DNA from: Rhizaria sp. SCN 62-66
Taxonomy: Eukaryota
Direction: 5' to 3'
NCBI GenBank assembly: GCA_001724265.1
Contig: MEDY01000115.1
Coordinates: 1 to 64,000, forward strand
Length of the DNA stretch: 64,000 bases
Numbering within the stretch: position 1 is the stretch's first letter; each line of letters opens with the position of its first letter. The position numbers and the translations under genes were made by a program. The notes beneath the pieces are model-generated. The model did not search any database. It saw only the letters and a program-made list of their open reading frames with translations, and was not told the origin of the DNA. Below are positions 1-64,000 of this stretch, piece by piece.

Positions 1-289
1 CGATGGACTATTTCGCTCGTAGTGAAATAGAAAAGTGCGCACCAAGGCGCGAAAATCGCGGAAAACACGTTTTTTCATAAACCTCTACATCAGGGGTATT
101 ATACTATGCTATGAAATTTTTTTGCCCATATAGGTCTTTTTTTAACAATGAAACGTATTTTACTAAGTAAAAAGAGATTACACACCCAAATATATGTTAC
201 ATCCGACATTAGAATGTCGATCGTACAGTAACAGTATACTCTTGGTTTTCCGAAACATCTCCATTGTGAAAATCTGCAATGTGCCAAAC

Positions 290-810
290 CATGGAAAAGT
301 TGGGCTGCTCCTAGAATTTCGTTTCAGTCAAGTCGCCTTCGATCAAGCTCCTCCAAGGCCGGTTTTGTGTGCTGCTCTTGAGACAGCTGCTCAAACTTAT
401 GAAACATTACGACTTGCAAATGATGGTGCGGGTCTCCTGGACCTTCTTTCTGACTACGTAGGACAAATCACAGGTTAATCGCAGATTCAAGAGAAATAAT
501 AGTCAGATCAAGTTGTTCAAGTAGTCTCAATTACGTAGTAAATATTTGTGGTTGAAAGAGCCTTTGACGATGAAGTAAGAGCAAGCAAATGTATTTCAAC
601 TTCATCTCCAATATCTCGGGAAGCGGGTCTGAGGCCAAAAGGGGGGTCCCCTCTTATCTGACCGCATCTGGACAGTAAGGATATATTTGCAGCTTGCACA
701 AGCACTATGCGACTGGGCTCCAGCGGCGGAATGTTGTCGCTGCCGTGATGCCGGCAGTGCCGATCTGCGTTAGCGTGGACATTGAATGTCCGCAGAGCAT
801 CTAGATTTTG
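290..810 (+). pseudogene. Possible highly decayed paralog of the adjacent Cys-rich surface protein
   Basis: Fragments in shifting frames with TAA/TGA stops. FDQAPPRPVLCAALETAAQTY resembles FATNKRPTQALYNTAIDVFSKATY of gene 830..2062. DSKDIFAACT resembles TTSNVFAECT of the 2650..3440 relic. Terminal Cys fragments (ECCRC, ICVSVDIEC). Similarity is weak and judged by eye. Confidence 0.3.
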
Positions 811-829
811 GCTTGAAGCTTACTGTGTC

Positions 830-2062
830 TTAGAGCATCGCACCGAAGACAATGGCGATGGTGGCAAGCGCGAAGACAGCCATAGCAGCAGGTCCGTTGC
901 CAGCGGCCGAGTTGGCTGCAGGCTGAGCACAAACACCATTGCTGCAGAGCGCAGTCCAGCAATCACTATCACTGTGGCAACTCTGGCCCGCATTGCACGC
1001 ATAGCAGTCGCCCTCGTTGTTGCCACAGTCAACATCACTCTCATCACTGTCTCGAACATTATTGAAGCACGTGGCAAGCAGCGCAGACTTCATAACAGCT
1101 GCACCCGTGATATCTTTGTGCCCGCGGGGGAGACGGCCCTCCATATAGGCCAAAGCCGTGTCAGTCGTGAGAGCAGCATACATCGAGTCCAGTGTGAAGT
1201 CGATGGAAGGCACAATCTTAATCAAGAATAAAAGCGTGCCCGTGCTAGCCCCCAACTCGGACACCCGCGGAGACAACTTAATCTCGTTCTGCTGAACGAT
1301 AGTAATGGAGGAGTTACTCTCTGCCGCGACGACTGATTTCGCCCAAGTAGCAAGGGAAGCAGTGTTGACATCGGTACCAGGAGGATAGTAGAGAGCGCCG
1401 CCAATGCCAACCGAGCTCGTCACAATCGCGGACTTGTAAGTCGCCTTCGAGAAGACGTCAATAGCGGTGTTGTACAGGGCCTGAGTAGGACGCTTGTTCG
1501 TGGCAAAGCTCAGTCCAACGTACAGTGCATCCTTGTTTTGAAGCTCAGAATAGATTGCAATGTTGACCGCTCCGCTCGCGTATGAGCTGTTGTACGGCGA
1601 GGAAGCACCCGCAGAGACGGCCATGGAGTAGATGCCACTCGGGGGGTTCTGCAAGGACGAGCAAGAAAGGAACAATTTCTCACCACTATTTACCGAGATG
1701 GAGGACAACAGTGTAACGCCATACGCATGGACGCCGTTATAAATGGAGTGCAGACTACCAGTTGACTCGAACTGAGCACTGGCGTCATTTTGGTTGCATG
1801 TTGTGTAAGAAAGACGGCAGCGAGGGCTGATCGAGCTTGCCCAAGACGATGGGAAGTTGGTTAGCCGCATCACGACGCCTTCATCATAGGAAAGCGCAAT
1901 GCCATACGAGCTGGTCATCTGTGCACAGACGGTGTTTTCATCACCGGTGAGCGTGCTGTCAGCGGTGATCTCCACGTCCCACGGGAACAAGGCAAGAACG
2001 ACGGGGGCAAAACAGCTTACCAGGACTGCGGCAAGAGCACACAGAAGGCGGCAAGAACGCAT
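830..2062 (-). CDS. Intronless secreted/cell-surface protein (410 aa) with signal peptide, C-terminal Cys-rich module and probable GPI-anchor signal
   Basis: ATG at 2062 gives MRSCRLLCALAAVLVSCFAPVVLA, a signal peptide. Module TCFNNVRDSDESDVDCG-CYAC-GQSCHSDSDC-LCSNGVC. Small residues followed by a hydrophobic tail (AMAVFALATIAIVFGAML). TAA stop. Confidence 0.8.
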   Translation of the reverse strand: MRSCRLLCALAAVLVSCFAPVVLALFPWDVEITADSTLTGDENTVCAQMTSSYGIALSYDEGVVMRLTNFPSSWASSISPRCRLSYTTCNQNDASAQFESTGSLHSIYNGVHAYGVTLLSSISVNSGEKLFLSCSSLQNPPSGIYSMAVSAGASSPYNSSYASGAVNIAIYSELQNKDALYVGLSFATNKRPTQALYNTAIDVFSKATYKSAIVTSSVGIGGALYYPPGTDVNTASLATWAKSVVAAESNSSITIVQQNEIKLSPRVSELGASTGTLLFLIKIVPSIDFTLDSMYAALTTDTALAYMEGRLPRGHKDITGAAVMKSALLATCFNNVRDSDESDVDCGNNEGDCYACNAGQSCHSDSDCWTALCSNGVCAQPAANSAAGNGPAAMAVFALATIAIVFGAML

Positions 2063-2649
2063 TTTGAAAACGCGAAACCTAAAATTGAAGATAGAAAAAC
2101 AATGATTTAAAAAGAAAAGAGACACAAACGCATTTAGTCATGTTGGTGAAGTGAAATCATGCGAGTTAAATACTTGGACTCCGTGTGTGCTTTCGATGGA
2201 TTGAGAGCGTGGAGATAAAACTCGAATTACGACTAGAAACGAGTCTCTAATTAACAAACAAAAAATAACTTAGATATACAATATACACAATAAATATTAT
2301 CCGCTGATCAAATATCACTACAAGGCATCTAAGAATGTGATTATGACAATGCGATGGTGGAGCGTGACTGGTCCAGTCTCTGCGTTTCAGTTGGAAGGAG
2401 CACGGCTTGTTTTCCAAATGTTGTAAGTGCCTCTTGACAACAATAGTTGGATTGGGAATTATGTGGATTGAAACATTCGATAGATTTGCTTACACAGAAC
2501 AGATCGCTGTTGTCAGGAAATGTGCTGTAAGTGTGCATTTTCGTGTTACAATGTAGTTATATCAAAGCTAAGCTTTTGTTTTCAAGGCGATGTAGACATC
2601 TCTTTTGCCTGTGATACTAGCATTTACATTATCAGCTCTTGAAACGTGG

Positions 2650-3440
2650 CTAAAGTTGGTTTTTTGAACACTTTTCTAGGGCCAGTGATAGCAGCTGAGT
2701 TGGCTCCAGCATCAGCGCACTCACCGTTGATGCACAAAGTGGTTTAACAGTCTTTGTCAGCACTGCACAACTCTTCTTTGGGCCGCATGCAAAACAGTCA
2801 GTTCCCCTACATGTGTCAAGAGTGTCAATGGATTGAACAATGCTAGGAGTGCACTCCGCGAAGACGTTACTAGTAGTATAACATGCTCGTGTTGGGGAGC
2901 AGATAGGAGCCATCAGGCATACTTTCCGTCAGAAGATAGATGCATTAATACTACTTAGTAGTTGGAAGACCCAAGGCTATTTGTTACGTCATCGATGTTC
3001 TCGAAGTATTCTAGCGCTGGAAGAAACTTTGCCTCCACATAAAGAATGCCGATGTCGGAACGCTGAATATACATTTGTTTGCTACCCAACAAGCTCTCAA
3101 GATCACCGTTAACACTGTTGTTGAACTTGGCAGCCTCTGCCGCGGCCCATTCCGCTGACGTTTTGTTCTGACTTGTTCCATGGGGATCGTACGTTGCCGA
3201 GCTGATTCCAACCAGCCGATAAACGGGCTACTCATCGATTGCAGCGGTATTAAAGGCCGTCATCACTGCAATGTAGAAATACAGTTCCTGGGGCATGCGC
3301 GTGTTCTCCGTCAAGAACTGTAACCCGACACTGATTGTACTTGCTGTGCCGCGCTCAGACAACACCTCGAAGTCCCTCCCTCCACCCGAATAGAGGCTGT
3401 CATAAGACGTGGCGCTACCGGCAAACACGACGAGCTTGTA
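2650..3440 (-). pseudogene. Disrupted tandem paralog of the 830..2062 surface protein (C-terminal two-thirds)
   Basis: AGSATSYDSLYSGG..ISVGLQFLT matches AGASSPYNSSYASG..LYVGLSFAT. VGISSATYDPHGT matches VGIGGALYYPPGT. DCFACGPKKSC matches DCYACNAGQSC. Contains an in-frame TAG (3228-3230), a TAA (~2955) and frameshifts. No 5' part seen. Confidence 0.7.
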
Positions 3441-4195
3441 GAATACTAGTACAAAATACATACGAAGTAAGCTTATATTAATAAGTACATTAGTGTACTT
3501 ACATATATGTACTAGTACTAGTATTAATACTCGTACTCGTACTAGTCACGTGCTCTTACGTACCATCTGAGGCTGCTATTTTACTTGAATTACATGATAT
3601 ATTGACATTTAACATTTTTTTCACATAATACGGGAGAATCAAGAATTACAATTTCTTAATGTCCGTATATGCAATTTCTAATTATATTTTACTCACCCTA
3701 AAAGTTAAGTGTCATATTTCGTAGAGAATATAGAATTATATACAAAATTTCGACAGCGCACGATTTCAACAGCAATAAACACGTGGTTTTAACATTGAAG
3801 ATATGCAGAATTAGTTGTAAAAAGAATATCAAGCCTTTAATAATTTATGATATAGCTAGACATGCGTTTTTAAGGATTTATATGGAGTTATACCCACATT
3901 ATCTGGTTAAAAAACATTTCTGCCGTCAAAACAAACTCTTCGGAACCGAGAATATTGCAGTCATACTAAGTACTTACATGCACTCAAGGTTGGGTAACAG
4001 TGGATGCAAAGAAAATCACCATAGATAAAATAGGTCCGTATTGTTTGAAGCGGTTAACACACTTAAATATAAACAAGTGTCTTCGTGCCCTGCGGACATC
4101 GTACTACTAGTAGTACTAGTAATACTCTTGATACTAGTACGTACGCACAAGCAGGACTTATGAAATGTTCATAAGCTTACTAGTAATACTGTACA
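3440..4195. repeat. AT-rich segment bounded by ACTAGT/GTAC-rich imperfect inverted ends (possible decayed non-autonomous element)
   Basis: The left end (3440-3550) and the reverse complement of the right end (4100-4195) share GTAAGCTTAT...TAAGT...GTACTAGTA in the same order. It begins where pseudogene homology stops. Confidence 0.3.
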
Positions 4196-4999
4196 CTCTC
4201 GACCAACTCAGCCACCTCCGCCGAAACTGCCACAGAAGGAACCGCAGCGTTGTCGACGATGAAGTGATGGGACCGCGGAGAACCGCCGTTGGTCCTGCCT
4301 GGACTCGTCGTGCACTCGGACTGTGCATGTACTAATACAGGCGAGCAAAACACTAGCTAGCAAACGTACGTATTACTGTACATCCAGCCATAAAAGGAGA
4401 CCACGAACAGTCGTTGAAACTGCCAATAAAATGCAGAATTGGTTGACATATGTCAACCTCACCTGACTCTTAAAGTCAGTTTGGTTTCTTTGCTGCTCAC
4501 GGTCACTCGTCACTTGAAGGCACAGTCTCTCTGTTTTCACTCGCGAACCTAGCCACCTTCGTCCGACGCAGTGAAACAAACTATTATTTTTTATTGGATC
4601 TATAAACATAGCAGAGAATCTAACGATACTGGCCCTGCGACATCAAAGTTGTTGGTTTGTGTCTACGCTGAGGCGAAGATACTGATGTTACATGACGTGA
4701 CACCTAAAGGCGCTCTCACAGTCACCCACAGCACTCAGAGTCACCCAAACAAACACAACAGTCAGTAATATAAGTTACTGACTCAACGTCTCACATTAGA
4801 TTCACACATGGTCCATGTGTACGTTCGTTACAATCCCCATAATGTTTACAGAGCTTATCTAACAGATACTTGCCGTCTTCATGATCAAGAACTGTCGTTA
4901 CGAGTCTCAGAAAGGTCCTCTTTGTCCCAAACTAGGCTGTCACTCTTGTGCCTGTGTCTAGCACATGAAGAACCTCACGTGCCCGTCCCATTGATTCAC

Positions 5000-5958
5000 T
5001 CAGAGCTCATCCTTGTTTCCACTGCTGCTGCCGTTAGCAGCATCCTCACTTCCCACGGTGTTGTCGTACTCCGCATCCTCGTCGGGATCACGAGTCGGGA
5101 AAAACACGCCATCCTCCGTCACCCAGTGTGTGTTGTCATCCTGCTGCGCCGATGCCGACACCTCAAGCTGTCCAACAATCGGGCAATTACGGCAGTTTTG
5201 CTGGTTAAACGCATCGGCACGACGCGCGTACAGGGTTTGACCTGTGGGAACGTGGCGGAAACGGACCGGATGAGCGCGCTCCCAGTGGGTAGCGCCGGAG
5301 CGGATGCACTGAACCTCCCAGTTATCGTCTGAAGCATAGAACAACGATGCGAGAGCAGAACAAAAGCAAACAGAGCAAGGAACGAGATAAGGATGAGCTG
5401 AGTTTGATCAACATCACTGCATAGGAAAGGAGTCTTGACTACAAACTAAATAGAGTACCAAAAAGAGAAAAAAGCGCGATACAGATATACATATATTTGC
5501 AGAGAAAAGCGTGATCCAGAGAGAGTGTGCGTACCGCCGTTGGAAGACGCGGAGTCGAAGGCGCTGACTTCCTGGCGTCCACTGAGCGGCGAGCGGTGGT
5601 TGTGGGAGTGCAAGAACTTGTTCGTATTGCTGTGCAACAGGCGGATAATAGCGCCACAGCGAATGGCGTCGCCGTAGACGCAGGGCGGCTGTCCATCACC
5701 TTCACGAATGTTCCACAGGTCGTTGGTATCGGCGGGCGTCTTGCACGCAGTGACAGACTGTTGGCCAGAGCCAGAACCCCAGTTGATGGGGTGACTGTGG
5801 AGCATGTGCTGCGAGTTCTTGTGCTCAAGCTTCATCGTTGAGCCGCAGGTGACGAGCTTGTACTGCGGGGCGTCCTCGGCGAGAGCAGGGGAAGCCGTGG
5901 TGGAGACGAGCGCGATGGCAACGCAGGCAATGAGCGCCAGCCAGGGGCAGTACCTCAT
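5000..5958 (-). CDS. SDF2: Stromal cell-derived factor 2-like MIR-domain ER protein, 250 aa; exons 5958-5535, 5328-5000
   Basis: Signal peptide; VTCGSTMKL, LHSHPINWGSGSGQQSVT, LHSHNHRSPLSGRQEVSAF, GDDNW across the splice junction, WVTEDGVFF; C-terminal KDEL; TGA stop. Confidence 0.93.
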
Positions 5959-6367
5959 GGACAGCGGGCTGTGGGGCACAAGGAACAATGAGGAGAACGT
6001 GAGTAAAAATGAAGAAAGTTGCGTGCGTTTTTATCGCCAACATATCAGAATTAGATCATTTGACGTTGAACCGGTGACACAATAGACTGCGTTTGTTTTG
6101 CTGACCGTCCTCGATTTTTCTGGTCGGATCGGATTTTTCGGAACCGACCAAATAATTTTTGCTGCCACCACAAACCAAAACCGATGAACCCTACTCTTTG
6201 CTGCTTTGTGGATGCGCTCTAACAATCGTCACAAGCGTAAATGAATAGATGACCCAGGTTATCACTATGGTTACTATATGATATATCAATGATATACTGC
6301 AAGGTTCTTTTCTTACGTCAGTATCTCTCTACTAATCTGCCCCTACCTTCTCAGTCCCACACCTTCG

Positions 6368-8357
6368 ATGTCAGCCGACGCCCCCGCTGCCTCGGCTGCT
6401 GCTGCAGCAGCTACAGCAACAACTGTGGCCGACTTCCCCGCTTTTCGTGACGCCCAGTCTGGCACTATGGGTCCCGCACCGGACGCCCGCATCATTAGCA
6501 AGTTCCCCGAAGGCGTTGATCTGAGTAACATCCGCAAGATCATGGCTGCTGCTGCGCAGCTTAAGAAGAGCGTGATTGCCGACGTCGACCCCTTCTGGGG
6601 CCGGCTGGCGCAGTTCACGCCTGATACCGACATCGAAGCTTTTACTGAGTCCCTTATTGACAACTACCACAGTACGTTTACGTTCGCTATTGATTCATTC
6701 ATTCTCCCACTCTTCGATATCCTCAACGGCGAACGATCTAACTGTTTGTCTTCTGTTCTGGCTGTGTTGTTTCTGTTATGCAGCGGATTTTGCGGTCGCG
6801 TGGACCTTTTGGCCCGATTTTCTGGTCCAGATGATGTACGCCGGCTGGCTCATCACTGCTGACTCGACGGGCCGCAAGAATGACGGCTCCTTCAAGCTCC
6901 AATGGCCCCTCCCCAAGCTCCACCAGTACGTCATCACATCTTTTGCACAACAAATTAAAGCAAAGAATATAAAACACAACGTGTGTATAAGTTTGAACAT
7001 ATATTTCCACATTCTTATTCCCTGATCTTTGCTGTGATATCTTGGTTTTTCCTATCAATACCAACAGACAGCGTTGCCTGCTGACCGACTGGTCCAAGCT
7101 TGCCGTCCACAGCAGCACCCTCCGCCGCGCAGCGCGCTACCGTCTCAGCTTCAACCTCGACCCCGAAGCCACTCTGCTGCACTGCGTCGAACAACACGGC
7201 GACTCATGGCTGTACCCTGATCTCCGCACTGCGTATCTCGCGATGATGAAGACGAACCACACGCGCTCCACAGTACACGTGTGGGGGGTTGAGCTGTGGC
7301 GCCGCGCGACCGAGGAGGAGCTCGAGGAGCAGCGCTCTCTCGCCGCGCAGCTTAAGGAGGCGGGGAAATCGCGCCCGGACGCGCCTGACTTCGGCAAGCC
7401 TAAGTACGCGACCGTCGGTGACACTGTTCGCAGGATCATCGAGACACCCAACGCCAAGAGTAAGGTGAAGTCGCTTGCGCTGCCCGGATGGGTCATGGTT
7501 GCCGGTGATCTCGGTGCGAGCGTTGGTGGCAGCTACTGCTCGATGACTGGATGGCGCGATCAAAGCGAGGATGGAGCTGGAACGTACGTCTAAAACCTAC
7601 ACAAAATACGCTCTATATCACGCTTATCTTATCATCACCAATATTAATTTCCCCAAAAAGCTTAAAATAACCTTTCACATCTATTAACCTATTTTTGTTT
7701 GTTTCGGTACGATATCGCAGCGTTTTGCTTGCTGCACTGGGCCGTCACCTGTGCGCCCGCGGTTTCGACTTCTGGGACTTTGGCATGAGTATGCCGTACA
7801 AGCAAGAGCTCGGCGCAGTCAAGGTGCCGCGCCGTGCGTTTGTGACGAAGCTGCGCAAGACCCGCGAGCGCACTGGCCTCTGGCTGGGTTGGGGCAACGG
7901 GACAGCTAAATCTCGCGATAACGATGAGGATGATGCAGAGTCTGCTCCTGATGGCGCGCGCAACGCTAAGGATGTCATCAAGGACGGCGCCGCCCGCGCC
8001 AACGACAGCGGTGACGCCAACAATACCAGCAAGGATGCTAAGGATGCTAAGAGCGCGAAGAAGACCGACGGAGCCGCCAATTGCACGACTGCTAACGCCG
8101 CGAACGCTGGCGAGGCTGCGACTGATTCCGGCAAGAGCTCTGATGCTGCTGCTGCTGCTGCTGCTGACGCTGCTGCTGAGGGTGCGGTGAGTAAGCAACA
8201 GCAGAAGCGCGACGCTAAGGCTGCTGCGCGCGCGCAGGCTGCTGCTATGACTCCAGAGGAACGCGCTGCTGCGTTTGCTGCGAAGGGCGCTGAGATTAAG
8301 GCCAGGCAAGAAGCCGCCGCCGCCGCCGCTGCTGCTGCTGGTGCGAAGAAGACTTGA
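6368..8357 (+). CDS. Leucyl/phenylalanyl-tRNA-protein transferase (Aat)-like / ATEL1-like aminoacyl transferase, 532 aa; exons 6368-6671, 6784-6925, 7068-7583, 7721-8357
   Basis: Motifs PKLHQQRC, CVEQHGDSWLYPDL, VWGVELW, MVAGDLGASVGGSYCSMTGW, GAGTVLLAALGRHL, GFDFWDFGMSMPYKQELGA-VPRRAF follow the order of the L/F-transferase C-terminal domain. Three GTACGT..AG introns keep the frame. TGA stop. Confidence 0.8.
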
Positions 8358-8823
8358 ACTGTGCGTTCGTTCAAGTTAAACTCGGAGAGATGAAACTAAT
8401 GCTGTTTTGCAACACCGAAAGTACTAATACCACGACACGATCTCTATCTCTACGATAGAGAAGGCTGGCCATGGAGGGGGATATATTCGTGCTTTCTGTT
8501 TTGTTCTAGTTACTGACGATGATATGTTCATCATGACAATGTTTTTCAAAAGAATACAAAAAACATATTGAAGATCGACGTTAACGCAACGATGACTACG
8601 TGACTGAGGAGATGAATTAGGTCTGTATGATTCAAAAGAGACGTAAACAGACATGCTGAATAGCGGGGGTGAACTAAGTAGTCGTAAAACAAAAAAACAA
8701 GCTAGGATAAGAGCAGCACAGATACGATAAACGCACGAGAACACATGGATGCATCGTTTGTTGGATCTTCTGCAAGGTTTTCCTGAAGTGCTTGTGAGCG
8801 ACAGCGCCATATACGCAGCGCCT

Positions 8824-9627
8824 TTACGCAAGCCTGGTGGCCTTAGTCGTCGGGGCAACATCAGTCTCGTCACCAGCGTCGTTGCTGCTGCTGTTGCTGC
8901 TGTTGGCGTCTAAAGAACGCTTCACCTGTCCAGTCACCTGCTGCACATTTGCGCTGACACCGGCAGTGTCAGTCACGCTTGCGTCAGTCATGGCGACAAG
9001 GGCGGCACCGGCACTCGCACTCACAGTGTTCAGACCTGCGTTTGCGTTGAGAGTGGCGATGCGGCGCGGGGACAACAGACCCATCCCTTCGAGGTCTTCC
9101 GTGGCAACGTTGCCGCGGCCACTGCGCAGCTGCGGCGGCACCAGAGCAAGCCTCGACGCCGGGCTCTTTGCGCCGGGCGTCACGACACTCACAGGAGTAG
9201 CGCCGCTCGCGTTGGAAACGCGAGAGGATGAGGCGGAGGAAGAGGAAGAAGAAGCGAGGTGCATAGTCGAGGTCGTGAGGGAGAGTCCAGTGCCGGCTGT
9301 GGGGCCGAACGCGGAGGGGATGACGATGCGCTCTTTCTTGTCTTTCTTGTCTTTCTTCTCCTTCTTGTCTTTTTTGTCCTTCTTGCTAAAGCTGGAGTTG
9401 TCCTCCTTGCTGTTGTTGTCGTCGTCGTCGTCGTCGAGACCAGGCATCACAACGGTCGTTGTTGCTGCCGCGCCTTCAGACTCAGGAGGGGCAGCCGCTG
9501 TGGGAGCAACGACAGCAGGGGCAGCAGGGGCGGCAGCAGCAACGGGCACAGCCGCTGTCATCGTTGGCGCCGTTTCGGTGTCGCTGTCGCTGTCGGACGC
9601 GTAGGCAGCGAAGAGCATTGCGCTCAT
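8824..9627 (-). CDS. Hypothetical low-complexity protein (267 aa) with conserved-looking N-terminal AYASDSD and LVPPQLRSGRGNVATEDL motifs
   Basis: ATG-to-TAA ORF with genome-typical codon use and a KKDKK repeat. I recall PPQL-GR-NV-TED from small uncharacterised eukaryotic proteins (not verified). Confidence 0.7.
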   Translation of the reverse strand: MSAMLFAAYASDSDSDTETAPTMTAAVPVAAAAPAAPAVVAPTAAAPPESEGAAATTTVVMPGLDDDDDDNNSKEDNSSFSKKDKKDKKEKKDKKDKKERIVIPSAFGPTAGTGLSLTTSTMHLASSSSSSASSSRVSNASGATPVSVVTPGAKSPASRLALVPPQLRSGRGNVATEDLEGMGLLSPRRIATLNANAGLNTVSASAGAALVAMTDASVTDTAGVSANVQQVTGQVKRSLDANSSNSSSNDAGDETDVAPTTKATRLA

Positions 9628-10037
9628 GGCGGTCGGCTCTGCTCTGCGAGTGTGGTGAGAAAAGAGGGAAAGAAAAGAGTCAGGAAGTCAGGGTTTCGAT
9701 CGTCAAATAGCAATGCAGTTTTATCACAATAAGCAAAATGTCAAAATCCCAATTCAAGCAAATATTGGTATCCTAAAAGGACCATCTACATGCTCATCTT
9801 CGTTTTTCCTTCCCGCCTTCTTCCACGCATTCCAGCACCCACCCCAGCCTCGAGCTCCCCCACCGCGCGACGCTCCTGTTGCACCAAACCAGCTCAACCG
9901 AACAACAGCAGTCTCCCACCAAAGGGAAATACGCCGCTGTTTTAGCTGATCCCCTCGGACTTGCCCCTCGCAACCGTGTTTGTGCTGTCTCTTCGCCCCC
10001 ACACCACAAACTACGCACCGCTAGTGCGGCAGCTCTC

Positions 10038-13000
10038 ATGTCTCACCACAACAAGCACCACCAAAACCAGCAGCTCTCTCAGAACACCAAGTCACACCAG
10101 AAGCAGCAGCCACAGCAACAACAACAGGGTAAAGGCCAGAAACAGGGCAAGCAAGGCGGCGCTGCCAGCAGTCCCGGCAGTCGCTTCTGCGTTCTGGACA
10201 CCAGCAGCAGCGAAGGCGAAGACGAAGAGAACGACGACGACGACGACAACGACGACGGCGGCAACGTTAACAACAACGCTAGCAGTGGCAAGACTGCTAA
10301 CCGCAACTCAAAGTATCAGCCGCGGCTAATCGACGTCACTGTCACTCCTGACTCCGACGACAACAGCTCGATGCTTCGCAACACGTCAGCTCTTACGGCG
10401 TCAAAGCTTCTCTCCCAGCTCACTCTCTCAACGGGCGTTGCGCTCGCGACAAGCTCCGGCTCCTCTACAGCCAGCTCTAGCTCCAGCTCTGGATTGAGCG
10501 GTGGCCACAGCGCGGGGGCGGATGTTCTGAACGCAGCGCTGCCAGAAGTGGAGCTCTCGACCGTGGCCTGGGTAGCTCGTCGGCAGCGGCAACAGCAGAC
10601 GCTTTCGCTCGACTCGCGGCCCGAGCTCCAGCGCGCCGGCGTTTCTGCCGCAGCCGTCGCGGCGACAATCTCGGGTAAAATCCCGCAGAAGGAACTCCCT
10701 GTGAACGCGCTGGCGGCGGTGTGTCATGATATCGTGCTTGTTGACTTTGAGTGCACATGCGAAGCCGGGCGTAACCCTGGTTTTGCGTATGAAATCATCG
10801 AGTTCCCCGCTATCCTGATCGACGCGCGCACGTTACTTATTAAAGACGTGTTTCACACGTACATCAAGCCCTCTGAACGGCCTCAGCTGTCAGAGTTCTG
10901 CCGTGAACTAACCGGTATCACCCAAGACGTGGTCGACGCTGCGCCTGAGTTCCCCAGCGCTATGGCCGCGTTCTCCCTCTGGCTCGACAAGTGGGGGCTG
11001 AGCTTCCCTGCCCTGACGGCGCAAGCGGCCTCGCAGCCCCCCGTCCCTCCCCCCGGTTCCGCCGCCGCCGCCGCCGCTGCCGCTGCGGCTGCGGCCGGCG
11101 TACACATGACTGGCAAGAAAGCTCTTGCTTCAGTCAGCGCTGCTATGAGCAGTGGCGGCAAAGCGCGGCGCCTCGCGGCTGCGGAGGCGGAGGCAGAGGC
11201 GGAGGCGGAAGACCCGGCGTGGGTTGTGAGGCGTACGCCCTTGCATTCGCTGCTCTCCCCCTTGGTTGGCATCCCTCCAACCTCCACAACTTCCACAGCC
11301 TCAACAGCCTCAGCCTCAACAACAGCATCAGGACAGCACAATAAGCACTATGGGACGCATGTCGTGCATCCGTTGAACGCGCCGGTTCCTCCGCTGTTCG
11401 CGACAGTGAGTGGCCACCTGCTTTCGCCGGCATTGCAGCATCACCAGCAGCCGCTTGAGAAGGAGAAGGAGAAGGAGCTTGGACTCGAGATTCCCCAACC
11501 GGTTTCAAGGTACGTACGCTTTAAATTTTCTCTAAACCAAATATTTTTTTAAATCTTTATTGTATTCGTTTTATTATTTAAGTTATGTTTTATATTATGC
11601 CGTATTTTCTGCTTCTTCATCATCTTCCTCACGTTTTGCTTGTGTATGTTTTACCTTTTTAGGCGTCGTGCGATTTTCGCGTGCCACGGCCCCGCCGACG
11701 TGGGCGCTTTTCTCGCCCGCGAAGCCAGCCGCAAGGGCGTTGACCTGCGCTGGGCTCTGCGCACTGGTCTGCCCGGCAAGCCGATCGCAGCTCAGCCGGC
11801 AGTATCAACGCCGTCGCCGGTCAATACGAGCTCTCCTGCGGCGGCTGCGTTCAGTCCTCGTAACGGAACTGCGAAGTCGCGGAAGACCGGTAAGACGAGT
11901 TTCACCTGCCCTCCGCTTGACGACGACAAGAGCTCAACTACTACTACTACTACTACAGGCGATAAAGACGATAGTGCAAACAACAGCGCTATCAACGCCA
12001 GCGCGAGTGCGAGTGGAGCAGCTGGAAGCGCGCGTGTGGATAGCAACACCAGCGCAAGCGCGAGTGATACAGCGTGCGCAAGCGCAACAACCAGCAGTGC
12101 GACTGTGGACAACGACGCAAGCGCAAACACGGGCTTAAACGCGAATGAGAACACGGAGGTCAACTCATGCAGCAACAGCAACAGCAGCGCGCCTGCGCCT
12201 GCGCCTGCGAGAGTGAGTGCGAACGACGCTAGCAAGGCAGTTCATAAAGGCAAGTCAACCCACGTCTCTGCCGCCAAGGCTGCCGCACACATTAAGGGTG
12301 TGCCCGCGACCGGAAAGGGCGCGCCTGCATCTGCCTCAACGCCGCCGCCGAAGCTCTTCAGCTCCGGCAACGGTTTGCCAGGTTCACGCCGTGCCGCGGT
12401 CACCTCAGTGGCGAAGAAGCTCACCAACCTCGCGTCACAATACCCACCGGAGACTGTGCTAATGCCGTATATTGATATCCGGTACTCGTTTGCGTTGATG
12501 GCGCGCGCACTGAGGGCGCAGAAGAAGCTTGCTACGGGGGCGTATTCGTATACGGTGAATAATATGCTTGCGATGCTTGGGTTTTCGTTCATTGGGCGCC
12601 AACATGAGTACGTACTCAAAACATGACATCTCTCGATAATCATTGATATTCCGCATATATATTACTTTACGATCTGATCATGATAATGACTTATTTGTCG
12701 CGCCTTTTAGTGCGATGCTTACGTATTTTGTCTCATCTTACTTCTCACTTTGTTGATATCAACGCTGTTTTGTCTCTTATCAGTGGCATGGCGGACACAC
12801 TGAACATTGCCCGCGTGTTCACAGCAATGGCACAGACAGAGCATTACCCGTTTCCCAACGATATGTTCTCGTTTGATCCCGTGGAGGAAGCCACTGAGGA
12901 GACTCCTGCAAACAACAACAGCAACAACAATAGCAACAGCAGCAGCAACAACAACAATAACGATGACAGCGCTGGAATCTCGGCGAGTCTAGCTGATAAT

Positions 13001-13078
13001 GGGTCAACGGACAGTGAGGTTGCGTTTGCAGCTGCGAACCCTGTCACCGACAACGAACAGCAGCAAAAGAAAGCTTAA
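10038..13078 (+). CDS. ERI1/ERI2/ERI3-family DEDDh 3'-5' exoribonuclease, 903 aa; exons 10038-11509, 11663-12607, 12784-13078
   Basis: ExoI VDFECTC and EIIEFP; FHTYIKPSERPQLSEFCRELTGITQDVVD; ExoII CHGPAD; YIDIR; ExoIII FIGRQHDGMADTLNIARV (H-x4-D), formed across the second intron. TAA stop. Confidence 0.9.
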
Positions 13079-13644
13079 CAAAAGCGCAGTAATCACTACA
13101 GCTGGCTGATTGCCGCGAACTGTTGTTGGCTTGGAACAACATTTATTTATATGAGGCGGTCGTTTTTTAGAGTTGGGTGTGAGGTAATTTTAGTAATAAG
13201 CTTCTTGCTTGAGTATGAGACATCTGTATCTCAATCCATACATCATGATATAATAATTGAACTTGTTGGAACCATGGCCACTTTTGTTTTGTGTTGGATC
13301 TGTTTCAAAGAGTCAATGAGATTCATAAGCGTGAATACCTACAGTTCCGTGTCCGTCAATTGGAGTGCAGGGTTTTGCAGAAACTTAATGGAACTATTCC
13401 TATATTACCCCTTATTTATATGTCTACAATAGATCATTTTCACCACTTCCACCGCTTTCCTTCGGCACACGAATTCGTGACAGCTCGTCGACTTCAAACT
13501 GATATCTCATCCTCCCACACGTCTCTTCAAACTTTGAACCGAACAGGTGTCGGCTGAGCCGGCTTAACAATACCCAAGCTGGCTTAACGCATTGTCCATT
13601 CTTCAAACCATAACTAGTTGCCTGACTTCTGAGGTAGGACCACG

Positions 13645-16449
13645 ATGGCGTCCAGCGACAATGGTGTAGAGTTTTACTCTCGCTGGAACCTCGCCATTGC
13701 ACCCATCATGGCGCTTTCAACCGAGCTGTCGGACGTCAGGGCGCTTTACGTCTTTACGAGCTGGTACCCCGCGGACTGCCACATGCTAATGCGCGAAAAC
13801 GACATCGTAACTCTCCTCCTAAAGTCGCTTGGCTGTCTCACGAACGCCGAGGAGTGGCAGCGATTTGAGATCATCTTGCGTCTCTGCCACCGCAAAGATC
13901 GCGACACTCTGAAAAAAGACTATGCCTTCAGCAATATCATTGTTGAAACACTGTCTGCGTTGCTTACACGCATCCCGTCATCTTATCTTGCCCGCGAAAC
14001 GATCTTTCTCATCAGCGATCACACCTAGTCACCGCAACTCCTCCCGGAGGTTCGGCAAACAGCACTCGCGCATCTGATCGCATATTTATGCAACCCACGA
14101 CTGCAGGAGCTGCGGTGTCCGGCGCTGGACAACGAGCCGGTGGTTGACCGCGGCCACGTAACGCATGATGTATATGATGAATGGGAAACCTCTGCCCGCG
14201 TGTGTGCCGCTGCCATTGATCTCTGCACCGCCAACGAGCCTCTGCCATACTCTGCTGTGGCATGCTATATCCCACTGCTGTGCAATGAGTCGCAGCAATA
14301 TATTTCCAGTGTTTGGCACAAGCTTAGGGTTGGTGGCGCCTTCCGCAAACTTGTCACCACCATGTTTCAATGCGGAATCAACCGTACATGTAATGATCAC
14401 ACAAGCACTATAAACAGGAGCACAATGAGTAACGACGTCGTTGCTGCGCAACGTGATGTCATAACGTTTGCAACCCAAATTTTGTTCGAGCCCAAGCAAT
14501 GTTTGCATGATGACGACTCGTTTCAGACTCTGCAGTTTTTTGCGGCTTCTCTTGATGACGCATCACTTAAGCGTATCTTTACAGCAGAGTTTATGGCGGA
14601 GATTGTGGAGTCCCCCTCAGCACTCGTTCGCTTGCGGCTGCACAAACTTGAAGAGCACACTGCGCGCAAAGCTCGGTTTGAGCGGCAGTTGAATGAGCTG
14701 CAATTGGAGCTTCAGTAGACTGAAATGGGGCTGCTAGGTCGGCAACTGTTTCAACTGATGCATCAGAATCGTCGGGTGTATTCAATAATGGAGCAGCAGC
14801 AGTGGAGTGAGAATACTCGAGCGAGCGAGCGCGACATGGCCCAGCTACAACGGTGGGGGCACGAACCGTTTAACTCTCGCAACCCCTACCCAGAGACGCC
14901 AGTTGAGTACATGCCCCATCTGTTACACCGGGCTCAATTGCTCGAGACGCTTACGACACGTCTTCCATATCTTGGCCAAAACCTCTTTACAGGACAAGGC
15001 TTTTCTAACATGTTGAAGAATGCTATTGAAGCTCTTTCACGGAGCACAGAGAAGGAAACCGGTCGCTGTGACAATGAGAGCGCTAGCAAGCTTGTTCACA
15101 GCATTGCTCACATTTTTGATCGCGCGCTCAGCGCATCGGCAAACCCAGTCGTCACAGCGCAACAGCTTTTTGACAGCGGCGTCCTCCATTACTGCTGTTA
15201 TGTCCTCAGGAATATTGTTTTAGATCAGAGTACTAAAATCGCACACGATTCGAAGCCCGATAGAATGCTTGCCGAATCTGTCACATTTATGCTACGCACA
15301 TTGCACAACATGATTAAATGCAATGCCGCTACACCCGGCTTGGCATCGCCTGAGCATGATGCGCAACCGCAGGGTTTACCTGTGGCAGAGTTCATCGATG
15401 AACACGGCGTGGATCTACTTAAACTACTACGCTACACACCCACCGCGCTTTACGACGATAGCCCAGCACGGCAGGAGCTGAGCGAACTCTGTGCTTTGCT
15501 GCGGCAGATGCACGTCATTTCACGCGATGAGTTTGAACCAACGAACGAATAGGTGCAGCAAACTGTCACTGATGTGTGCCAGTTTTTGAACCACTGCGGT
15601 TCATGGGACACCGTTTTTGAGTAGTACAACGCACAGGTAATCCGTGCGAGCATTGTGAAGCCGCAGAGATGGTTTTGGTTTTTCTCAAAGCCTGCTGTAG
15701 TGCCACGGGCTTCTATACCTCCGACACCCGCCGCGCTCGCGGTGATACAAGGCTGGTCACGTGCTAACGTTGTTGGAGCTATGAACGATTCCGTATACTC
15801 CCATCATATGACGTCTGATATTTTGTTAAACATGTTTTTTCCTGTCCAGGACTACTGGAATGGCCACTCTTACAACGTGCGGATCCGGCTTGACGATTCA
15901 AACCTCCCAAGCCACACCGTTGATTTCCGTCTTGCACTTGCGAATGATAAGAATACGTTTTTTCTTCACCGTTGCTTTCTGCCACCCGGACAGTCTGCGT
16001 CAAAGCTGCCCGTTGTCACACTGTTTCGGTGGAATAAAGAGGAGCCTTGCGCTACAGCGCCGTTGGTGCTGCCCCAGACCGATCTCGTTTATGGCGAGTA
16101 CACTGCGCCCGCTGCCAGCGCGAGCATCACGTATCCCGCTGGCACCGTGTTGGCTTACCCACGCACGACTGTGTTTCCGACGAAGGTCAAATATACCAGG
16201 CCGCTTTTCTTTATCGTATATAAGCCGTGTGCGGCAAGCGTGATGCGCGGTGCTGTCCCTATTGGCCGCGTGATGTCGTGCGTCGCTGTAAGGGATGATG
16301 CAACGCCACCGCGCGACAGTGGGAATGAGCCCTTTGATGCGTTGGTGTTGCAGAAGTTTGAGGAACGACTCAACTCACGAGGCCGCTGCTGCTGTAAGAA
16401 CGAGCCCAACCACGCGCGAGTCCAGTTCTTGTCGTTCACTTCAAAATGA
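13645..16449 (+). CDS. Intronless 934-aa hypothetical protein (helical/ARM-like N-half, short coiled coil) containing four in-frame TAG codons read as sense
   Basis: Track ORFs at 13645, 14140, 14725 and 15655 are all in one frame. The only interruptions are TAG at 14026, 14716, 15550 and 15622, and the linkers are open. First non-TAG stop is TGA at 16447. Alternative reading: recent pseudogene. Confidence 0.65.
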
Positions 16450-17019
16450 ACTTGTAACGCTGCAACAAGCGATCGTCCTTAGTCCTCTGCGAAACAGAGT
16501 TTGCCGTTTACTGCAATTTAGTGTGGGCATTCAAACAACACTAAGAAGTATCAAAGGCGACGGTGTGTTTGTATGCCACTCGAGCTTCCCCATCTGACCC
16601 GGTCTTTTGGCGAATATGCGTCCCCTCCTGCCGGTGCTGGTGTGATGTTTCCTGTAGGCACAGTGTTGATATGCCCTCGTATCTCTGTTTCGCCGGGCTG
16701 CGACTCGAGGTCCGGGTGGGGTCGTCCTCTGTTCATTGCAAGTTTGATGAAGGCTGCCATTCCTGTTGGTCACTTAGAATCATGTGTGGCCGGTGCAGTT
16801 GCGGCAACACACGACGGCGGGGAAATGCCATTTGATGTGAAGTCATTGAAAGAGCTTTGTAGCACCAAGACACAGATCTGTAAAGAGTCTGTCACGAAAA
16901 TTTCCAAGTGACTAGACTGACTTCTTCTTGCTCAAGTGTCAGGTCGACATTCGTTAATACGAAGGCAGTTTCATGTGAGGATTAAATTTGTACAGTTAAC
17001 ACCAATTAAAATACAGCGA

Positions 17020-17057
17020 AGTCAGTAATATAATTCCCGGGAATTATATTACTGACT
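17020..17057. repeat. Perfect 38-bp palindrome
   Basis: AGTCAGTAATATAATTCCC|GGGAATTATATTACTGACT is its own reverse complement, with no spacer. Confidence 0.95.
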
Positions 17058-17870
17058 GCGAAGTTATCGAATCTCATTCATTTGCATTATCCATAGCAAC
17101 ACGACCAACAATATGTTTTTATAAAACGCACTTCATCAATAAGCTAATTTCGACAACTCGTGCGATCACAAACTACGCGATACACTGAATGTTGCACATG
17201 TCGCCGAGATGAGTGATTTCATTCAGGCACATCCACCGACAAGCCCTTAAGCAGTGCGCATAGCTGAGTCAGCTCCTGCCACGCATGATATCGGTCGCCG
17301 GTCTTCTTCTTTTGTTCCATCTTATTCGAGTGACAAAGCGTGGAAATCACGATTGAGCCGTCGCTTCCAAAAAAGTGATCAAGAAACCGACACGCTGACT
17401 GTTGTGCGGAGCTGGGAGGCATTGAGGAGCTCTCAGTCGCAATGGAGGTCTCCACGTCAGCGCGGATATGACTCATGCTTGAGCTGAGAGAGGCAATCGG
17501 GGCCAACGCCAGCGCGATGGCGGCGCTTGCCGTCCATGACAGAATCGTAGTTATATGACATATTCGTTACAGGCAGGTGACTTAACCAGCATCAATAAAA
17601 CTAGGCAGACAGATGTGTGCCACGAAAGATGGTACGAGGGAGGCGAAGATTATCTGGTGACATGAGGGCAAGACCCGATTGAAGCTTAGAGCCGTTACGA
17701 AAACGCCGATCGGAAACAGGTTCTACAAGAACAAATTGATCGTCAAATGAGATGTCTATGCAACCATGTGATAAAGTCAATGTTCAAAACAATAAATCTA
17801 AAATTAAATTGGACTATTCATTCGTTTGACGCTCACAGTACTATCACCCAATTTTGCTCTCCTCCAGTCG

Positions 17871-18379
17871 ATGGCCGAGGTTGGCTCCGAGCGTCTCGCG
17901 ACGATCAAGTCGGCTGATATGTCACTTGACATGCAACAGGACGCAGTCGACTGCGCAAACGCTGCGTTGGTACGTCTTATTTCGCGCTTGCTTTGTTCAT
18001 GCCCTCTTACCCTGGCCCTTTAGTCGACTTCACTAACCCGCTCTCTGTGTTTCTGGTTGTTTCTTGCCTTGCGTAGCTTAAGTATGACGACGAGAGCGAT
18101 GTCGCTGCATACATCAAAAAGGAGTTTGACAAGAAGTATCACAACAACTGGCACTGCATTGTACGTCTATTCATATCTCCTTAAACCGTCATGTATACTC
18201 TCAAGTCTACATTTTGTCTCGAGCTGTTCCTCTTCTCACTTCTTAACGACCTTACCCATGCTCTCTCGTAAACGCCTAATCAGGTCGGCCGCGGTTTCGG
18301 CTCATATGTCGCGCACAAGGCACATATGTTTATCTATTTCTTTCTTGGTGAGGTCGCAATCATGCTCTGGAAGTGCTGA
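17871..18379 (+). CDS. Dynein light chain LC8 family, 92 aa; exons 17871-17969, 18077-18160, 18284-18379
   Basis: [84 protein letters not shown] stop. Confidence 0.95.
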
Positions 18380-19254
18380 AAACAGCACACGCTCACGGCT
18401 GACACGCCCCAGTGTGGGCAAAAGAAACATGTCTGATTCTTCACGCTGACATGAGCTGCAACTGCATGATTCAGGTGACTCAACGCGCTGATAATGTTGT
18501 ATACATGGGTTGCCACGTCTATGCATTGTGTATATGCTTTGCTTGCGTGCACTTCCTTGTAGCTACTTTTGCGACACCGGTTTCTCAACTGAGCGCTGCC
18601 GTGACTTGTGTATAAGATCCGACATATGTACGTGAATATGCATCTCAGTCTCCCAAAATTTGCTGTTTTGAGTAGAATTTCTATGTATGTGTCATGATAA
18701 GAGTTCATTTGAAGTAGTAGCACTTGTTTTGATCATGTGTAACGTGCTCAAGACAGACTCAAAGGAGAGCCACCAGGCCACGCAGGATCACAAAATACTG
18801 GATATACCATGGAAACAAACCCCACACGAACCGTTACTTAGATACCCTATGTATAATACATATTCGAATCATATCCCGAGGAGTAGTTATACCATGACCC
18901 AGTTATGTTGAGCTATGTTTTATAATAGTATATATGCTCACGGTCACTATGACATGGCGTGCAAGCCCCTTCACGGGTTTGAAATCGAGCAACACTTCGC
19001 GGACATACCTCTCCCTCAAATCCCCGTCACGCGCACTCGGCCCATTATTATTTCTTGTGGCGTTGCATTTTATGATTATTTTATTTATATGTATGCAAAA
19101 GGATCCACACTGTGTTGTGATTAATGCGATATTCTCGCTGGACGAGAGGTGCCCATCGCACCACTCGTTCGCAACCATGCTCTCTGTTTTCTAGTCTCAC
19201 ACCTGCACTGTAACTCTCTGCTGTCTTATTACTGACTTCTGCCACAGACCCAAG

Positions 19255-22200
19255 ATGCTTCGCATGCGGTCTGTCATGCGCACCTCTGTGCGCCTGCAGA
19301 GCAAAGTGGCTCCTACACTGACCACCCCGTCCAGCTCCCTCTCCAAGCTCGCCTCGTCGCCTCTTGCAGCGTCCCGTGCAAGCTCCCGCTCTGCTGGCGG
19401 CGTCTCCGCGCTGCTCTCCGCCACGAACGTGACTGCGATCCCTCTTGACATTACTCGCGTTGTCACGTTCACCCCTTCCCTCGCCAAGGCTGCTGCTTTC
19501 TCCACCACTGCTGCTGCCCCCGCTGCCGCCGCCGCCGCTGCTCCTGCTGCCGCGAGCCTGGCTCCCCCCGTCGTCGCCGCCGCGGCCGAGGCGCCCAAGG
19601 TTATCGGCTGGCGCAAGCTCGCCCGCGCCTTCGGCGTTCTCTCCCCGTCCCAGCTCCTCAACGACCCCGCCAAGACGGGCTTCAACCGCTGGTCGATCGT
19701 ACCGGCGGCTCTCGCGACCCACATCTCGCTTGGCTCCATCTTCGCGTGGTCGCTGTTCAACCAGCCGCTGATGACCCTGCACGGCGTCGTCGCCCCCGCG
19801 GCCGCTGACTGGGAGCTGGGCTCCGTCATGCCCGTGTTTTCGACGACAATGGCCTGCTTCGGTATCAGCTCCTTCGCGCTTGGTCGCATGGGCGTGTTTG
19901 AGAAGCTCGGCCCCCGCGCCACGGGCCTTATCGGCTCCGCTCTCTTCGGCACGGCGTTCTCCATGGCCGCGATCGCCACGCAGACCCACTCGCTGCCGCT
20001 GCTGTCGGTCGGTTACGGCGTGTTGGCCGGCGTCGCAGTCGGCTCGGCCTACGTCAACCCTATCTCGACTCTGCTCAAGTGGTTCCCTGACCGCAAGGGC
20101 GTCGCCTCCGCCATGGCTGTGATGGGTTTCGGTGGCGGCGGCATGGTTGCAGCGCCCATGATCGAGACGCTGCTTAGCAAGTTCCGCCGTGCGCCCACGT
20201 ACGTCGGCAAGCTCGGCGAAGTCGCCACTGTCAATCAAGACGGTAAGCTGTTCGTCGACATCTCCACGCTGCCCGACGCTATCGCGACTGCGGCAGCGTC
20301 GGCCCCCGGTGTGGGCACTCTGCGTGAGGTTGTTGTCGCCTCCACGTCGTCCCTCGCCAAGATCAGCGCCGAGATGGCCGCCACCCTCCAGGTACGTCGA
20401 TTTTCTTCACATTTCAACAAGCAACATGTGTGTGCTTGGTTTGGTGTTATGAGGGTTTGGTTTCGTTGAGAAACATCCTGGATAAGCTCTGGCCTTTCAT
20501 GTGGTGTGCTAAAATGTAATGCTATGTAAAGGGCGGATATATCAACTTCCAAGTTTAGAAATGTAGTATTCCGATGTAACTCTGCATTCTGCAATATCTT
20601 TATTTGTTTTTTCTTTCAATTCATCTTGATCTCATCAATATATCCATGATTTCTAATATTTTTGCGACTCCACAGGAGGGCCTGTACATCGTCGGCACTG
20701 GCTCCACCGGTCTCCCCGAGACCTTTGCCTGCCTCGGTGCCATCTACTCCACGGCTATTCTTGCCGCCGCGTTCGTCTTCCGCCTCCCTCCTGAGGGCTT
20801 TAACCCCGCTCTGAAGACCCTCGCTGCCGCCACCGCCGCCACCACCCCCGCCCCCGCCGCCGCTGCCGCCGCTGCCGCTGCTGCCCCCGCGGCCCCTGCG
20901 GCGCCCGCTGCTGCGGTTGTGCCCAAGGGCCACGAGTACAAGGCCGTCGGCGGCAACGTCACCCCCGCCCAGACCCTCAAGACCGCGCAGTTCTGGCTCG
21001 TCTGGTCCGGTATGGCGCTCAACTCCGCCGGCGCGTACGCGATTATCGGCGCTGGTAAGACGATGCTGACGGATATCTATGGTGGCGCGTATCCGGCGAT
21101 TGTCACGTCGGCGTTTGCGGCGACGTTTGTGTCGATTATTAGCGCGTTCAACCTCGGCGGCCGTCTCGGCTGGGGTGTCATTGCTGACAGTACGTACTCA
21201 CACAAAACAAAGCATATCTCAGACTGACCGTAGAATGTGGATCTCAAATGTATCGGTGTGATTTACAATGTAGTTTATTGTTGTCAATATTGTTTTTAAC
21301 CACGATTTAGTCATCTTGGTCTCTGGATGCTCACAACATGATCTGTCTCCCTGCTACTTTGCGTGTGACTTGTTGTCCGGTCATCGCTTCCACCGTCATT
21401 GTTTTGTACATGTTGTTTTGCGCCTGATTTGTAGGCATCACCACCCGCAAGACCTTTATGTGGATGTGGGGTCTCGGTATCCCCATGTACCTCGCTATGC
21501 CCGGCTCTGCCCACCTCCTCCAGGTCTGTCACTGCTTCCGCCTTATATTCTACCCCTGCCTATATATTTAAAATTCAAGTTGATATTGCGTGTATCTATC
21601 TATACGTTTAGTTTTAGCCCATAGCTCACATATATTTCCTCGACGTCAACGTATTTTTTTTGGTGTGTATCATTTAGGATATGCTCCCGGCCATCGCTGC
21701 GCTGTCCGACGCTTCGACCGTGGTTGAGCGTGCCGCTGCGTACGCGCCCCTGGTCATGTTCTACTCTTCGGTCATGATTGCCATCTCCACGTTCGGTGGC
21801 TCTGCCGCCGTTTCCCCCGCGTACATGGCTGATCTGTTTGGCAGTAAGTATGTTGGTGCGATTCACGGCCAGCTGTTGTCGTTCCTCGTGCTCTCGGGCT
21901 ACGCGGGTCCTCTTACCTGCACCATCATGCGTGAGGCTTCGCTCCGCGATGCGTACGTTTCACAACATCGAATTCATCTCGAGCATAACTCTCAACTATT
22001 GTGTAGGAACACACTTTTGTATTGATTTCGCCTTAATGACACCGACTCCAATTGCAACTTTGTAAGAATGCTTTGTATTGCAGTGGTAATCTTATATTGT
22101 AAATATGACTCACATCATTGGCTACATGTTTGTTCAACTCGTTTTGTTATTTGTAAAATATAATGTAGTATCTCCAAGCTCGCGTCCGCTGTCGACCCCG

Positions 22201-22774
22201 CCAAGTTCGAGGCTGCCTTCGGCGCTCCTTTGGCCCAGCTTGACCGCCTGATCGAGACCAAGACTGTGACTGTGTCGCGCCTGCTTGAGATTTCGCCCGT
22301 TGGCACTGCGGACCCCACGCCGTTCCTCTACGACAATCTCCTTGTCACCATGGCGTCCCTCCAGGTACGTTTGACAAAACCAATCGCATTTATACCTCAA
22401 AAGCGCGGATATGTACCCAGACAAGACTCAATTTGGTTGATAGTATACCATTGCGTGGATTATGTTTGGTCTCCTGCTTTGTATAAATTACAGCGTCATA
22501 TATTTTCATTTTGGTGGTATGTCTTGTATTTTATGAACTGAATCTAACTTTACTCGTTTTGCGTTATGTTTATTCGTTTGTGTAATTTTAGGTGCTTGCT
22601 TTCGCGGCCTCTCTCGCGATCCGCAAGGTTGACCCCAAGCACTACGAGGCCGCTATCGCCGCTGCCAAGGCCGCCGCTGCCAAGGCGCTGCCTGCTTCTG
22701 CCGGCGCGGCCGCTGCTGCTGCTGGACTGACAGTTGATGTCAAGGGCGAGGTCAAGGGCGAGGAGAAGAAGTAA
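19255..22774 (+). CDS. Major facilitator superfamily transporter, oxalate:formate antiporter (OFA)-like, 797 aa; exons 19255-20391, 20676-21189, 21435-21523, 21678-21952, 22169-22364, 22592-22774
   Basis: NRWSIVPAALATHISLGSIFAWSLFNQPL, EKLGPR, YVNPISTLLKWFPDRKGVASAMAVMGFGGG, LKTAQFWLVW, FNLGGRLGWGVIAD, PAYMADLFGSKYVGAIHGQLL. Five in-phase introns. TAA stop. Confidence 0.92.
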
Positions 22775-23815
22775 AGTGTATGCCTACTTAGATCATCTAA
22801 TGTAAGTACCTACTGGATAGGAATAACGATCTGTACGTAATTATTTGTGCTGTATTGTTTTGTTTTGTGGTAGATATGGAGTCTTTCGTTCGGCTTAAAG
22901 CGAGTGCATTTGTAACGAGTGCATTTGTAATGCAAAACGTGCAACGAACGAGGCGGTATCACCGACCACCACGATTGGGAAGAGTTTGATTCTGACGTTT
23001 TAGTTAATAATAATTATAAGTTTATTTGAAGCACTGTGGGTGGTGGGGTGCTGTGAACGCACGGTGCAAACATGTTTTGATAAGCGATGCTTTTGTTTGT
23101 CGAGATACGCTGGAGAGCGATCTCAGACCGAATACAACACGTGGCTACATGTGACGAAAGATATCGCAGCAATTCAAATCCGAACTCAGCGTCCCAAAGC
23201 GGAGAATCTGATAAATGTTGTCACTGTGTGATGGCGCTATCCGGGTTCGCTGTGTGCGACAGTCGTGACGTGTTGCGAAGTGACCACATCGTGACCAATC
23301 AATCGATCACCGACAGGTATCTTCGGGGTGACGAAGGAGGCCTCCTTCGACAGCGAAAAAGCATAGATATCAAGTCGCCAGAGATCGTTAATCGCGCATT
23401 TAGCCGCCATTCGGAATTTCCGTCTAGCTATTCTATGTAATATTTTATATTGTAGTTTACCTCGTGTAATATACTGAGCCTGGTGACAGCCCTGAGTCAG
23501 CCTGCTTGATAGAGCTCATTGCCCTTCCGCATCACGGCTCTCAGTCGGCCAGAACTCCGTTCAACCAACGTCGAATGACACAACGCAACTGTAGATATAC
23601 TTACACAGCACGCTTCTTTTATTTCATTGCTGATATCTTTTCAGAGGTTACTTTCTCCGCTCGAAATTTCTCCTCCGCAGACGACGAAGCCTCAGGAGCC
23701 CACATATTAAACCCTGCTCAGTAAACAGCGCTGCGACAGTGGCCCCTATCTCCGCTTACCCGACTCTTCCACACCAACCACTGCCGCAGGTCTGCGCGCG
23801 TTTTGCTCCGCTACT

Positions 23816-26800
23816 ATGGCGTCACTCCGCATCGGTTTGACGTCGTTCTACGTCGGCAGCGACATCGATGCTCAGGACTCGTTTAACAAGTGGAATCTTG
23901 CCTCGATCGTTGCACTCACACAAACACACGTCACAGTCCACTTCAAAGGTACGAACACAACGTAAAACACGTGTAATTTGATCTCATGCTGATCACCCTG
24001 CTTGTTAACGCCGTGGTATTTCTCGACTGATCTTTGCACGTCTTCACATCTCACCCATATAAACCTCTGCTGCCTTGTTCTTGCGTTGCTTTGCTTTTCT
24101 TTGTTGCTCTGCCCAGGTTGGTCGTCTACCTTTGACGAGGACATCAGCCGACAGACCGGTCTCCACCGCCTTGCGCCCCCTGGCCGGTGGAGCGGTGGCT
24201 ATCCCGCCTTCTCCACCGAACCCGGCTCACTGCTGATCATCAAATCAGCGCCGCAGGTTCTCCTCTCCGCTCTGCCCGCAGTTGACCCGTCGTCTCTGCC
24301 GCCCACTGCGACCCCCGCCGCTGCAGTCGCCGCAGCCGACGCGGCACGCCTGCTCACGGTCTCTGCCAAGCTCGGCCACTCGTACGCGCGCTCGTGGGTC
24401 TGGACGCCAGAATCACAGTCAAACTCACAGTCCAAATTTGCTGCTGCTGCGGATGACGGGGTCGACTGTGCGCTCGCCGTCGCGGCCGAAACCGACGGCC
24501 AGCAAGTGCGCGTGCTTTTCCAAGCCCCGCACGCCCGTCCCGCTCCCGCGCTAGAGCTCGCAAACGCGCTGCGCTCGATAGACACCGCTCGCGCGGCCGT
24601 TTCCCTCGCCCCGCCACAGTCAACCGCCGCGCGCGCCGCCGCCACCGCGCTCGCTAACGCAGAGGCGACTGTCGCCGCGCTGCTGCAGTCCGCGGCGCGC
24701 GCAGGCCGGCCGTGGCGCTGGCTGTGGACGCTTGCGCACGACAGCGTTGCACGCTGTGCGACGCAGACCGACTGGGACAGGGCCGAAAAAATCGAGGCTG
24801 TGGCGGCGAAGAATGCCGAGCGTGCGGCAGCGGCGGCGGCGGTGCTGCGCGCGCGTGCTGAGGAGGAGGCAGCTAAACTCCGTGAGGAGGAGGCTTTACT
24901 TAAAGTCGATAAGGACCGTGCGGCCGCGAGTGTTGATATGCTGAGTGCAGTCGGCACATCTCTTCTCGCAATGCTCAACAACAACGCGAACAATGGTGCT
25001 GCCGCAAGCGCGGCGGCCGCGAAAGGTGGACGTGCGAGTCATAGTCAAAGCGACTCTGCTGGTAGCGACTCTGCGGCGGTGAACGAGGAGACAAAGGCAC
25101 GGGTTGCGGCCGTTGTCGCCGCCGCTGCCGCCGCTGGTGGGTTCGATACGGATCGAGTTGAGGCCGCCGCCAAGGCTGCCTTATTGCGCAGTCAACAAGT
25201 CGACGCTGAGATTTCACTCGCGAACAAGCATAATTCGAACGCGACCACAAACAATAATGGTGACGGGGCTTCTGAGTCGGAACCCGAGTCAGATGAGGAC
25301 GATTACGACGACGACGATGCTGACGATGGCGATGGACAAGAGCCAGAGCAACAGAATACTGCGACTGCTGCTCTCCGCCGTGGCGTGCCAGCCTGGGCCG
25401 CGGGACTTGCGGTTCCAAAAAAATCATCTGCTGCGAAACGCGATTCCTCGAAGAAGAAGAGCGCCACCGCGTCTGCCGCTACTGCGTCGACAGAGACTGC
25501 GAGCAGTAACGGCCGTCGCCGGAAGCAAGCGCCACGCAGCAAGAGCAAGGGAGCGGCTGCTGCGCTCTTAGGCGGCGCCAGCGACAATGACAGTGAGAGC
25601 GAGGCTGAGGCCGCGGCTGAGCTTGAGAAGTTACGGTTAGACGCGGAAGCTGAGCGTGAGCGTGAGCGGTCGCGTATTTTGAGCAAACTCGTCTCGACTA
25701 ATGATGGGGGCTTAGAGCAAATTACCCTCCCGACTACAAACAATTCCAATAATAAGAACAATAGCAATAATGCCGAGGATAAAAGCGATGATGCGACTGC
25801 GACTGAAAACGTGAACGCCGACGCCAACTCAGACAACGAGAGTGACGAAGACGGCGGTGTTACGCTCAACGGCGGCCCAACTTTGATCCGCGGCTTAACT
25901 AACACTACAGCAACTACAGCGCATGGACCGCCAGTGCCTGTTCCTGACTCATTTGCGGCCGCCGAAGCCCTCTGGACTGCAACCACGACAGACAGCAGCA
26001 AAGCCGACACCGACAATACCGCAAACGGCAAGGCGAACGGTGTGAACACGACCGGCAAGTCAAAGAAGGCCAAGAAGAAGGAAGCTGAAGCTGCTGCAGC
26101 TGCGGCGGCCGAAGCGAAAGCGCAGCAACGTGCGCGCGCGCGCGCCGCTGCTGCTGCAACAGTCGCCGCGGAGGCTGAGGCTGCGGCCGCGGCCGCTGCG
26201 GCTGCTGCTGCGGCTGCCAAGCCCGCGGTGACACTCGGTCAGCTGGCCACCTTCGGTAGTCGTTTACCTGGTATGAGAGGCAACGGCGGCGAGTTTGTGG
26301 CTGGCGCTGGCGCTGGTGATGAGGATGACGATGACTTTGGTAACTACGATGAGTTCGATAAGCAAAACGACGTCTACCTTGGTCTCGCACTTACTAGTAC
26401 CAACAATAACGCTAACATTGACGCTGATGCGACCAGTAAGCCCGCTGATGCTACTGTTGATGCTGAACCCGAACCCGAGTCTCAATCCGAGTCTGAGGCT
26501 GAAGCTGAAGCTGATATGGAAACGAAGAACAAGGTCAAGGACGCGACTGCCCGCGTCAGTGCAGCTGCAGCTCAGGCTGGCAGCAAAGCGAAGACCAAGA
26601 AGAAGGATGACGCTTCTAAGAGTATGTCTAATGCGAGTCCAAACAAGGCGAAGGCTGCCGCTACTGCTGCTGCTGCTGCTGCTGTTGCTGCCGCTGCTGC
26701 CGCCGCCGCTGCCGCCGCTGCTGCTGCTGCTGTTTCTGCTCGTGGCAAGGACAAGGTGAATGATAAGACGAAGGTTAAGCCTGTGGCTAAGGGCCAGGGT

Positions 26801-27911
26801 AAGGGCAAGATGGTGTTGAAGCCTAAGGCGAAGGGCAAGGACGGTTCTGACGCTATCGGTGCGACCCCTGCTGCTGCTGTTGCCTCCGCCTCCGCCTCCG
26901 CCTCCGCCTCCGCCTCCGCCTCCGCCTCCGCCTCCGCCTCCGCCTCCGCCTCCGCCTCCGCCTCCGCCACCACAGTCGCAGCGCCCGCGCCTGTCTCCGA
27001 GCTGGAGACCGCGGTTGTGGGGACAGCTGTTTCGAGCACTGGTACAGACGCGGTCGCTGCTGTCCCGGCTGCTGAGACAAACGCCGCCGCTGCCGCTGTC
27101 GATGTTATGGAGCCTGCGGCTGTCGCTGAGGGAGCATCTGACTTCGTCGCGACCTCCGTCGCCGTCGCCTTTGCTGCGCCCGTCGCCTCTGTCGAGGTTG
27201 AGTCAACTCCGGTCAGTGGTGATACTGCAACGCTTGAAGCTGTGCCTGTTGTGTCTGCTACTCCTGTTGTTGTTGAACCTGCTCCCATTGCGGCCGCTGC
27301 TGCCGCACCTGTTGCAGAGTCTGTACCTGTTGATGTTCCCTTACCTGGCGCTGTTTCCGCAGCCGATGCGACTGCAACTGAGACTGTGGCTAAGACTGCT
27401 GTCGCAAAGCCTGATGATGCTGCTGCTGCAACTGCCGATGCGACGGCTGATACTGAGAACAACAAAGCGAAGGCCAAGCCTAAGGGCAAGCTTGTACTGG
27501 TCAAAAAGCGCAAGTCTCTTGCCCCTCCCTCTTCTAACCTCACCGCGATCGCAAACAATGGCGATCCCGTGACGAGCGCCAGTGAGAAAATCACAACCGC
27601 GACTGCTGCTGGTGCAGCGGTTACTGGGCTTGAGGTCGAGACTACCGTGGCAGCAAACGCCGGGGATAGTGCGGCGTCGAAACCGCCGGTGGCGCTCCCA
27701 GGGACTGAGTCAGCGCATGTGTCTGCGACTGCACTCGCGGCCGAGACTGGGGTCGAGGCGGATGCGGCGACTGATGCCGTTGCAGCCGGTAGCAACCTCA
27801 AGAGTCTCACCGTCACGGTCAACGCTGACGCGGACGCTGAGATGGGCACTGCGGAGACAGCTGATGCAGCCGGCGGCATCGCCACCGCCACCGCCACCGC
27901 CAGTGCGAGTG

Positions 27912-27943
<32 letters not shown>

Positions 27944-30900
27944 TCTGCTGACAGTGTCAAGAAGGCTGCCGTGAAGAAGGTCGGTGTGCGCAAAGTTGTC
28001 GCAAAGCGGCGCTCCGCGCCCCCCACAAGCACGAACGCCCTTGCAGTAAGCAGCGGCAACACGGAGGCGCAGACTGAGAGTGAAGCTAGCTCTGAGAAGA
28101 CTGAGATCGATCACAGCATTCGCACTGATTCGGTCGCTGCGGCGACTGAAGCAAACGGCGAGACAGGCGCAAACAACGCCAAGTCGAACGCTGACGCTCT
28201 CACAGCCACTGCTGACACTGACGCTGATGAGATCATCACAGCTGAGCTGATGTCTCTCGCTGACGTCACCGCTGACACTGTAAGCGTCCCGAGTGACAGT
28301 GCGAAGACGAACGAAGGCTCCAGCGTCACTGCTATTGCAGCGACAACGGCCAACCCACCTTCTTCTGAGTCAATCTTACCCGATACAAGTGTAAGTACCT
28401 CCAGCGCCAATCTAAGTACCTCTGGAGCTCATGTAAGTGCCGATGTCGTTGCGAATGTAAGTACTTCTGTCCCTGCTCTAAGTACCGCCGTGCGCCGCCG
28501 ACCGCCTGCGCTGCACTTGTCGCCGCATACGAAGCCGCGCTCGCAGCCGCAGTCTCAGATCACCAGTGGCAGTCCCTATAGCACTGGCAGCAACGGCGGT
28601 GGCGGCGTCACGTTCGAGTCATATACGCCTCCGCCGATCGAAGTTGTGGGCCAAAACATCGCTGTGAGCACTGCTATCGAGGCAGCCACGAACATCAACA
28701 CTGCGAGCGGCGCTAGCGCGGAGGCTAAGCTTAAGGCTGAGTCTAACACGAAGGCGAAGGCAAAGGCAAAGGCAAAGGCAAAGCCTAAGATGTCTATTGC
28801 GAACGCCAGCTCTGCCAGCTCGAAGTCTACTGTGAACAAAAACGCCCCCGCAGCGACCGCTAGCGCCAACGCGAAGTCACACACTCAAAGCCTTCTCATC
28901 AACAACAAGAGGGACGATATGTATGAGGTCGACGACTATGAGGACGAGTTTATCGACTACAATAGTACCGACTACACTGGCAACGGCGACGGCGGCGGCG
29001 GCGGCGCCGGCGGTGACAGTGTGAGTGGCTTTGCGCGCCCATCGTGGTGGGGCGCGGACGACGACGGACTCGTGCCAGCGCCTGTGTATCGCACTCCGAC
29101 TGTTGCCGAGACTAAAAAAAGCAAGAACGGCAAGAATGGCAGCAAGAAGGACACTGCTGAGGCGGCTCCCGGCGCTGCACATGTGACTGCTAGTGAGAGC
29201 TTCGGCAGCGCTGCAACTGCGGCCAAGAGCGACGCGAAAACTGCTGGGAATAACAAGCAGAGCAAGGCGGGATCCTCGACTCCCAAGAGCAGCTCTGCCA
29301 CTGCTGCGTCCCCGCTTGTCACTGATGCGGTTGCAGCGATGGACGCCGGCCTCTCCGAAAGCATGAAACTCAAGGTATCCACACTAATGCAACGTGTATT
29401 AACGCGATTATTCTTAATTTAAACAATTGGACCATTTTCCTCTTTCAAAACGACTATTTCCACCTTTTTGCAAGTTTCGCCGCGCTCACCTATTATTTTT
29501 CGCTTTATATCTCTCGCTTTTTGTGATTTTTGTCTTTTCAGGAACAAGGCCTGGCGTCGCCCCAACGGCCCCAGGGTAGATCGCTGAACCTCTCTCTCGC
29601 CGTCGCCCAACAGCAGCTCCACAACAGCCCCAAGTTGCAGCCACCGCCCCGCCAAGTCGCCGGCAGTACTGGCGTCGGCGGCTCTATCCCGAGTCCCAGT
29701 ACTGCCTCCGCGCCAAGCACGAGCGTCATTGGTCCGCTGTTACAGAATCTGCAGCAGCAGCAACAGCAGCAGCTCCAGCAGCAGCAACAAAGCGTCGTTG
29801 CCATGGCTGCCGCCGCCGCCGCCGCCCGCTCCGCCGCGGAGCACGCGCGCGCTGCCGCTGCGCAGGCACAGGTTGCGGCAGAGGCGAAGGCACGTGCGGC
29901 GGCGGAGGCGGAGGCAGAGAGGGAGTGGCAGGTGGAGAGGACGCTGAAACAGGAGAAGGAGCTGGCGCAGGAGCTGGAGATGCTCGCGGAGGCGCGGGAA
30001 GCGACCAAGGCAAAGGCTGCGGCGCGAGCGCAGGAACTGGAGAGGCTCAAAAATACAGGCACTGTATCCGCTACCACTGCGGCTGCACCGGCGGCTACTG
30101 AGACTGGTGCTGCTGCTCCTGTTGCCGCTTCCAGCGCACCTACAGTGACAGCGACTGCGAATGTAAGTGCGATGGCGAATTCTAGCGTGCTTGGCGGTGT
30201 CACAGTGGTCAACGAACCGGTCGACACTGCTGTCGTTGCTGCCGCTGACTCTACACCACAGTCGCAGGCCACCGAGACGACGAATGCCAATGATAGCGTA
30301 AAGCCTGCGCGTGCGGCCCGCAATAGTGGCACGAACTACAGTCCCAGCATCAGTGTGAGCGCTAGCGAGCCCAGCGGTCTCGACACCCCGAGGCTGTTCT
30401 CGATTACACCCACGCCGAATCTCCGCAGTCTCAACAACGTTAGCAAGACCAATCCGGCCAACAGCAAAACCACGGTGTTCCAGTTCAACACGTCGGGCAA
30501 TAACTCGAGCTCTCACTCCAGCGCCAATATGAACGAGAATGACGAGGCGCATGCTGATCTTTTCTACAACGACTCTGACTATGAAACGGACGCTCTGGGC
30601 CTGCCTGTTCCGGCAAACGCGCACATCAACGCTCCTGCAGCTCGTTCTGCGCAGAAGCTCCGTCAGCAGCAACAGCAGCAACAACAGCAGGCGCAGTCGC
30701 AGAAGCCTAAGGCATCTGATGCGCCCCTGCAGCTTAACTTCGACCCCAACAACGCCAGCAACAGCACCAGCAGCAACAAGAGTGGTCTGTTCAGCGAAGC
30801 GGAGACAAATGAGCCTTCTCCGAAGATCCCCGAGCAGTTTTACACTCAGCCGCCGCTTGGCGCGCACCCGTTGACCGGCACGGCCGCCAACGCGGGCACC

Positions 30901-33303
30901 GGCCTCAGCACGCGCAGCAGCACCAGCGGTGTTAGCATCTCGAGCTCTGGCGCTGGCGCTGGCGCTGGCGCTGGCGCTGGCGTTGGTGGTAGCGCGGTGT
31001 CTGTGAGCTCAGTCGGCGGTCAAACAAGCACCGCAGTCGCCGTGAGCAACCAAGTTTTCGGCGGCAGCGGCAGCCGGAACAGCGGTGGCGTTGTTTTCAT
31101 CGATGCGGACGGCGAAGAAAAAGTTGTTGCATCTGGCCGTGGCGCTGTGATCATCCCGTCAACGCACGCGAGCCGCACCGCTGGCATTGTCACCACGAGC
31201 ACCGCCCCAACTGCCTCCGCCACCACCGCCGCCGCCGCCGCCGCTGCTGGTACAGCTAGTACTGCGCAGTCGCAGTCTAAGTCTGCGCTCGCGTTGAGTG
31301 ACAAAGAACGCAAGGCGCAGGAGAAGCAGCGTGAGAAGGAAGCTGCGGCCGCGGCTAAAGAGCAGGAGAAGCGGGAGAAAGAGCTGCTGAAGGAGCAAAA
31401 GGAGCGTGAGAGGCAGGCCGCCGCTGCGAACAAGAAGCCCGGCTTCTTTTCGCGTCTCTTCGGCGGTGGCGGCAGTAGCGGCGCCGCTGGCAACGCTCCG
31501 GCAGCCAAGGGCATCGTTGTGTCGACGTACGCAAAGCCCTCTGCTGCGAAACCGAACGTCTCCAACGCTAATGCCTCCGCAAACGCGAACGCTGACTCTG
31601 CCAAGAGCACCACTGCCGGTACCGGTGCGAGTGCGGGTGCGGGTGCCGGTATGGGTGTCGCCGCCAGTCCGACGCCGCCGCCGCTGAAGTCGATCCTGCG
31701 TACCTCCTCCTTGAACAACAACAACAGCAATGAAGTTCCCAACTCCTCTCCCGACGCTTCGCCCACTCTCAGCGCAAAGACGGTGGCTGTTGCGACTGCA
31801 GCTCCCGAGAAGAGCTTTAGCGGTGCCAGTTCTGCCGCCCCCAGTAGTGTTAACGGAAGCCCGCGTGTTACGTTCAACCGGGATCCGCAGTTCCATGTGT
31901 TCTCCAAGTACGAACCACCGTCTCCGCTGCTGAGTGCCGCGCCCGACGTAGCCGCTGCCGCTGCCGCCGCCACTACGGTGACGCCGGCGTCAGGGCGCAA
32001 CGTGAAGAAGTCTGACCCTGGCGTGAGCTTCAACTTGGAGCCTGTGCCGGACACTTACACTGCGTCTAAGGGGGAAGACAAGGACGCGTTGAAGGCTGAG
32101 ATGGAACTGCTGAGGGCGCAAATGGACGCGTCAGTCGAACGCGCACGTCAACGGGCGAAGAACAACAGCAAAAACGACGACGCTGAGACAAGTTCTTTCG
32201 CTCTCGCTGTGCCTGTTGCGCCTAATATGAGCTTTAGTGCTTCGGAGTCGAGCGCGGCTAAGCCAAGCGCGGCGATGATCGCGAGCGCGAGTGCGAGCTC
32301 GAGCCCCAAGCCTGTCTTGGTGTCGAAGGCTGTGGCAGCTGGTCGCGAACAGGACGAGGCCGAGAACCAGCGTATTGCCGCTGCTCTCAAGAAGCGCGCT
32401 CTCGCCACCGGCGGCGGCGGCACTGGTAACGCTAAAGCTGGCGCGAAGGCTGGGACGAGGCGCACACCGTTTGCTGACGACGCGGAGTACGATTACGACT
32501 TCAACGGCGATGGTGACGATGTTGATGATAGCAACAAGAGCAACCACTGGACTGGCTACGAAGATGACTTCAACGATAAAAGCAACAACGTCGGCAGCGG
32601 CAACGTCACTGCGAGTGCTGCTGCTGTAAAGGCGGCGCCTCAGCGTCGCACGGCTGTTAGTAGAGGCAGCAGGAAGGCGGGCCGCCACAGCGACGCGCTT
32701 GGTGGCTCCAGTGACGACGACTACGACGACAACGACGGTTATGACGAAGGTGACTACTCCGACTCTGGCTCCGAGTACGATGGCGACCGGTCTCGCAAGC
32801 AGCAACAGCAACAACCGCCGCCGCAACAGCAGCGCAAGCCTGGCTTCAGTGCAAGTACCGCTAAACCCTCTGTAAGCTCGAGCTCCAGCTCTAACAGCAA
32901 GAACCGTGGTATCACCATCGGCACCGCTGGACAGCGCCCCGCCGCCTCCGCAACCAACAGCAGCAGCAACAGCAGCAGCCGTGGCATCAGCAGCAAGAGC
33001 AGCGCTGTGTCGCGCGCGCAAGCTATGGCCGACGCTGAGGCCGCGGCGCGGCGTCTCCAGGAGCTGGGTGAGTTTAGCGAGTCTTTCGGGACCAACGGCG
33101 TTGGTAGTATGCGCAGTCAGCAGCAGCAGCAGCAGCAGCAAAGCCGGCAGTATTCCGACGCTAAGCAAGCTGCGCTGCGAAGTGCGTTTGCCAGTGGCAG
33201 CAGTAGTGGCAGCACATACAGCGCGAAGAGCGGCAATTCGTATAAGGGGGGCAGTGATGACGCCATTAAGTCTGCTATGGCGAGGAGTGAAAGCTTCTTT
33301 TAA
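23816..33303 (+). CDS. Giant (3,050 aa), mostly disordered protein with an N-terminal Tudor/MBT/chromo-barrel-like domain; exons 23816-23948, 24117-29374, 29542-33303
   Basis: The spliced N-terminus VGSDIDAQDSFNKWNLASIV..VTVHFKGWSSTFDEDI matches the Royal-family VHF-GW---DE pattern. Two long open exons joined in phase. Ala/Ser/Asn/Gln tracts. TAA stop. Confidence 0.8.
26882..26965 (+). repeat. Perfect (GCCTCC)14 coding microsatellite encoding (Ala-Ser)14
   Basis: Direct read of the sequence: 84 bp, uninterrupted. Confidence 0.95.
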
Positions 33304-34032
33304 GCGCAAGAATCAACGAAGCCGCGTCCGCGGCGAAATTGAATAAGCACGATTTTAAAGTTGGCAACACAGAAGAGCATGATGAGTGCGCTGCGTGTGT
33401 TTGCTTTTTAACAGAATTATGTGTGTACATGTACTCTAATTATTATTTTAAAACCACCTCATATATGAGTATGGATATGTATATATTTTCAGTGTGTAAA
33501 TCAATACAGTTTTGTATTTTTCTTTTGTGATCCATCACCTTGTCTTTCGTGTGACTGGTGATGCCTTTCTTCTCGTTGATTGATTGGAAAATGTGTGTGA
33601 AAGTGTCTTGTTTTGTCTCATGCAAGTGCTATTAATTCCCCAACATTGCATATAGCACAGTGAACGATATACCTGCATTGTTGTTATCATTGCCAATAAC
33701 AACCATAAAGCAAGCTTACAATCAAGTGTCTAAAAGTCAGTGGTTTTGCACAAGATGTTGGGAGAATGAAGCATTGTTGAATCATTCTGCAATAATCCAG
33801 AAGAACAAGCACTGTTATTGGTCCTTAAAGCGTGCGTACATATAGCGTTATCATCCGTCCTGTTATCTATATCAAAATAAACATAGTCCTCTTCGTGTCA
33901 TATCATCGTCATAATATGAGTATTATCATGCGCCCGTACGTGTGAGAGTATTATAGCCCTGCACAAGCAGCCATAACTCATTCTGGCGGATTAACTTCCC
34001 ACTAATGCGGATTTACTTCGGTAAGTAATTGT

Positions 34033-35268
34033 TTACGCAAGAAGTGCAGTGTTGTTGCTCTTAGTGCCGCAGTCAAACAGCTCACGGTACCCTGGCTTCG
34101 CAGGCGACCCTTCATCCTTGTACGCAAACACCGTCCGTGTCACCGCGCTAAACGGCTTTCCGACAATGAACTGCGCGCCCTGCACGTGCCCTGCGTAGCC
34201 ATTCGGCAGCGACAGCGCCGCGGCGTCACTGCCCTGTGCGCGCTTAAATTGCGGCAGACCGGCGACATTGCCACCTGTGCGCTCCAGGAGAGACTGCGGG
34301 TTGAGGCTCCGCGTCGCGCGCGCGGCCGCAGCGGCCTCGGCGGCCGCTACAGCCTCGGCCTGAGCGCGCTCCTGCTCAGCGCGGCGGCGGCGCGCGGCCT
34401 CGGCAGCGGCGGCGGCTTCGGCGGCGGCGGCGGCGGCGGCCTCGGCGGCGGCGGCGCGCGCGGCGGGCGGAGTCTGTGGCGGCGCGGGAACCTTTAACGG
34501 GGGCGGGAGAATGCGGCCGCCGGTGCGCGAGCGGGAGCGGGAGCGGGAAGTTAGGCCGTGGTTGGTGCCAGGAAGGCGGTTTGTGGTAGTGCGGGCGAGA
34601 GGGCGCGCGTAGGAACTGACGGGGGAGGAGTTTGCGGGCGCGAAAACGGCGGAGCGAGCGGTCGGGTGCGTCAGAGACAGAGAAGCAGTCGTAGCAAAAG
34701 GCGCGGAGCCACGGGATGTGGAGGATGCGCGGGCGGTCGCAGAGCCGTAGCCGCGGTTGAGGCTGAAAATAAACAGAAAATGGACGAGAAAGGAGACAAG
34801 AAAATGAGGTTTGGGTGAGAGATACGCGGCGTCAAAAATTGATTTGCCAAATTAGATAGACAATGACCGGTATAAAACGATGTCTTTGTCCGCTATATTA
34901 GACATTCTTCTGTGCTACAGTTGACGATCGCGAGATATTGGTTTTGATATGATATTGCCAATGCTCTCGAAGTTGTTTTAACGTACCGACCAGTGTTGTC
35001 ACGACTGAGGGTGTTGGTGAACGTAGGGGGAATCTGGGCGATTTGCTCAGCAGGCATCGTTGACGCAAACGTGCGGATGGCTGAACAAGAGAAGAAGTAG
35101 CAGCAAGAGCAGAATGCAGAGTACAGAGCGAGCGCGATGAGAAAGAGAAACGAGGATGGATCTAGAAAGTCTTGACAGATAGAGATATTACGGGGGTTGA
35201 AAGTGCACATTGTACTTTATGCAAAGCCTACCTGCGGTTGTTGCAAAGGACGGCGCTTGCTGTTGCAT
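34033..35268 (-). CDS. Probable ciliary microtubule-inner-protein-like protein (FAM166-type GYAGHV motif), 286 aa; exons 35268-35232, 35080-34987, 34762-34033
   Basis: The main exon is missing from the ORF track because it has no early start codon. An open 730-nt exon ends LPNGYAGHVQGAQFIVGKPFSAVT..PGYRELF..TAA. Exon phases join. The first exon is less certain. Confidence 0.65.
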
Positions 35269-36117
35269 TGCAAGGATCTGTAGAGCAGGATAAGGGTGAA
35301 AAGGTGGAGAAAGTGGGTGATGTCAGAGTGGCGCGAGGCCTCATCGTGAAGCTTGCATATCGAGAGAACAACGCATGGCAGCACAATTGTAATCTACAAA
35401 AAGATGAGCTAGATACTTTTAAGCTGGAGAATCATCTTATCATTAAACGTGACGGTCAGTATAGCGCGGTTGACAGCGTGCTTTGTTGGCGCGATGGGAT
35501 CACGCCGTCACGGGGTGCCTCGCCATAGCATCAAAGATATTTTGCGGAAACCAAGGATTGCCGCCGATATAACTTGTCTAGGCAAGAATTGCTCTAGATC
35601 CGAATGAATCGTATATTGTTTAATTTAAAAATGTGTTTTTATTTGAAATGTATCAAAATCTTTCAGAGATATCTACTATGAATTCATTTTTGCCCCAGTA
35701 ACGACTGCTGCGACAAGATCATTTCGGCTGTAGAAACTTTTGCACGCTTAAAACGCATTTCATAAATTTGAAACAACTAAATTTGAAACAGCACTGCAAG
35801 TTCAAAGTTCGGAAACCACCGAACTATCTTCACATCGAAGCACGAACATGGTCACCCCACAACCCGCCCTACACCTAAAGCGATTGGTAATCAGACACGG
35901 CTATCAATCAAGCAAGATCATTGCGGTTTATTGTTGATAAAAGTACTGTATTTAATTGTAGTTTCGTCTATTATAGTCAGTATCAAATGTGGTAAGTAAA
36001 TTCACTTTTTTAATCGTCATTGTTATGCATATTTCATGTATTGCCGGAATCCGCATTTGCCGAAGCGGCATCACAATCCCTTATTGTCCGTATTGCCGAG
36101 TTCTTTAGCCGCAACAC

Positions 36118-39100
36118 TTAACGGTTCGCGTTCGTGCTACCATTGCCGAGCAGCCACAGCCCCGCGTCATCATCGCCGTTGACACTCGCGCCGACGTTCG
36201 CACCAGCCTCGTTCCCAGCCTTGGTGTTTGCATTGCCAGCAGCATGGGCGTTGGAGTTGTCAGCGCTATTGTTGTTGTTGTTGTTGTCGCCAAACGCGCT
36301 GCCACCGAGGGCAAACAGTCCCATGGCAGAGTCGTTCAGATCCCCGCCCAGACTATTCGCATTCGCGTTGCTTCCGTTGCCATCGTGGTCGTTGTCAGCG
36401 TTGTTCGACGTGAAATCGATGATTTGACTGCGGAACAGATCGCTCTCAGGGCCCAACATGCCCGAGCTGGGCGCGCACCCCCCCACCCCGCCGCCGCTGC
36501 CGTTGTTGTTGCCGCTGTGGGCGATGATCGGGGCGACTGGGCGGATCGTGACGAAGTCGAGCACGCCTCCCCGTGACAGCCCATGGGGACCGGAGTCGTC
36601 GCCGGTACTTACATTGCTGCCGCCACTTAGACTGCGGGTAGCCGCGCCTCCGTCGACGACAAGGAAGCCGTCAGCTGATGCGCCGCTTTGCAGCCGCTGC
36701 TGTTGCTTTTGCTGCTGCTTGTTGCTAGCGTTGGTAATCGTGTCGTTGATGGTGTTGGTGAAGTCGAGATTGACCTCAAACTTGCCCCAATCGTCGTCGT
36801 CAGCGTTGGTACCAGTTGCAGCAGCAGCGTTGGTGATGCTTTGGTTCGGGTTGTTGACAAAGTCGATGTGGTGGTAGTACTCGTTCTCAGCGTCGTCACT
36901 GTTGTTTGAGCTATTGTTCGGATTCGCGTTATTGGTATACGAAACAGGTTCGAACTCGTCTTCGTCAAAGTCGAGCCCATACAAGCCGCCGTTGTTATAG
37001 TACCCGCCGCCGCCGCTGCGCGCCTCGTCGAAGTCAGCGTCGCCGGTCACCCCGCCGGTTCTCGCATCACCGGGACCGGCCTTGCCGGCGCCAAGGCTGC
37101 TCTTATCAGCGAGACTCGACTTAATGCCGCTCGGACCGTTGCTGGGTGAGTTGTCGAAGTAGCGCGCAAACCCTTCCTCAACCTCGTCATCATCATCGTT
37201 GTTCGCAATCGAAGTCGCAGTCTTCAGAGCGGTGAGGTTCTTACTCGCAGCGCCAGCGCCCAGACCGCCACCGCCACTGCCACCGCCACCGCCACCGCTG
37301 CTGCTGCTGCCGCTGCTGCTGCTGCTGCTGCCGACAATGCCAACGTTGGTCGAGGTGGCGTTTGCGCCGTTGAGGCCGAGCCCGAGCCCGGCCTCGATAT
37401 TCGCGAGCCTCCTGGCCGCTTGCGACTGCGGGCCCTTAGGCGCCGCCGACAAACCCTTAGACGATGACGATGACGACGACACAGTCTGAGTACCTACTTC
37501 ACCCCCCTTAGACGGCGTGTAAGCGCCTTCGCTCTTGGGGAAGTACTCAAACATAGCAGCGCCCAACAGTCCATTGCTCGCCGCGCTCGTGCTCTTCGGC
37601 GCGTTCACGGCGTGAGCGTGGCCGCCGCTGTCGCTATCCCTGAGGAGGCTGAGGCCGCTGCCGCTAGAGCTGCCTGGCATCGCTGCAGCGACGTTGGTAG
37701 ACTTGTTGCCGTTGTCATAGCTGTACGTGTTGTCGCCCATGTGCATGGGACTGAACAAATCAGTATTACCGCTTACAGCTGCAACAGCAGCTGAGCCGAT
37801 GTTGGCGTTGTTGTTGCCAAAGCCGAACATATCGACAATCGCACCGCCGCCGCCGGAAATGTCACTGGCGTTGCTGTTGGCTGCGAGACCGAGACCGAGA
37901 CGGTTGTGGGCAGCTGCTGTGAAGTCAATGTCACCGAAGAAGTTGTCAAGCGTCTGCATATTGCTGCTGTTGTTATTACTATAGCCAAAACCACTCGCGT
38001 TGACGGTAGAAGCGGTGTTTACAGCGCCAGCGTTGGTGGTGTTTGTGGCGTTGGGCGGGGAATGGGGCCCCGCAGCCAGTGACAGCGGCGGCAACGGCGG
38101 CAACAAGCCAGCACTGCTAGCAGTCGCACTTGCACTTGCAACCGCAGTAGCAGTAGCAGTTGCAGCCGTGGCGGGGTGAGCGTGCTGCGTGTGGCTGTGT
38201 GAGTTGAGGTCAAGCGACGACAGCGCAGGCGACAGCACGGTGCTGCCGGCAGCCGCGGCGTTGGCTGCTGCGCTGCTGCTGCTACTATTGTTAGTACCAC
38301 TGCCACTGATGGCGCTGGCATGCGCGAGGTTCGTTGACTTCGTCGCTGTTAACGCCGGCGAAGACGCGGTGGCAGTGGGAGTTAAGAACGGTGACCCACC
38401 GGCCCCGGCTCCAGTCAAAAACGGGGAGCCTGTGGCGCCGGTCAAGAACGGCGAACCCGCATTACTCCCGTTGTTGTTGGTGTTCAAGTCGCCCATAGCG
38501 GCCAGGGGCCGGGGCGCGGAGGCCGGCAGGGGCAGAGTGACCGGCAGCGGGGCGGAGAAGGTGTGCGCCGTGAGCAGCGTGGCGCGTGCATTGGCGACTT
38601 CGGCGGCCGCGAGAAGCGGGGAGCCGGCAGCGCTGCTGGCCGTTGCGCCCATGATCACCGGGTTCACGCTGTTTGCGGCGGCTGCGTTGGCGGGTGCGTT
38701 GTTGCTGTTGAGGGAAAGCACGGGCAGGGAGCCGATCGAGCTGTTGGTGCTGCTGCTGTACATATTCACGGTGTTGCCGCTCATGTTGTTGTTGGCGGCG
38801 GCGGAGGCGTAGGGCGCGGGCGCTGCGGAAAGCACCGGGGAGTCGGCCCAGGAGATCGCGGGCACGGAGGCGAAAGCGCGCAGTTGCGGCGAGTGATGAC
38901 TCTGTTGGCCGCCTCCCTGGGCAAAGTGACCGTGAGCAGTAGCAGCAGCCGCAGCCGCCGATAAGTGGCCGTGAACAGCGGGGTGACCGTGAGCAGCGTC
39001 ACTCGCAGGCGACACGACCGAACTTGTCCTGTTGTTGTTGTTGTTGTCAGAGGCCAAGCTGTCGCGGGAGAACGCAACAGCGATGACAGGAGTCCCACTC

Positions 39101-42100
39101 TCGGTCCCACTGACACTGTCCGTCGTGTGGTGCGTACTGGTGACACTGGCCGTCGGACTCGCACTGGCATCGTGCTGCGAAGGGGCATGTGTACCCCCAT
39201 GAGTACCAGGTGTAGAACTCGCGTACACTTTGTTGCTAATGCTGACAGCAGAGGCCAGTAACAACGACGCCAAGCTACCCGCGGTCGCGGGTGCGCCGAG
39301 GGCACGCGCGCGGACGCGTGTGCCCGCGAGTGCGCGGACATGTGGCGGCTCACGCAAACCGGGCAGCGGCAACGCACTGCGCTCCATCGCAGAAGTTAAG
39401 CCGCCACCGGAAGTCAAGCCGCCAGGACGACGACCGTTCGAACCATCAGCGCCAGCGGCGGTGTTATTGTGATTGCTACCATTGATCTGGGCATATGTTG
39501 CGTCGGAAGTATTCGCAGCATTAACCCCGCCCGTTAGAGCATGAGCATGCGTATGAGTATGAGCGTTCGGCTGCTGAGTGTTTGCGAGTGCATTCGCACG
39601 TGTGAGTTCCAACGCCGCGAACAGAGGATCGGCTCCACCACGACCGGGGGCAGCGACGCCGGCGGCGGCTAACAGCGACGATACGCTCGCAGTCTCGCTC
39701 TTATTCGCACCACTGGCCGCACCCATACCCACACCAGCCGCCGTGTTGCTGGCGGTAGCGGCCGTCTTGGACTGCGGCTGCGGGTGCACAGCGCTCGAGC
39801 TACTGTTATAGACGTTGCTGCTGTAGGTATACGCGTTGTTGTTGCTGTTCTGGTTGTTGTTAGAGACGGTGATGATGACGTCGTTGGCTTCCTGGCCACG
39901 TGGGTACGACAGACCCCAGGCGCGCGTACTCGCGGTGCCAGATGACCCATGTGTACTCGCCGCATAGTGGCCGGAGGCGACTGCGAGACGGGTACGCGCG
40001 GCCTGGATGGAAGTACCCGAGGAGGTACTTACACTCTGCGCACCGCCACCGGAACCCATGGTACCCGTGCTCGTGTGGGCGGTGGAGCTCGTATGCGTCA
40101 GAGAAAGTGACAACGACAGCGCAGCCGCAGCGTCGTCAGCTGAGAGAACGGCCGTGGCAGCGGCTGCCGGTAGCAGTTGCGACTGGGACCAGTGGCGAGG
40201 GTGAAGCGCGGTCGCAGTCGAGTAAACCTAGACAAGTTGACACAAAAAGAGAGATGTAAGGCGAATATAAGCATATTGGAAAACAAAGCCATTAGAAGTA
40301 TATTTTAACAAGGACGCTACACCTCTAAGCTTAGCAGTGCACTCAGAAGCAGATATAATGAGGTATAAAACAAGTGATTAGTTTGTTGTGTGTGAGACGT
40401 ACTTGACTGAGTGCGAGAAGTGGTGCAGGCAGCAGCGGCACTGCAGTGTGTAACACGGAAGTACTTACATCGACCTTGGTCCTTACATCGCGCGTCACGG
40501 TCTCCTTCTTCTCTTCATCCTTATCATCATCCTCAGTAAATGCAACTTCAACAGCCGTCATAGCAGTGTTCGAACTGCTACTGCTATTGTGCTTGTTCTT
40601 CTTCTTGTCCTTCTTGTCACTCTTACTAGAGCTAGAACTCGAGCTCGCAGCGGCTACTGGCGCAAGCGGCTTAGCTTTGCCACTCTTCACCTTGGCCATC
40701 TTGGTCGTCGTGGTCGTGACCGTGGTCGTTGTAGTGACCGTGCTCGTGACCGTGAGCGTGACCGTGGCCGCGACCGGCGCTTCCCTGTGCGCTGCAAAGG
40801 CGAAGAGCGGGGACGCGCGCAGAGGCGGGCAGCCGGTGACGGCGACAGCGGTGGCGTAGCAGGCCGCGGCGGGGCGAGCAAGGCGCAGAACTTTCGCTGC
40901 CCAGAGAGCGTACCTGAGGCTGCGGCTGCTACTGGGACCATGGCTATGCCCACTAAAAGCAGTAGAAGCATGTGTAAAGCTGTTGTTGTAGCTCATCGTA
41001 GCAAGGTGACCACGAGTACTGGCACTCGAGCCTGCGTTCCCGAGGCTATTGTTATGATTGTTGCTGTTGCTGTTGTAGTAAGAGAGACGGACAGAAGGGG
41101 CGATGTGTGCAAGTGCCAATGCGCTTGTGCTTTTGTTGTTGTTATAGCTCGCCGCACCACTGTTAGCGTCAGCCAGCGCGGGAGGAACGTTGGGATTAGC
41201 AACACCCCACCTATAATACACAAGAAAATCAAATAATACGGATAAAACAAAACAAATTAAGGGGCATAGTAAGTTAATGTACTTGAGTTAGAGCTATTTG
41301 AGGTCAGTTCATGTCAAATGATGTTGCTGTAACAAGACATTGCGAGGATAAAAGGCGTACCTCGGGCCCTTGCGAACGCTGACAACGAGAGTGCTACAGG
41401 CGGCCGCCGCGGCCGCACTAGAGCTAGCGCTGACGTTGTGAACGTTATTATTGCTGCTGTTGTTGTTGTTGTTGTTGCTCTCAGCAGCAGACTCACCAGC
41501 ATCATGACTGTTACTCTCGCCACCAACACCGCCCCACGTGGCCCCGTTGTTGTAGCTACTGGCGTTGTAGGTCGGCGTGTACAACACCGATTCGCCCTCG
41601 AGACCCGTTTCGAGCTCGTACGCGGCAACAACGGCCCCGGGACGCGTGACCATGAGTGCCGGCCATGGCACCGTCACCGCACTCACACTACTAGTACTCG
41701 TGACTCGCGCGTTCTGCTGGTGCTGGTGCAAGGGGGTACTTAAATCCTCGCCCACAGCCGGCGGCCCCGCCGTCGATGACTGTGAAAGCCAAGTCAGGAT
41801 CCCGTGGACCGCGGACACGTGCCTCAGGACGGAGCCACGCGCTGCTGACGTCAGCAAAGCCGTGCGCGCCGCTGAGGGGGTCGGAGTATTTAGACTCCCG
41901 CTTCCGCTGCTGTTGCTCGCGGAAGCGGGGATTGCGCTGAGGCTCGGCGGACTACTTAGACCTCCGGCGCTAGTGCTTACATTGGCGCCACCAGTAACAG
42001 CGCTAGTCTGACTGGGGCTGCTGCTGATGTTAGTGCTGACACTCTTGGCAAGGGCTGGGTCAGCCATCACGGCCGCAAACGGCGTCTGCGCCAGCGCCGC

Positions 42101-45100
42101 CGCCGCCGCGTCCAAGGCCGCCGCCATCGCACCCCGCGCCGCGCGCGCCGCCGCCGCCGCCCGCGCCAGCGCCAGCGCCAGGGCATCCGCGGTCACCGCG
42201 ACGCCTGCGCCCGCGGTGGCGGGGGAAAAGTACCGCGCGGCGGCGTCGGCGGCGGCGGCCCGGACGCGGACTGCGAGCGCGACATCCGGCATCGACTGCC
42301 AGAGCACGAGCGAGTGTGAGAGTGAGTCTGTCGCCAGGAGCAACGCGGCGGCGTCGGCCGCGGCCTCGGCGAGAGCTTCGCTCGCGCTAGCGGCGGCGGG
42401 ACTGAGGGACGCTTGAGAGGCTTGAGAGGCTGAGGTTGTGATGGCTGAGGGGAGGCCCTTAGGCCTGCTGCCACCCCTAGCCCTGCCAGACTTAGACTGG
42501 CGCTGGCGGGGACGTTTAGAGGTAGCGCCGCCCGCGCTCGCGCTCACATTCGAGTAGGAGCCAATAGTACTGAGACTGGTGTAAGTGGCACTTAGAGCAG
42601 AGTACATGGCGCCAGTAACGGCGAGCAAAGGCACCAATTCAGCCTCAAAGCATCGTAGAGCTTCTAACGCGCTCTGCGCAGCGCCAGTAACACGCGAGGT
42701 ACTCATGGTACTTGTGATGTTTGTGCTAGGGTTGTGGGAGAGAGATAAGAGACCAAGCGTGGTGTCAGTGGCCTGTGTGTGCAGGCCCGCCATTGCAACG
42801 GCCCCGAGACAGGACTCCGAGGAGCTGTCTAAGTAGCCATTAGACGCGTCTAAATACCCGCCGGTTGCGCTAGTCGGACACAACGCAGCGTCAGCAGCAG
42901 CCAACACAATAGCAGTGCTTACATGGGCATTGTTGACCGCACCAGGAGCGTAGACGCCCCGCGCTTGACTGTTCGCGGTGTTCTTTGCCGCGTGTGCGTT
43001 CGCGTTGGTAGAAGCAGGGTAGAGAGCAGCAGCAAGAGCGGGTGCCCACGCTGGAGCAGCAGGCAGGAATAATGCCGCTGTAGGCACACTCACGACCACA
43101 CTGTGATATCAATAATATCAAAAACCAAGATTCGGGATATACAACAAACAAGATGAGAGTGATGCAAGGAAATATTTTGCCTAAGCATAATTTTTTTACA
43201 ACTTTTAGCACGTAAAAAACGACATCGTTACAAATGAAACTGTTAATCGTGAGATATCTAGGTTTGAGTGAGATAGACGAACCTTTCTCCAGCGCCGCCC
43301 CCGCCGACAACCCCACTCAACCACCCTTTGTTGCTGCTGGCGCTGCCGCCGCCGCCACCGCCTGTGCCGGCCGCACCGCCGGTGAGGGCCAGCCCCGCCG
43401 CGTCCGTGCCCATCGCGGACCCCGCCGCGCCGCCCGCGCCGCGCTGCCACACCGCAGCCAAGGAGTGCTTCAGGCGGGCTTTGCCGCCCGCGTGGAGGCG
43501 GTGTAAGGGGAAAACACTTGCGACCGGGGGCGTCAACCGGGCGGGGACAGAGGGCCAGGGCCGGGGGTCAAACGCCGCCGTCGCAGCCGACTGCAGCGCG
43601 ACAGAAGCAGCGGCGGCGGCAGCAGCAGCAGCAGCAGCGGCGGCGGCGGCGGAGCCCGAGCGCGTGCCTGAGTTGTTGCTATTGGCAGGTGTCGCAGTGT
43701 TGGCGAAGCGGGCAGCGTTGAACGCCGAGAGCGCTGCGAGAGCTGTGGTGTTAATCAGAAGCGGGAGTCGAGGGTCGGCCGGGTGCAAGGCGACGGATTC
43801 GGGGCTGAGCTGCAGGGGCGCGGCGGCGCGGGACCACGGCAAGGCCGCCCAGTCCTGCGCTGCGCGGTGGCTAGACAGAGCGATGCCCGTGACTGTTGAC
43901 GGGGGAAGGCTGGACGGGTGGCGGCCGCCGCCGCGGAAGCCGGAGCCGCCGGCAGTGGCGACGGCGGCGGCGGCGGAAGCCAGCGCTGTGCCAAGATAGC
44001 TACGGAAACAAGGGGGCGCAAAACAAGAAAAAAAAGAGGGAAATGCGTGTGAGGCGTGGAGTGAAAAAAACGTAAATATGATAACACTGATTAAAGGTAC
44101 TTTTTGGAGATAATCATTTCTAGTTTTGGTGAGAGATATGTTGACTTACGCAGCGGTAGTCGCAAAGGCTTTGCGGGCCAGAGGGGCGAGGTGAGTGCTG
44201 GCAGCTGCCGACGCAGCAGCTGAGGCTGCAGCGAGCCGGGAGCTCGAGCCAGAGCTTGCGTTTGCAGAGGCAGCAGCGGCGGCAGCAGCAGCGGCGGCTT
44301 GCTGTTGTTGTTGCTCTTCGCGCTGTTTGCGCTGCTGTTGCTGCAACTGCGTCTGTTGCTGCTGCAGTTGTTGCTGCTGTTGGGAAGGGAACGCGTGAGC
44401 ACCAGCGCTCACCGCGTACACGACAGAATTCGCGTTTGCATGAGCACTCGCATTCGTGTTGTTGTTATTGTTGTTGCTGATGTTGTTAAAGATACGAGAG
44501 ACGAGGGCGATGCCTTCAGCACGCGCGCGGAGTAACAATTGCGCCTCCGTCTCCCCTGCTTCTTTACTATGGGCGAGCTCCTGGCGGCTTAACTTATCCG
44601 CGTTTTGGGGCAGTCCCATCTCTGAGCGCACTCCATGCAACGCTCGTGAGAACAACAGAGAGCCATAGTTGGCGTCCGTGAAATCCCCCGCCTCGGTACT
44701 ATGGGACGCACTGTTGTTATAGTAGTCGTAGTGGAAAGTGTCGTCATCACAGAGCCAGGCGCGTGCAAGCGCCTTGGCCGCCAAAGCCCGTGCACTGAGC
44801 TTATAGCTATACGCAGCAGCAGAACTATGGGAACCCGTGACCCCACATGTACTCGCGGCAGCACTTGCACCGACGCTATTGTTATAGCTGCCAGTAGAGT
44901 TGTTGTGATAGATGTTGTTGTTTTGGGCCGTGACCGTGACGCCGGCGCGCGCGGCGCGTGCTTGACGCCTGTTTTCCGCCGCTGCGGCGGCTAAGCCTGC
45001 GCTCATGCTCTCCACAATCTCCCCAACCACCGCCGCCGCCGCCGCCGCAGATTGCGACGGCGACTGCGCCTGCGAGGAGGTGTTCTGAGCATATGTGGGT

Positions 45101-48100
45101 GAGAAGTGACCCATAGCGCCGCCGACGGTACTAGTGGTGTCGGCGGGGTACTTAGCCGAGATGTAAGTATCCGGGCCCCTTACAGCGCGCGCGACGGCCG
45201 CCGCCGCCTCAGCTCCCCAACCAACACTATTAAACCCACCACCGCCTTGAGTACCGTGGGTTCCTGCGCCGTTGTTGTTAGTGTTGTAATGACCAGTACT
45301 CATGTCGAAAGCACCCGCACCGCCGCCGTTAGGACTGTGAACAGCATGTGTACCCGCACCCGTGGGTGAAGTCATGTTGTTCCTCGTGCTATAACCCCCG
45401 GAACCCGTGACCCCTCCGCCGAAGCCGGTGAGGGTGCCCATGGCCGACGCCACGGGCAGCAACGCCGGCGCCGCCGCGTGCGTCGCCGCGGTCGCCGCGC
45501 CGCCAAACGCCCCCACCGCGAACAAGTGCACCGTGCCGTTGACTGAGGTGAGAGCCACCCAGCGTCCGCAGGGGGAGAAAGTGACTGCGGTCGGCAGGGC
45601 ACGCGTGGCGCCGCGTTGCAGACGGCAGCGGAGGGCGGTGGAGAGGTACGCGGGGGCGGGCGCTGGAGTCAAGGTGGGGGCGGGGGCGGCGACGGCGGCG
45701 GCGGCGGCGAAAGAGGAGCCTGGGCCGATCGCGCCCATGACACCGCCGGCAACGGCGCTAGAGCTCGTCACCCCGTTGCTGCTGGCGTTGGAGGCGGCGA
45801 TGGAGGAGATCGAGCTGATCAAACGGGGCTGAGTCAGTGCCGTCGTGCGTGCCAGCAAGAGGGGAGGGCACGGGGCGGCGGCTGGGGTCGAGCCGGGAGC
45901 GTAGATTGAGGCGGAGTGCGCGGCAGTGGCGGCGACGATGGCGGCGGAGAGAGCGTCCTCTTCGTACTGGCTCATGAAGCTAAAGCAAGGCATGCAAACG
46001 CAAGAGATGTTGTAAGAAATAACACATGAGACAAATCTGCGATATAAGAGAATTTAGATCTGGATTTTGATACATACGCGAATTATTCCATAATAAATAA
46101 TATATTCCATAGTTAGATCAATCAACGAACATATATATGCGAATAGTGACTTTTACGACTTTTGATATCTCGTACCTTGCAGAACCCTGAGCGTTCGAGT
46201 GTTGTTGCTGCTGCTGCTGTAAAGGGGCAGTAGGCGGGAAAAACAGCGTCGCCTGCGCCGGCGCCGTAAATCCGAGCGAATACAGCCATGCCTCTTGGCC
46301 GTCCTCGGCCGCGACCGCGAGACATCCGCCTGCAGCGTCGAAGCTCAGCGCGGCAACGGGTGCCAGAGAGTCTGTTTTGACCGCTGCGACGACGCGCTTG
46401 GTCCAAACGTCCCTCACGAGTACCACACCCGCCGTCGCCGCTGCAGCGCGGACCAGGGACGCGCGGGTGGTGGCAGGACCTAAGAAAGACAGGAGGTCGT
46501 GGAGCTCGGTCGCTGCGGCCAGCGCATTCGCGCTGCTACTGCTAGCGTTGTGAGCGTTCTGACCGGCACCGTGAGCGGGATTCGTGTTCGAGCTGCTCGC
46601 AGAAGGGGTGAGGGGCGTGAGGCGAGGGGACGCGCTCGGGGTGGTACTTACATTGACGCCAGAGGTACTTACGCTCTTGCCAGCGCTACTGCTGCCGCTG
46701 CTGCTACTGCTGCTGCTGTTGTTGTTGGGATTAGCGTTGTTGTTGGCGTTGTTGATGTTGGTGTTGTTGCCAGTAAGGGCGGCGGCACTACGGCGAGCGT
46801 ACGAAGCGAGTGTCGACGTCCACGATGACGACGACGAAGAGGCGTTTGCACTCGTAGGACTCGAAGCAGGACCGTTTGCGCCAGAACTAGAGCTTGAGCT
46901 AGAGCTATTAGTGCTTGAGGTGCCGCCGGATTTAGAGGTGTCGGCTGTAGTAGAATTCGACTTATTAGCACCATCGACCGCGTTTTCAGCCGTATTCGCA
47001 CTGTTGTTGTTATTGTTATTATCGAGAGATTCGAGGCTATCGGCAGCCGCATTTGCCGCCGCCTCGGCCGCCGCCGCCGCCGCCGCTACAACCGCGCCTT
47101 TCCACCGCGAGAATATCGCCGGAGCCGCGGCTGACAGCTGCTGCACCACCATTGCCGGGTCGGCCGTGGCGGCCAAGACGCGGCCGCGGGCGCGACCGGC
47201 GCCGGTGACGGTCGCCGCGGCGACGGAGTGCAGTGCGATGCCCAGAGCAGCGGCGGCCACAGCAGCAGATCCTGGAGGATATTAAAGCCACAACAAAGAA
47301 CAGAGAAAATAAAATTGGTGAAATATCTTACAGAAATAATACATTATTACTCGTATTCATTCATACACCATAGTTTTGTTTTCATGGGGTAATGTTGGTG
47401 TCTTCAAATCATAGATTTAGTGCAAATCAGCGTTTGTTAGAATGTGTGTGATTTGAGGAAACATACCTGAGGCAGAAGCAGCTGCAGAGCGTAATGACAC
47501 AGCGGCCGCAGCCGCAGCTGAAGACGCTGTGGCAGCCGCAGTCGTCGCGCTTGCGTAAGACGCGATAAGTGCATTCGTGAAACCTTCCTCGTTCGCGGCG
47601 GCTGCATTTGGGCCGCCGCCACCATAGGCAGTACTTAAACCGCGCTCACGTGAGGTACTTACATTGTACCCGCTCGAGTCGCCGCCACTGTAAGTCCCTG
47701 CGCTGCTCGAGCTAGCGGTGTGAACAGAGTGAGAATGAGCGTGTGCATTAGCGACGGGCAGAAACGGCTGCAACCAGGCACCAACCATCGTGACAAGAGT
47801 CTGCCTTTGCACCAACCCTTGCCCTGCCAGCCCGCCGACCGCCAAAGTCGACACATTGCTGTTGTTGTGATTGTTCGCGGCGGCAGCGGCGGCGGCGAGC
47901 GACGCGAACGCACTCGCGGTCGCCTTAAAGAGCAGCGCGAACGCTTGCGGGGAGAGGTAAGAGCCCTCGCCCATGGGTACCGGCGGCGGCAATACGCCCT
48001 GCACGGACACACCACCGGTACTCATGGGGGTACCCATGCCTCCTCCGTGCTTCGCGCTGTTGGAGGAGTAGATCAAGTGCGAGCGCGAGGTCGACAGCAG

Positions 48101-49525
48101 AGCAGCCGCAACAGGCGCAGTCGCCGGCGACGCCAACTGATGCTGCCGGAGGGCGTTTACGGGCCCGGCAGCGAGCCGGGCATTGGCGCGGGCACTGGCG
48201 CGGGCGACGGAGGCTGCGAAGGCGCGTTGTGCGTCCGCTGTGGCCGCCGCCGCAGCCGCAGCGCGCAGCTCACCCTCCACACCCCCCTCACCAGACGAGG
48301 CGTTGTCCCCACGAGTTCCAGCATGAGTACCCCCACGTGTACCTGAGATATTGCTATTGCTAGCAACGGAGCCCGTGGTACCCATGCCGGAGTTTGCGCC
48401 TGTACCCGCGGCCGTCGCGCTATGACTAGAGCTTGACGGGAGGGTCGTGGGAAGTGAAAGCGCCGGGTAGGCTAAGTACCTCGAACTCAGGGCTAAGGGG
48501 CAGCGGGGCGCACACGCCGACCACGGCGCTGAGCCGCCGTTGTAACTCGTGGTACTCGTGGCTGAAGCCCCGCCTCCAGAGGCACCTGCGCCCGCGCCAG
48601 AGCTGGCGTTGGACGCAGAGGCGGCGGCGGCGGCAGCGGCGGCGGCGGAGACTGAGGCTGCGGGGGCGCCGCAGGCAGCGGGGAAAATCTTGACAGTCAT
48701 TAAGTGGTGCAGTTCGGGGTGTGACAGCGTAAACACGCTGTCTGCACCGCTGATATTTGCGGGGTTTTGAGTCTGGTTGTGGCTGTGGCCGCCCGCCATT
48801 GCCTCAGCAGTTTGACTCTGGCTCTGGCTGTGACTCTGACTGCTGCTGCTGTTGTTGTTGTTTGTGGTGATGTGGATCGCGTAGACCGACGCAGTCAGCT
48901 CGAACCCGACCGCGAGCAGCGGCGTCGGCGCCGCAGCGACCGTGAGCGACAGCACGGGTGCCGGCAGTTTAGTCGTGTGTACCCACCGGGACACCACAGG
49001 CGCGTACACGCGTACTGAAGCCCGAGAGCACCCGTGGGAATCGGCCGCGAACGCCACCGCAAGCAGCAAGTGCTGCCACAGACCGGTACCCGCGGGACCC
49101 ATGGGATTGTTGCTGCTTACGTTGCTGCTGTTGTTTTTGGCGTGTGCGTTGTTTATGTTTGTGGTTGTGGAAGCAACGGCAGAGGTGAGGAGTGAAGCCG
49201 TCGACGCCGGAGGCAAGTCATAGCGCGAAATGGGGCGGATTGCGAGCGGAGCGCAACGAGGGGACTGCGAAAGCGGCAGGAGCAGACGCATGTCATGCGG
49301 CGCGGCGACGTGGTGTAAGCTAAAACCTGTCGGGTACGCAGAGACGAGGAGAGTCACGGTTTCGCCACCGCAAACCCAGGACTCAAACGAGTGCCAGAGC
49401 AGCGGCGGCACAATACTGCTGCTGCTGCTGCTGTTTGCATTTGAGGAGTGCCCCGCGTTGGAAGTGTTGTTGTTATTGTTAAGGTTTGGAGTGTGAAGAG
49501 TGAGTGGCTTCACTGCGTGAGACAT
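36118..49525 (-). CDS. BCAS3: BCAS3 / plant ATG18f-h-like WD40 (PROPPIN-related) protein hugely expanded to 4,119 aa; exons 49525-47467, 47271-46176, 45979-44150, 43999-43283, 43100-41361, 41210-40403, 40227-36118
   Basis: Conserved blocks in the expected order: LLVSAYPTGFSLH; PLALSSRYLAYP; GVVLVRDV..PVAALSFDAAGGCLAVAAEDG; RLQRGAT..VTFSPCGRWVALTSVNGTVHLFAVGAFGG; LSQVYST..HPRHWSQSQL. Exons sum to 12,360 nt. TAA stop. Confidence 0.8.
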
Positions 49526-50415
49526 TTTGCACGCAAAACAACAACTGGGCTCGTTGAACCAGCTGGGTACTGACAGCTGGTGTTACTGGGGCTCTAGGGT
49601 AGTCGAGTGTGATTAGAGGGTTGCAGTGAGGATGGTAGCACAAGTGAGGCGCCAAGGCGTGTGCCTTAGAGTTTAAGAAAACCCTAGCTGTGAAGACGGA
49701 GCTTGGAGAGGCGCAAAGAAACGCAGCAAGTGCTGCTGCTTGTTGCAAGTGTAGCCAAGCCTGTGGGAAAGCTGGTGCCGGGCACTTAGGGTAGTTGAAG
49801 GTGAGTGTCAAGTAAGAGCGCTGCAGTTGTAGCAACGATGACTGTGGTTGTTGTTGGAAGGCCAGAGATTGGACGGGGAGAAAATGCAGGATATGAGCAC
49901 ATAGAAGGCCATAGAATTGCATATACCAGGAAGGCGCAGAGACTATATAGAGCGTTTAATACTAAGTGACCAGCTAGAGCAGTATAAATACGTATTATCC
50001 CGGCATTGCGGCTGTGGAAATAGAGAGATGGGAGAGTCAGAGAGTGACCCTGGTTGGATATGAAGTGCTGGCCCAGGACGCTAACAGACACCGGTACGGT
50101 AATCATTTTAAACTAGAATATATTTTAGCTAAACTACACCATGTTAGTGGCGCTGTCGCTGTTTACGGTGAGGAACGCCGACTACGAGATGTAACTGGAT
50201 AACGGTTTGACCCCAACTTCAAATCGTGGTCGCCGCCACACATCGAGGCGCAAGGTGAGCGGCCGTGACTTTCACACCAAATCCTTCGTCCTGACACCAT
50301 TAGTTTATCCTGTCAAGAATCTCGCGCAATGTCCACGGAAGCTTTCTTTATTTTATTTTAACGGTCATTTCTCACGTCTCGATCTTTGTCCTCGTTTTGC
50401 CTCGCCCAGTCCCTC

Positions 50416-51196
50416 ATGGCGTCCCGCTCTGCGACCGAGACCGCTCCCGAGCACATGGTGAGCCAGGACCTGCTCACCCACGCCGTCAACGCTAGTATGA
50501 TCGATTACATCGATAAGAAGGTCGTTGTCACTATGCGCGATGACTGCCAGATCGTCGGCCGCATCCGGTATGTCCTAATTACCCCTCTTTACATCTCTGA
50601 TCGGTTGCTCAACTGCCTCACTCGCCACTCCACTTGATCCCCACTCATCATAACGCCCCGCCCCGCCCCGCCCTGCTTTCTTTCCACATACAGCACGTTC
50701 GACCAGTTCAACAACATTGTTCTCACCGATGCTTCCCAGCGCTACTTCTACAACGGCACTTACGCCGACAAGAGCGTTGGCTCCGTCATGATCCGTGGTG
50801 AGTCCCTCGCCTACGTCGGCGTCCTCGTACGTACTATTAATATGTTGCAAACAAGTCTAATCGTGCCCGAGGTCTTGCACACCTTATCATCCTTCTACCT
50901 TGCTAAACCTGTATGCATTGTCGTTCATGCTGTGTCGCTATGACCTATCTTAGTTCTCCCCTACGCACGCAACGTCTCACATCTCCACTCGACTTCTCTT
51001 CTTTCTTCTCCTTGTTCACCACGACTGCCTTGCACCCATATGCTGCGATTCGGCTCTCACTGGATATATACAGAACGAGCGCAACTATTCCTTCCGCGAG
51101 GTGACCAAGGACGCGCTGTTCCAGGCCCGCGAGGCTGCGGGTCTCCCTCCGCTCACCAAATCAACCAAGTTCGACGCCTTTAACGGCGGCCACTGA
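50416..51196 (+). CDS. LSM1: Sm-like protein LSM1, 135 aa; exons 50416-50567, 50694-50826, 51074-51196
   Basis: ASMIDYIDKKVVVTMRDDCQIVGRIRTFDQFNNIVLTDASQR..GSVMIRGESL, plus a C-terminal extension typical of Lsm1. TGA stop. Confidence 0.85.
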
Positions 51197-52657
51197 AGGC
51201 TCTTGAGTCTCTTGAATATAACTAATGTCGCCACTGAAGTTTCAACAATATCGCATTGTATCGCTGAAGTTGCTGAAACGGCTGACTTGTAGATATCTTG
51301 ATTCTGGAGGCGTTTCGGGACGAGATAATGCGAGTGCAACTTTATGAGAATGTGTTGACTGATATCGTGTTTCTTGTGGTCGGTTTCTGCTTGTCTTGGT
51401 GATACTGCTGTTGTATGTATCTGGCATTTGTTTGTTGTTGCAGTACTGATTTCACGGAATGAACCTATATGAGATCCAGGTATTGCAGTTACGAGCCCTG
51501 TTTAACTGCACAGCTTGCGTCCACTTCGTTACACTTTCCCTGAAGGCTCATGTATACCTACATTTCAACGTGTTGAGGGCCAGTGCCTCTCAAATCACAA
51601 CTCAACACTCACATCTATTGATTGGCAGAAACACGAGAAACCAACAAATACAAACAAATAACTAAATACCCCAAAAACGTTCACATACAATTCTGTTGTC
51701 TCTGATCGTGATTCGCGACGAGTAACGAATCTAGTTATCACGAATCTAGTGATCAAACATTTTGTGAACTTCATTAACTTACAATTCACATCCAAAACAT
51801 ATTTTTTTCGTTGTATTCTGTTGAAGTATTATGACCACATACCGTCACCCCATCTCACTTAGTTTCGACAAACACAGAGCTTCATACCCGCAATTGCAAC
51901 ATCACTGACCATCATCGTCACGTGCAACAGCATCAGGAGCAGCATTCGTATTGATTATAGCACCCGCACTCGCAATATACACATCGTTCTTACCTGAATC
52001 AACGCACGCTGCCGAGACGACACAACAGCAACAACAGCCGCTGCGCGACGCTGCGCTGCATTACGCCTTGTTGCGTCAATAGTGCCATAAAGTACTTAGA
52101 AGAGGTTCAATATTGAGTCCTAATCTCCCGCAACAATTTGCTTAGTTGATTCAATGGGTGGCCGCGCTGCTAGAGCTTGTTGCAGCTGCGGCAGCAGCAG
52201 CGGCGGCGGCATGCGCACCTTGATCTTCGCTTAGACCTGAAACACTCACGTCGTCGCCGTTATGTTGATCATTGCGATGATTTGTGATATTCATGGAGTC
52301 CATATGGCGCACTGATTCAAGTCTTCTTATGGGAGAGCAAGCAGACTTTGTGCATGCGCATATCGAGAATTCAAACAGGATGTATTCACACATCGTAGCT
52401 TGGCCATTCATGACTAAAACGTACGTACTACATATTTCCAATGAACAAGCAGAACCAGACAAACAATTTTGGATTACGCAGAAGCTAATCACGCCTTGTT
52501 AAAAATACATGTGACACTGCACACGTAGACACCTAAACACATCTAAGTAATATCGATATAAACAAAACAGCCTATCTTTAGCTGATACGGAAACGCCCAT
52601 GATCAACTCAAATCAACGTAGACTTGTCGACTCTCAATTTGAATCTGAAATGAGTGA

Positions 52658-55160
52658 TCACTTCCCACTGTTCGCGGTGTTTGCAACACTCGCACCAACC
52701 CCAGCGCCAGTGCCAGCGCCAGCGCCAGTGATGCCGGCGTTAGGCATAGGCGCGGACAGAGGCACAGTCGCGGACGCAACACCGCCCGGGAGCACCATGC
52801 TTGCCAGCGGCAACGGCGCCGCGGCCGCAGCAGCGGCACTCAGAGGCAGGAGAACCGGCGCGTGTGTGTGCAAAGGCCCCTGCTGCTGCGCTCCGGTGGC
52901 GGGAACAGCGTTCGCGCCAGCGTTCATCGGATGACTCTGCTGCTGCTGCTGCGGCTGCTGCTGACCCGGGTACTGCTGGTGTTGCTGTTGGCCGAAGGGA
53001 CCGGTAGGGAAGCCGGCCCAGGACTGCCCGTGGACACCCCGTACACCTGCCGCGTTCCCGTACGGGTACTGGCCGTACGCACCATAGCCGCTGGTGTTGT
53101 TGACGTTGTTGGTATTCCCGTTCCCGCTGGCGTTGGCGCTAGGGTCGACGTTTGTACCGTATACAGCAGCGCTGATGTGTGCGAACAGCTTCGGCGCCTC
53201 GCTGCGGTCAAATGACAGCTCCTGCTTAAGAAACTCCGGGTACTGAACACCTGCCAGCGCAAACTCAACGGGCACATACCGCATGCGCGCGGACCGGCGG
53301 GACGCAATGAGCTCCATCTTGATGAACCGCGCGGCGTCGGCGTCCTTCAAGCTCACCGCGTAGGACATCTTGTGGTAGCCAACGTCGGTGGGCTGCTTCA
53401 CTTTGAACCCGGTCAAACCGCGGTACGCCGCCACAACGTCTTCGAGAATGCCAAGCTTAACGGCGGCGGCGTCGAGCTGCTTCGCGTGCTGCTGCTGCGC
53501 CTGCGCGGCTTCCGCCTGCAGCGCCTCCGTCAGCGCGGTTTGCGTGTGCAGCAGTGCAGCGAGCTTCGACAGTTCTTCGTCCTTGGCGGCTGCCTGCTCA
53601 CGGTCGCGGCGCTGGCGTCCGGGGCTCGGCAGCGCGGCGCGATGCTGCGCGTTGATGCGAGATATGTGCTCCTTGAGTTCTGAGATCGTGCGTTCGCTCT
53701 CCGACTCGCGCGCGCGCCAGAGAGCTTCAGTACGCGTGCGTTCAGCGGCGACGGCGGAGTCGACGGAGGACTGCAGGGCTTCGTAACGGCTCGTAAGCTC
53801 GTTGTAAGCCTTCTGCAGCGCAATGTAAGCCGCGGGACTCGTGACACCCGCGACGGTACCCATGCCAGCAGCACCCGCACCAGAGCCAGTGCCGGCAGCA
53901 GCAGCAGGAATACCCGCGCGGAGATTGCTCGACGACAACGTAGAGGCGAAGTTAGAACCCGCATTGCCTGCGGTGTAGCTTGCGTTGTGCGCAGTAGCAG
54001 CGTTGGCGGCGGCCGAAGCGGCTGCGGCAGGACGAGGGCGTTTGCTGTTGAAAACGAGGCCACTGTCATCGTCCTCCACCGCAGCGCCCCTGATGCCACC
54101 ACCGACAGCGCTGGCACTACTGCTGCTGGAGCTCGAGCTAGCGTTGTTGTTGATGTCGCTGCGAGCGCGGGAGTTGGTGTTGGCCGCCGAAACGAGCGAA
54201 GGAACAATCGAAGGTGCGAGCAGAGTTGCGTCCAAGTCAACCGCGTTGGTATCATCGTTGCTCTCGAGGCTATCGCTAACGCTGGCGACAGCATTGAGAC
54301 TCTTTGCAGTGCTAGACACCCGGCCCTTAGCTGCCGCACTAGTGGCCTTGCCACCGCCTGTCACACTGGCACTGCTAGAGCTCGCGTTGTTGGTGGTGGT
54401 GTCTTGTTGTGAGCCGCCTGAGGCTTCCTGGGCGGCTTGCCTTGCGTAGAGGGCCTTCTCCTGCTCCGGCAGCTCAGCCCAGAGCTGCTTGATACGAGAC
54501 TTAAGCTCGGCCATGGTCAGCAGCGGCCAACGCTCCTTGCAGGGTCCGATGGTGGTGCTTGCGAACAGCGCGAAGCCGGACTCCGCAGTGTACAGCACCC
54601 TCCCCCCGGCCACTGCCCCAGAGGCAGTCGCAGCGGCATTCGCGTTGTCCGCCGGGGCGGGCGCGGGGGTCTTGCTCTTGATCGCGCTTGCAGCAGGTTT
54701 GCTCGCAGCAGCAGCCGCAGCAGCAGCGGTAGTTGAGGAGCGTTTGGGGCGGGACGGTGTGGCAGCGGCGGAGGCTGAGCTTGGCACGGCTGAGCTCGAG
54801 TCGCCGTTGCCGTTGTCGCTGTCTTCAGATTGCTCCTCAACAATGGGGGACGCGAGGGCGCGCTTGCGGCGGGCGCCAGGGGTGGCTGCGGCAGTGGCGG
54901 TGGTCGTCTTGGGGGTTGTAGTCGGGGTGACTGCGGAGTTGGCGGCCGAGGTGGAGCGGGCTGACGAGCGACGCGGCGCCCGGGCTAGAACGCAATACAA
55001 ACACAAAAACAAACCAGAAATACAGTGTGAGAGTAAGACATAAAGCAATTTATTATGTGAATAAGGTTTCATAGCGATAGAGAGACGTTGAGTTGAGAGA
55101 GTCGGGAAGGGGAAACGTACCTGACTCCGAAACCTTGGTTGAGGAGGAGCGGGTCGACAT
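52658..55160 (-). CDS. HMG-box + coiled-coil + Csm1/Pcs1 (monopolin)-like RWD domain protein, 788 aa; exons 55160-55121, 54984-52658
   Basis: HMG box SGFALF..MAELKSRIKQLWAELPEQEKALY; heptad region; C-domain YRGLTGFKV..MRYVP..YPEFLKQELSFDRSEAPKLFAHI, resembling the Csm1 pattern LTG..Y-P..P-YL-E-I-F----A-KF. TGA stop. Confidence 0.72.
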
Positions 55161-55749
55161 CGGGGCGCTCTGCTAGCGATGTACAGTGGATGTAGCTCAC
55201 TGCCAAGTAGATGGAGCGCAATATACAAGAGGGTGGTCGAGTAACCTGGTGTTGTTTGTGTGACTGAAATGCACGGTTAAGCACGTAGAGGGATGAAACG
55301 GAAGGCGTGATGTGAGACTGGAACAACGGATAGGTCAGCTGAGATTCAAATTATTGAGGGCTGTAGATCGTCAGCGAGAACAAAGATGAAGTATACATGA
55401 GAACGCAAGCATGCATGTTTGGATTTTTATATTATGATATCTATGAATGTGATTATGACGCTTAGGAGACAGTTCAAGTAAGCTGACGAGCGTTGTCCAT
55501 TTCGACTCGAAGCTTTTTCGCGAACCAGGGCCTAGCCCAAACCATGGAGACGAAACCGCTCTGTCCAGTTTCAAAACATCGCATATCTCTCCTTGCCTTC
55601 GTTATTTGTTTCTGCTAGATCACACACAGCAACGCAATTTGGATTTTCACATGATCACCTAATTATTCTCTCTAAAACCATGCCTATCACTCCCTGTGCT
55701 CACTCCTCTAACGCTGCTTCCTCGTTTTGTTCTGGACAGTCTCGACTCC

Positions 55750-56163
55750 ATGGCCGACGTCGCCCAGGCGCCCACCCAGCGCGGTCTCGCCCCCGCGCGC
55801 CCAACCCCCGAGGACCTCAAGACCTCTCGCACCATCCACGGTCACACCGGGCAGGCCCGTCCCAGCGTCCCTAACCCTAGCAAGCACTTCACGAACCGTG
55901 CCGGCACTCCCCTGCCGCCGCCCCCGCGTCCCGAGGCTGCTTCCCCGCGCCGCGCCGCGCCCGCCGCGGCCCCGCGCGCCGCCACGCCGCCACAGGCCGT
56001 CGACCCCGCGGCGCCGGTTGCGCGCACGGTTGCTGAGCCCGTGTCCGCGCCCGTCGTCGTCGAGTACAAGGCCGACCCCAACAGCAGTAAGAATGTGCAT
56101 GTCAACGATCGTAAACACCGTGGTGCTTCCCGCAACGTTCTCGGCGGCTTCTTCACCTCATAA
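55750..56163 (+). CDS. Small Pro/Ala-rich protein (137 aa) ending SRNVLGGFFTS, resembling the CFAP276/C1orf194-type C-terminus
   Basis: ATG 55750 to TAA; strongly C-ending codons; terminal G-SR---GGFF-S motif recalled from axonemal proteins (not verified). Confidence 0.65.
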   Translation: MADVAQAPTQRGLAPARPTPEDLKTSRTIHGHTGQARPSVPNPSKHFTNRAGTPLPPPPRPEAASPRRAAPAAAPRAATPPQAVDPAAPVARTVAEPVSAPVVVEYKADPNSSKNVHVNDRKHRGASRNVLGGFFTS

Positions 56164-56638
56164 ACGACACGATCGCACTATAACGCATGCCTGTGATTTG
56201 GCTTACGACGTGATTTCGTGGTTGTGAGTCAGTCTGTGCTTGTGGTTTCCGTCAAGTTCTATGCTGTGTGTCTCTGTGTCTGTCCTTTCGTTCTTGATTG
56301 TTTTTGTTTACAGCAGTTTAGCTTCTCTGTTTCTTTCCGTATACAATAGTTCTATTTCATTTTCGTTATCGCTAATAGTAGCAGAGTATGATAAGTGTAT
56401 TGCTTTTCAAACAGCAAATGATATACCCTGTAAGATAAGATAGGATCCACTCAGAATCTAATACTTGCCACGAGCATGGCAAATAGCTCACATTCACGTT
56501 GAAAAAAGCCCGTCTCTTGTCACGTCTAAAAGCAGTCAAGCTACACAGTTACACAGCACAATGCAGCGTAACTAAGCAATTTTGTCTGACAATTAGATGT
56601 GATCATTATCGACGGTTTTGAAAGAACGTTTGAGTCAC

Positions 56639-57974
56639 TTACGCCTGCTTGGCGAAGAACTCCATGGACGCAGTGCGGTTAGGCTTGATGGTGTCCTTTC
56701 CGGGCTTCCAGTTGGCGGGGCAGACTTCGCCGTGGGCGGCGACGAACTGGTAGCCCTGTAGATGCGAATATATACGCAATTGCGTATAGTCCAGCCAAGC
56801 AACAGACACAAAACAGATTTGATAGAATACGTGTTAGTTTCAGAATGGTTATTCGTTTTTGAGTATTTGAGTTCAAGATGAACCCAAACCAAGCTCAAGC
56901 TTTAACAAAGCACGAAGCGAGAATTATGAAGCTATCACAGGGCAGAAAACAATCGTCGCTAAGATAGATAATGGGATTCAAAAAAGAGTGTTTGCGGAGG
57001 ATGATGGCGTACCTGGACGAGGCGGAGGATCTCATCGACGTTGCGGCCGACAGCGGGGGAGTTGAAAGACGCGTGCTTCAGGGTGCCCTTGTCGTCGATG
57101 ATGTACGTAGCACGGCAAGTGAAGCCGGGGTCCATGAGGCAGCCATAGTCCTCGGAGATCTTGCGGGAGACGTCGGCCATGAGGGGGATGTTGAGGTTGC
57201 CGAGGCCGCCGACCTTGCGCTCAGTAGCCATCCACGCCTGCAGAGAGTCAAAGCAAAAAAAGCCAAATTGCCGCAATAGAAGCGAAAGAAAAGTATGAGC
57301 ATGAGCAATTTGACTGAGAATTTTGATTGAAAGATGGTTGAAAACAAAGCTAAAAACCTAAATCACTGTTATACATACACATCCGTATGATTTGAGTACA
57401 CAATCACGTTTCGTGAATGAGATTACAGAGATACATATCGTGATACTTGTGTGCGTACCTGGTGGACGTTCTCGGAGTCGATCGAGGCAGCGATGATCTC
57501 GCAGTTGGCAGCCTTGAAATCAGCAGCACGGTTGGAGAGCTCAATGATCTCGGTGGGGCAGACTGTGTAGATGCAGCGCAAAAGCAAATGAAGAGGGTTT
57601 GATATTGAATGAGGAGAGAAAAAGCGGTGGAAACTTCAGTATGGGTGCGCGCAAGCACGAAAGAGCGAAACGAAGGAACCTATCGAATGAAGAGATATAG
57701 CACAGTTAAATTAGCATGCAAGATAATGTAAATAGTGTAATTACGTACCGAAGGTGAAGTCCTTGGGGTACCAGGCCAGGACGACGTACTTGCCCTTGTA
57801 GTCATCGAGGGAGATCTTCTTAAGGGAAAGGTCGGGCATAGCAGCCATCGACTCGAACTTGGGGGCGGGAGCCTCGATCTTGGCCGCCTTGCCGAAGGAG
57901 ACGGCGCGGGAGACGGTGGTGATCACCGAGGAGGTGGGGAGCTTGGTGGAGATCTTGGAGACGGAGCGGAACAT
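56639..57974 (-). CDS. Typical 2-Cys peroxiredoxin (AhpC/Prx1), probably mitochondrial, 223 aa; exons 57974-57749, 57562-57459, 57237-57013, 56755-56639
   Basis: [41 protein letters not shown]; Ser/Thr/Lys/Arg-rich, acid-free presequence. TAA stop. Confidence 0.96.
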
Positions 57975-58607
57975 CTGCGCAAATCGGGCGTTGACGCAAG
58001 GGGGCAAGGTAAGTGACGGAGGATGACGATGAGGTCACGATTCAGCAAAACGAGTCATGGCATTAACCAATATAAACGGCTGTATCCAGACATATACATA
58101 ATAAAAATAGCAATTTGAACTCTAACAAATTCTATACGCGTCAAAATCAATCCAGTTCGATGGAGAGAATGAGGTCAAGTGAAGCTTGGTTAAAGCTGGA
58201 AAAATCGTCGTCAGTTGTGCCCTCGCTCGCGCTCGGTGGTCGGTTTTGGGGGTCTCGGTGATTGCATCACACTGAAGCTTACTAGGCATAACTTGAAGGA
58301 ACATTAGATAGACATGCATCGACTTAAATTGCCGGCCGGCATATAATTGAGCATCACAATTTTAAATGTTTTCTTTGGTTTTCGCTGCTTGAACTTCATT
58401 TTGTATGTTGAAAAACGTATAACTTACACTTAGCCTCAGAGTCCGCCCTCAGATAGCATCCTCACTCAAATCTAAACAACACTGCTCTCTACGCAGTCAC
58501 TTTCACTCACTCACATCATCAACGTATATACACAGACAACTATACCATGTGTCTATTTGTCGGATCTCAGGCGGCGACTTAAATTATTGCATCGCGGCTT
58601 GACTTGT

Positions 58608-60585
58608 TTAATCCTTGGTGATCTGGCGGCCAATGATGACACGCATGACATCGTTGGCACCCTCGAGGATCTGGTGGACGCGGAGGTCACGGACGATCTT
58701 CTCCAGGGGGAAGTCCTGTATATAACACACAAAAGACAACACGCAATTTGAAGCGATTCAGAGTTGGAATCGGATCATGACGGTCGAGACAGAGAAACGA
58801 GAAGAGAGAAGGTGAGATCCAAATGTGAAGAACTCCCGGGGACAAATACATATGTCACAATAAAAATGAATCACAAACGTGATAATACGTAAATACATTT
58901 AAACATTATATATAGTTCCGCATGTAATTATACCATTGAGATATTGCTGTTGAAAGATGAGAACACGTACCTGGAGGTAGCCGTAGCCGCCGTGGAGCTG
59001 CAGCGCGTCGTTGGCGACCTTGGAGCCGATATCAGTGGCGAAGCGCTTGGCCATCGCGCAGTGAAAGGTAGCCTCGGGCGCATCGGCGTCGACGAGCGAG
59101 GCGGCACGGTGAACCATGAGACGGGCAGCGGTGAGCTCAGTCGCCATGTCGGCGAGCTTGAATTGCACGCCCTATACTCACATAGAAACAAAGAATTGAA
59201 GACATAGATGTTAGTATATTTCTGTAACAATAAGAAACAGAATTTTGGTATAGATAATACATATTAATACTTAGTTTTAGTTTACGTATCGAGTATATAA
59301 TCAAGAAACACTTTGTTTTCGTAACCGTACCTGGAGAGTGTTGAGGGCAGCGCCGAACTGCTTGCGCTCAGCAGTATACGCACTCGCAGCGTTGAAGGCT
59401 GATTGGGCACCACCGAGCGACAGAGCCGCAATGTTAATGCGGCCGCCGTTGAGACCGTGCATGGCGGCGTTGAAGCCCTTGCCCTCGACACCACCGATAA
59501 GGTTCTCGGCAGGGACGACGACGTTCTCAAGGAACACCTTTAGAAGGCAACGCATGAAGTTGCATAAAGTGAAATTAAAAATAGAAGATCGTAACATTTC
59601 AAGCTTAAACTAGCACAGCACAAAGATATAGTAGCAATACATATGAATCCATCGCAATAAATTATGTCGATAGTCTATTTATGAAGATATATATGAAATG
59701 AGTGAACGTACCTGGGCGGTGGTGTGGGCGTGCCAGCCCATCTTCTTTTCCTTGGCGCCGAACGAAACACCGGGCATAGTCTTCTCAACGAGGAACGCGG
59801 AAATACCCTTCGCGCCGGGGCCGCCAGTGCGCGCCATGACGATGTAGTAGTCACTCTCACGGGCGCCAGAGATGAACACCTTCTGGCCGTTGAGCACGTA
59901 GGTGTCGCCCTCCTTGCGTGCGGACGTCTTAAGTGAGGCCGCGTCGGAGCCGGCGTCGGGCTCGGTAAGGCAGTAGGAGGCAAACTTGCTCAGGTTGGTC
60001 ATCTGGGGCAGGAAGCGCTGGCGCTGCTCGGGGGTGCCGAACTTGTCGATCATGTAGCTGACCATGTTGTGCACGGTGAGGTAGGCAGTGGTGCCGGGGC
60101 AGGCGGTGGCGAGCGCCTCAAAGATGAGAGCAGCGTCGACACGAGAGAGGCCCATGCCGCCGACGTCGTCGGCGATGTAGACGGAGGCAAAACCCATCTC
60201 GGCGGCCTTGAGGTACATCTCGCGCGGGAAATGACGCTCTTCGTCCCACTTGGCGACGTAGGGCTTCATCTCCTTCTCGGCGAAGATGATCGCGGACTCC
60301 TGCAGATACTCATAGAGCAAAACAAAATGTGGATATTTAGGTACAAGCTCTCGTACTGCATCATTCAGTCGTTTTTGAAAGGGATACTACTAGTGGGGGT
60401 TAGATAACGATAGGACGAACCTGGATAGAGCGCTGCTCGTCGGTGAGGCCGATGGTGGGGTCGAACTTCATGGCACGGCGCGCGGCACTGGCGTGGAAAG
60501 ACGCGGCCGCAGTCGCGGAGACGGCGGAGGATGCCTTAACGGCGGCGCGGCCGAGGGTGGACTTACTGAGGCGGGAAGCAAGCAT
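58608..60585 (-). CDS. ACAD8: Isobutyryl-CoA dehydrogenase (acyl-CoA dehydrogenase family 8), mitochondrial, 422 aa; exons 60585-60421, 60299-59712, 59537-59331, 59171-58971, 58715-58608
   Basis: [76 protein letters not shown]; mitochondrial-type presequence. TAA stop. Confidence 0.93.
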
Positions 60586-60989
60586 CTGTGGTGGTGTTCA
60601 GAGCAAGAAGGATATGAGGACGAGGATAACGAGAGTAGGGTGAATCGAGATACAGTGCCTACCACCATGAATTCGCATCATTTCATATCACCAATTTAAA
60701 GAAGTACTTAAATGAGTGTACCAAATCGCGCTACCATATCATCATGCGCAACGTCGGACGGTCAAGCGCGCAGCCTGTTTCAATCAAACGCGTGGGCAAG
60801 ACACGTAGGTGCACTCGTCGCCCTGCGGAACCGCGACTTGATTTTGAAGTTTCCATGCATACTGCTCGTTTTTCTCTTGAATACAATTAGATCATGCAAT
60901 AAAAATGATGGTTACATCTATATTCGTGTAAGTATAATCTAGATAACTTGATTAAAAAAGTAATACTGCTGAATGCAGCGATATATATA

Positions 60990-63203
60990 TCAGTCTGACA
61001 TTGGGCTCGCGACGCGGCCAGTGTAACCGTCCATGCCTCCCCAACCGCCCGCAAGCGCTGTTGCAAGGTCCCCTGCCCACGTCGGCAGCACCGCAATCAT
61101 GGCCACGCAAAACTGCATGTGCCACGGCAGCCACATCTCGCTCCCACCAGTGCTTGGTTCGTAGCACACACCGATAGAAGGCGAGTTGGAACACTGGTTG
61201 GACGCGTTACTTGAGTTTTTAACGCTCTTACCTGCAGTAGTCTCGTCATTCTTTGTCACATCACCGATATAACTCGACGCGTTTGCAAGGGATGTCGCCG
61301 TTTTACGAGTCAATTTGACCGCGTTAGTGGATGCACGTGTGACATCACGCATAATAGCGTCTGCCACAGCTTCGGCCTTTAGGGGCGGGAATATAAGCCG
61401 CACCCACAGAGGCAGCGTGATGCCAGCGAACATCTGCGTGTCGATATGCCACGGTAACACAGTCAGAGTACGCAGGAGCGGTGATAGCGAGCTCGGTAAG
61501 CCACAACTCGTCGCGCTGTGGTCGGGACGCTGTTGTTGCAACTGCTGAACAGTCGCTTGTTGGTTCTGCTGTCCAGACTTGAGCTCCTGGTGTTGCTGTT
61601 GTTGCTGTTGCTACTGTTGTTGATGATGTTGCTGTTGTGCAAGCTGTTGCAGCCAGCGCGGCGGAGGCACCACGCAAGCTAATGGGGTTGCGCCATAAAC
61701 CCACTCGAGGAATCTAAGTACCCCCTTAGACTTCGAGACACCACCACATACATTTACATCCTTCGAGCTTGACAATGTCGAGGACGTCTCCTTGAGTGAA
61801 TCCAGCCGGTGTGCGCGCATTGCATGGGTTAACGCTGCCTTGGATGCAACGTAATCACTGAGACCGGCGGCATACGACGAAGCTGAAGCGGATGATACAG
61901 CGATGAACTGGAATTGCGGCCATGGAGCCCAGATCTTCTGTTCGTTGGTGCTAGAAACAGCATTAGCGCTCGCAACATTAGCGTTCGCATTGTCTAGCTC
62001 GATATTGGGACTCTTGTTCATCAACACGCTTGCCTTGGTGATTGCATTCGTATTATTCGTGTTTGATGCAAGATAATGATGTGAAGCGTGCTGACGGTAG
62101 TCTTGGGCGTACGTGCTATACATCAACGAGAGTAGCTTCATTGGTGCAAACGCATTCACCGCCAGAGTGCGCTCCCACTCACTCATCTGAGGTTGAGTGT
62201 TCGTCGCGTCTAAGGGGGTACTTAGAGCGGGGTTAGCCTTCGACCAAGCAGGACCCGTCGTCACTCTACCGGCGTTGCTAATGATGACATGTGGCAGAGC
62301 AACACTATCCTGGCCCAAAGCAGCCGCAGCAGCAATGACACTGACACTAGCAGCAGCTGCTGCAACATCAACTTTGGCTGCTGTTGTTGTGAATGCGGGG
62401 GTGGTGGCGAGAGGCAAGGCACGCCATGCCGCTGCGAGCGCACTGGAATCAGCCACATCGACGACAAACGCCGTCACAAAGACGTCATTTTTCGGAACCA
62501 CGGGCTCGGGGAACGCAGCTGGCACGGCGGGGTAGTACGCATCGGCAGATTTAGGGCTTGCAAAAACATCATCGTCATCGTCAGCGTTGGTCTCGTCGTT
62601 GTCGTTGGTGATGACGACACAGTCACTTGCTGTTGTCGGAACTGTGCCAGGCGCAATCTCAATGTCACCAGCAGTACCACAAATCTTAACACAAGGCACG
62701 TGCTTATGAGTCGGTCTAGTGCCATTGCTGTCTTTACAGTTGTGCTTTGAGCGCGGCTTTGCGGAGGCAATGTGTCGTTCGAAGAGGGTGACTCGACAGC
62801 CTTGCTTGATGAGAGCAGTGCAGAGCTTCCGGAGCGCGGGCTCGTCGTTATCCCAGAGAACAACGTGACGCGCACCGGCGTCAAGAACACGGCGAGCGAG
62901 GAGCACGCCGAGACCTCCGGCAGCGCCAGTTAAGAGGACAGTTTGCGAGGCCAAAGGGGGCAATCCGATAGCACCTTCTTTGCTGACGGTGCCAGCACTG
63001 GGGAGAAATGAGGAGAAGATACGTGTGCGCATTTTGAGATATAACGCATATAGCGGTTCGGCAGCGTGTAGTAATATGACGACAGTAAGTGCGCATAATG
63101 TGGCAACGCCAGTCGCGTGCACGAGGGCGTCTAAAAGCCCCATGAGCCACTGCGCTGCTCCTGCGCGAACTGAAGGCATGAAAGTGTCGGGGAAGTGAAG
63201 CAT
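60990..63203 (-). CDS. Membrane-anchored short-chain dehydrogenase/reductase (RDH10/17beta-HSD11-like), 737 aa, intronless, with one in-frame TAG at 61611-61613
   Basis: TVLLTGAAGGLG, VVLWD, VDVAD, IISNAG, TLAVNAF, VSSAS and YVASKAA lie before the TAG. LRTLTVLPWHIDTQMFAG..PPLKAEAVADAI lies after it in the same frame. Ends at TGA. Confidence 0.85.
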
Positions 63204-63553
63204 AATGAGAAATTAAAGGAATTAAATAACAAATTTAAAATGTATATGTGTAACTAAAACTAAGTATCACTTGATCATTTCTTTTGACGATCGCAACCGA
63301 AAGATAACGTGGAAAACAAAACATCCCTTCCTTCACTGGCTCCAGCCGTACTGAAGACTCAAAGGAAACATCAAAAATTGCGGTATTTTAACATAAACTC
63401 ACTCAACTTGCGTTGGTATGACACAAATCTCCGTGTTCTGCTTGTGGCGGTTATCTCACACACTATAGCAAGATTTAATACTGATATGGAGCTATATAGG
63501 CCTCATTTTTTCTTGCTTCACGCTTGGTTGCGATCGTCTTTTCTCACCCACTG

Positions 63554-64000
63554 TTAATCAAGTTTGTCGTTCTTATCATTGTTCTTCTTGTTCGCAAGAG
63601 AGTGCAGCGTCTGCCCTAACGGCGTGCGCGCAGGCACTCCCTTGAACTCAACCTCAGTGCTTGCAACTCGAGAGCTACTGGTGACACTTGGGCTCTCGCT
63701 CACATCACCTCTATCACTGATGCTGCTGTTGTTGTACGCGTCGCCGTCATCGATAATGGGCGCCTGACCCTCAGGCGTGGTGCTGAAGTACTCCGCAACT
63801 TTGTTATAGTACGGGTCAACCGGAGGCCGCTTCGTTAAAATGCTGTGCAACACGTCCTTATCGTCGGCACTACTGATGTCGTCGGATGTGTCATCGTCAG
63901 CTGCGACAGCATCCATGCTCGACGCAATATCACCGCTGGCAGTACCAGTGTTGACAGCGTTGTTGTTGCTAGCAGCGAAGACACCGGCGGAGGCACCGGT
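63554..64000 (-). CDS. 3' end of a hypothetical protein running off the window
   Basis: Frame is open from 64000 to TAA at 63554; Asp/Ser/Asn-rich with genome-typical codons. Confidence 0.6.
   Translation of the reverse strand, partial: TGASAGVFAASNNNAVNTGTASGDIASSMDAVAADDDTSDDISSADDKDVLHSILTKRPPVDPYYNKVAEYFSTTPEGQAPIIDDGDAYNNSSISDRGDVSESPSVTSSSRVASTEVEFKGVPARTPLGQTLHSLANKKNNDKNDKLD

Follow-up and report, generated by a model that had tools for sequence, protein, structure and literature searches.

A GTACGT donor consensus with cytosine at position +4 in introns of an uncultured wastewater eukaryote

In the 64-kb stretch of DNA analyzed here (the window), which is nuclear DNA of an uncultured eukaryote from bioreactor/wastewater metagenomes, 32 GT-AG introns could be rebuilt within positions 5329-60420 from ORF continuity, a composition caller, homology and cDNA joints. 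Their donor sites follow the consensus (C/A)AG|GTACGT, with C at position +4 in 27 of the 32 introns. The hexamer GTACGT itself accounts for 18 donors, GTACGC for four, GTACGA for two and GTACGG for one, resulting in 25 sites with GTACG, and the remaining ones read GTTCGT (two), GTATGT (two), GTCTGT, GTATCC and GTAAGT (one each). Position +3 is A in 29 of the donors and G in none. All catalogued introns possess GT at the 5′ and AG at the 3′ end, are 107 to 284 nt long and AT-rich inside GC-rich exons, and are spread over at least 15 different genes and 55 kb; they are ordinary U2-type (major) spliceosomal introns. Branch sites are degenerate, with YTRAY present within the last 80 nt of 18 of the 32 introns at scattered distances, and the 3′ regions are T/G-rich. 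An earlier note on this DNA had counted 25 GTACG and two GTTCGT donors besides two GTATGT and single GTCTGT, GTATCC and GTAAGT sites, all of which reappear in the rebuilt catalogue. Its ratio of 27 +4C donors to 33 introns, however, becomes 27 of 32, with the GTAGGC donor left out (cag|GTAGGC at 35231 of a possible 5′-UTR intron, 35081..35231 on the minus strand, deduced from sequence only). The outer coordinates of that note correspond to the acceptor end of intron 5329..5534 and the donor of intron 60300..60420, both on the minus strand. Compared to canonical GUAAGU, the consensus differs at +4 only, and +3A, +5G and +6T are the canonical U1-complementary bases.

Contigs of two cDNA-library runs from a single sample, X5 and X6, contain exact spliced joints (GT..AG or CT..AC) for at least ten introns, as read from the 15 matches listed out of 71; for the other 22 introns, no joint occurs among those 15. 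Among these matches, the ten joints have nine GTACG donors and one GTATGT donor, corroborating the donor models at the RNA level. On the plus strand, both runs cover the two introns of an LSm-domain gene (LSM domain), 50568..50693 (ccg|GTATGT, 126 nt) and 50827..51073 (ctc|GTACGT, 247 nt). On the minus strand, joints from X5 and X6 were obtained for 41211..41360 (gag|GTACGC, 150 nt), for 45980..46175 of a BCAS3-like gene (aag|GTACGA, 196 nt) and for three introns of a peroxiredoxin gene, i.e., 56756..57012 (cag|GTACGC, 257 nt; with continuity of AhpC-TSA and 1-cysPrx_C), 57238..57458 (cag|GTACGC, 221 nt; with Pfam continuity) and 57563..57748 (tcg|GTACGT, 186 nt). The same strand encodes an isobutyryl-CoA dehydrogenase-like protein (ACAD), whose introns 59172..59330 (cag|GTACGG, 159 nt) and 59538..59711 (cag|GTACGT, 174 nt) are joined in both runs and 58716..58970 (cag|GTACGT, 255 nt) in X5, all three also being covered by the alignment with P0002. 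A contig of run X4, the library type of which is not on record, is unspliced through 45720-46678 and retains intron 45980..46175. Long-range cDNA joints skipping 1110 to 7760 nt were disregarded, their sides of 19-23 nt lying within low-complexity repeats.

Eight further introns are backed by homology, and the spliced ACAD, transporter and ERI1-like models align across 11 junctions with no internal stop. The ACAD gene is complete, bears four introns and a presequence-like N-terminal exon, and is expressed according to the cDNA-library contigs. Its spliced model matches P0002 end to end at 77% identity without gaps and over all four junctions, including that of intron 60300..60420 (minus strand, cag|GTTCGT, 121 nt), where the match to residues 1-17 of P0002 runs to 60421 and restarts from residue 16 near 60305. 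An OFA-family MFS transporter gene on the plus strand gives a spliced model aligned as a single HSP over five junctions. Of its introns, 20392..20675 (cag|GTACGT, 284 nt), 21953..22168 (tgc|GTACGT, 216 nt) and 22365..22591 (cag|GTACGT, 227 nt) are additionally indicated by tblastn with P0135, the HSP restarting precisely at 20676 in the first case and residue 482 ending at 21950 and residue 484 beginning at 22170 in the second. The other two are 21190..21434 (aca|GTACGT, 245 nt; no internal stop) and 21524..21677 (cag|GTCTGT, 154 nt; also from ORF and composition). In the ERI1-like exonuclease gene, likewise on the plus strand, both junctions are spanned by alignment. For 11510..11662 (aag|GTACGT, 153 nt), a junction-spanning HSP to P0121 adds to ORF and composition, and splicing out 12608..12783 (tga|GTACGT, 176 nt) restores the family motif GRQH-x-G..D..NIA present in P0125, P0122 and P0123; from composition alone, the caller had tied the 12608 donor with a GTATAC site at 12548. 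Two more introns are supported by profile continuity in a plus-strand dynein light chain LC8 gene, again together with ORF and composition. The upstream ORF encodes positions 2-26 of Pfam Dynein_light and the following ORF positions 27-56, bracketing 17970..18076 (ttg|GTACGT, 107 nt), and the match ends with position 56 (of 86 in the profile) at the exon end before 18161..18283 (att|GTACGT, 123 nt). Profile continuity across exons is seen for LC8, peroxiredoxin and ACAD. Altogether, 20 of the 32 introns have independent support, among them 17 with GTACG donors and 18 with +4C.

The other 12 introns were modelled from reading-frame continuity and composition alone. On the plus strand, these are 6672..6783 (aca|GTACGT, 112 nt), 6926..7067 (cca|GTACGT, 142 nt), 7584..7720 (aac|GTACGT, 137 nt) and, at the start of a long low-complexity ORF, 23949..24116 (aag|GTACGA, 168 nt), as well as a weak, putative intron at 29375..29541 (aag|GTATCC, 167 nt) that would link ORF 23993-29419 to ORF 29527-33300. 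On the minus strand, 5329..5534 (gcg|GTACGC, 206 nt) interrupts a gene with a MIR domain in the upstream exon, and 34763..34986 (tcg|GTACGT, 224 nt), 40228..40402 (caa|GTACGT, 175 nt), 43101..43282 (aag|GTTCGT, 182 nt), 47272..47466 (cag|GTATGT, 195 nt) and 54985..55120 (cag|GTACGT, 136 nt; from sequence and ORF context) complete the catalogue together with 44000..44149 (tgc|GTAAGT, 150 nt), which has the sole +4A donor. U12-type introns are characterized by [AG]TATCCTT donors and the branch box TCCTTAAC located 10-26 nt from the 3′ end. For the GTATCC donor at 29375, a U12-type reading was rejected, as the next bases are AC and not TT and the branch box is absent.

Chance is excluded as source of the excess of GTACG donors. 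This pentamer starts at 120 of the 7699 GT dinucleotides on both strands of the window (1.6%), and at this rate the probability of finding it in at least nine of ten donors is 5e-16 and in at least 25 of 32 donors 2e-39. GTACGT occurs 45 times in the window versus 24.2 ± 5.3 in shuffles, and the sense strand of 35.5 kb of exons holds just three copies, none of them following AG. It is very improbable that the motif is not spliceosomal but a local or sampling effect, a result of introners sharing their ends or a product of mis-modelled introns. Such a reading could draw on the 12 introns placed by ORF logic, on a single contig being a small genome sample and on GTACGTAC recurring at four donors. 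It is opposed by the RNA or homology support for the 20 introns mentioned above, 17 of them with GTACG, by the number of genes and the distance over which the introns are dispersed, and by the composition caller, which is blind to the donor beyond GT and still chose GTACG at most ORF junctions. Moreover, an all-against-all blastn of 31 introns gave 38 weak pairs with matches of 10-16 nt and a best E of 0.038, i.e., similarity no higher than expected by chance. An introner-like family was consequently ruled out, the intron bodies not being alignable, and with the introns lacking shared sequence the motif is almost certainly a splice signal rather than a repeat or modelling artefact.

Position +4 of the 5′ splice site is the hand-over point from U1 recognition to the U6 ACAGA box, and evolution of the preference at this position is under active study, with proposed roles of METTL16, SNRNP27K and co-evolved U1. 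The background on +4 and on both factors cited in the earlier note is consistent with the work of Parker et al. 2023 (PMC10581693). That note had also termed +4C atypical, which is right, albeit precedents are published: a +4C preference is described for Mastigamoeba balamuthi, Thecamonas trahens and the Mamiellales (Roy & Bowser, bioRxiv 10.1101/2022.06.08.495308). In the literature searched, to which most subscription journals do not belong, no organism is described with GTACGT/GUACGU as genome-wide consensus. The donor consensus found here is a further, apparently independent case of a rare but documented lineage-specific splice signal. As +4C lineages are very few and disagree on U1 compensation, an additional one provides a useful test case, with a consensus that departs from GUAAGU at +4 only and is fully complementary to a U1 variant known from another lineage. 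On the practical side, training on GTAAGT will lead gene finders to mis-model the genes of this organism in wastewater metagenomes.

An archamoeba is an unlikely source of this DNA, given that a mitochondrial-type acyl-CoA dehydrogenase is encoded in the window, an enzyme lost in M. balamuthi and Entamoeba; in Archamoebae, acyl-CoA dehydrogenase and beta-oxidation are missing (PMC8136499). An exon of the ACAD gene matches mostly alphaproteobacterial proteins at about 60% identity, the sole named eukaryotes listed being two green algae, one of the ERI1-like gene matches only metagenome proteins and fish ERI2, and one of the MFS gene bacterial OFA transporters. Among the named best matches listed for these three genes, no Thecamonas protein appeared. 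The representative search with ORF 833-2137 returned mostly matches to a Cys-rich repeat and no taxonomic placement, and the Atlas search did not give a placement either. Prokaryotic genome contigs were scanned for contaminating relatives, with none found in one scan and five loci in the other (four bacterial homologues and one 19-residue match), none of which represents a relative of this organism.

We tentatively consider a co-evolved U1 to be the most likely mechanism behind the donor motif. The hexamer would be read by base pairing with a co-evolved partner, a putative U1 snRNA with the 5′ end ACGUAC in place of ACUUAC and a G opposite +4C. With such an ACGUAC-type U1, CAG|GUACGU would form up to nine Watson-Crick pairs. 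Over positions -3 to +6, the donors have on average 7.2 matches to CAGGTACGT versus 6.4 to CAGGTAAGT. In addition, exon and intron sides compensate each other: of the ten donors lacking G at -1, nine match GTACGT perfectly and one is GTAAGT, and 13 of the 14 donors departing from GTACGT have G at -1, the exception being the GTAAGT donor (Fisher p = 0.019 for 32 sites, 12 of them modelled from ORFs only). This compensation hints that +4C may act as a position adding recognition strength to the donor rather than being a tolerated mismatch. Counted in favor of a co-evolved U1 are two precedents, the U1 of M. balamuthi with ACGUAC, described as Watson-Crick pairing with GUACGU, and the U1 of Entamoeba, which has co-evolved with the donors (10.1101/2022.06.08.495308). 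As the organism is unlikely to belong to the archamoebae, a U1 with G5 would need an independent origin. It is conceivable, albeit doubtful, that an apparently aerobic, ACAD-bearing non-archamoebal eukaryote independently evolved a G5 U1 (ACGUAC) forming the perfect nine-pair helix with CAG|GUACGU. If true, the Mastigamoeba-type U1 would have arisen twice independently, and no cleaner example of complete co-evolution between U1 and 5′ splice site at +4 would be known.

It may also well be, although we would not call it probable, that U1 and U6 are both standard and the +4C preference is set elsewhere, for example, at the hand-over to U6/U5, by loss of U6 m6A (METTL16) or SNRNP27K, which the earlier note had suggested besides an altered U1 or U6, or by a change in another protein, e.g., Prp8, U1C or LUC7. 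GUACGU pairs with canonical U1 everywhere but at +4, with +3A, +5G and +6T matching. Furthermore, a standard U1 is kept by T. trahens and five Mamiellales despite +4C (two of the three lineages published with this preference), by 69 Saccharomycotina despite +4U and by the other +4U lineages Giardia and Trichomonas (Roy & Bowser, bioRxiv 10.1101/2022.06.08.495308), so that the base rate favors an unchanged U1. Preference at +4 was found to change together with METTL16 and SNRNP27K, whereas conservation of the ACAGA box across 240 species was 100% (PMC10581693). However, loss of U6 m6A is linked there to +4U, which is able to pair with A, and not to +4C. GTAAGT as best partner of canonical U1 is found at only one of the 32 donors, and where the exon side is weak, nine of ten sites still have +4C instead of reverting to +4A. 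With the published +4C lineages differing in U1 compensation, a dominant +4C alone need not mean that an snRNA has changed. Improbable, in comparison, is a change in U6 and not in U1, where an A-to-G exchange of the central ACAGA base, the one opposite +4, would allow +4C to pair with U6 in both the B complex and the catalytic complexes. The compensation pattern cannot separate pairing to U1 from pairing to U6, and an A-to-U exchange of this base in the U6 of Cyanidioschyzon merolae is a precedent (cited in PMC10581693). Yet few known RNA sequences are as conserved as the ACAGA box, which is invariant in 240 of 240 species (PMC10581693) and retained in Entamoeba despite GUUUGU donors (Roy & Bowser). 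Rfam searches of the 64-kb window yielded no snRNA gene, neither at gathering thresholds nor at E <= 1, with six sub-threshold matches representing miRNA or sRNA noise, and tRNA genes were not found in the window. METTL16 and SNRNP27K are not encoded among the window ORFs, which at 64 kb is uninformative about the whole genome. A metagenome scan for G5-type U1 gave three loci (L001-L003), none corresponding to an Rfam family at E <= 0.01; as the pattern, combining the variant 5′ end with the conserved loop of stem-loop I, is narrow, strict and of low power, this outcome does not prove the absence of such a U1.

Mamiellales (Ostreococcus, Micromonas, and Bathycoccus) are picoalgae of marine habitats and have very compact genomes, in contrast to the wastewater source and the introns of 107-284 nt found here. 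They share the tightly constrained donor with +4C and +5G, but their donors are described as GYGCGY with +3G and accompanied by strong canonical branch-point motifs, whereas +3A (29 of 32) and degenerate branch sites prevail in the window. M. balamuthi resembles the present case in its +4C preference, its GC-rich genome (60.7% GC) and introns of similar size (137 bp, 3.4 introns per gene; PMC8136499), and its U1 carries ACGUAC, which is exactly complementary to the GUACGU consensus; its donors, as described, are nevertheless GUGCGC (+3G and +6C), and the archamoebae do not have the acyl-CoA dehydrogenase encoded on this contig (PMC8136499). Thecamonas trahens (Apusomonadida) is a heterotrophic protist likewise preferring +4C, a likeness drawn at +4 by description only; its introns are said to be few and canonical branch-point motifs common. 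The Saccharomycotina, in which loss of METTL16/SNRNP27K provides the framework adopted in the earlier note, also have a +4 pyrimidine in a tightly constrained hexamer, GUAUGU, but U at this position pairs with the unmethylated U6 A (PMC10581693) and C cannot, and the yeast branch site is rigid, unlike here. Entamoeba, finally, possesses atypical, near-invariant GUUUGUU donors and a compensating U1 (AACAAAC) that serves as model for the favored mechanism; it differs by +3U and +4U, by an AT-rich, intron-poor genome and by a U1 that has actually been found.

Relatives of the window genes show some of the same intron positions. At the residue interrupted by intron 59172..59330, P0004 breaks off, and P0091 does so at that of intron 59538..59711, both with the tail VRT. 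Three relatives have ORF read-through tails at such shared positions (VRT, VRT, and K-YVL) that are compatible with GTACGT, VR fitting GTRAGR and YV fitting GTATGT as well. P0121, in turn, is without an intron at the position of 11510..11662. In the peroxiredoxin gene, an exonic caa|GTACGT at 57789, 41 nt upstream of the 57748 donor, is left unused.

Listing all GTACG occurrences on both strands of the window as a first step showed many directly 3' of CAG, with AT-rich sequence on their 3' side. So as not to presuppose the motif, introns were called with only GT and AG given as splice-site information. Candidates were scored by codon usage, learned from long ORFs, and by a 3-mer model of intron bodies. 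This model was derived from RNA-confirmed intron interiors, omitting 8 bases at the start and 4 at the end. This motif-blind caller ranked a GTACG site top at most ORF-to-ORF junctions. The donors of the 32 rebuilt introns within 5329-60420 read GTACGT (18), GTACGC (4), GTACGA (2), GTACGG (1), GTTCGT (2), GTATGT (2), GTCTGT (1), GTATCC (1) and GTAAGT (1), corresponding to A at +3 in 29, C at +4 in 27, G at +5 in 31, T at +6 in 24 and G at -1 in 22 of 32. The earlier note had listed 33 donors with +4C in 27; its list is reproduced in these 32 introns, while the 33rd donor (GTAGGC) belongs only to a possible 5'-UTR intron at 35081-35231 (-). Support beyond ORF logic exists for 20 of the 32 introns, 18 with +4C and 17 with GTACG. 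The claimed dominance of +4C donors is confirmed and well supported.

For homology support, gene models were spliced by script and compared with stored relatives. The five-exon acyl-CoA dehydrogenase (ACAD) model aligns over all 384 residues with the related protein P0002 at 77% identity, gap-free across its four junctions, among them that of the GTTCGT intron 60300-60420. The six-exon model of an MFS transporter has no internal stop and gives a single HSP over five junctions. In the ERI1-like gene, the homology match spans both junctions, and splicing at 12608 regains the family motif GRQH-x-G..D..NIA, while the LC8 Pfam profile runs on from position 26 to 27 over intron 17970-18076.

RNA-derived evidence comes from contigs of four runs aligned on 41001-61000. 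Contigs of the cDNA-library runs X5 and X6, which represent one sample, are possibly largely DNA and give no expression levels, carry exact joints at no fewer than ten predicted introns (among 15 of 71 joints listed): 41211-41360, 45980-46175, 50568-50693, 50827-51073, 56756-57012, 57238-57458, 57563-57748, 58716-58970, 59172-59330 and 59538-59711. The donor is GTACG in nine of these and GTATGT in the tenth. With canonical termini at ten joined sites spread over five genes, the likeliest origin of the joined forms is cDNA of spliced mRNA. In run X4, for which no library type is recorded, one contig is continuous over 45720-46678 with the intron unspliced. Likewise, in the poly(A) library X8, contig 56696-56982 crosses without splicing from the final exon of the peroxiredoxin gene into the intron next to it, reflecting either intron retention or DNA carry-over, and hence unspliced RNA or DNA is also present. 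In the LSm gene (50721-50796 and 51049), one X4 contig departs from the window sequence at 14 positions in about 330 nt, whereas X5 and X6 match the window there; this points to a further strain, allele or paralogue in the X4 sample.

Chance does not account for these counts, as GTACG makes up 1.6% of GT dinucleotides (binomial P of 5e-16 for 9/10 and 2e-39 for 25/32). GTACGT occurs in the window at about twice its shuffle frequency, with 18 of the 45 copies serving as donors. In 35.5 kb of sense-strand exons it is found only three times and never after AG; exonic copies at 20199 and 57789 are demonstrably unused as donors, so the hexamer by itself is not sufficient. The sole exonic GTACG after CAG, cag|GTACGC at 40913 (-) inside ORF 40346-41287, could be a donor that was missed or is used alternatively. 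Several non-intronic GTACG matches originate from an AT-rich intergenic stretch (3500-4400) with dense GTAC- and ACTAGT-based short repeats, for example, GTACTAGTACTA and GTACGAGTACGA. The introns are 107-284 nt long with a G+C content of 26-55% and a T/G-rich 3' region; no more than 18 of 32 have a YTRAY branch-like motif, and its distance varies. All-against-all comparison of the introns gave only chance matches of 10-16 nt, so they form no introner family; the lone GTATCC donor proved not U12-like.

The data show that the donors are genuine and that the hexamer acts as a splice signal; the mechanism beyond this is inferred. An artefact is very improbable. Among the ten donors without G at -1, nine are GTACGT and the tenth is GTAAGT; conversely, 13 of the 14 departing from GTACGT have -1G, the exception again being GTAAGT (Fisher p = 0.019). 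Such compensation between exon and intron is typical of sites recognised through a helix that needs a minimum length, and here it hints that +4C contributes to recognition rather than being a mismatch that is tolerated. For the donors, the simplest pairing partner would be a Mastigamoeba-like U1 carrying ACGUAC, and we tentatively favour a co-evolved U1 of this kind. Against a changed U1 stands the base rate, since canonical U1 is kept in most lineages with atypical +4 (Roy & Bowser, bioRxiv 10.1101/2022.06.08.495308). One metagenome pattern scan, a weak probe combining a strict G5-type 5' end and stem-loop I loop with an Rfam check, recovered no G5-type U1.

This base rate would fit an alternative rated almost as likely, namely standard snRNAs with +4C arising at the level of proteins or modifications, for example by the loss of METTL16 or SNRNP27K proposed in the earlier note; in Parker et al. 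(2023, PMC10581693), the choice of +4A versus +4U is linked to these two factors. A changed U6 ACAGA box is improbable, the box having shown no variation across 240 species in that study. Also cited there is an A-to-U substitution in U6 of Cyanidioschyzon merolae. As for a co-evolved U1, Roy & Bowser (bioRxiv 10.1101/2022.06.08.495308) pair GUUUGU donors with a U1 of ACAAAC in Entamoeba and GUGCGC donors with ACGUAC in Mastigamoeba balamuthi, and report standard U1 in Thecamonas trahens (+4C) and Mamiellales (GYGCGY). From these published lineages, a +4C consensus is rare but known, and the GTACGT donors belong to this small class of lineage-specific +4C consensuses. The window consensus departs from the canonical hexamer at +4 only, and matches a U1 variant already seen elsewhere. 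An incomplete literature search, with the Thecamonas logo unread, found no organism described with a GTACGT consensus. Since Archamoebae have lost acyl-CoA dehydrogenase (PMC8136499), the source organism is probably not an archamoeba.

Public proteins of relatives stem from prokaryote-style gene callers, whose predictions read from exon straight into intron, so that the opening codons of the intron show up in their tails. Homology of the ACAD relative P0004 (61% identical) ends at the residue of window intron 59330 and that of P0091 (57%) at the position of intron 59711, each followed by V-R-T, while the metagenomic ERI1-like relative P0121 (about 57% identical) has the tail QH-K-Y-V-L at the position of intron 12608. 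As translated GTACGT reads V-R in phase 0 and x-Y-V in phase 2, all three tails are compatible with it; they are suggestive only, V-R also fitting GTRAGR and Y-V GTATGT. P0121 lacks the window's intron 11510-11662 (+) (153 nt, GTACGT) and reads through there, but loses homology at 12608, as if it had an intron at that position; intron presence thus differs among relatives.

The window has a G+C content of 54.8% by base counts; its coding blocks are rich in GC, and short AT-rich stretches lie between them. In a word index, its share is 1.00 in one bioreactor metagenome run, 0.82-0.87 in three further runs (bioreactor metagenome, wastewater metagenome and one without organism label) and smaller in wastewater and activated-sludge libraries of cDNA type. 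Sequence character and metagenome occurrence together identify it as a nuclear contig of an uncultured eukaryote. By Pfam, it encodes a MIR-domain protein, an ERI1-like RNase_T exonuclease, dynein light chain LC8, an LSm protein, a BCAS3-like WD40 protein, a peroxiredoxin, an ACAD (isobutyryl-CoA dehydrogenases closest) and a short-chain dehydrogenase; tRNA genes and Rfam families were not found in the 64 kb. An OFA-family MFS transporter gene (19252-22771, +), assigned by homology, has bacterial best database matches (38-47% identity), five spliceosomal introns and an N-terminal extension, and may be an old horizontal acquisition with introns gained afterwards.

Long ORFs of 1809, 1258 and 1369 codons at 23993-33300 (+) and 36121-40227 (-), with low-complexity runs of Ala, Ser, Thr, Asn and Gln, match no Pfam family; those of 1809 and 1258 codons may form one gene of more than 3000 codons via the weak GTATCC intron. 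At 6997-7590 (+), within a multi-intron eukaryotic gene, lies a sub-threshold match to a bacterial-type leucyl/phenylalanyl-tRNA protein transferase (21 bits versus a cut-off of 22.7). About 3.4 kb at 13600-17000, with weak coding scores in every frame and without Pfam match, may be what is left of a mobile element or else a rapidly evolving gene. The secreted-looking ORF 833-2137 (-) of 435 codons has no Pfam match and ends, at its C-terminus, in a Cys-rich module roughly 50 residues long plus a hydrophobic tail; this module occurs in up to 33 copies in proteins of 1000-3000 residues, with 1303 matches at E <= 0.001 in a representative library.

Follow-up and report, generated by a model that had tools for sequence, protein, structure and literature searches.

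In-frame TAG codons in two genes of an uncultured wastewater eukaryote and the possible translation of UAG as glutamine

A TAG codon that lies in frame within a run of glutamine codons may either end the protein or be translated, and if translated it raises the question of which amino acid it specifies. Here the question is posed by an SDR-like gene in a 64-kb stretch of a 151-kb contig (hereafter the window, meaning the whole 64 kb analysed). The window carries genes on both strands and was assigned to the nuclear DNA of an intron-bearing uncultured eukaryote represented in wastewater or bioreactor metagenomes; related contigs are up to 113 kb long.

The SDR-like gene on both sides of its TAG

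The SDR-like protein has an N-terminal hydrophobic helix, the motifs TGAAGGLG, SNAG and S...YVASK, and several low-complexity inserts. The features of its gene are as follows:

60990..63203, minus strand: SDR-like gene, 737 codons if the TAG is read, ending in TGA at 60990-60992
62907..62930, minus strand: TGAAGGLG dinucleotide-binding motif (sequence, Pfam and PDB search)
61839..61853, minus strand: YVASK (Y451...K455), the putative SDR catalytic Tyr/Lys motif, 5' of the TAG
61583..61649, minus strand: CAA/CAG/CAT/CAC repeat (poly-Gln/His) holding the TAG (Tandem Repeats Finder, periods 3, 9 and 27)
61497..61649, minus strand: lineage-specific Gln-rich stretch, about residues 519-569 (alignments A1 and A3)
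61611..61613, minus strand: in-frame TAG, codon 531 of the gene
61356..61496, minus strand: conserved block 3' of the TAG, residues 570-616, with columns invariant with P0087 and P0003
61014..61157, minus strand: conserved C-terminal block, residues 683-730, 58% identical to P0087 over 48 residues (E 3e-15)

On the 5' side of the TAG, 530 codons are open from an ATG at 63203. On the 3' side, where the first-pass annotation of this DNA had estimated about 200 further codons, we counted 206 up to the TGA at 60990-60992, a frame that would stay open by chance with a probability of about 3e-4 given the composition. The minus strand reads CAA CAG CAA CAT CAT CAA CAA CAG TAG CAA CAG CAA CAA CAG CAA CAC CAG, which bears out the placing of the TAG in a CAA/CAG tract, and the segments LRTLTVLPWHIDTQMF and PPLKAEAVADAI, said to lie 3' of the TAG, are both found there. 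The same annotation had seen no AT-rich intron around the codon; consistent with this, no AT-rich island overlaps the TAG, the 180 bases 3' of it have a GC content of 0.56, and the 5' splice motif GT[AT]CGT does not occur within the gene on its strand.

The continuity of the protein is established by an orthologue from another metagenome (P0087, 508 aa), which is encoded by an uninterrupted ORF at 124-1647 of a 1.7-kb sequence (L001) and ends in TAA. It runs collinear with the window protein before and after the TAG, over residues 44-161, 243-608 (E 2e-47) and 683-730. This orthologue is devoid of the poly-Gln insert, and only about 10 of its residues (AYSALNTGNR) match the Gln-rich stretch 519-569. 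The block at residues 570-616 has the motif P..L.PLL.T....PWHIDT.MF.GITL...V...FPPL.A.AVADA, and that at residues 683-730 the motif ...GGSE.WLP...LPT..GD...AGGWGGMDG..GR. Judged by these sequence comparisons, both flanks of TAG 61611-61613 belong to one orthologous protein. Only one relative of the SDR-like protein was found among 5.8 billion proteins.

It is this orthologue, rather than the SDR fold, that carries the argument for continuity. Pfam assigns adh_short to residues 87-144 (E 7.6e-9) and also finds KR (E 2.2e-6). The stretch with S...YVASK weakly matches positions 132-166 of the Pfam adh_short profile (E 0.055) and, using profile A1, the PDB SDR 5if3 (E 0.037), and the Pfam match stops short of profile positions 168-195. 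Searching PDB sequences with the whole protein returned matches to the N-terminal Rossmann part only. Residues LPWHIDTQMF, 3' of the TAG, resemble what we take to be the PG-x-x-T type of strand and loop that follows YxxxK in SDRs. The earlier claim that this strand lies beyond the TAG thus holds for the position of the residues; their identity as an SDR element comes from resemblance to a motif and gains no support from the searches or from the AlphaFold model. None of the three PDB matches to residues 569-634 (E up to 10) is an SDR, and the AlphaFold2 model, made from a two-row alignment, has a mean pLDDT of 33 and is unusable. The post-TAG piece matched glutathione S-transferases at E 0.8-1.6, which we took as chance. 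The window protein agrees with classical SDRs (PF00106) in having TGxxxGxG, the NAG motif and a putative S...YxxxK in canonical order, but differs from them in its 737 residues, its low-complexity inserts (at least five) and its extra conserved C-terminal block (GGWGGMDG).

The TAG itself is also seen in independent data. A contig from another study and another year (record 23 of run X4) covers 61191-62677 with no differences from the window, so TAG 61611-61613 is not an assembly slip. Contigs of X2 break at the repeat (61583-61640), and the TAG is not bridged by them. Residue 530 is also exactly where two database gene calls, P0225 and P0001, come to an end; these are on record from 5 + 2 contigs, making seven contig records, and the database entries for the protein are stubs of 473 and 530 residues. 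Within the gene, RNA contigs cover only 61876-62112 (X12) and 62634-62784 (X5), and none from these two runs lies over the TAG or the 3' part. The RNA contig of the neighbouring gene extends to 60777. The room for a 3' UTR is thereby about 210 bases if the stop is the TGA at 60990, and more than 800 GC-rich bases if the stop is the TAG at 61611.

The first-pass annotation had regarded the balance of TAG and TAA in poly-Gln tracts across the genome as informative. Counted within the window, this balance is one TAG in the Gln frame (61611) and no TAA. The pattern (CAR)3-TAG-(CAR)3 occurs twice in the window, compared with no occurrence in 100 shuffles; the second copy, at 12922-12942, is read as poly-Asn/Ser in the sole long open frame there.

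A second gene with four in-frame TAGs

A second TAG-bearing gene lies elsewhere in the window:

13645..16449, plus strand: second TAG-bearing gene, encoding a 934-residue protein (P0002) of an uncharacterised family and ending in TGA
14026..14028, plus strand: TAG 1, residue 132, with a residue at this column in 16 homologues
14716..14718, plus strand: TAG 2, residue 362, where an insert borders the aligned sequence, with a residue in 19 homologues
15550..15552, plus strand: TAG 3, residue 640, in a well-aligned region, with a residue in 25 homologues
15622..15624, plus strand: TAG 4, residue 664, in a well-aligned region, with a residue in 25 homologues

Its 935 codons include these four TAGs in frame and neither TAA nor TGA. 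The alignment comprises 28 of the 83 homologues found, and at each of the columns 640 and 664 a residue is present in 25 of the 28. All 20 of the homologues looked up come from metagenome sources only. Database calls divide the gene into four fragments bounded by the TAGs; at the level of gene calls these fragments recur, and a call from a variant strain (P0004), which over 255 residues shows a single real difference apart from that at its start, ends at residue 639, which is the same place. On the alignments, UAG in this gene must be read four times for the whole protein to be made.

Terminators, introns and composition of the window

Two further features concern gene ends and introns:

58608..60585, minus strand: isobutyryl-CoA dehydrogenase gene, the intron and terminator reference, ending in TAA and split by four AT-rich GT..AG introns (RNA, Pfam and homologues)
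43243..43260, minus strand: the sole TAG gene end (43258-43260), with an in-frame TAA five codons on (43243-45)

Across the 21 gene ends scored, a small sample that leaves out the LSM and peroxiredoxin ends with their uncertain last exons, the terminator is TAA in 11, TGA in 9 and TAG in 1. AT-rich DNA lies 3' of the TAA and TGA ends (20/21), and over the 180 bases that follow, GC content is 0.34-0.53 for the terminators, compared with 0.52-0.59 for the five internal TAGs. For the two TAG genes, codon-usage log-odds with the long ORFs as training set failed to tell coding from non-coding sequence; because these scores are dominated by Ala-rich low-complexity genes, GC content was used instead.

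In the reference gene, the splices of an X5 RNA contig (58714/58970, 59170/59330, 59535/59710 and 60298/60420) delimit four AT-rich introns of 121-255 bases that start with GTACGT, GTTCGT or GTACGG. Neither an AT-rich island at any of the five TAGs nor a GT[AT]CGT motif on the strand of either TAG gene was found. The in-frame TAA joins, at 11550 and at 44146, are each within an AT-rich island, and a GT[AT]CGT site adjoins the former. A sense meaning of TAA was rejected, as both of these joins are introns and 11 genes end in TAA.

The in-frame stop codons of the two TAG genes comprise five TAG, no TAA and no TGA, whereas off-frame the counts are 20, 43 and 82; such a TAG-only pattern has a probability of 5e-5 by composition and of 0.004 if each codon is given one third. 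TAG use is nevertheless uneven. The TAG-bearing genes are 2 of about 22, namely the two with the lowest GC3, and four of the five TAGs fall in one gene (p = 0.006). A further 12 long pieces of ORF, with 8294 codons of which 255 are CAA/CAG, have no in-frame TAG, so that relative to Gln-type codons TAG stands at 5 per 87 in the two TAG genes versus 0 per 255 elsewhere (Fisher p = 0.001).

Further candidates for sense TAGs were discarded: three joins (54447, 24199 and 7137) run antisense to other genes, that at 5446 is inside an AT-rich intron, and those at 19192 and 40228 are upstream of start codons. A putative third case is an exon-like ORF at 2958-3545 on the minus strand, which includes a TAG (3228-3230); Pfam and PDB yielded no relatives of it, the best E of 0.58 being taken as chance. 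When 175 small ORFs were read with TAG as Q, seven matched Pfam, in five families (MIR, Leu_Phe_trans-like, dynein light chain, LSM and peroxiredoxin), and no TAG fell at a conserved column. The 64-kb window contains no tRNA or other RNA gene detectable by ARAGORN or Rfam, and no eRF1 gene.

The meaning of UAG

We favour, at a probability of about 0.52, the reading that UAG is translated as a sense codon, most likely glutamine, while UAA and UGA terminate. In the SDR-like gene, whose product would be a membrane-anchored oxidoreductase, the ribosome would pass TAG 61611-61613 within the Gln-rich insert peculiar to this lineage and would complete the protein at the TGA at 60990. The inserted residue would most likely be glutamine. 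The tRNA bringing it would presumably have arisen from tRNA-Gln and carry a CUA anticodon, and the release factor eRF1 would no longer recognise UAG well. We count the uneven use of TAG, the Q-poor columns, the one TAG gene end, the lack of a tRNA gene in the window and the p = 0.06 of a C-to-T-only mutation model as points against this reading.

Glutamine had been proposed by the first-pass annotation. The readthrough that this implies is upheld by the collinear P0087, by the bridged TAGs of the second gene and by the 20 of 21 gene ends in TAA or TGA; glutamine itself is plausible. TAG 61611-61613 is one transition from CAG and lies within a CAA/CAG run. At sites 132, 362, 640 and 664 of the second gene, all four of them variable, Q is found in 1/16, 0/19, 2/25 and 0/25 homologues, respectively. 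Because true CAA/CAG sites of this gene are also Q-poor (a mean of 16% Q in homologues, with 14 of 36 sites devoid of Q), the low Q at the TAG columns is compatible with glutamine and not diagnostic. As the columns do not settle the matter, the assignment rests on context and precedent, which make glutamine plausibly the likeliest meaning of UAG here.

As for precedent, a change of UAG only to glutamine, with UAA still a stop, is described for Iotanema spirale, Protocruzia tuzeti, Hartmannula sinica and Trochilia petrani (PMC11687900). The window resembles the lineages so described in its homologue-bridged in-frame UAG, in UAA and UGA still being stops and in UAG being almost unused as a stop. 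It differs in the extent of use: H. sinica and T. petrani are reported to have internal UAG in 78-84% of genes, amounting to 18.5-31.8% of Gln codons (PMC11687900), compared with 2 of about 22 genes and 5/342 Gln-type codons here. Unlike in the UAG-only Gln lineages, UGA is as common a stop in the window as UAA (9 versus 11). The window, with its 121-255-base AT-rich introns starting GTACG, its GC-rich exons and its 64 kb of a 151-kb contig, is presumably also unlike ciliate macronuclear DNA. Moreover, a mitochondrial-type presequence on the acyl-CoA dehydrogenase would argue against the anaerobe Iotanema. The code with UAR as glutamine (NCBI table 6), attributed to many ciliates, Hexamita, Streblomastix, ulvophycean algae and Amoeboaphelidium (PMC11687900), likewise represents capture of stop codons for glutamine and has the reassigned codon within Gln-rich tracts. 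It differs from the window, where TAA terminates 11 of 21 gene ends and in-frame TAA joins occur only in introns.

That UAG is a sense codon for some other residue (Leu, Glu, Ser, Ala, Tyr, Lys or another) we consider unlikely. Leucine and alanine prevail at site 640 (8 and 7 of 25), as does alanine at site 664 (14 of 25), and by summed column scores A, S, K and T stand above Q; these differences, however, are below 1 bit per sequence and concern variable positions, and 14 of 36 true Gln sites equally lack Q. At site 640, Q is present in P0041 and in P0018, the locally closest homologue there. Any residue might be tolerated in a disordered insert, and since the non-Gln codons of the tract (CAT, CAC and TAG) are each one step from CAA/CAG, the tract would tolerate meanings other than glutamine; the position of the TAG within the CAA/CAG run nonetheless speaks for glutamine. 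Changes of UAG to Leu, Ser and Glu are documented elsewhere, with UAG-only change to Leu described for an uncultured rhizarian and three TARA phyllopharyngean ciliates, and to Ser for Scotinosphaera (PMC11687900). In the Leu and Ser lineages UAG and UAA differ in meaning (PMC11687900), as they would in the window, and in each case UAG would be expected to be read by a tRNA(CUA). Unlike in the UAG-to-Leu lineages, the context in the window favours glutamine and the column scores disfavour leucine, which scores worst among the plausible options over three sites; neither point is decisive.

Next in order, and again unlikely, comes an ambiguous UAG. It would act as a stop in some contexts, and in a small number of genes with weak expression a near-cognate tRNA or a suppressor tRNA of low level would decode it, either as an early or partial stage of reassignment or as programmed readthrough. 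The sparse, clustered use of TAG in the two genes of lowest GC3 would fit such ambiguity, as would the one TAG gene end with its back-up TAA, and context-dependent codes are described in ciliates (PMC11687900). Four TAGs in one gene, however, would leave little full-length product unless decoding were efficient; the bases following the five TAGs (T, A, G, T and C) share no context or known readthrough motif, and TAG is nearly absent as a terminator (1/21).

A standard code is improbable; under it, both TAG genes would have been truncated or have lost their function, as nonsense alleles or as pseudogenes of recent origin. Such a code would agree with the lack of TAG in all other long ORFs and with the treatment of the TAGs as stops by database gene callers, and if only C-to-T changes in Gln codons are considered, the chance of five out of five being TAG is p = 0.06. 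Against inactivation stand two unrelated genes of about 22 affected by TAG only, with no TAA, TGA or frameshift in 737 + 935 codons; frames after the TAGs whose openness by chance has a probability of 3e-4 to 3e-6; parts 3' of the TAGs that keep family-conserved blocks; coding-level GC that persists after each TAG; and the recurrence of the same TAG-bounded fragments on 4-7 contigs and in the variant strain. The caveat attached by the first-pass annotation, that of a single CAG>TAG nonsense allele, is accordingly weakened and yet keeps some force. Removal or alteration of the TAGs in mRNA, through unconventional short introns or U-to-C editing to CAG, is very improbable, as nothing like the RNA-shown introns flanks the TAGs and excision would delete positions 640 and 664, which are aligned to residues in homologues. 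Nothing direct speaks for such a change, and none of the five TAGs is covered by an RNA contig.

Returning to UAG as a translated codon, we tentatively suggest, as a doubtful extension, that the source may be an aerobic eukaryote, rich in introns and in GC, which belongs to none of the lineages known to recode UAG and is at an early or partial stage of UAG capture. Equally tentative is the corresponding picture of the codon: UAG would be translated and nearly abandoned as a terminator, would occur only rarely, at about 0.5 per 1000 codons, and solely in genes of weak bias, and might still stop translation where a back-up TAA follows. A scan of metagenomes for further DNA of the organism or its relatives found only the orthologue-bearing L001 and L002, the latter discarded as a chance match (GC 0.66); scans of GTDB genomes, with profile A4 and with an exact 30-mer, gave no match, and the literature matches listed held nothing relevant on wastewater protists with stop-codon reassignment.

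A split in meaning between UAG and UAA is described as rare, known from a handful of lineages (PMC11687900). Such a split bears on the capture of a stop codon without its wobble partner. The present case would probably add one more to the UAG-only reassigned codes and, if true, a further lineage in which the codon is used little and unevenly would give a view of reassignment at an early stage. Because standard gene callers cut proteins at TAG, annotations of such metagenomic eukaryotes would be systematically truncated.

The isobutyryl-CoA dehydrogenase carries no taxonomic signal, its homologues in alphaproteobacteria, in a green alga and in a chytrid being 57-72% identical. The habitat is one with repeated sampling, from 2015 to 2025.

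One protein on either side of an internal TAG

Most probably (about 0.85, all variants together), the organism of the window translates UAG and terminates at UAA and UGA. If true, its code would join the few known ones in which UAG and UAA are uncoupled. The features concerned are the following:

60990-63203 (-), SDR-like gene, in-frame TAG 61611-61613
61583-61649 (-), period-3/9/27 repeat containing the TAG run of this gene
13645-16449 (+), second gene, in-frame TAGs 14026, 14716, 15550 and 15622, ending in TGA

The minus strand from 63203 to 60990 is a single long frame whose sole interruption is the TAG, in the context CAA CAG CAA CAT CAT CAA CAA CAG TAG CAA CAG CAA CAA CAG CAA CAC CAG. The first-pass annotation had described a TAG inside a CAA/CAG tract, followed by about 200 codons and then TGA 60990; this is confirmed, with 530 codons before the TAG and 206 after it up to TGA 60990-60992. 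At this composition, a 206-codon open frame has a chance of p = 3e-4. Compared at the contig level, the TAG is real and not an artefact: an assembled contig from a different study and year (X4, record 23) spans 61191-62677 with 0 differences from the window, and two catalogued gene calls, P0225 (530 aa, equal to residues 1-530; 5 contigs) and P0001 (473 aa; 2 contigs), stop at this codon. Contigs of run X2 stop either side of the CAA/CAG repeat (61583-61640), with reads flagged as cut there, which could reflect a k-mer repeat break or a tract length polymorphism.

Reading the TAG as an amino acid gives a 737-residue product with an N-terminal hydrophobic helix, TGAAGGLG, SNAG and S...YVASK; Pfam adh_short matches residues 87-144, including TGAAGGLG (E 7.6e-9). 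Among 5.8 billion proteins, one relative cluster was found (near-length and shorter candidates). Its long member, P0087 (508 residues), comes from an ORF without interruption (124-1647 of metagenome contig L001, TAA end) and is collinear with the SDR-like protein from the N-terminal helix through the C-terminus, in three aligned segments:

Window-protein residues 44-161
Window-protein residues 243-608, 37% identity, E 2e-47
Window-protein residues 683-730, 58% identity

Invariant columns are abundant 3' of the TAG (PLL.T....PWHIDT.MF.GITL, FPPL.A.AVADA, GGSE.WLP, AGGWGGMDG..GR). By sequence comparison, therefore, the two sides of the TAG are one predicted protein, and since both flanks occur in one orthologue, a whole protein requires the TAG to be read. 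The Gln-rich stretch with the TAG (about residues 519-569) is among five or more low-complexity inserts (Asp/Asn-, Ala-, Asn-, Gln- and Ser/Asn-rich) that are specific to the window lineage and without counterpart in the orthologue; P0087 has about 10 residues in place of this stretch. Tracts of Ala, Ser, Gln and Asn are likewise frequent in many other window ORFs.

As in the first-pass annotation, we tentatively take the block after the TAG, by its motif, to be the SDR strand following YxxxK; the searches and the fold do not confirm this. The Pfam SDR match ends at profile position 166-167, a PDB sequence search with the post-TAG piece found no SDR, and the AlphaFold2 model of the protein has a mean pLDDT of 33.

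A second TAG-bearing gene and the use of stop codons

The protein of the second gene falls in a conserved family that has no name, no Pfam entry and no relative in the PDB; 83 relatives were recovered by a full HMMER search. Members (P0007-P0086) came from metagenome sources only in 20 of 20 looked up, and one peptide pattern searched in GTDB prokaryote genomes found none. Four of the 83 are catalogued gene calls of the locus itself, bounded by its TAGs (residues 5-131, 265-361, 385-639 and 726-938), and such fragments repeat on 4-7 contigs. P0004, a variant-strain gene call, has one real difference in 255 residues (D401V) apart from its start residue, and likewise terminates just before TAG 640. 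In the alignment at the TAG sites (28 of the 83 relatives), the columns of TAG 640 and TAG 664 fall within well-aligned stretches, and 25/28 relatives have a residue at both. The terminal TGA looks like a true stop, because homologue ends coincide with it. Immediately 3' and in the same frame, 16450-16908 (+) has 153 open codons with TAG read (TAGs at 16480 and 16519, near the start) and encodes a diverged second copy of the family C-terminal motif FGEY..GTVLICPR..RPLF..IPVGH..C..PFD; this could be what remains of a duplication, or else an exon lying downstream.

Stop triplets of the SDR-like and second genes, pooled
TAG: in frame 5, off frame 20
TAA: in frame 0, off frame 43
TGA: in frame 0, off frame 82

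That all in-frame stops of the two genes are TAG has p = 5e-5 by composition, and 0.004 at one third each. Listing every pair of frames that a single stop separates, each frame having at least 100 codons, gave 23 pairs, with TAG as the joining codon in 7, TAA in 6 and TGA in 10. Of the TAG joins, those at 54447, 24199 and 7137 run antisense to other genes, that at 5446 falls within an AT-rich intron, and the remaining three are the SDR join and two second-gene joins. TAA joins 11550 and 44146 lie within AT-rich islands, 11550 also with GT[AT]CGT at 11510, and are therefore introns.

The 21 scored gene ends comprise 11 TAA, 9 TGA and a single TAG (43258-43260, -), in a BCAS3-like gene with an in-frame TAA five codons on; GC drops there from 0.75 to 0.34 (43243-43260, -). 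LSM and peroxiredoxin genes were left out (last exon uncertain). Eight small genes were delimited with TAG open; they lack any TAG, so the count stands for them. GC in the 180 bases 3' of terminators is 0.34-0.53, and 0.52-0.59 3' of the five internal TAGs. The RNA contig of the gene next to the SDR-like gene extends to 60777, so that a 3' UTR following TGA 60990 has room for about 210 bases.

Uneven TAG use and the amino acid

Several observations count against the reading. In 12 further long ORF pieces (8294 codons, 255 CAA/CAG), 0 TAGs are in frame and 114 off frame, an uneven use relative to the TAG-bearing genes (Fisher p = 0.001); four TAGs in a single gene have p = 0.006. GC3 is lowest (0.56-0.58) in the SDR-like and second genes. 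A passage of PMC11687900 gives internal UAG in 78-84% of genes of known UAG=Gln ciliates, whereas use here is sparse and uneven, unusually low for a code uncoupling UAG from UAA. The 64-kb window holds no tRNA or other RNA gene.

The two genes could instead be pseudogenes. If stops arise only by C-to-T in Gln codons, five TAGs of five have p = 0.06, so this reading is weakened mainly by other facts: neither gene has frameshifts, conservation is retained, the TAG-bounded ends recur across assemblies and in a variant strain, and the terminator pattern speaks against it. An exon-like, non-repetitive open frame at 2958-3545 (-), with in-frame TAG 3228-3230 and local GC 0.50, could be a third gene with sense TAG; a search for its relatives found none.

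The full statement, that UAG is reassigned specifically to Gln as first proposed, is slightly better than an even bet. The readthrough part of that proposal is upheld by the orthologue, collinear on both sides; Gln itself is rare in the homologues at the TAG sites of the second gene.

Homologue residues at the second-gene TAGs (numbered by residue of its protein, P0002)
TAG 132: Q in 1/16, commonest E, R
TAG 362: Q in 0/19, commonest R, T
TAG 640: Q in 2/25, commonest L (8), A (7)
TAG 664: Q in 0/25, commonest A (14)

At the genuine CAA/CAG positions of this gene, 36 in all, homologues average 16% Q, and at 14 of them none has Q. The candidate residues are not distinguished by empirical column scores, A, S, K and T lying slightly above Q and L scoring poorly. 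The poly-Gln setting of the SDR TAG is a suggestive but weak pointer to Gln; CAT and CAC, the tract's other non-Gln codons, likewise lie one step from CAA/CAG. Gln is favoured because UAG-only changes to Gln have precedents, a section of PMC11687900 naming Iotanema spirale, Protocruzia tuzeti, Hartmannula sinica and Trochilia petrani; UAG to Leu, Ser or Glu is also documented there.

Host and gene structure

The window is eukaryotic, metagenome-derived DNA, occurring in runs from bioreactors, wastewater and activated sludge that cover several studies and the years 2015 to 2025. An isobutyryl-CoA dehydrogenase gene (58608-60585, -) adjoins the SDR-like gene, with strongly GC-rich exons, an N-terminal presequence-like stretch and four AT-rich introns (GC 0.35-0.39) starting GTTCGT, GTACGT, GTACGG and GTACGT; in run X5 an RNA contig shows splicing at exactly these four, the RNA contigs being from a wastewater cDNA library. 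The gene architecture is presumably unlike that of the ciliates that account for most known codes separating UAG from UAA. A MIR-domain protein at 5003-6030 (-) has an in-frame TAG within an AT-rich intron, and its last exon ends in ...NKDEL, a tail that we take to be ER-retention-like.
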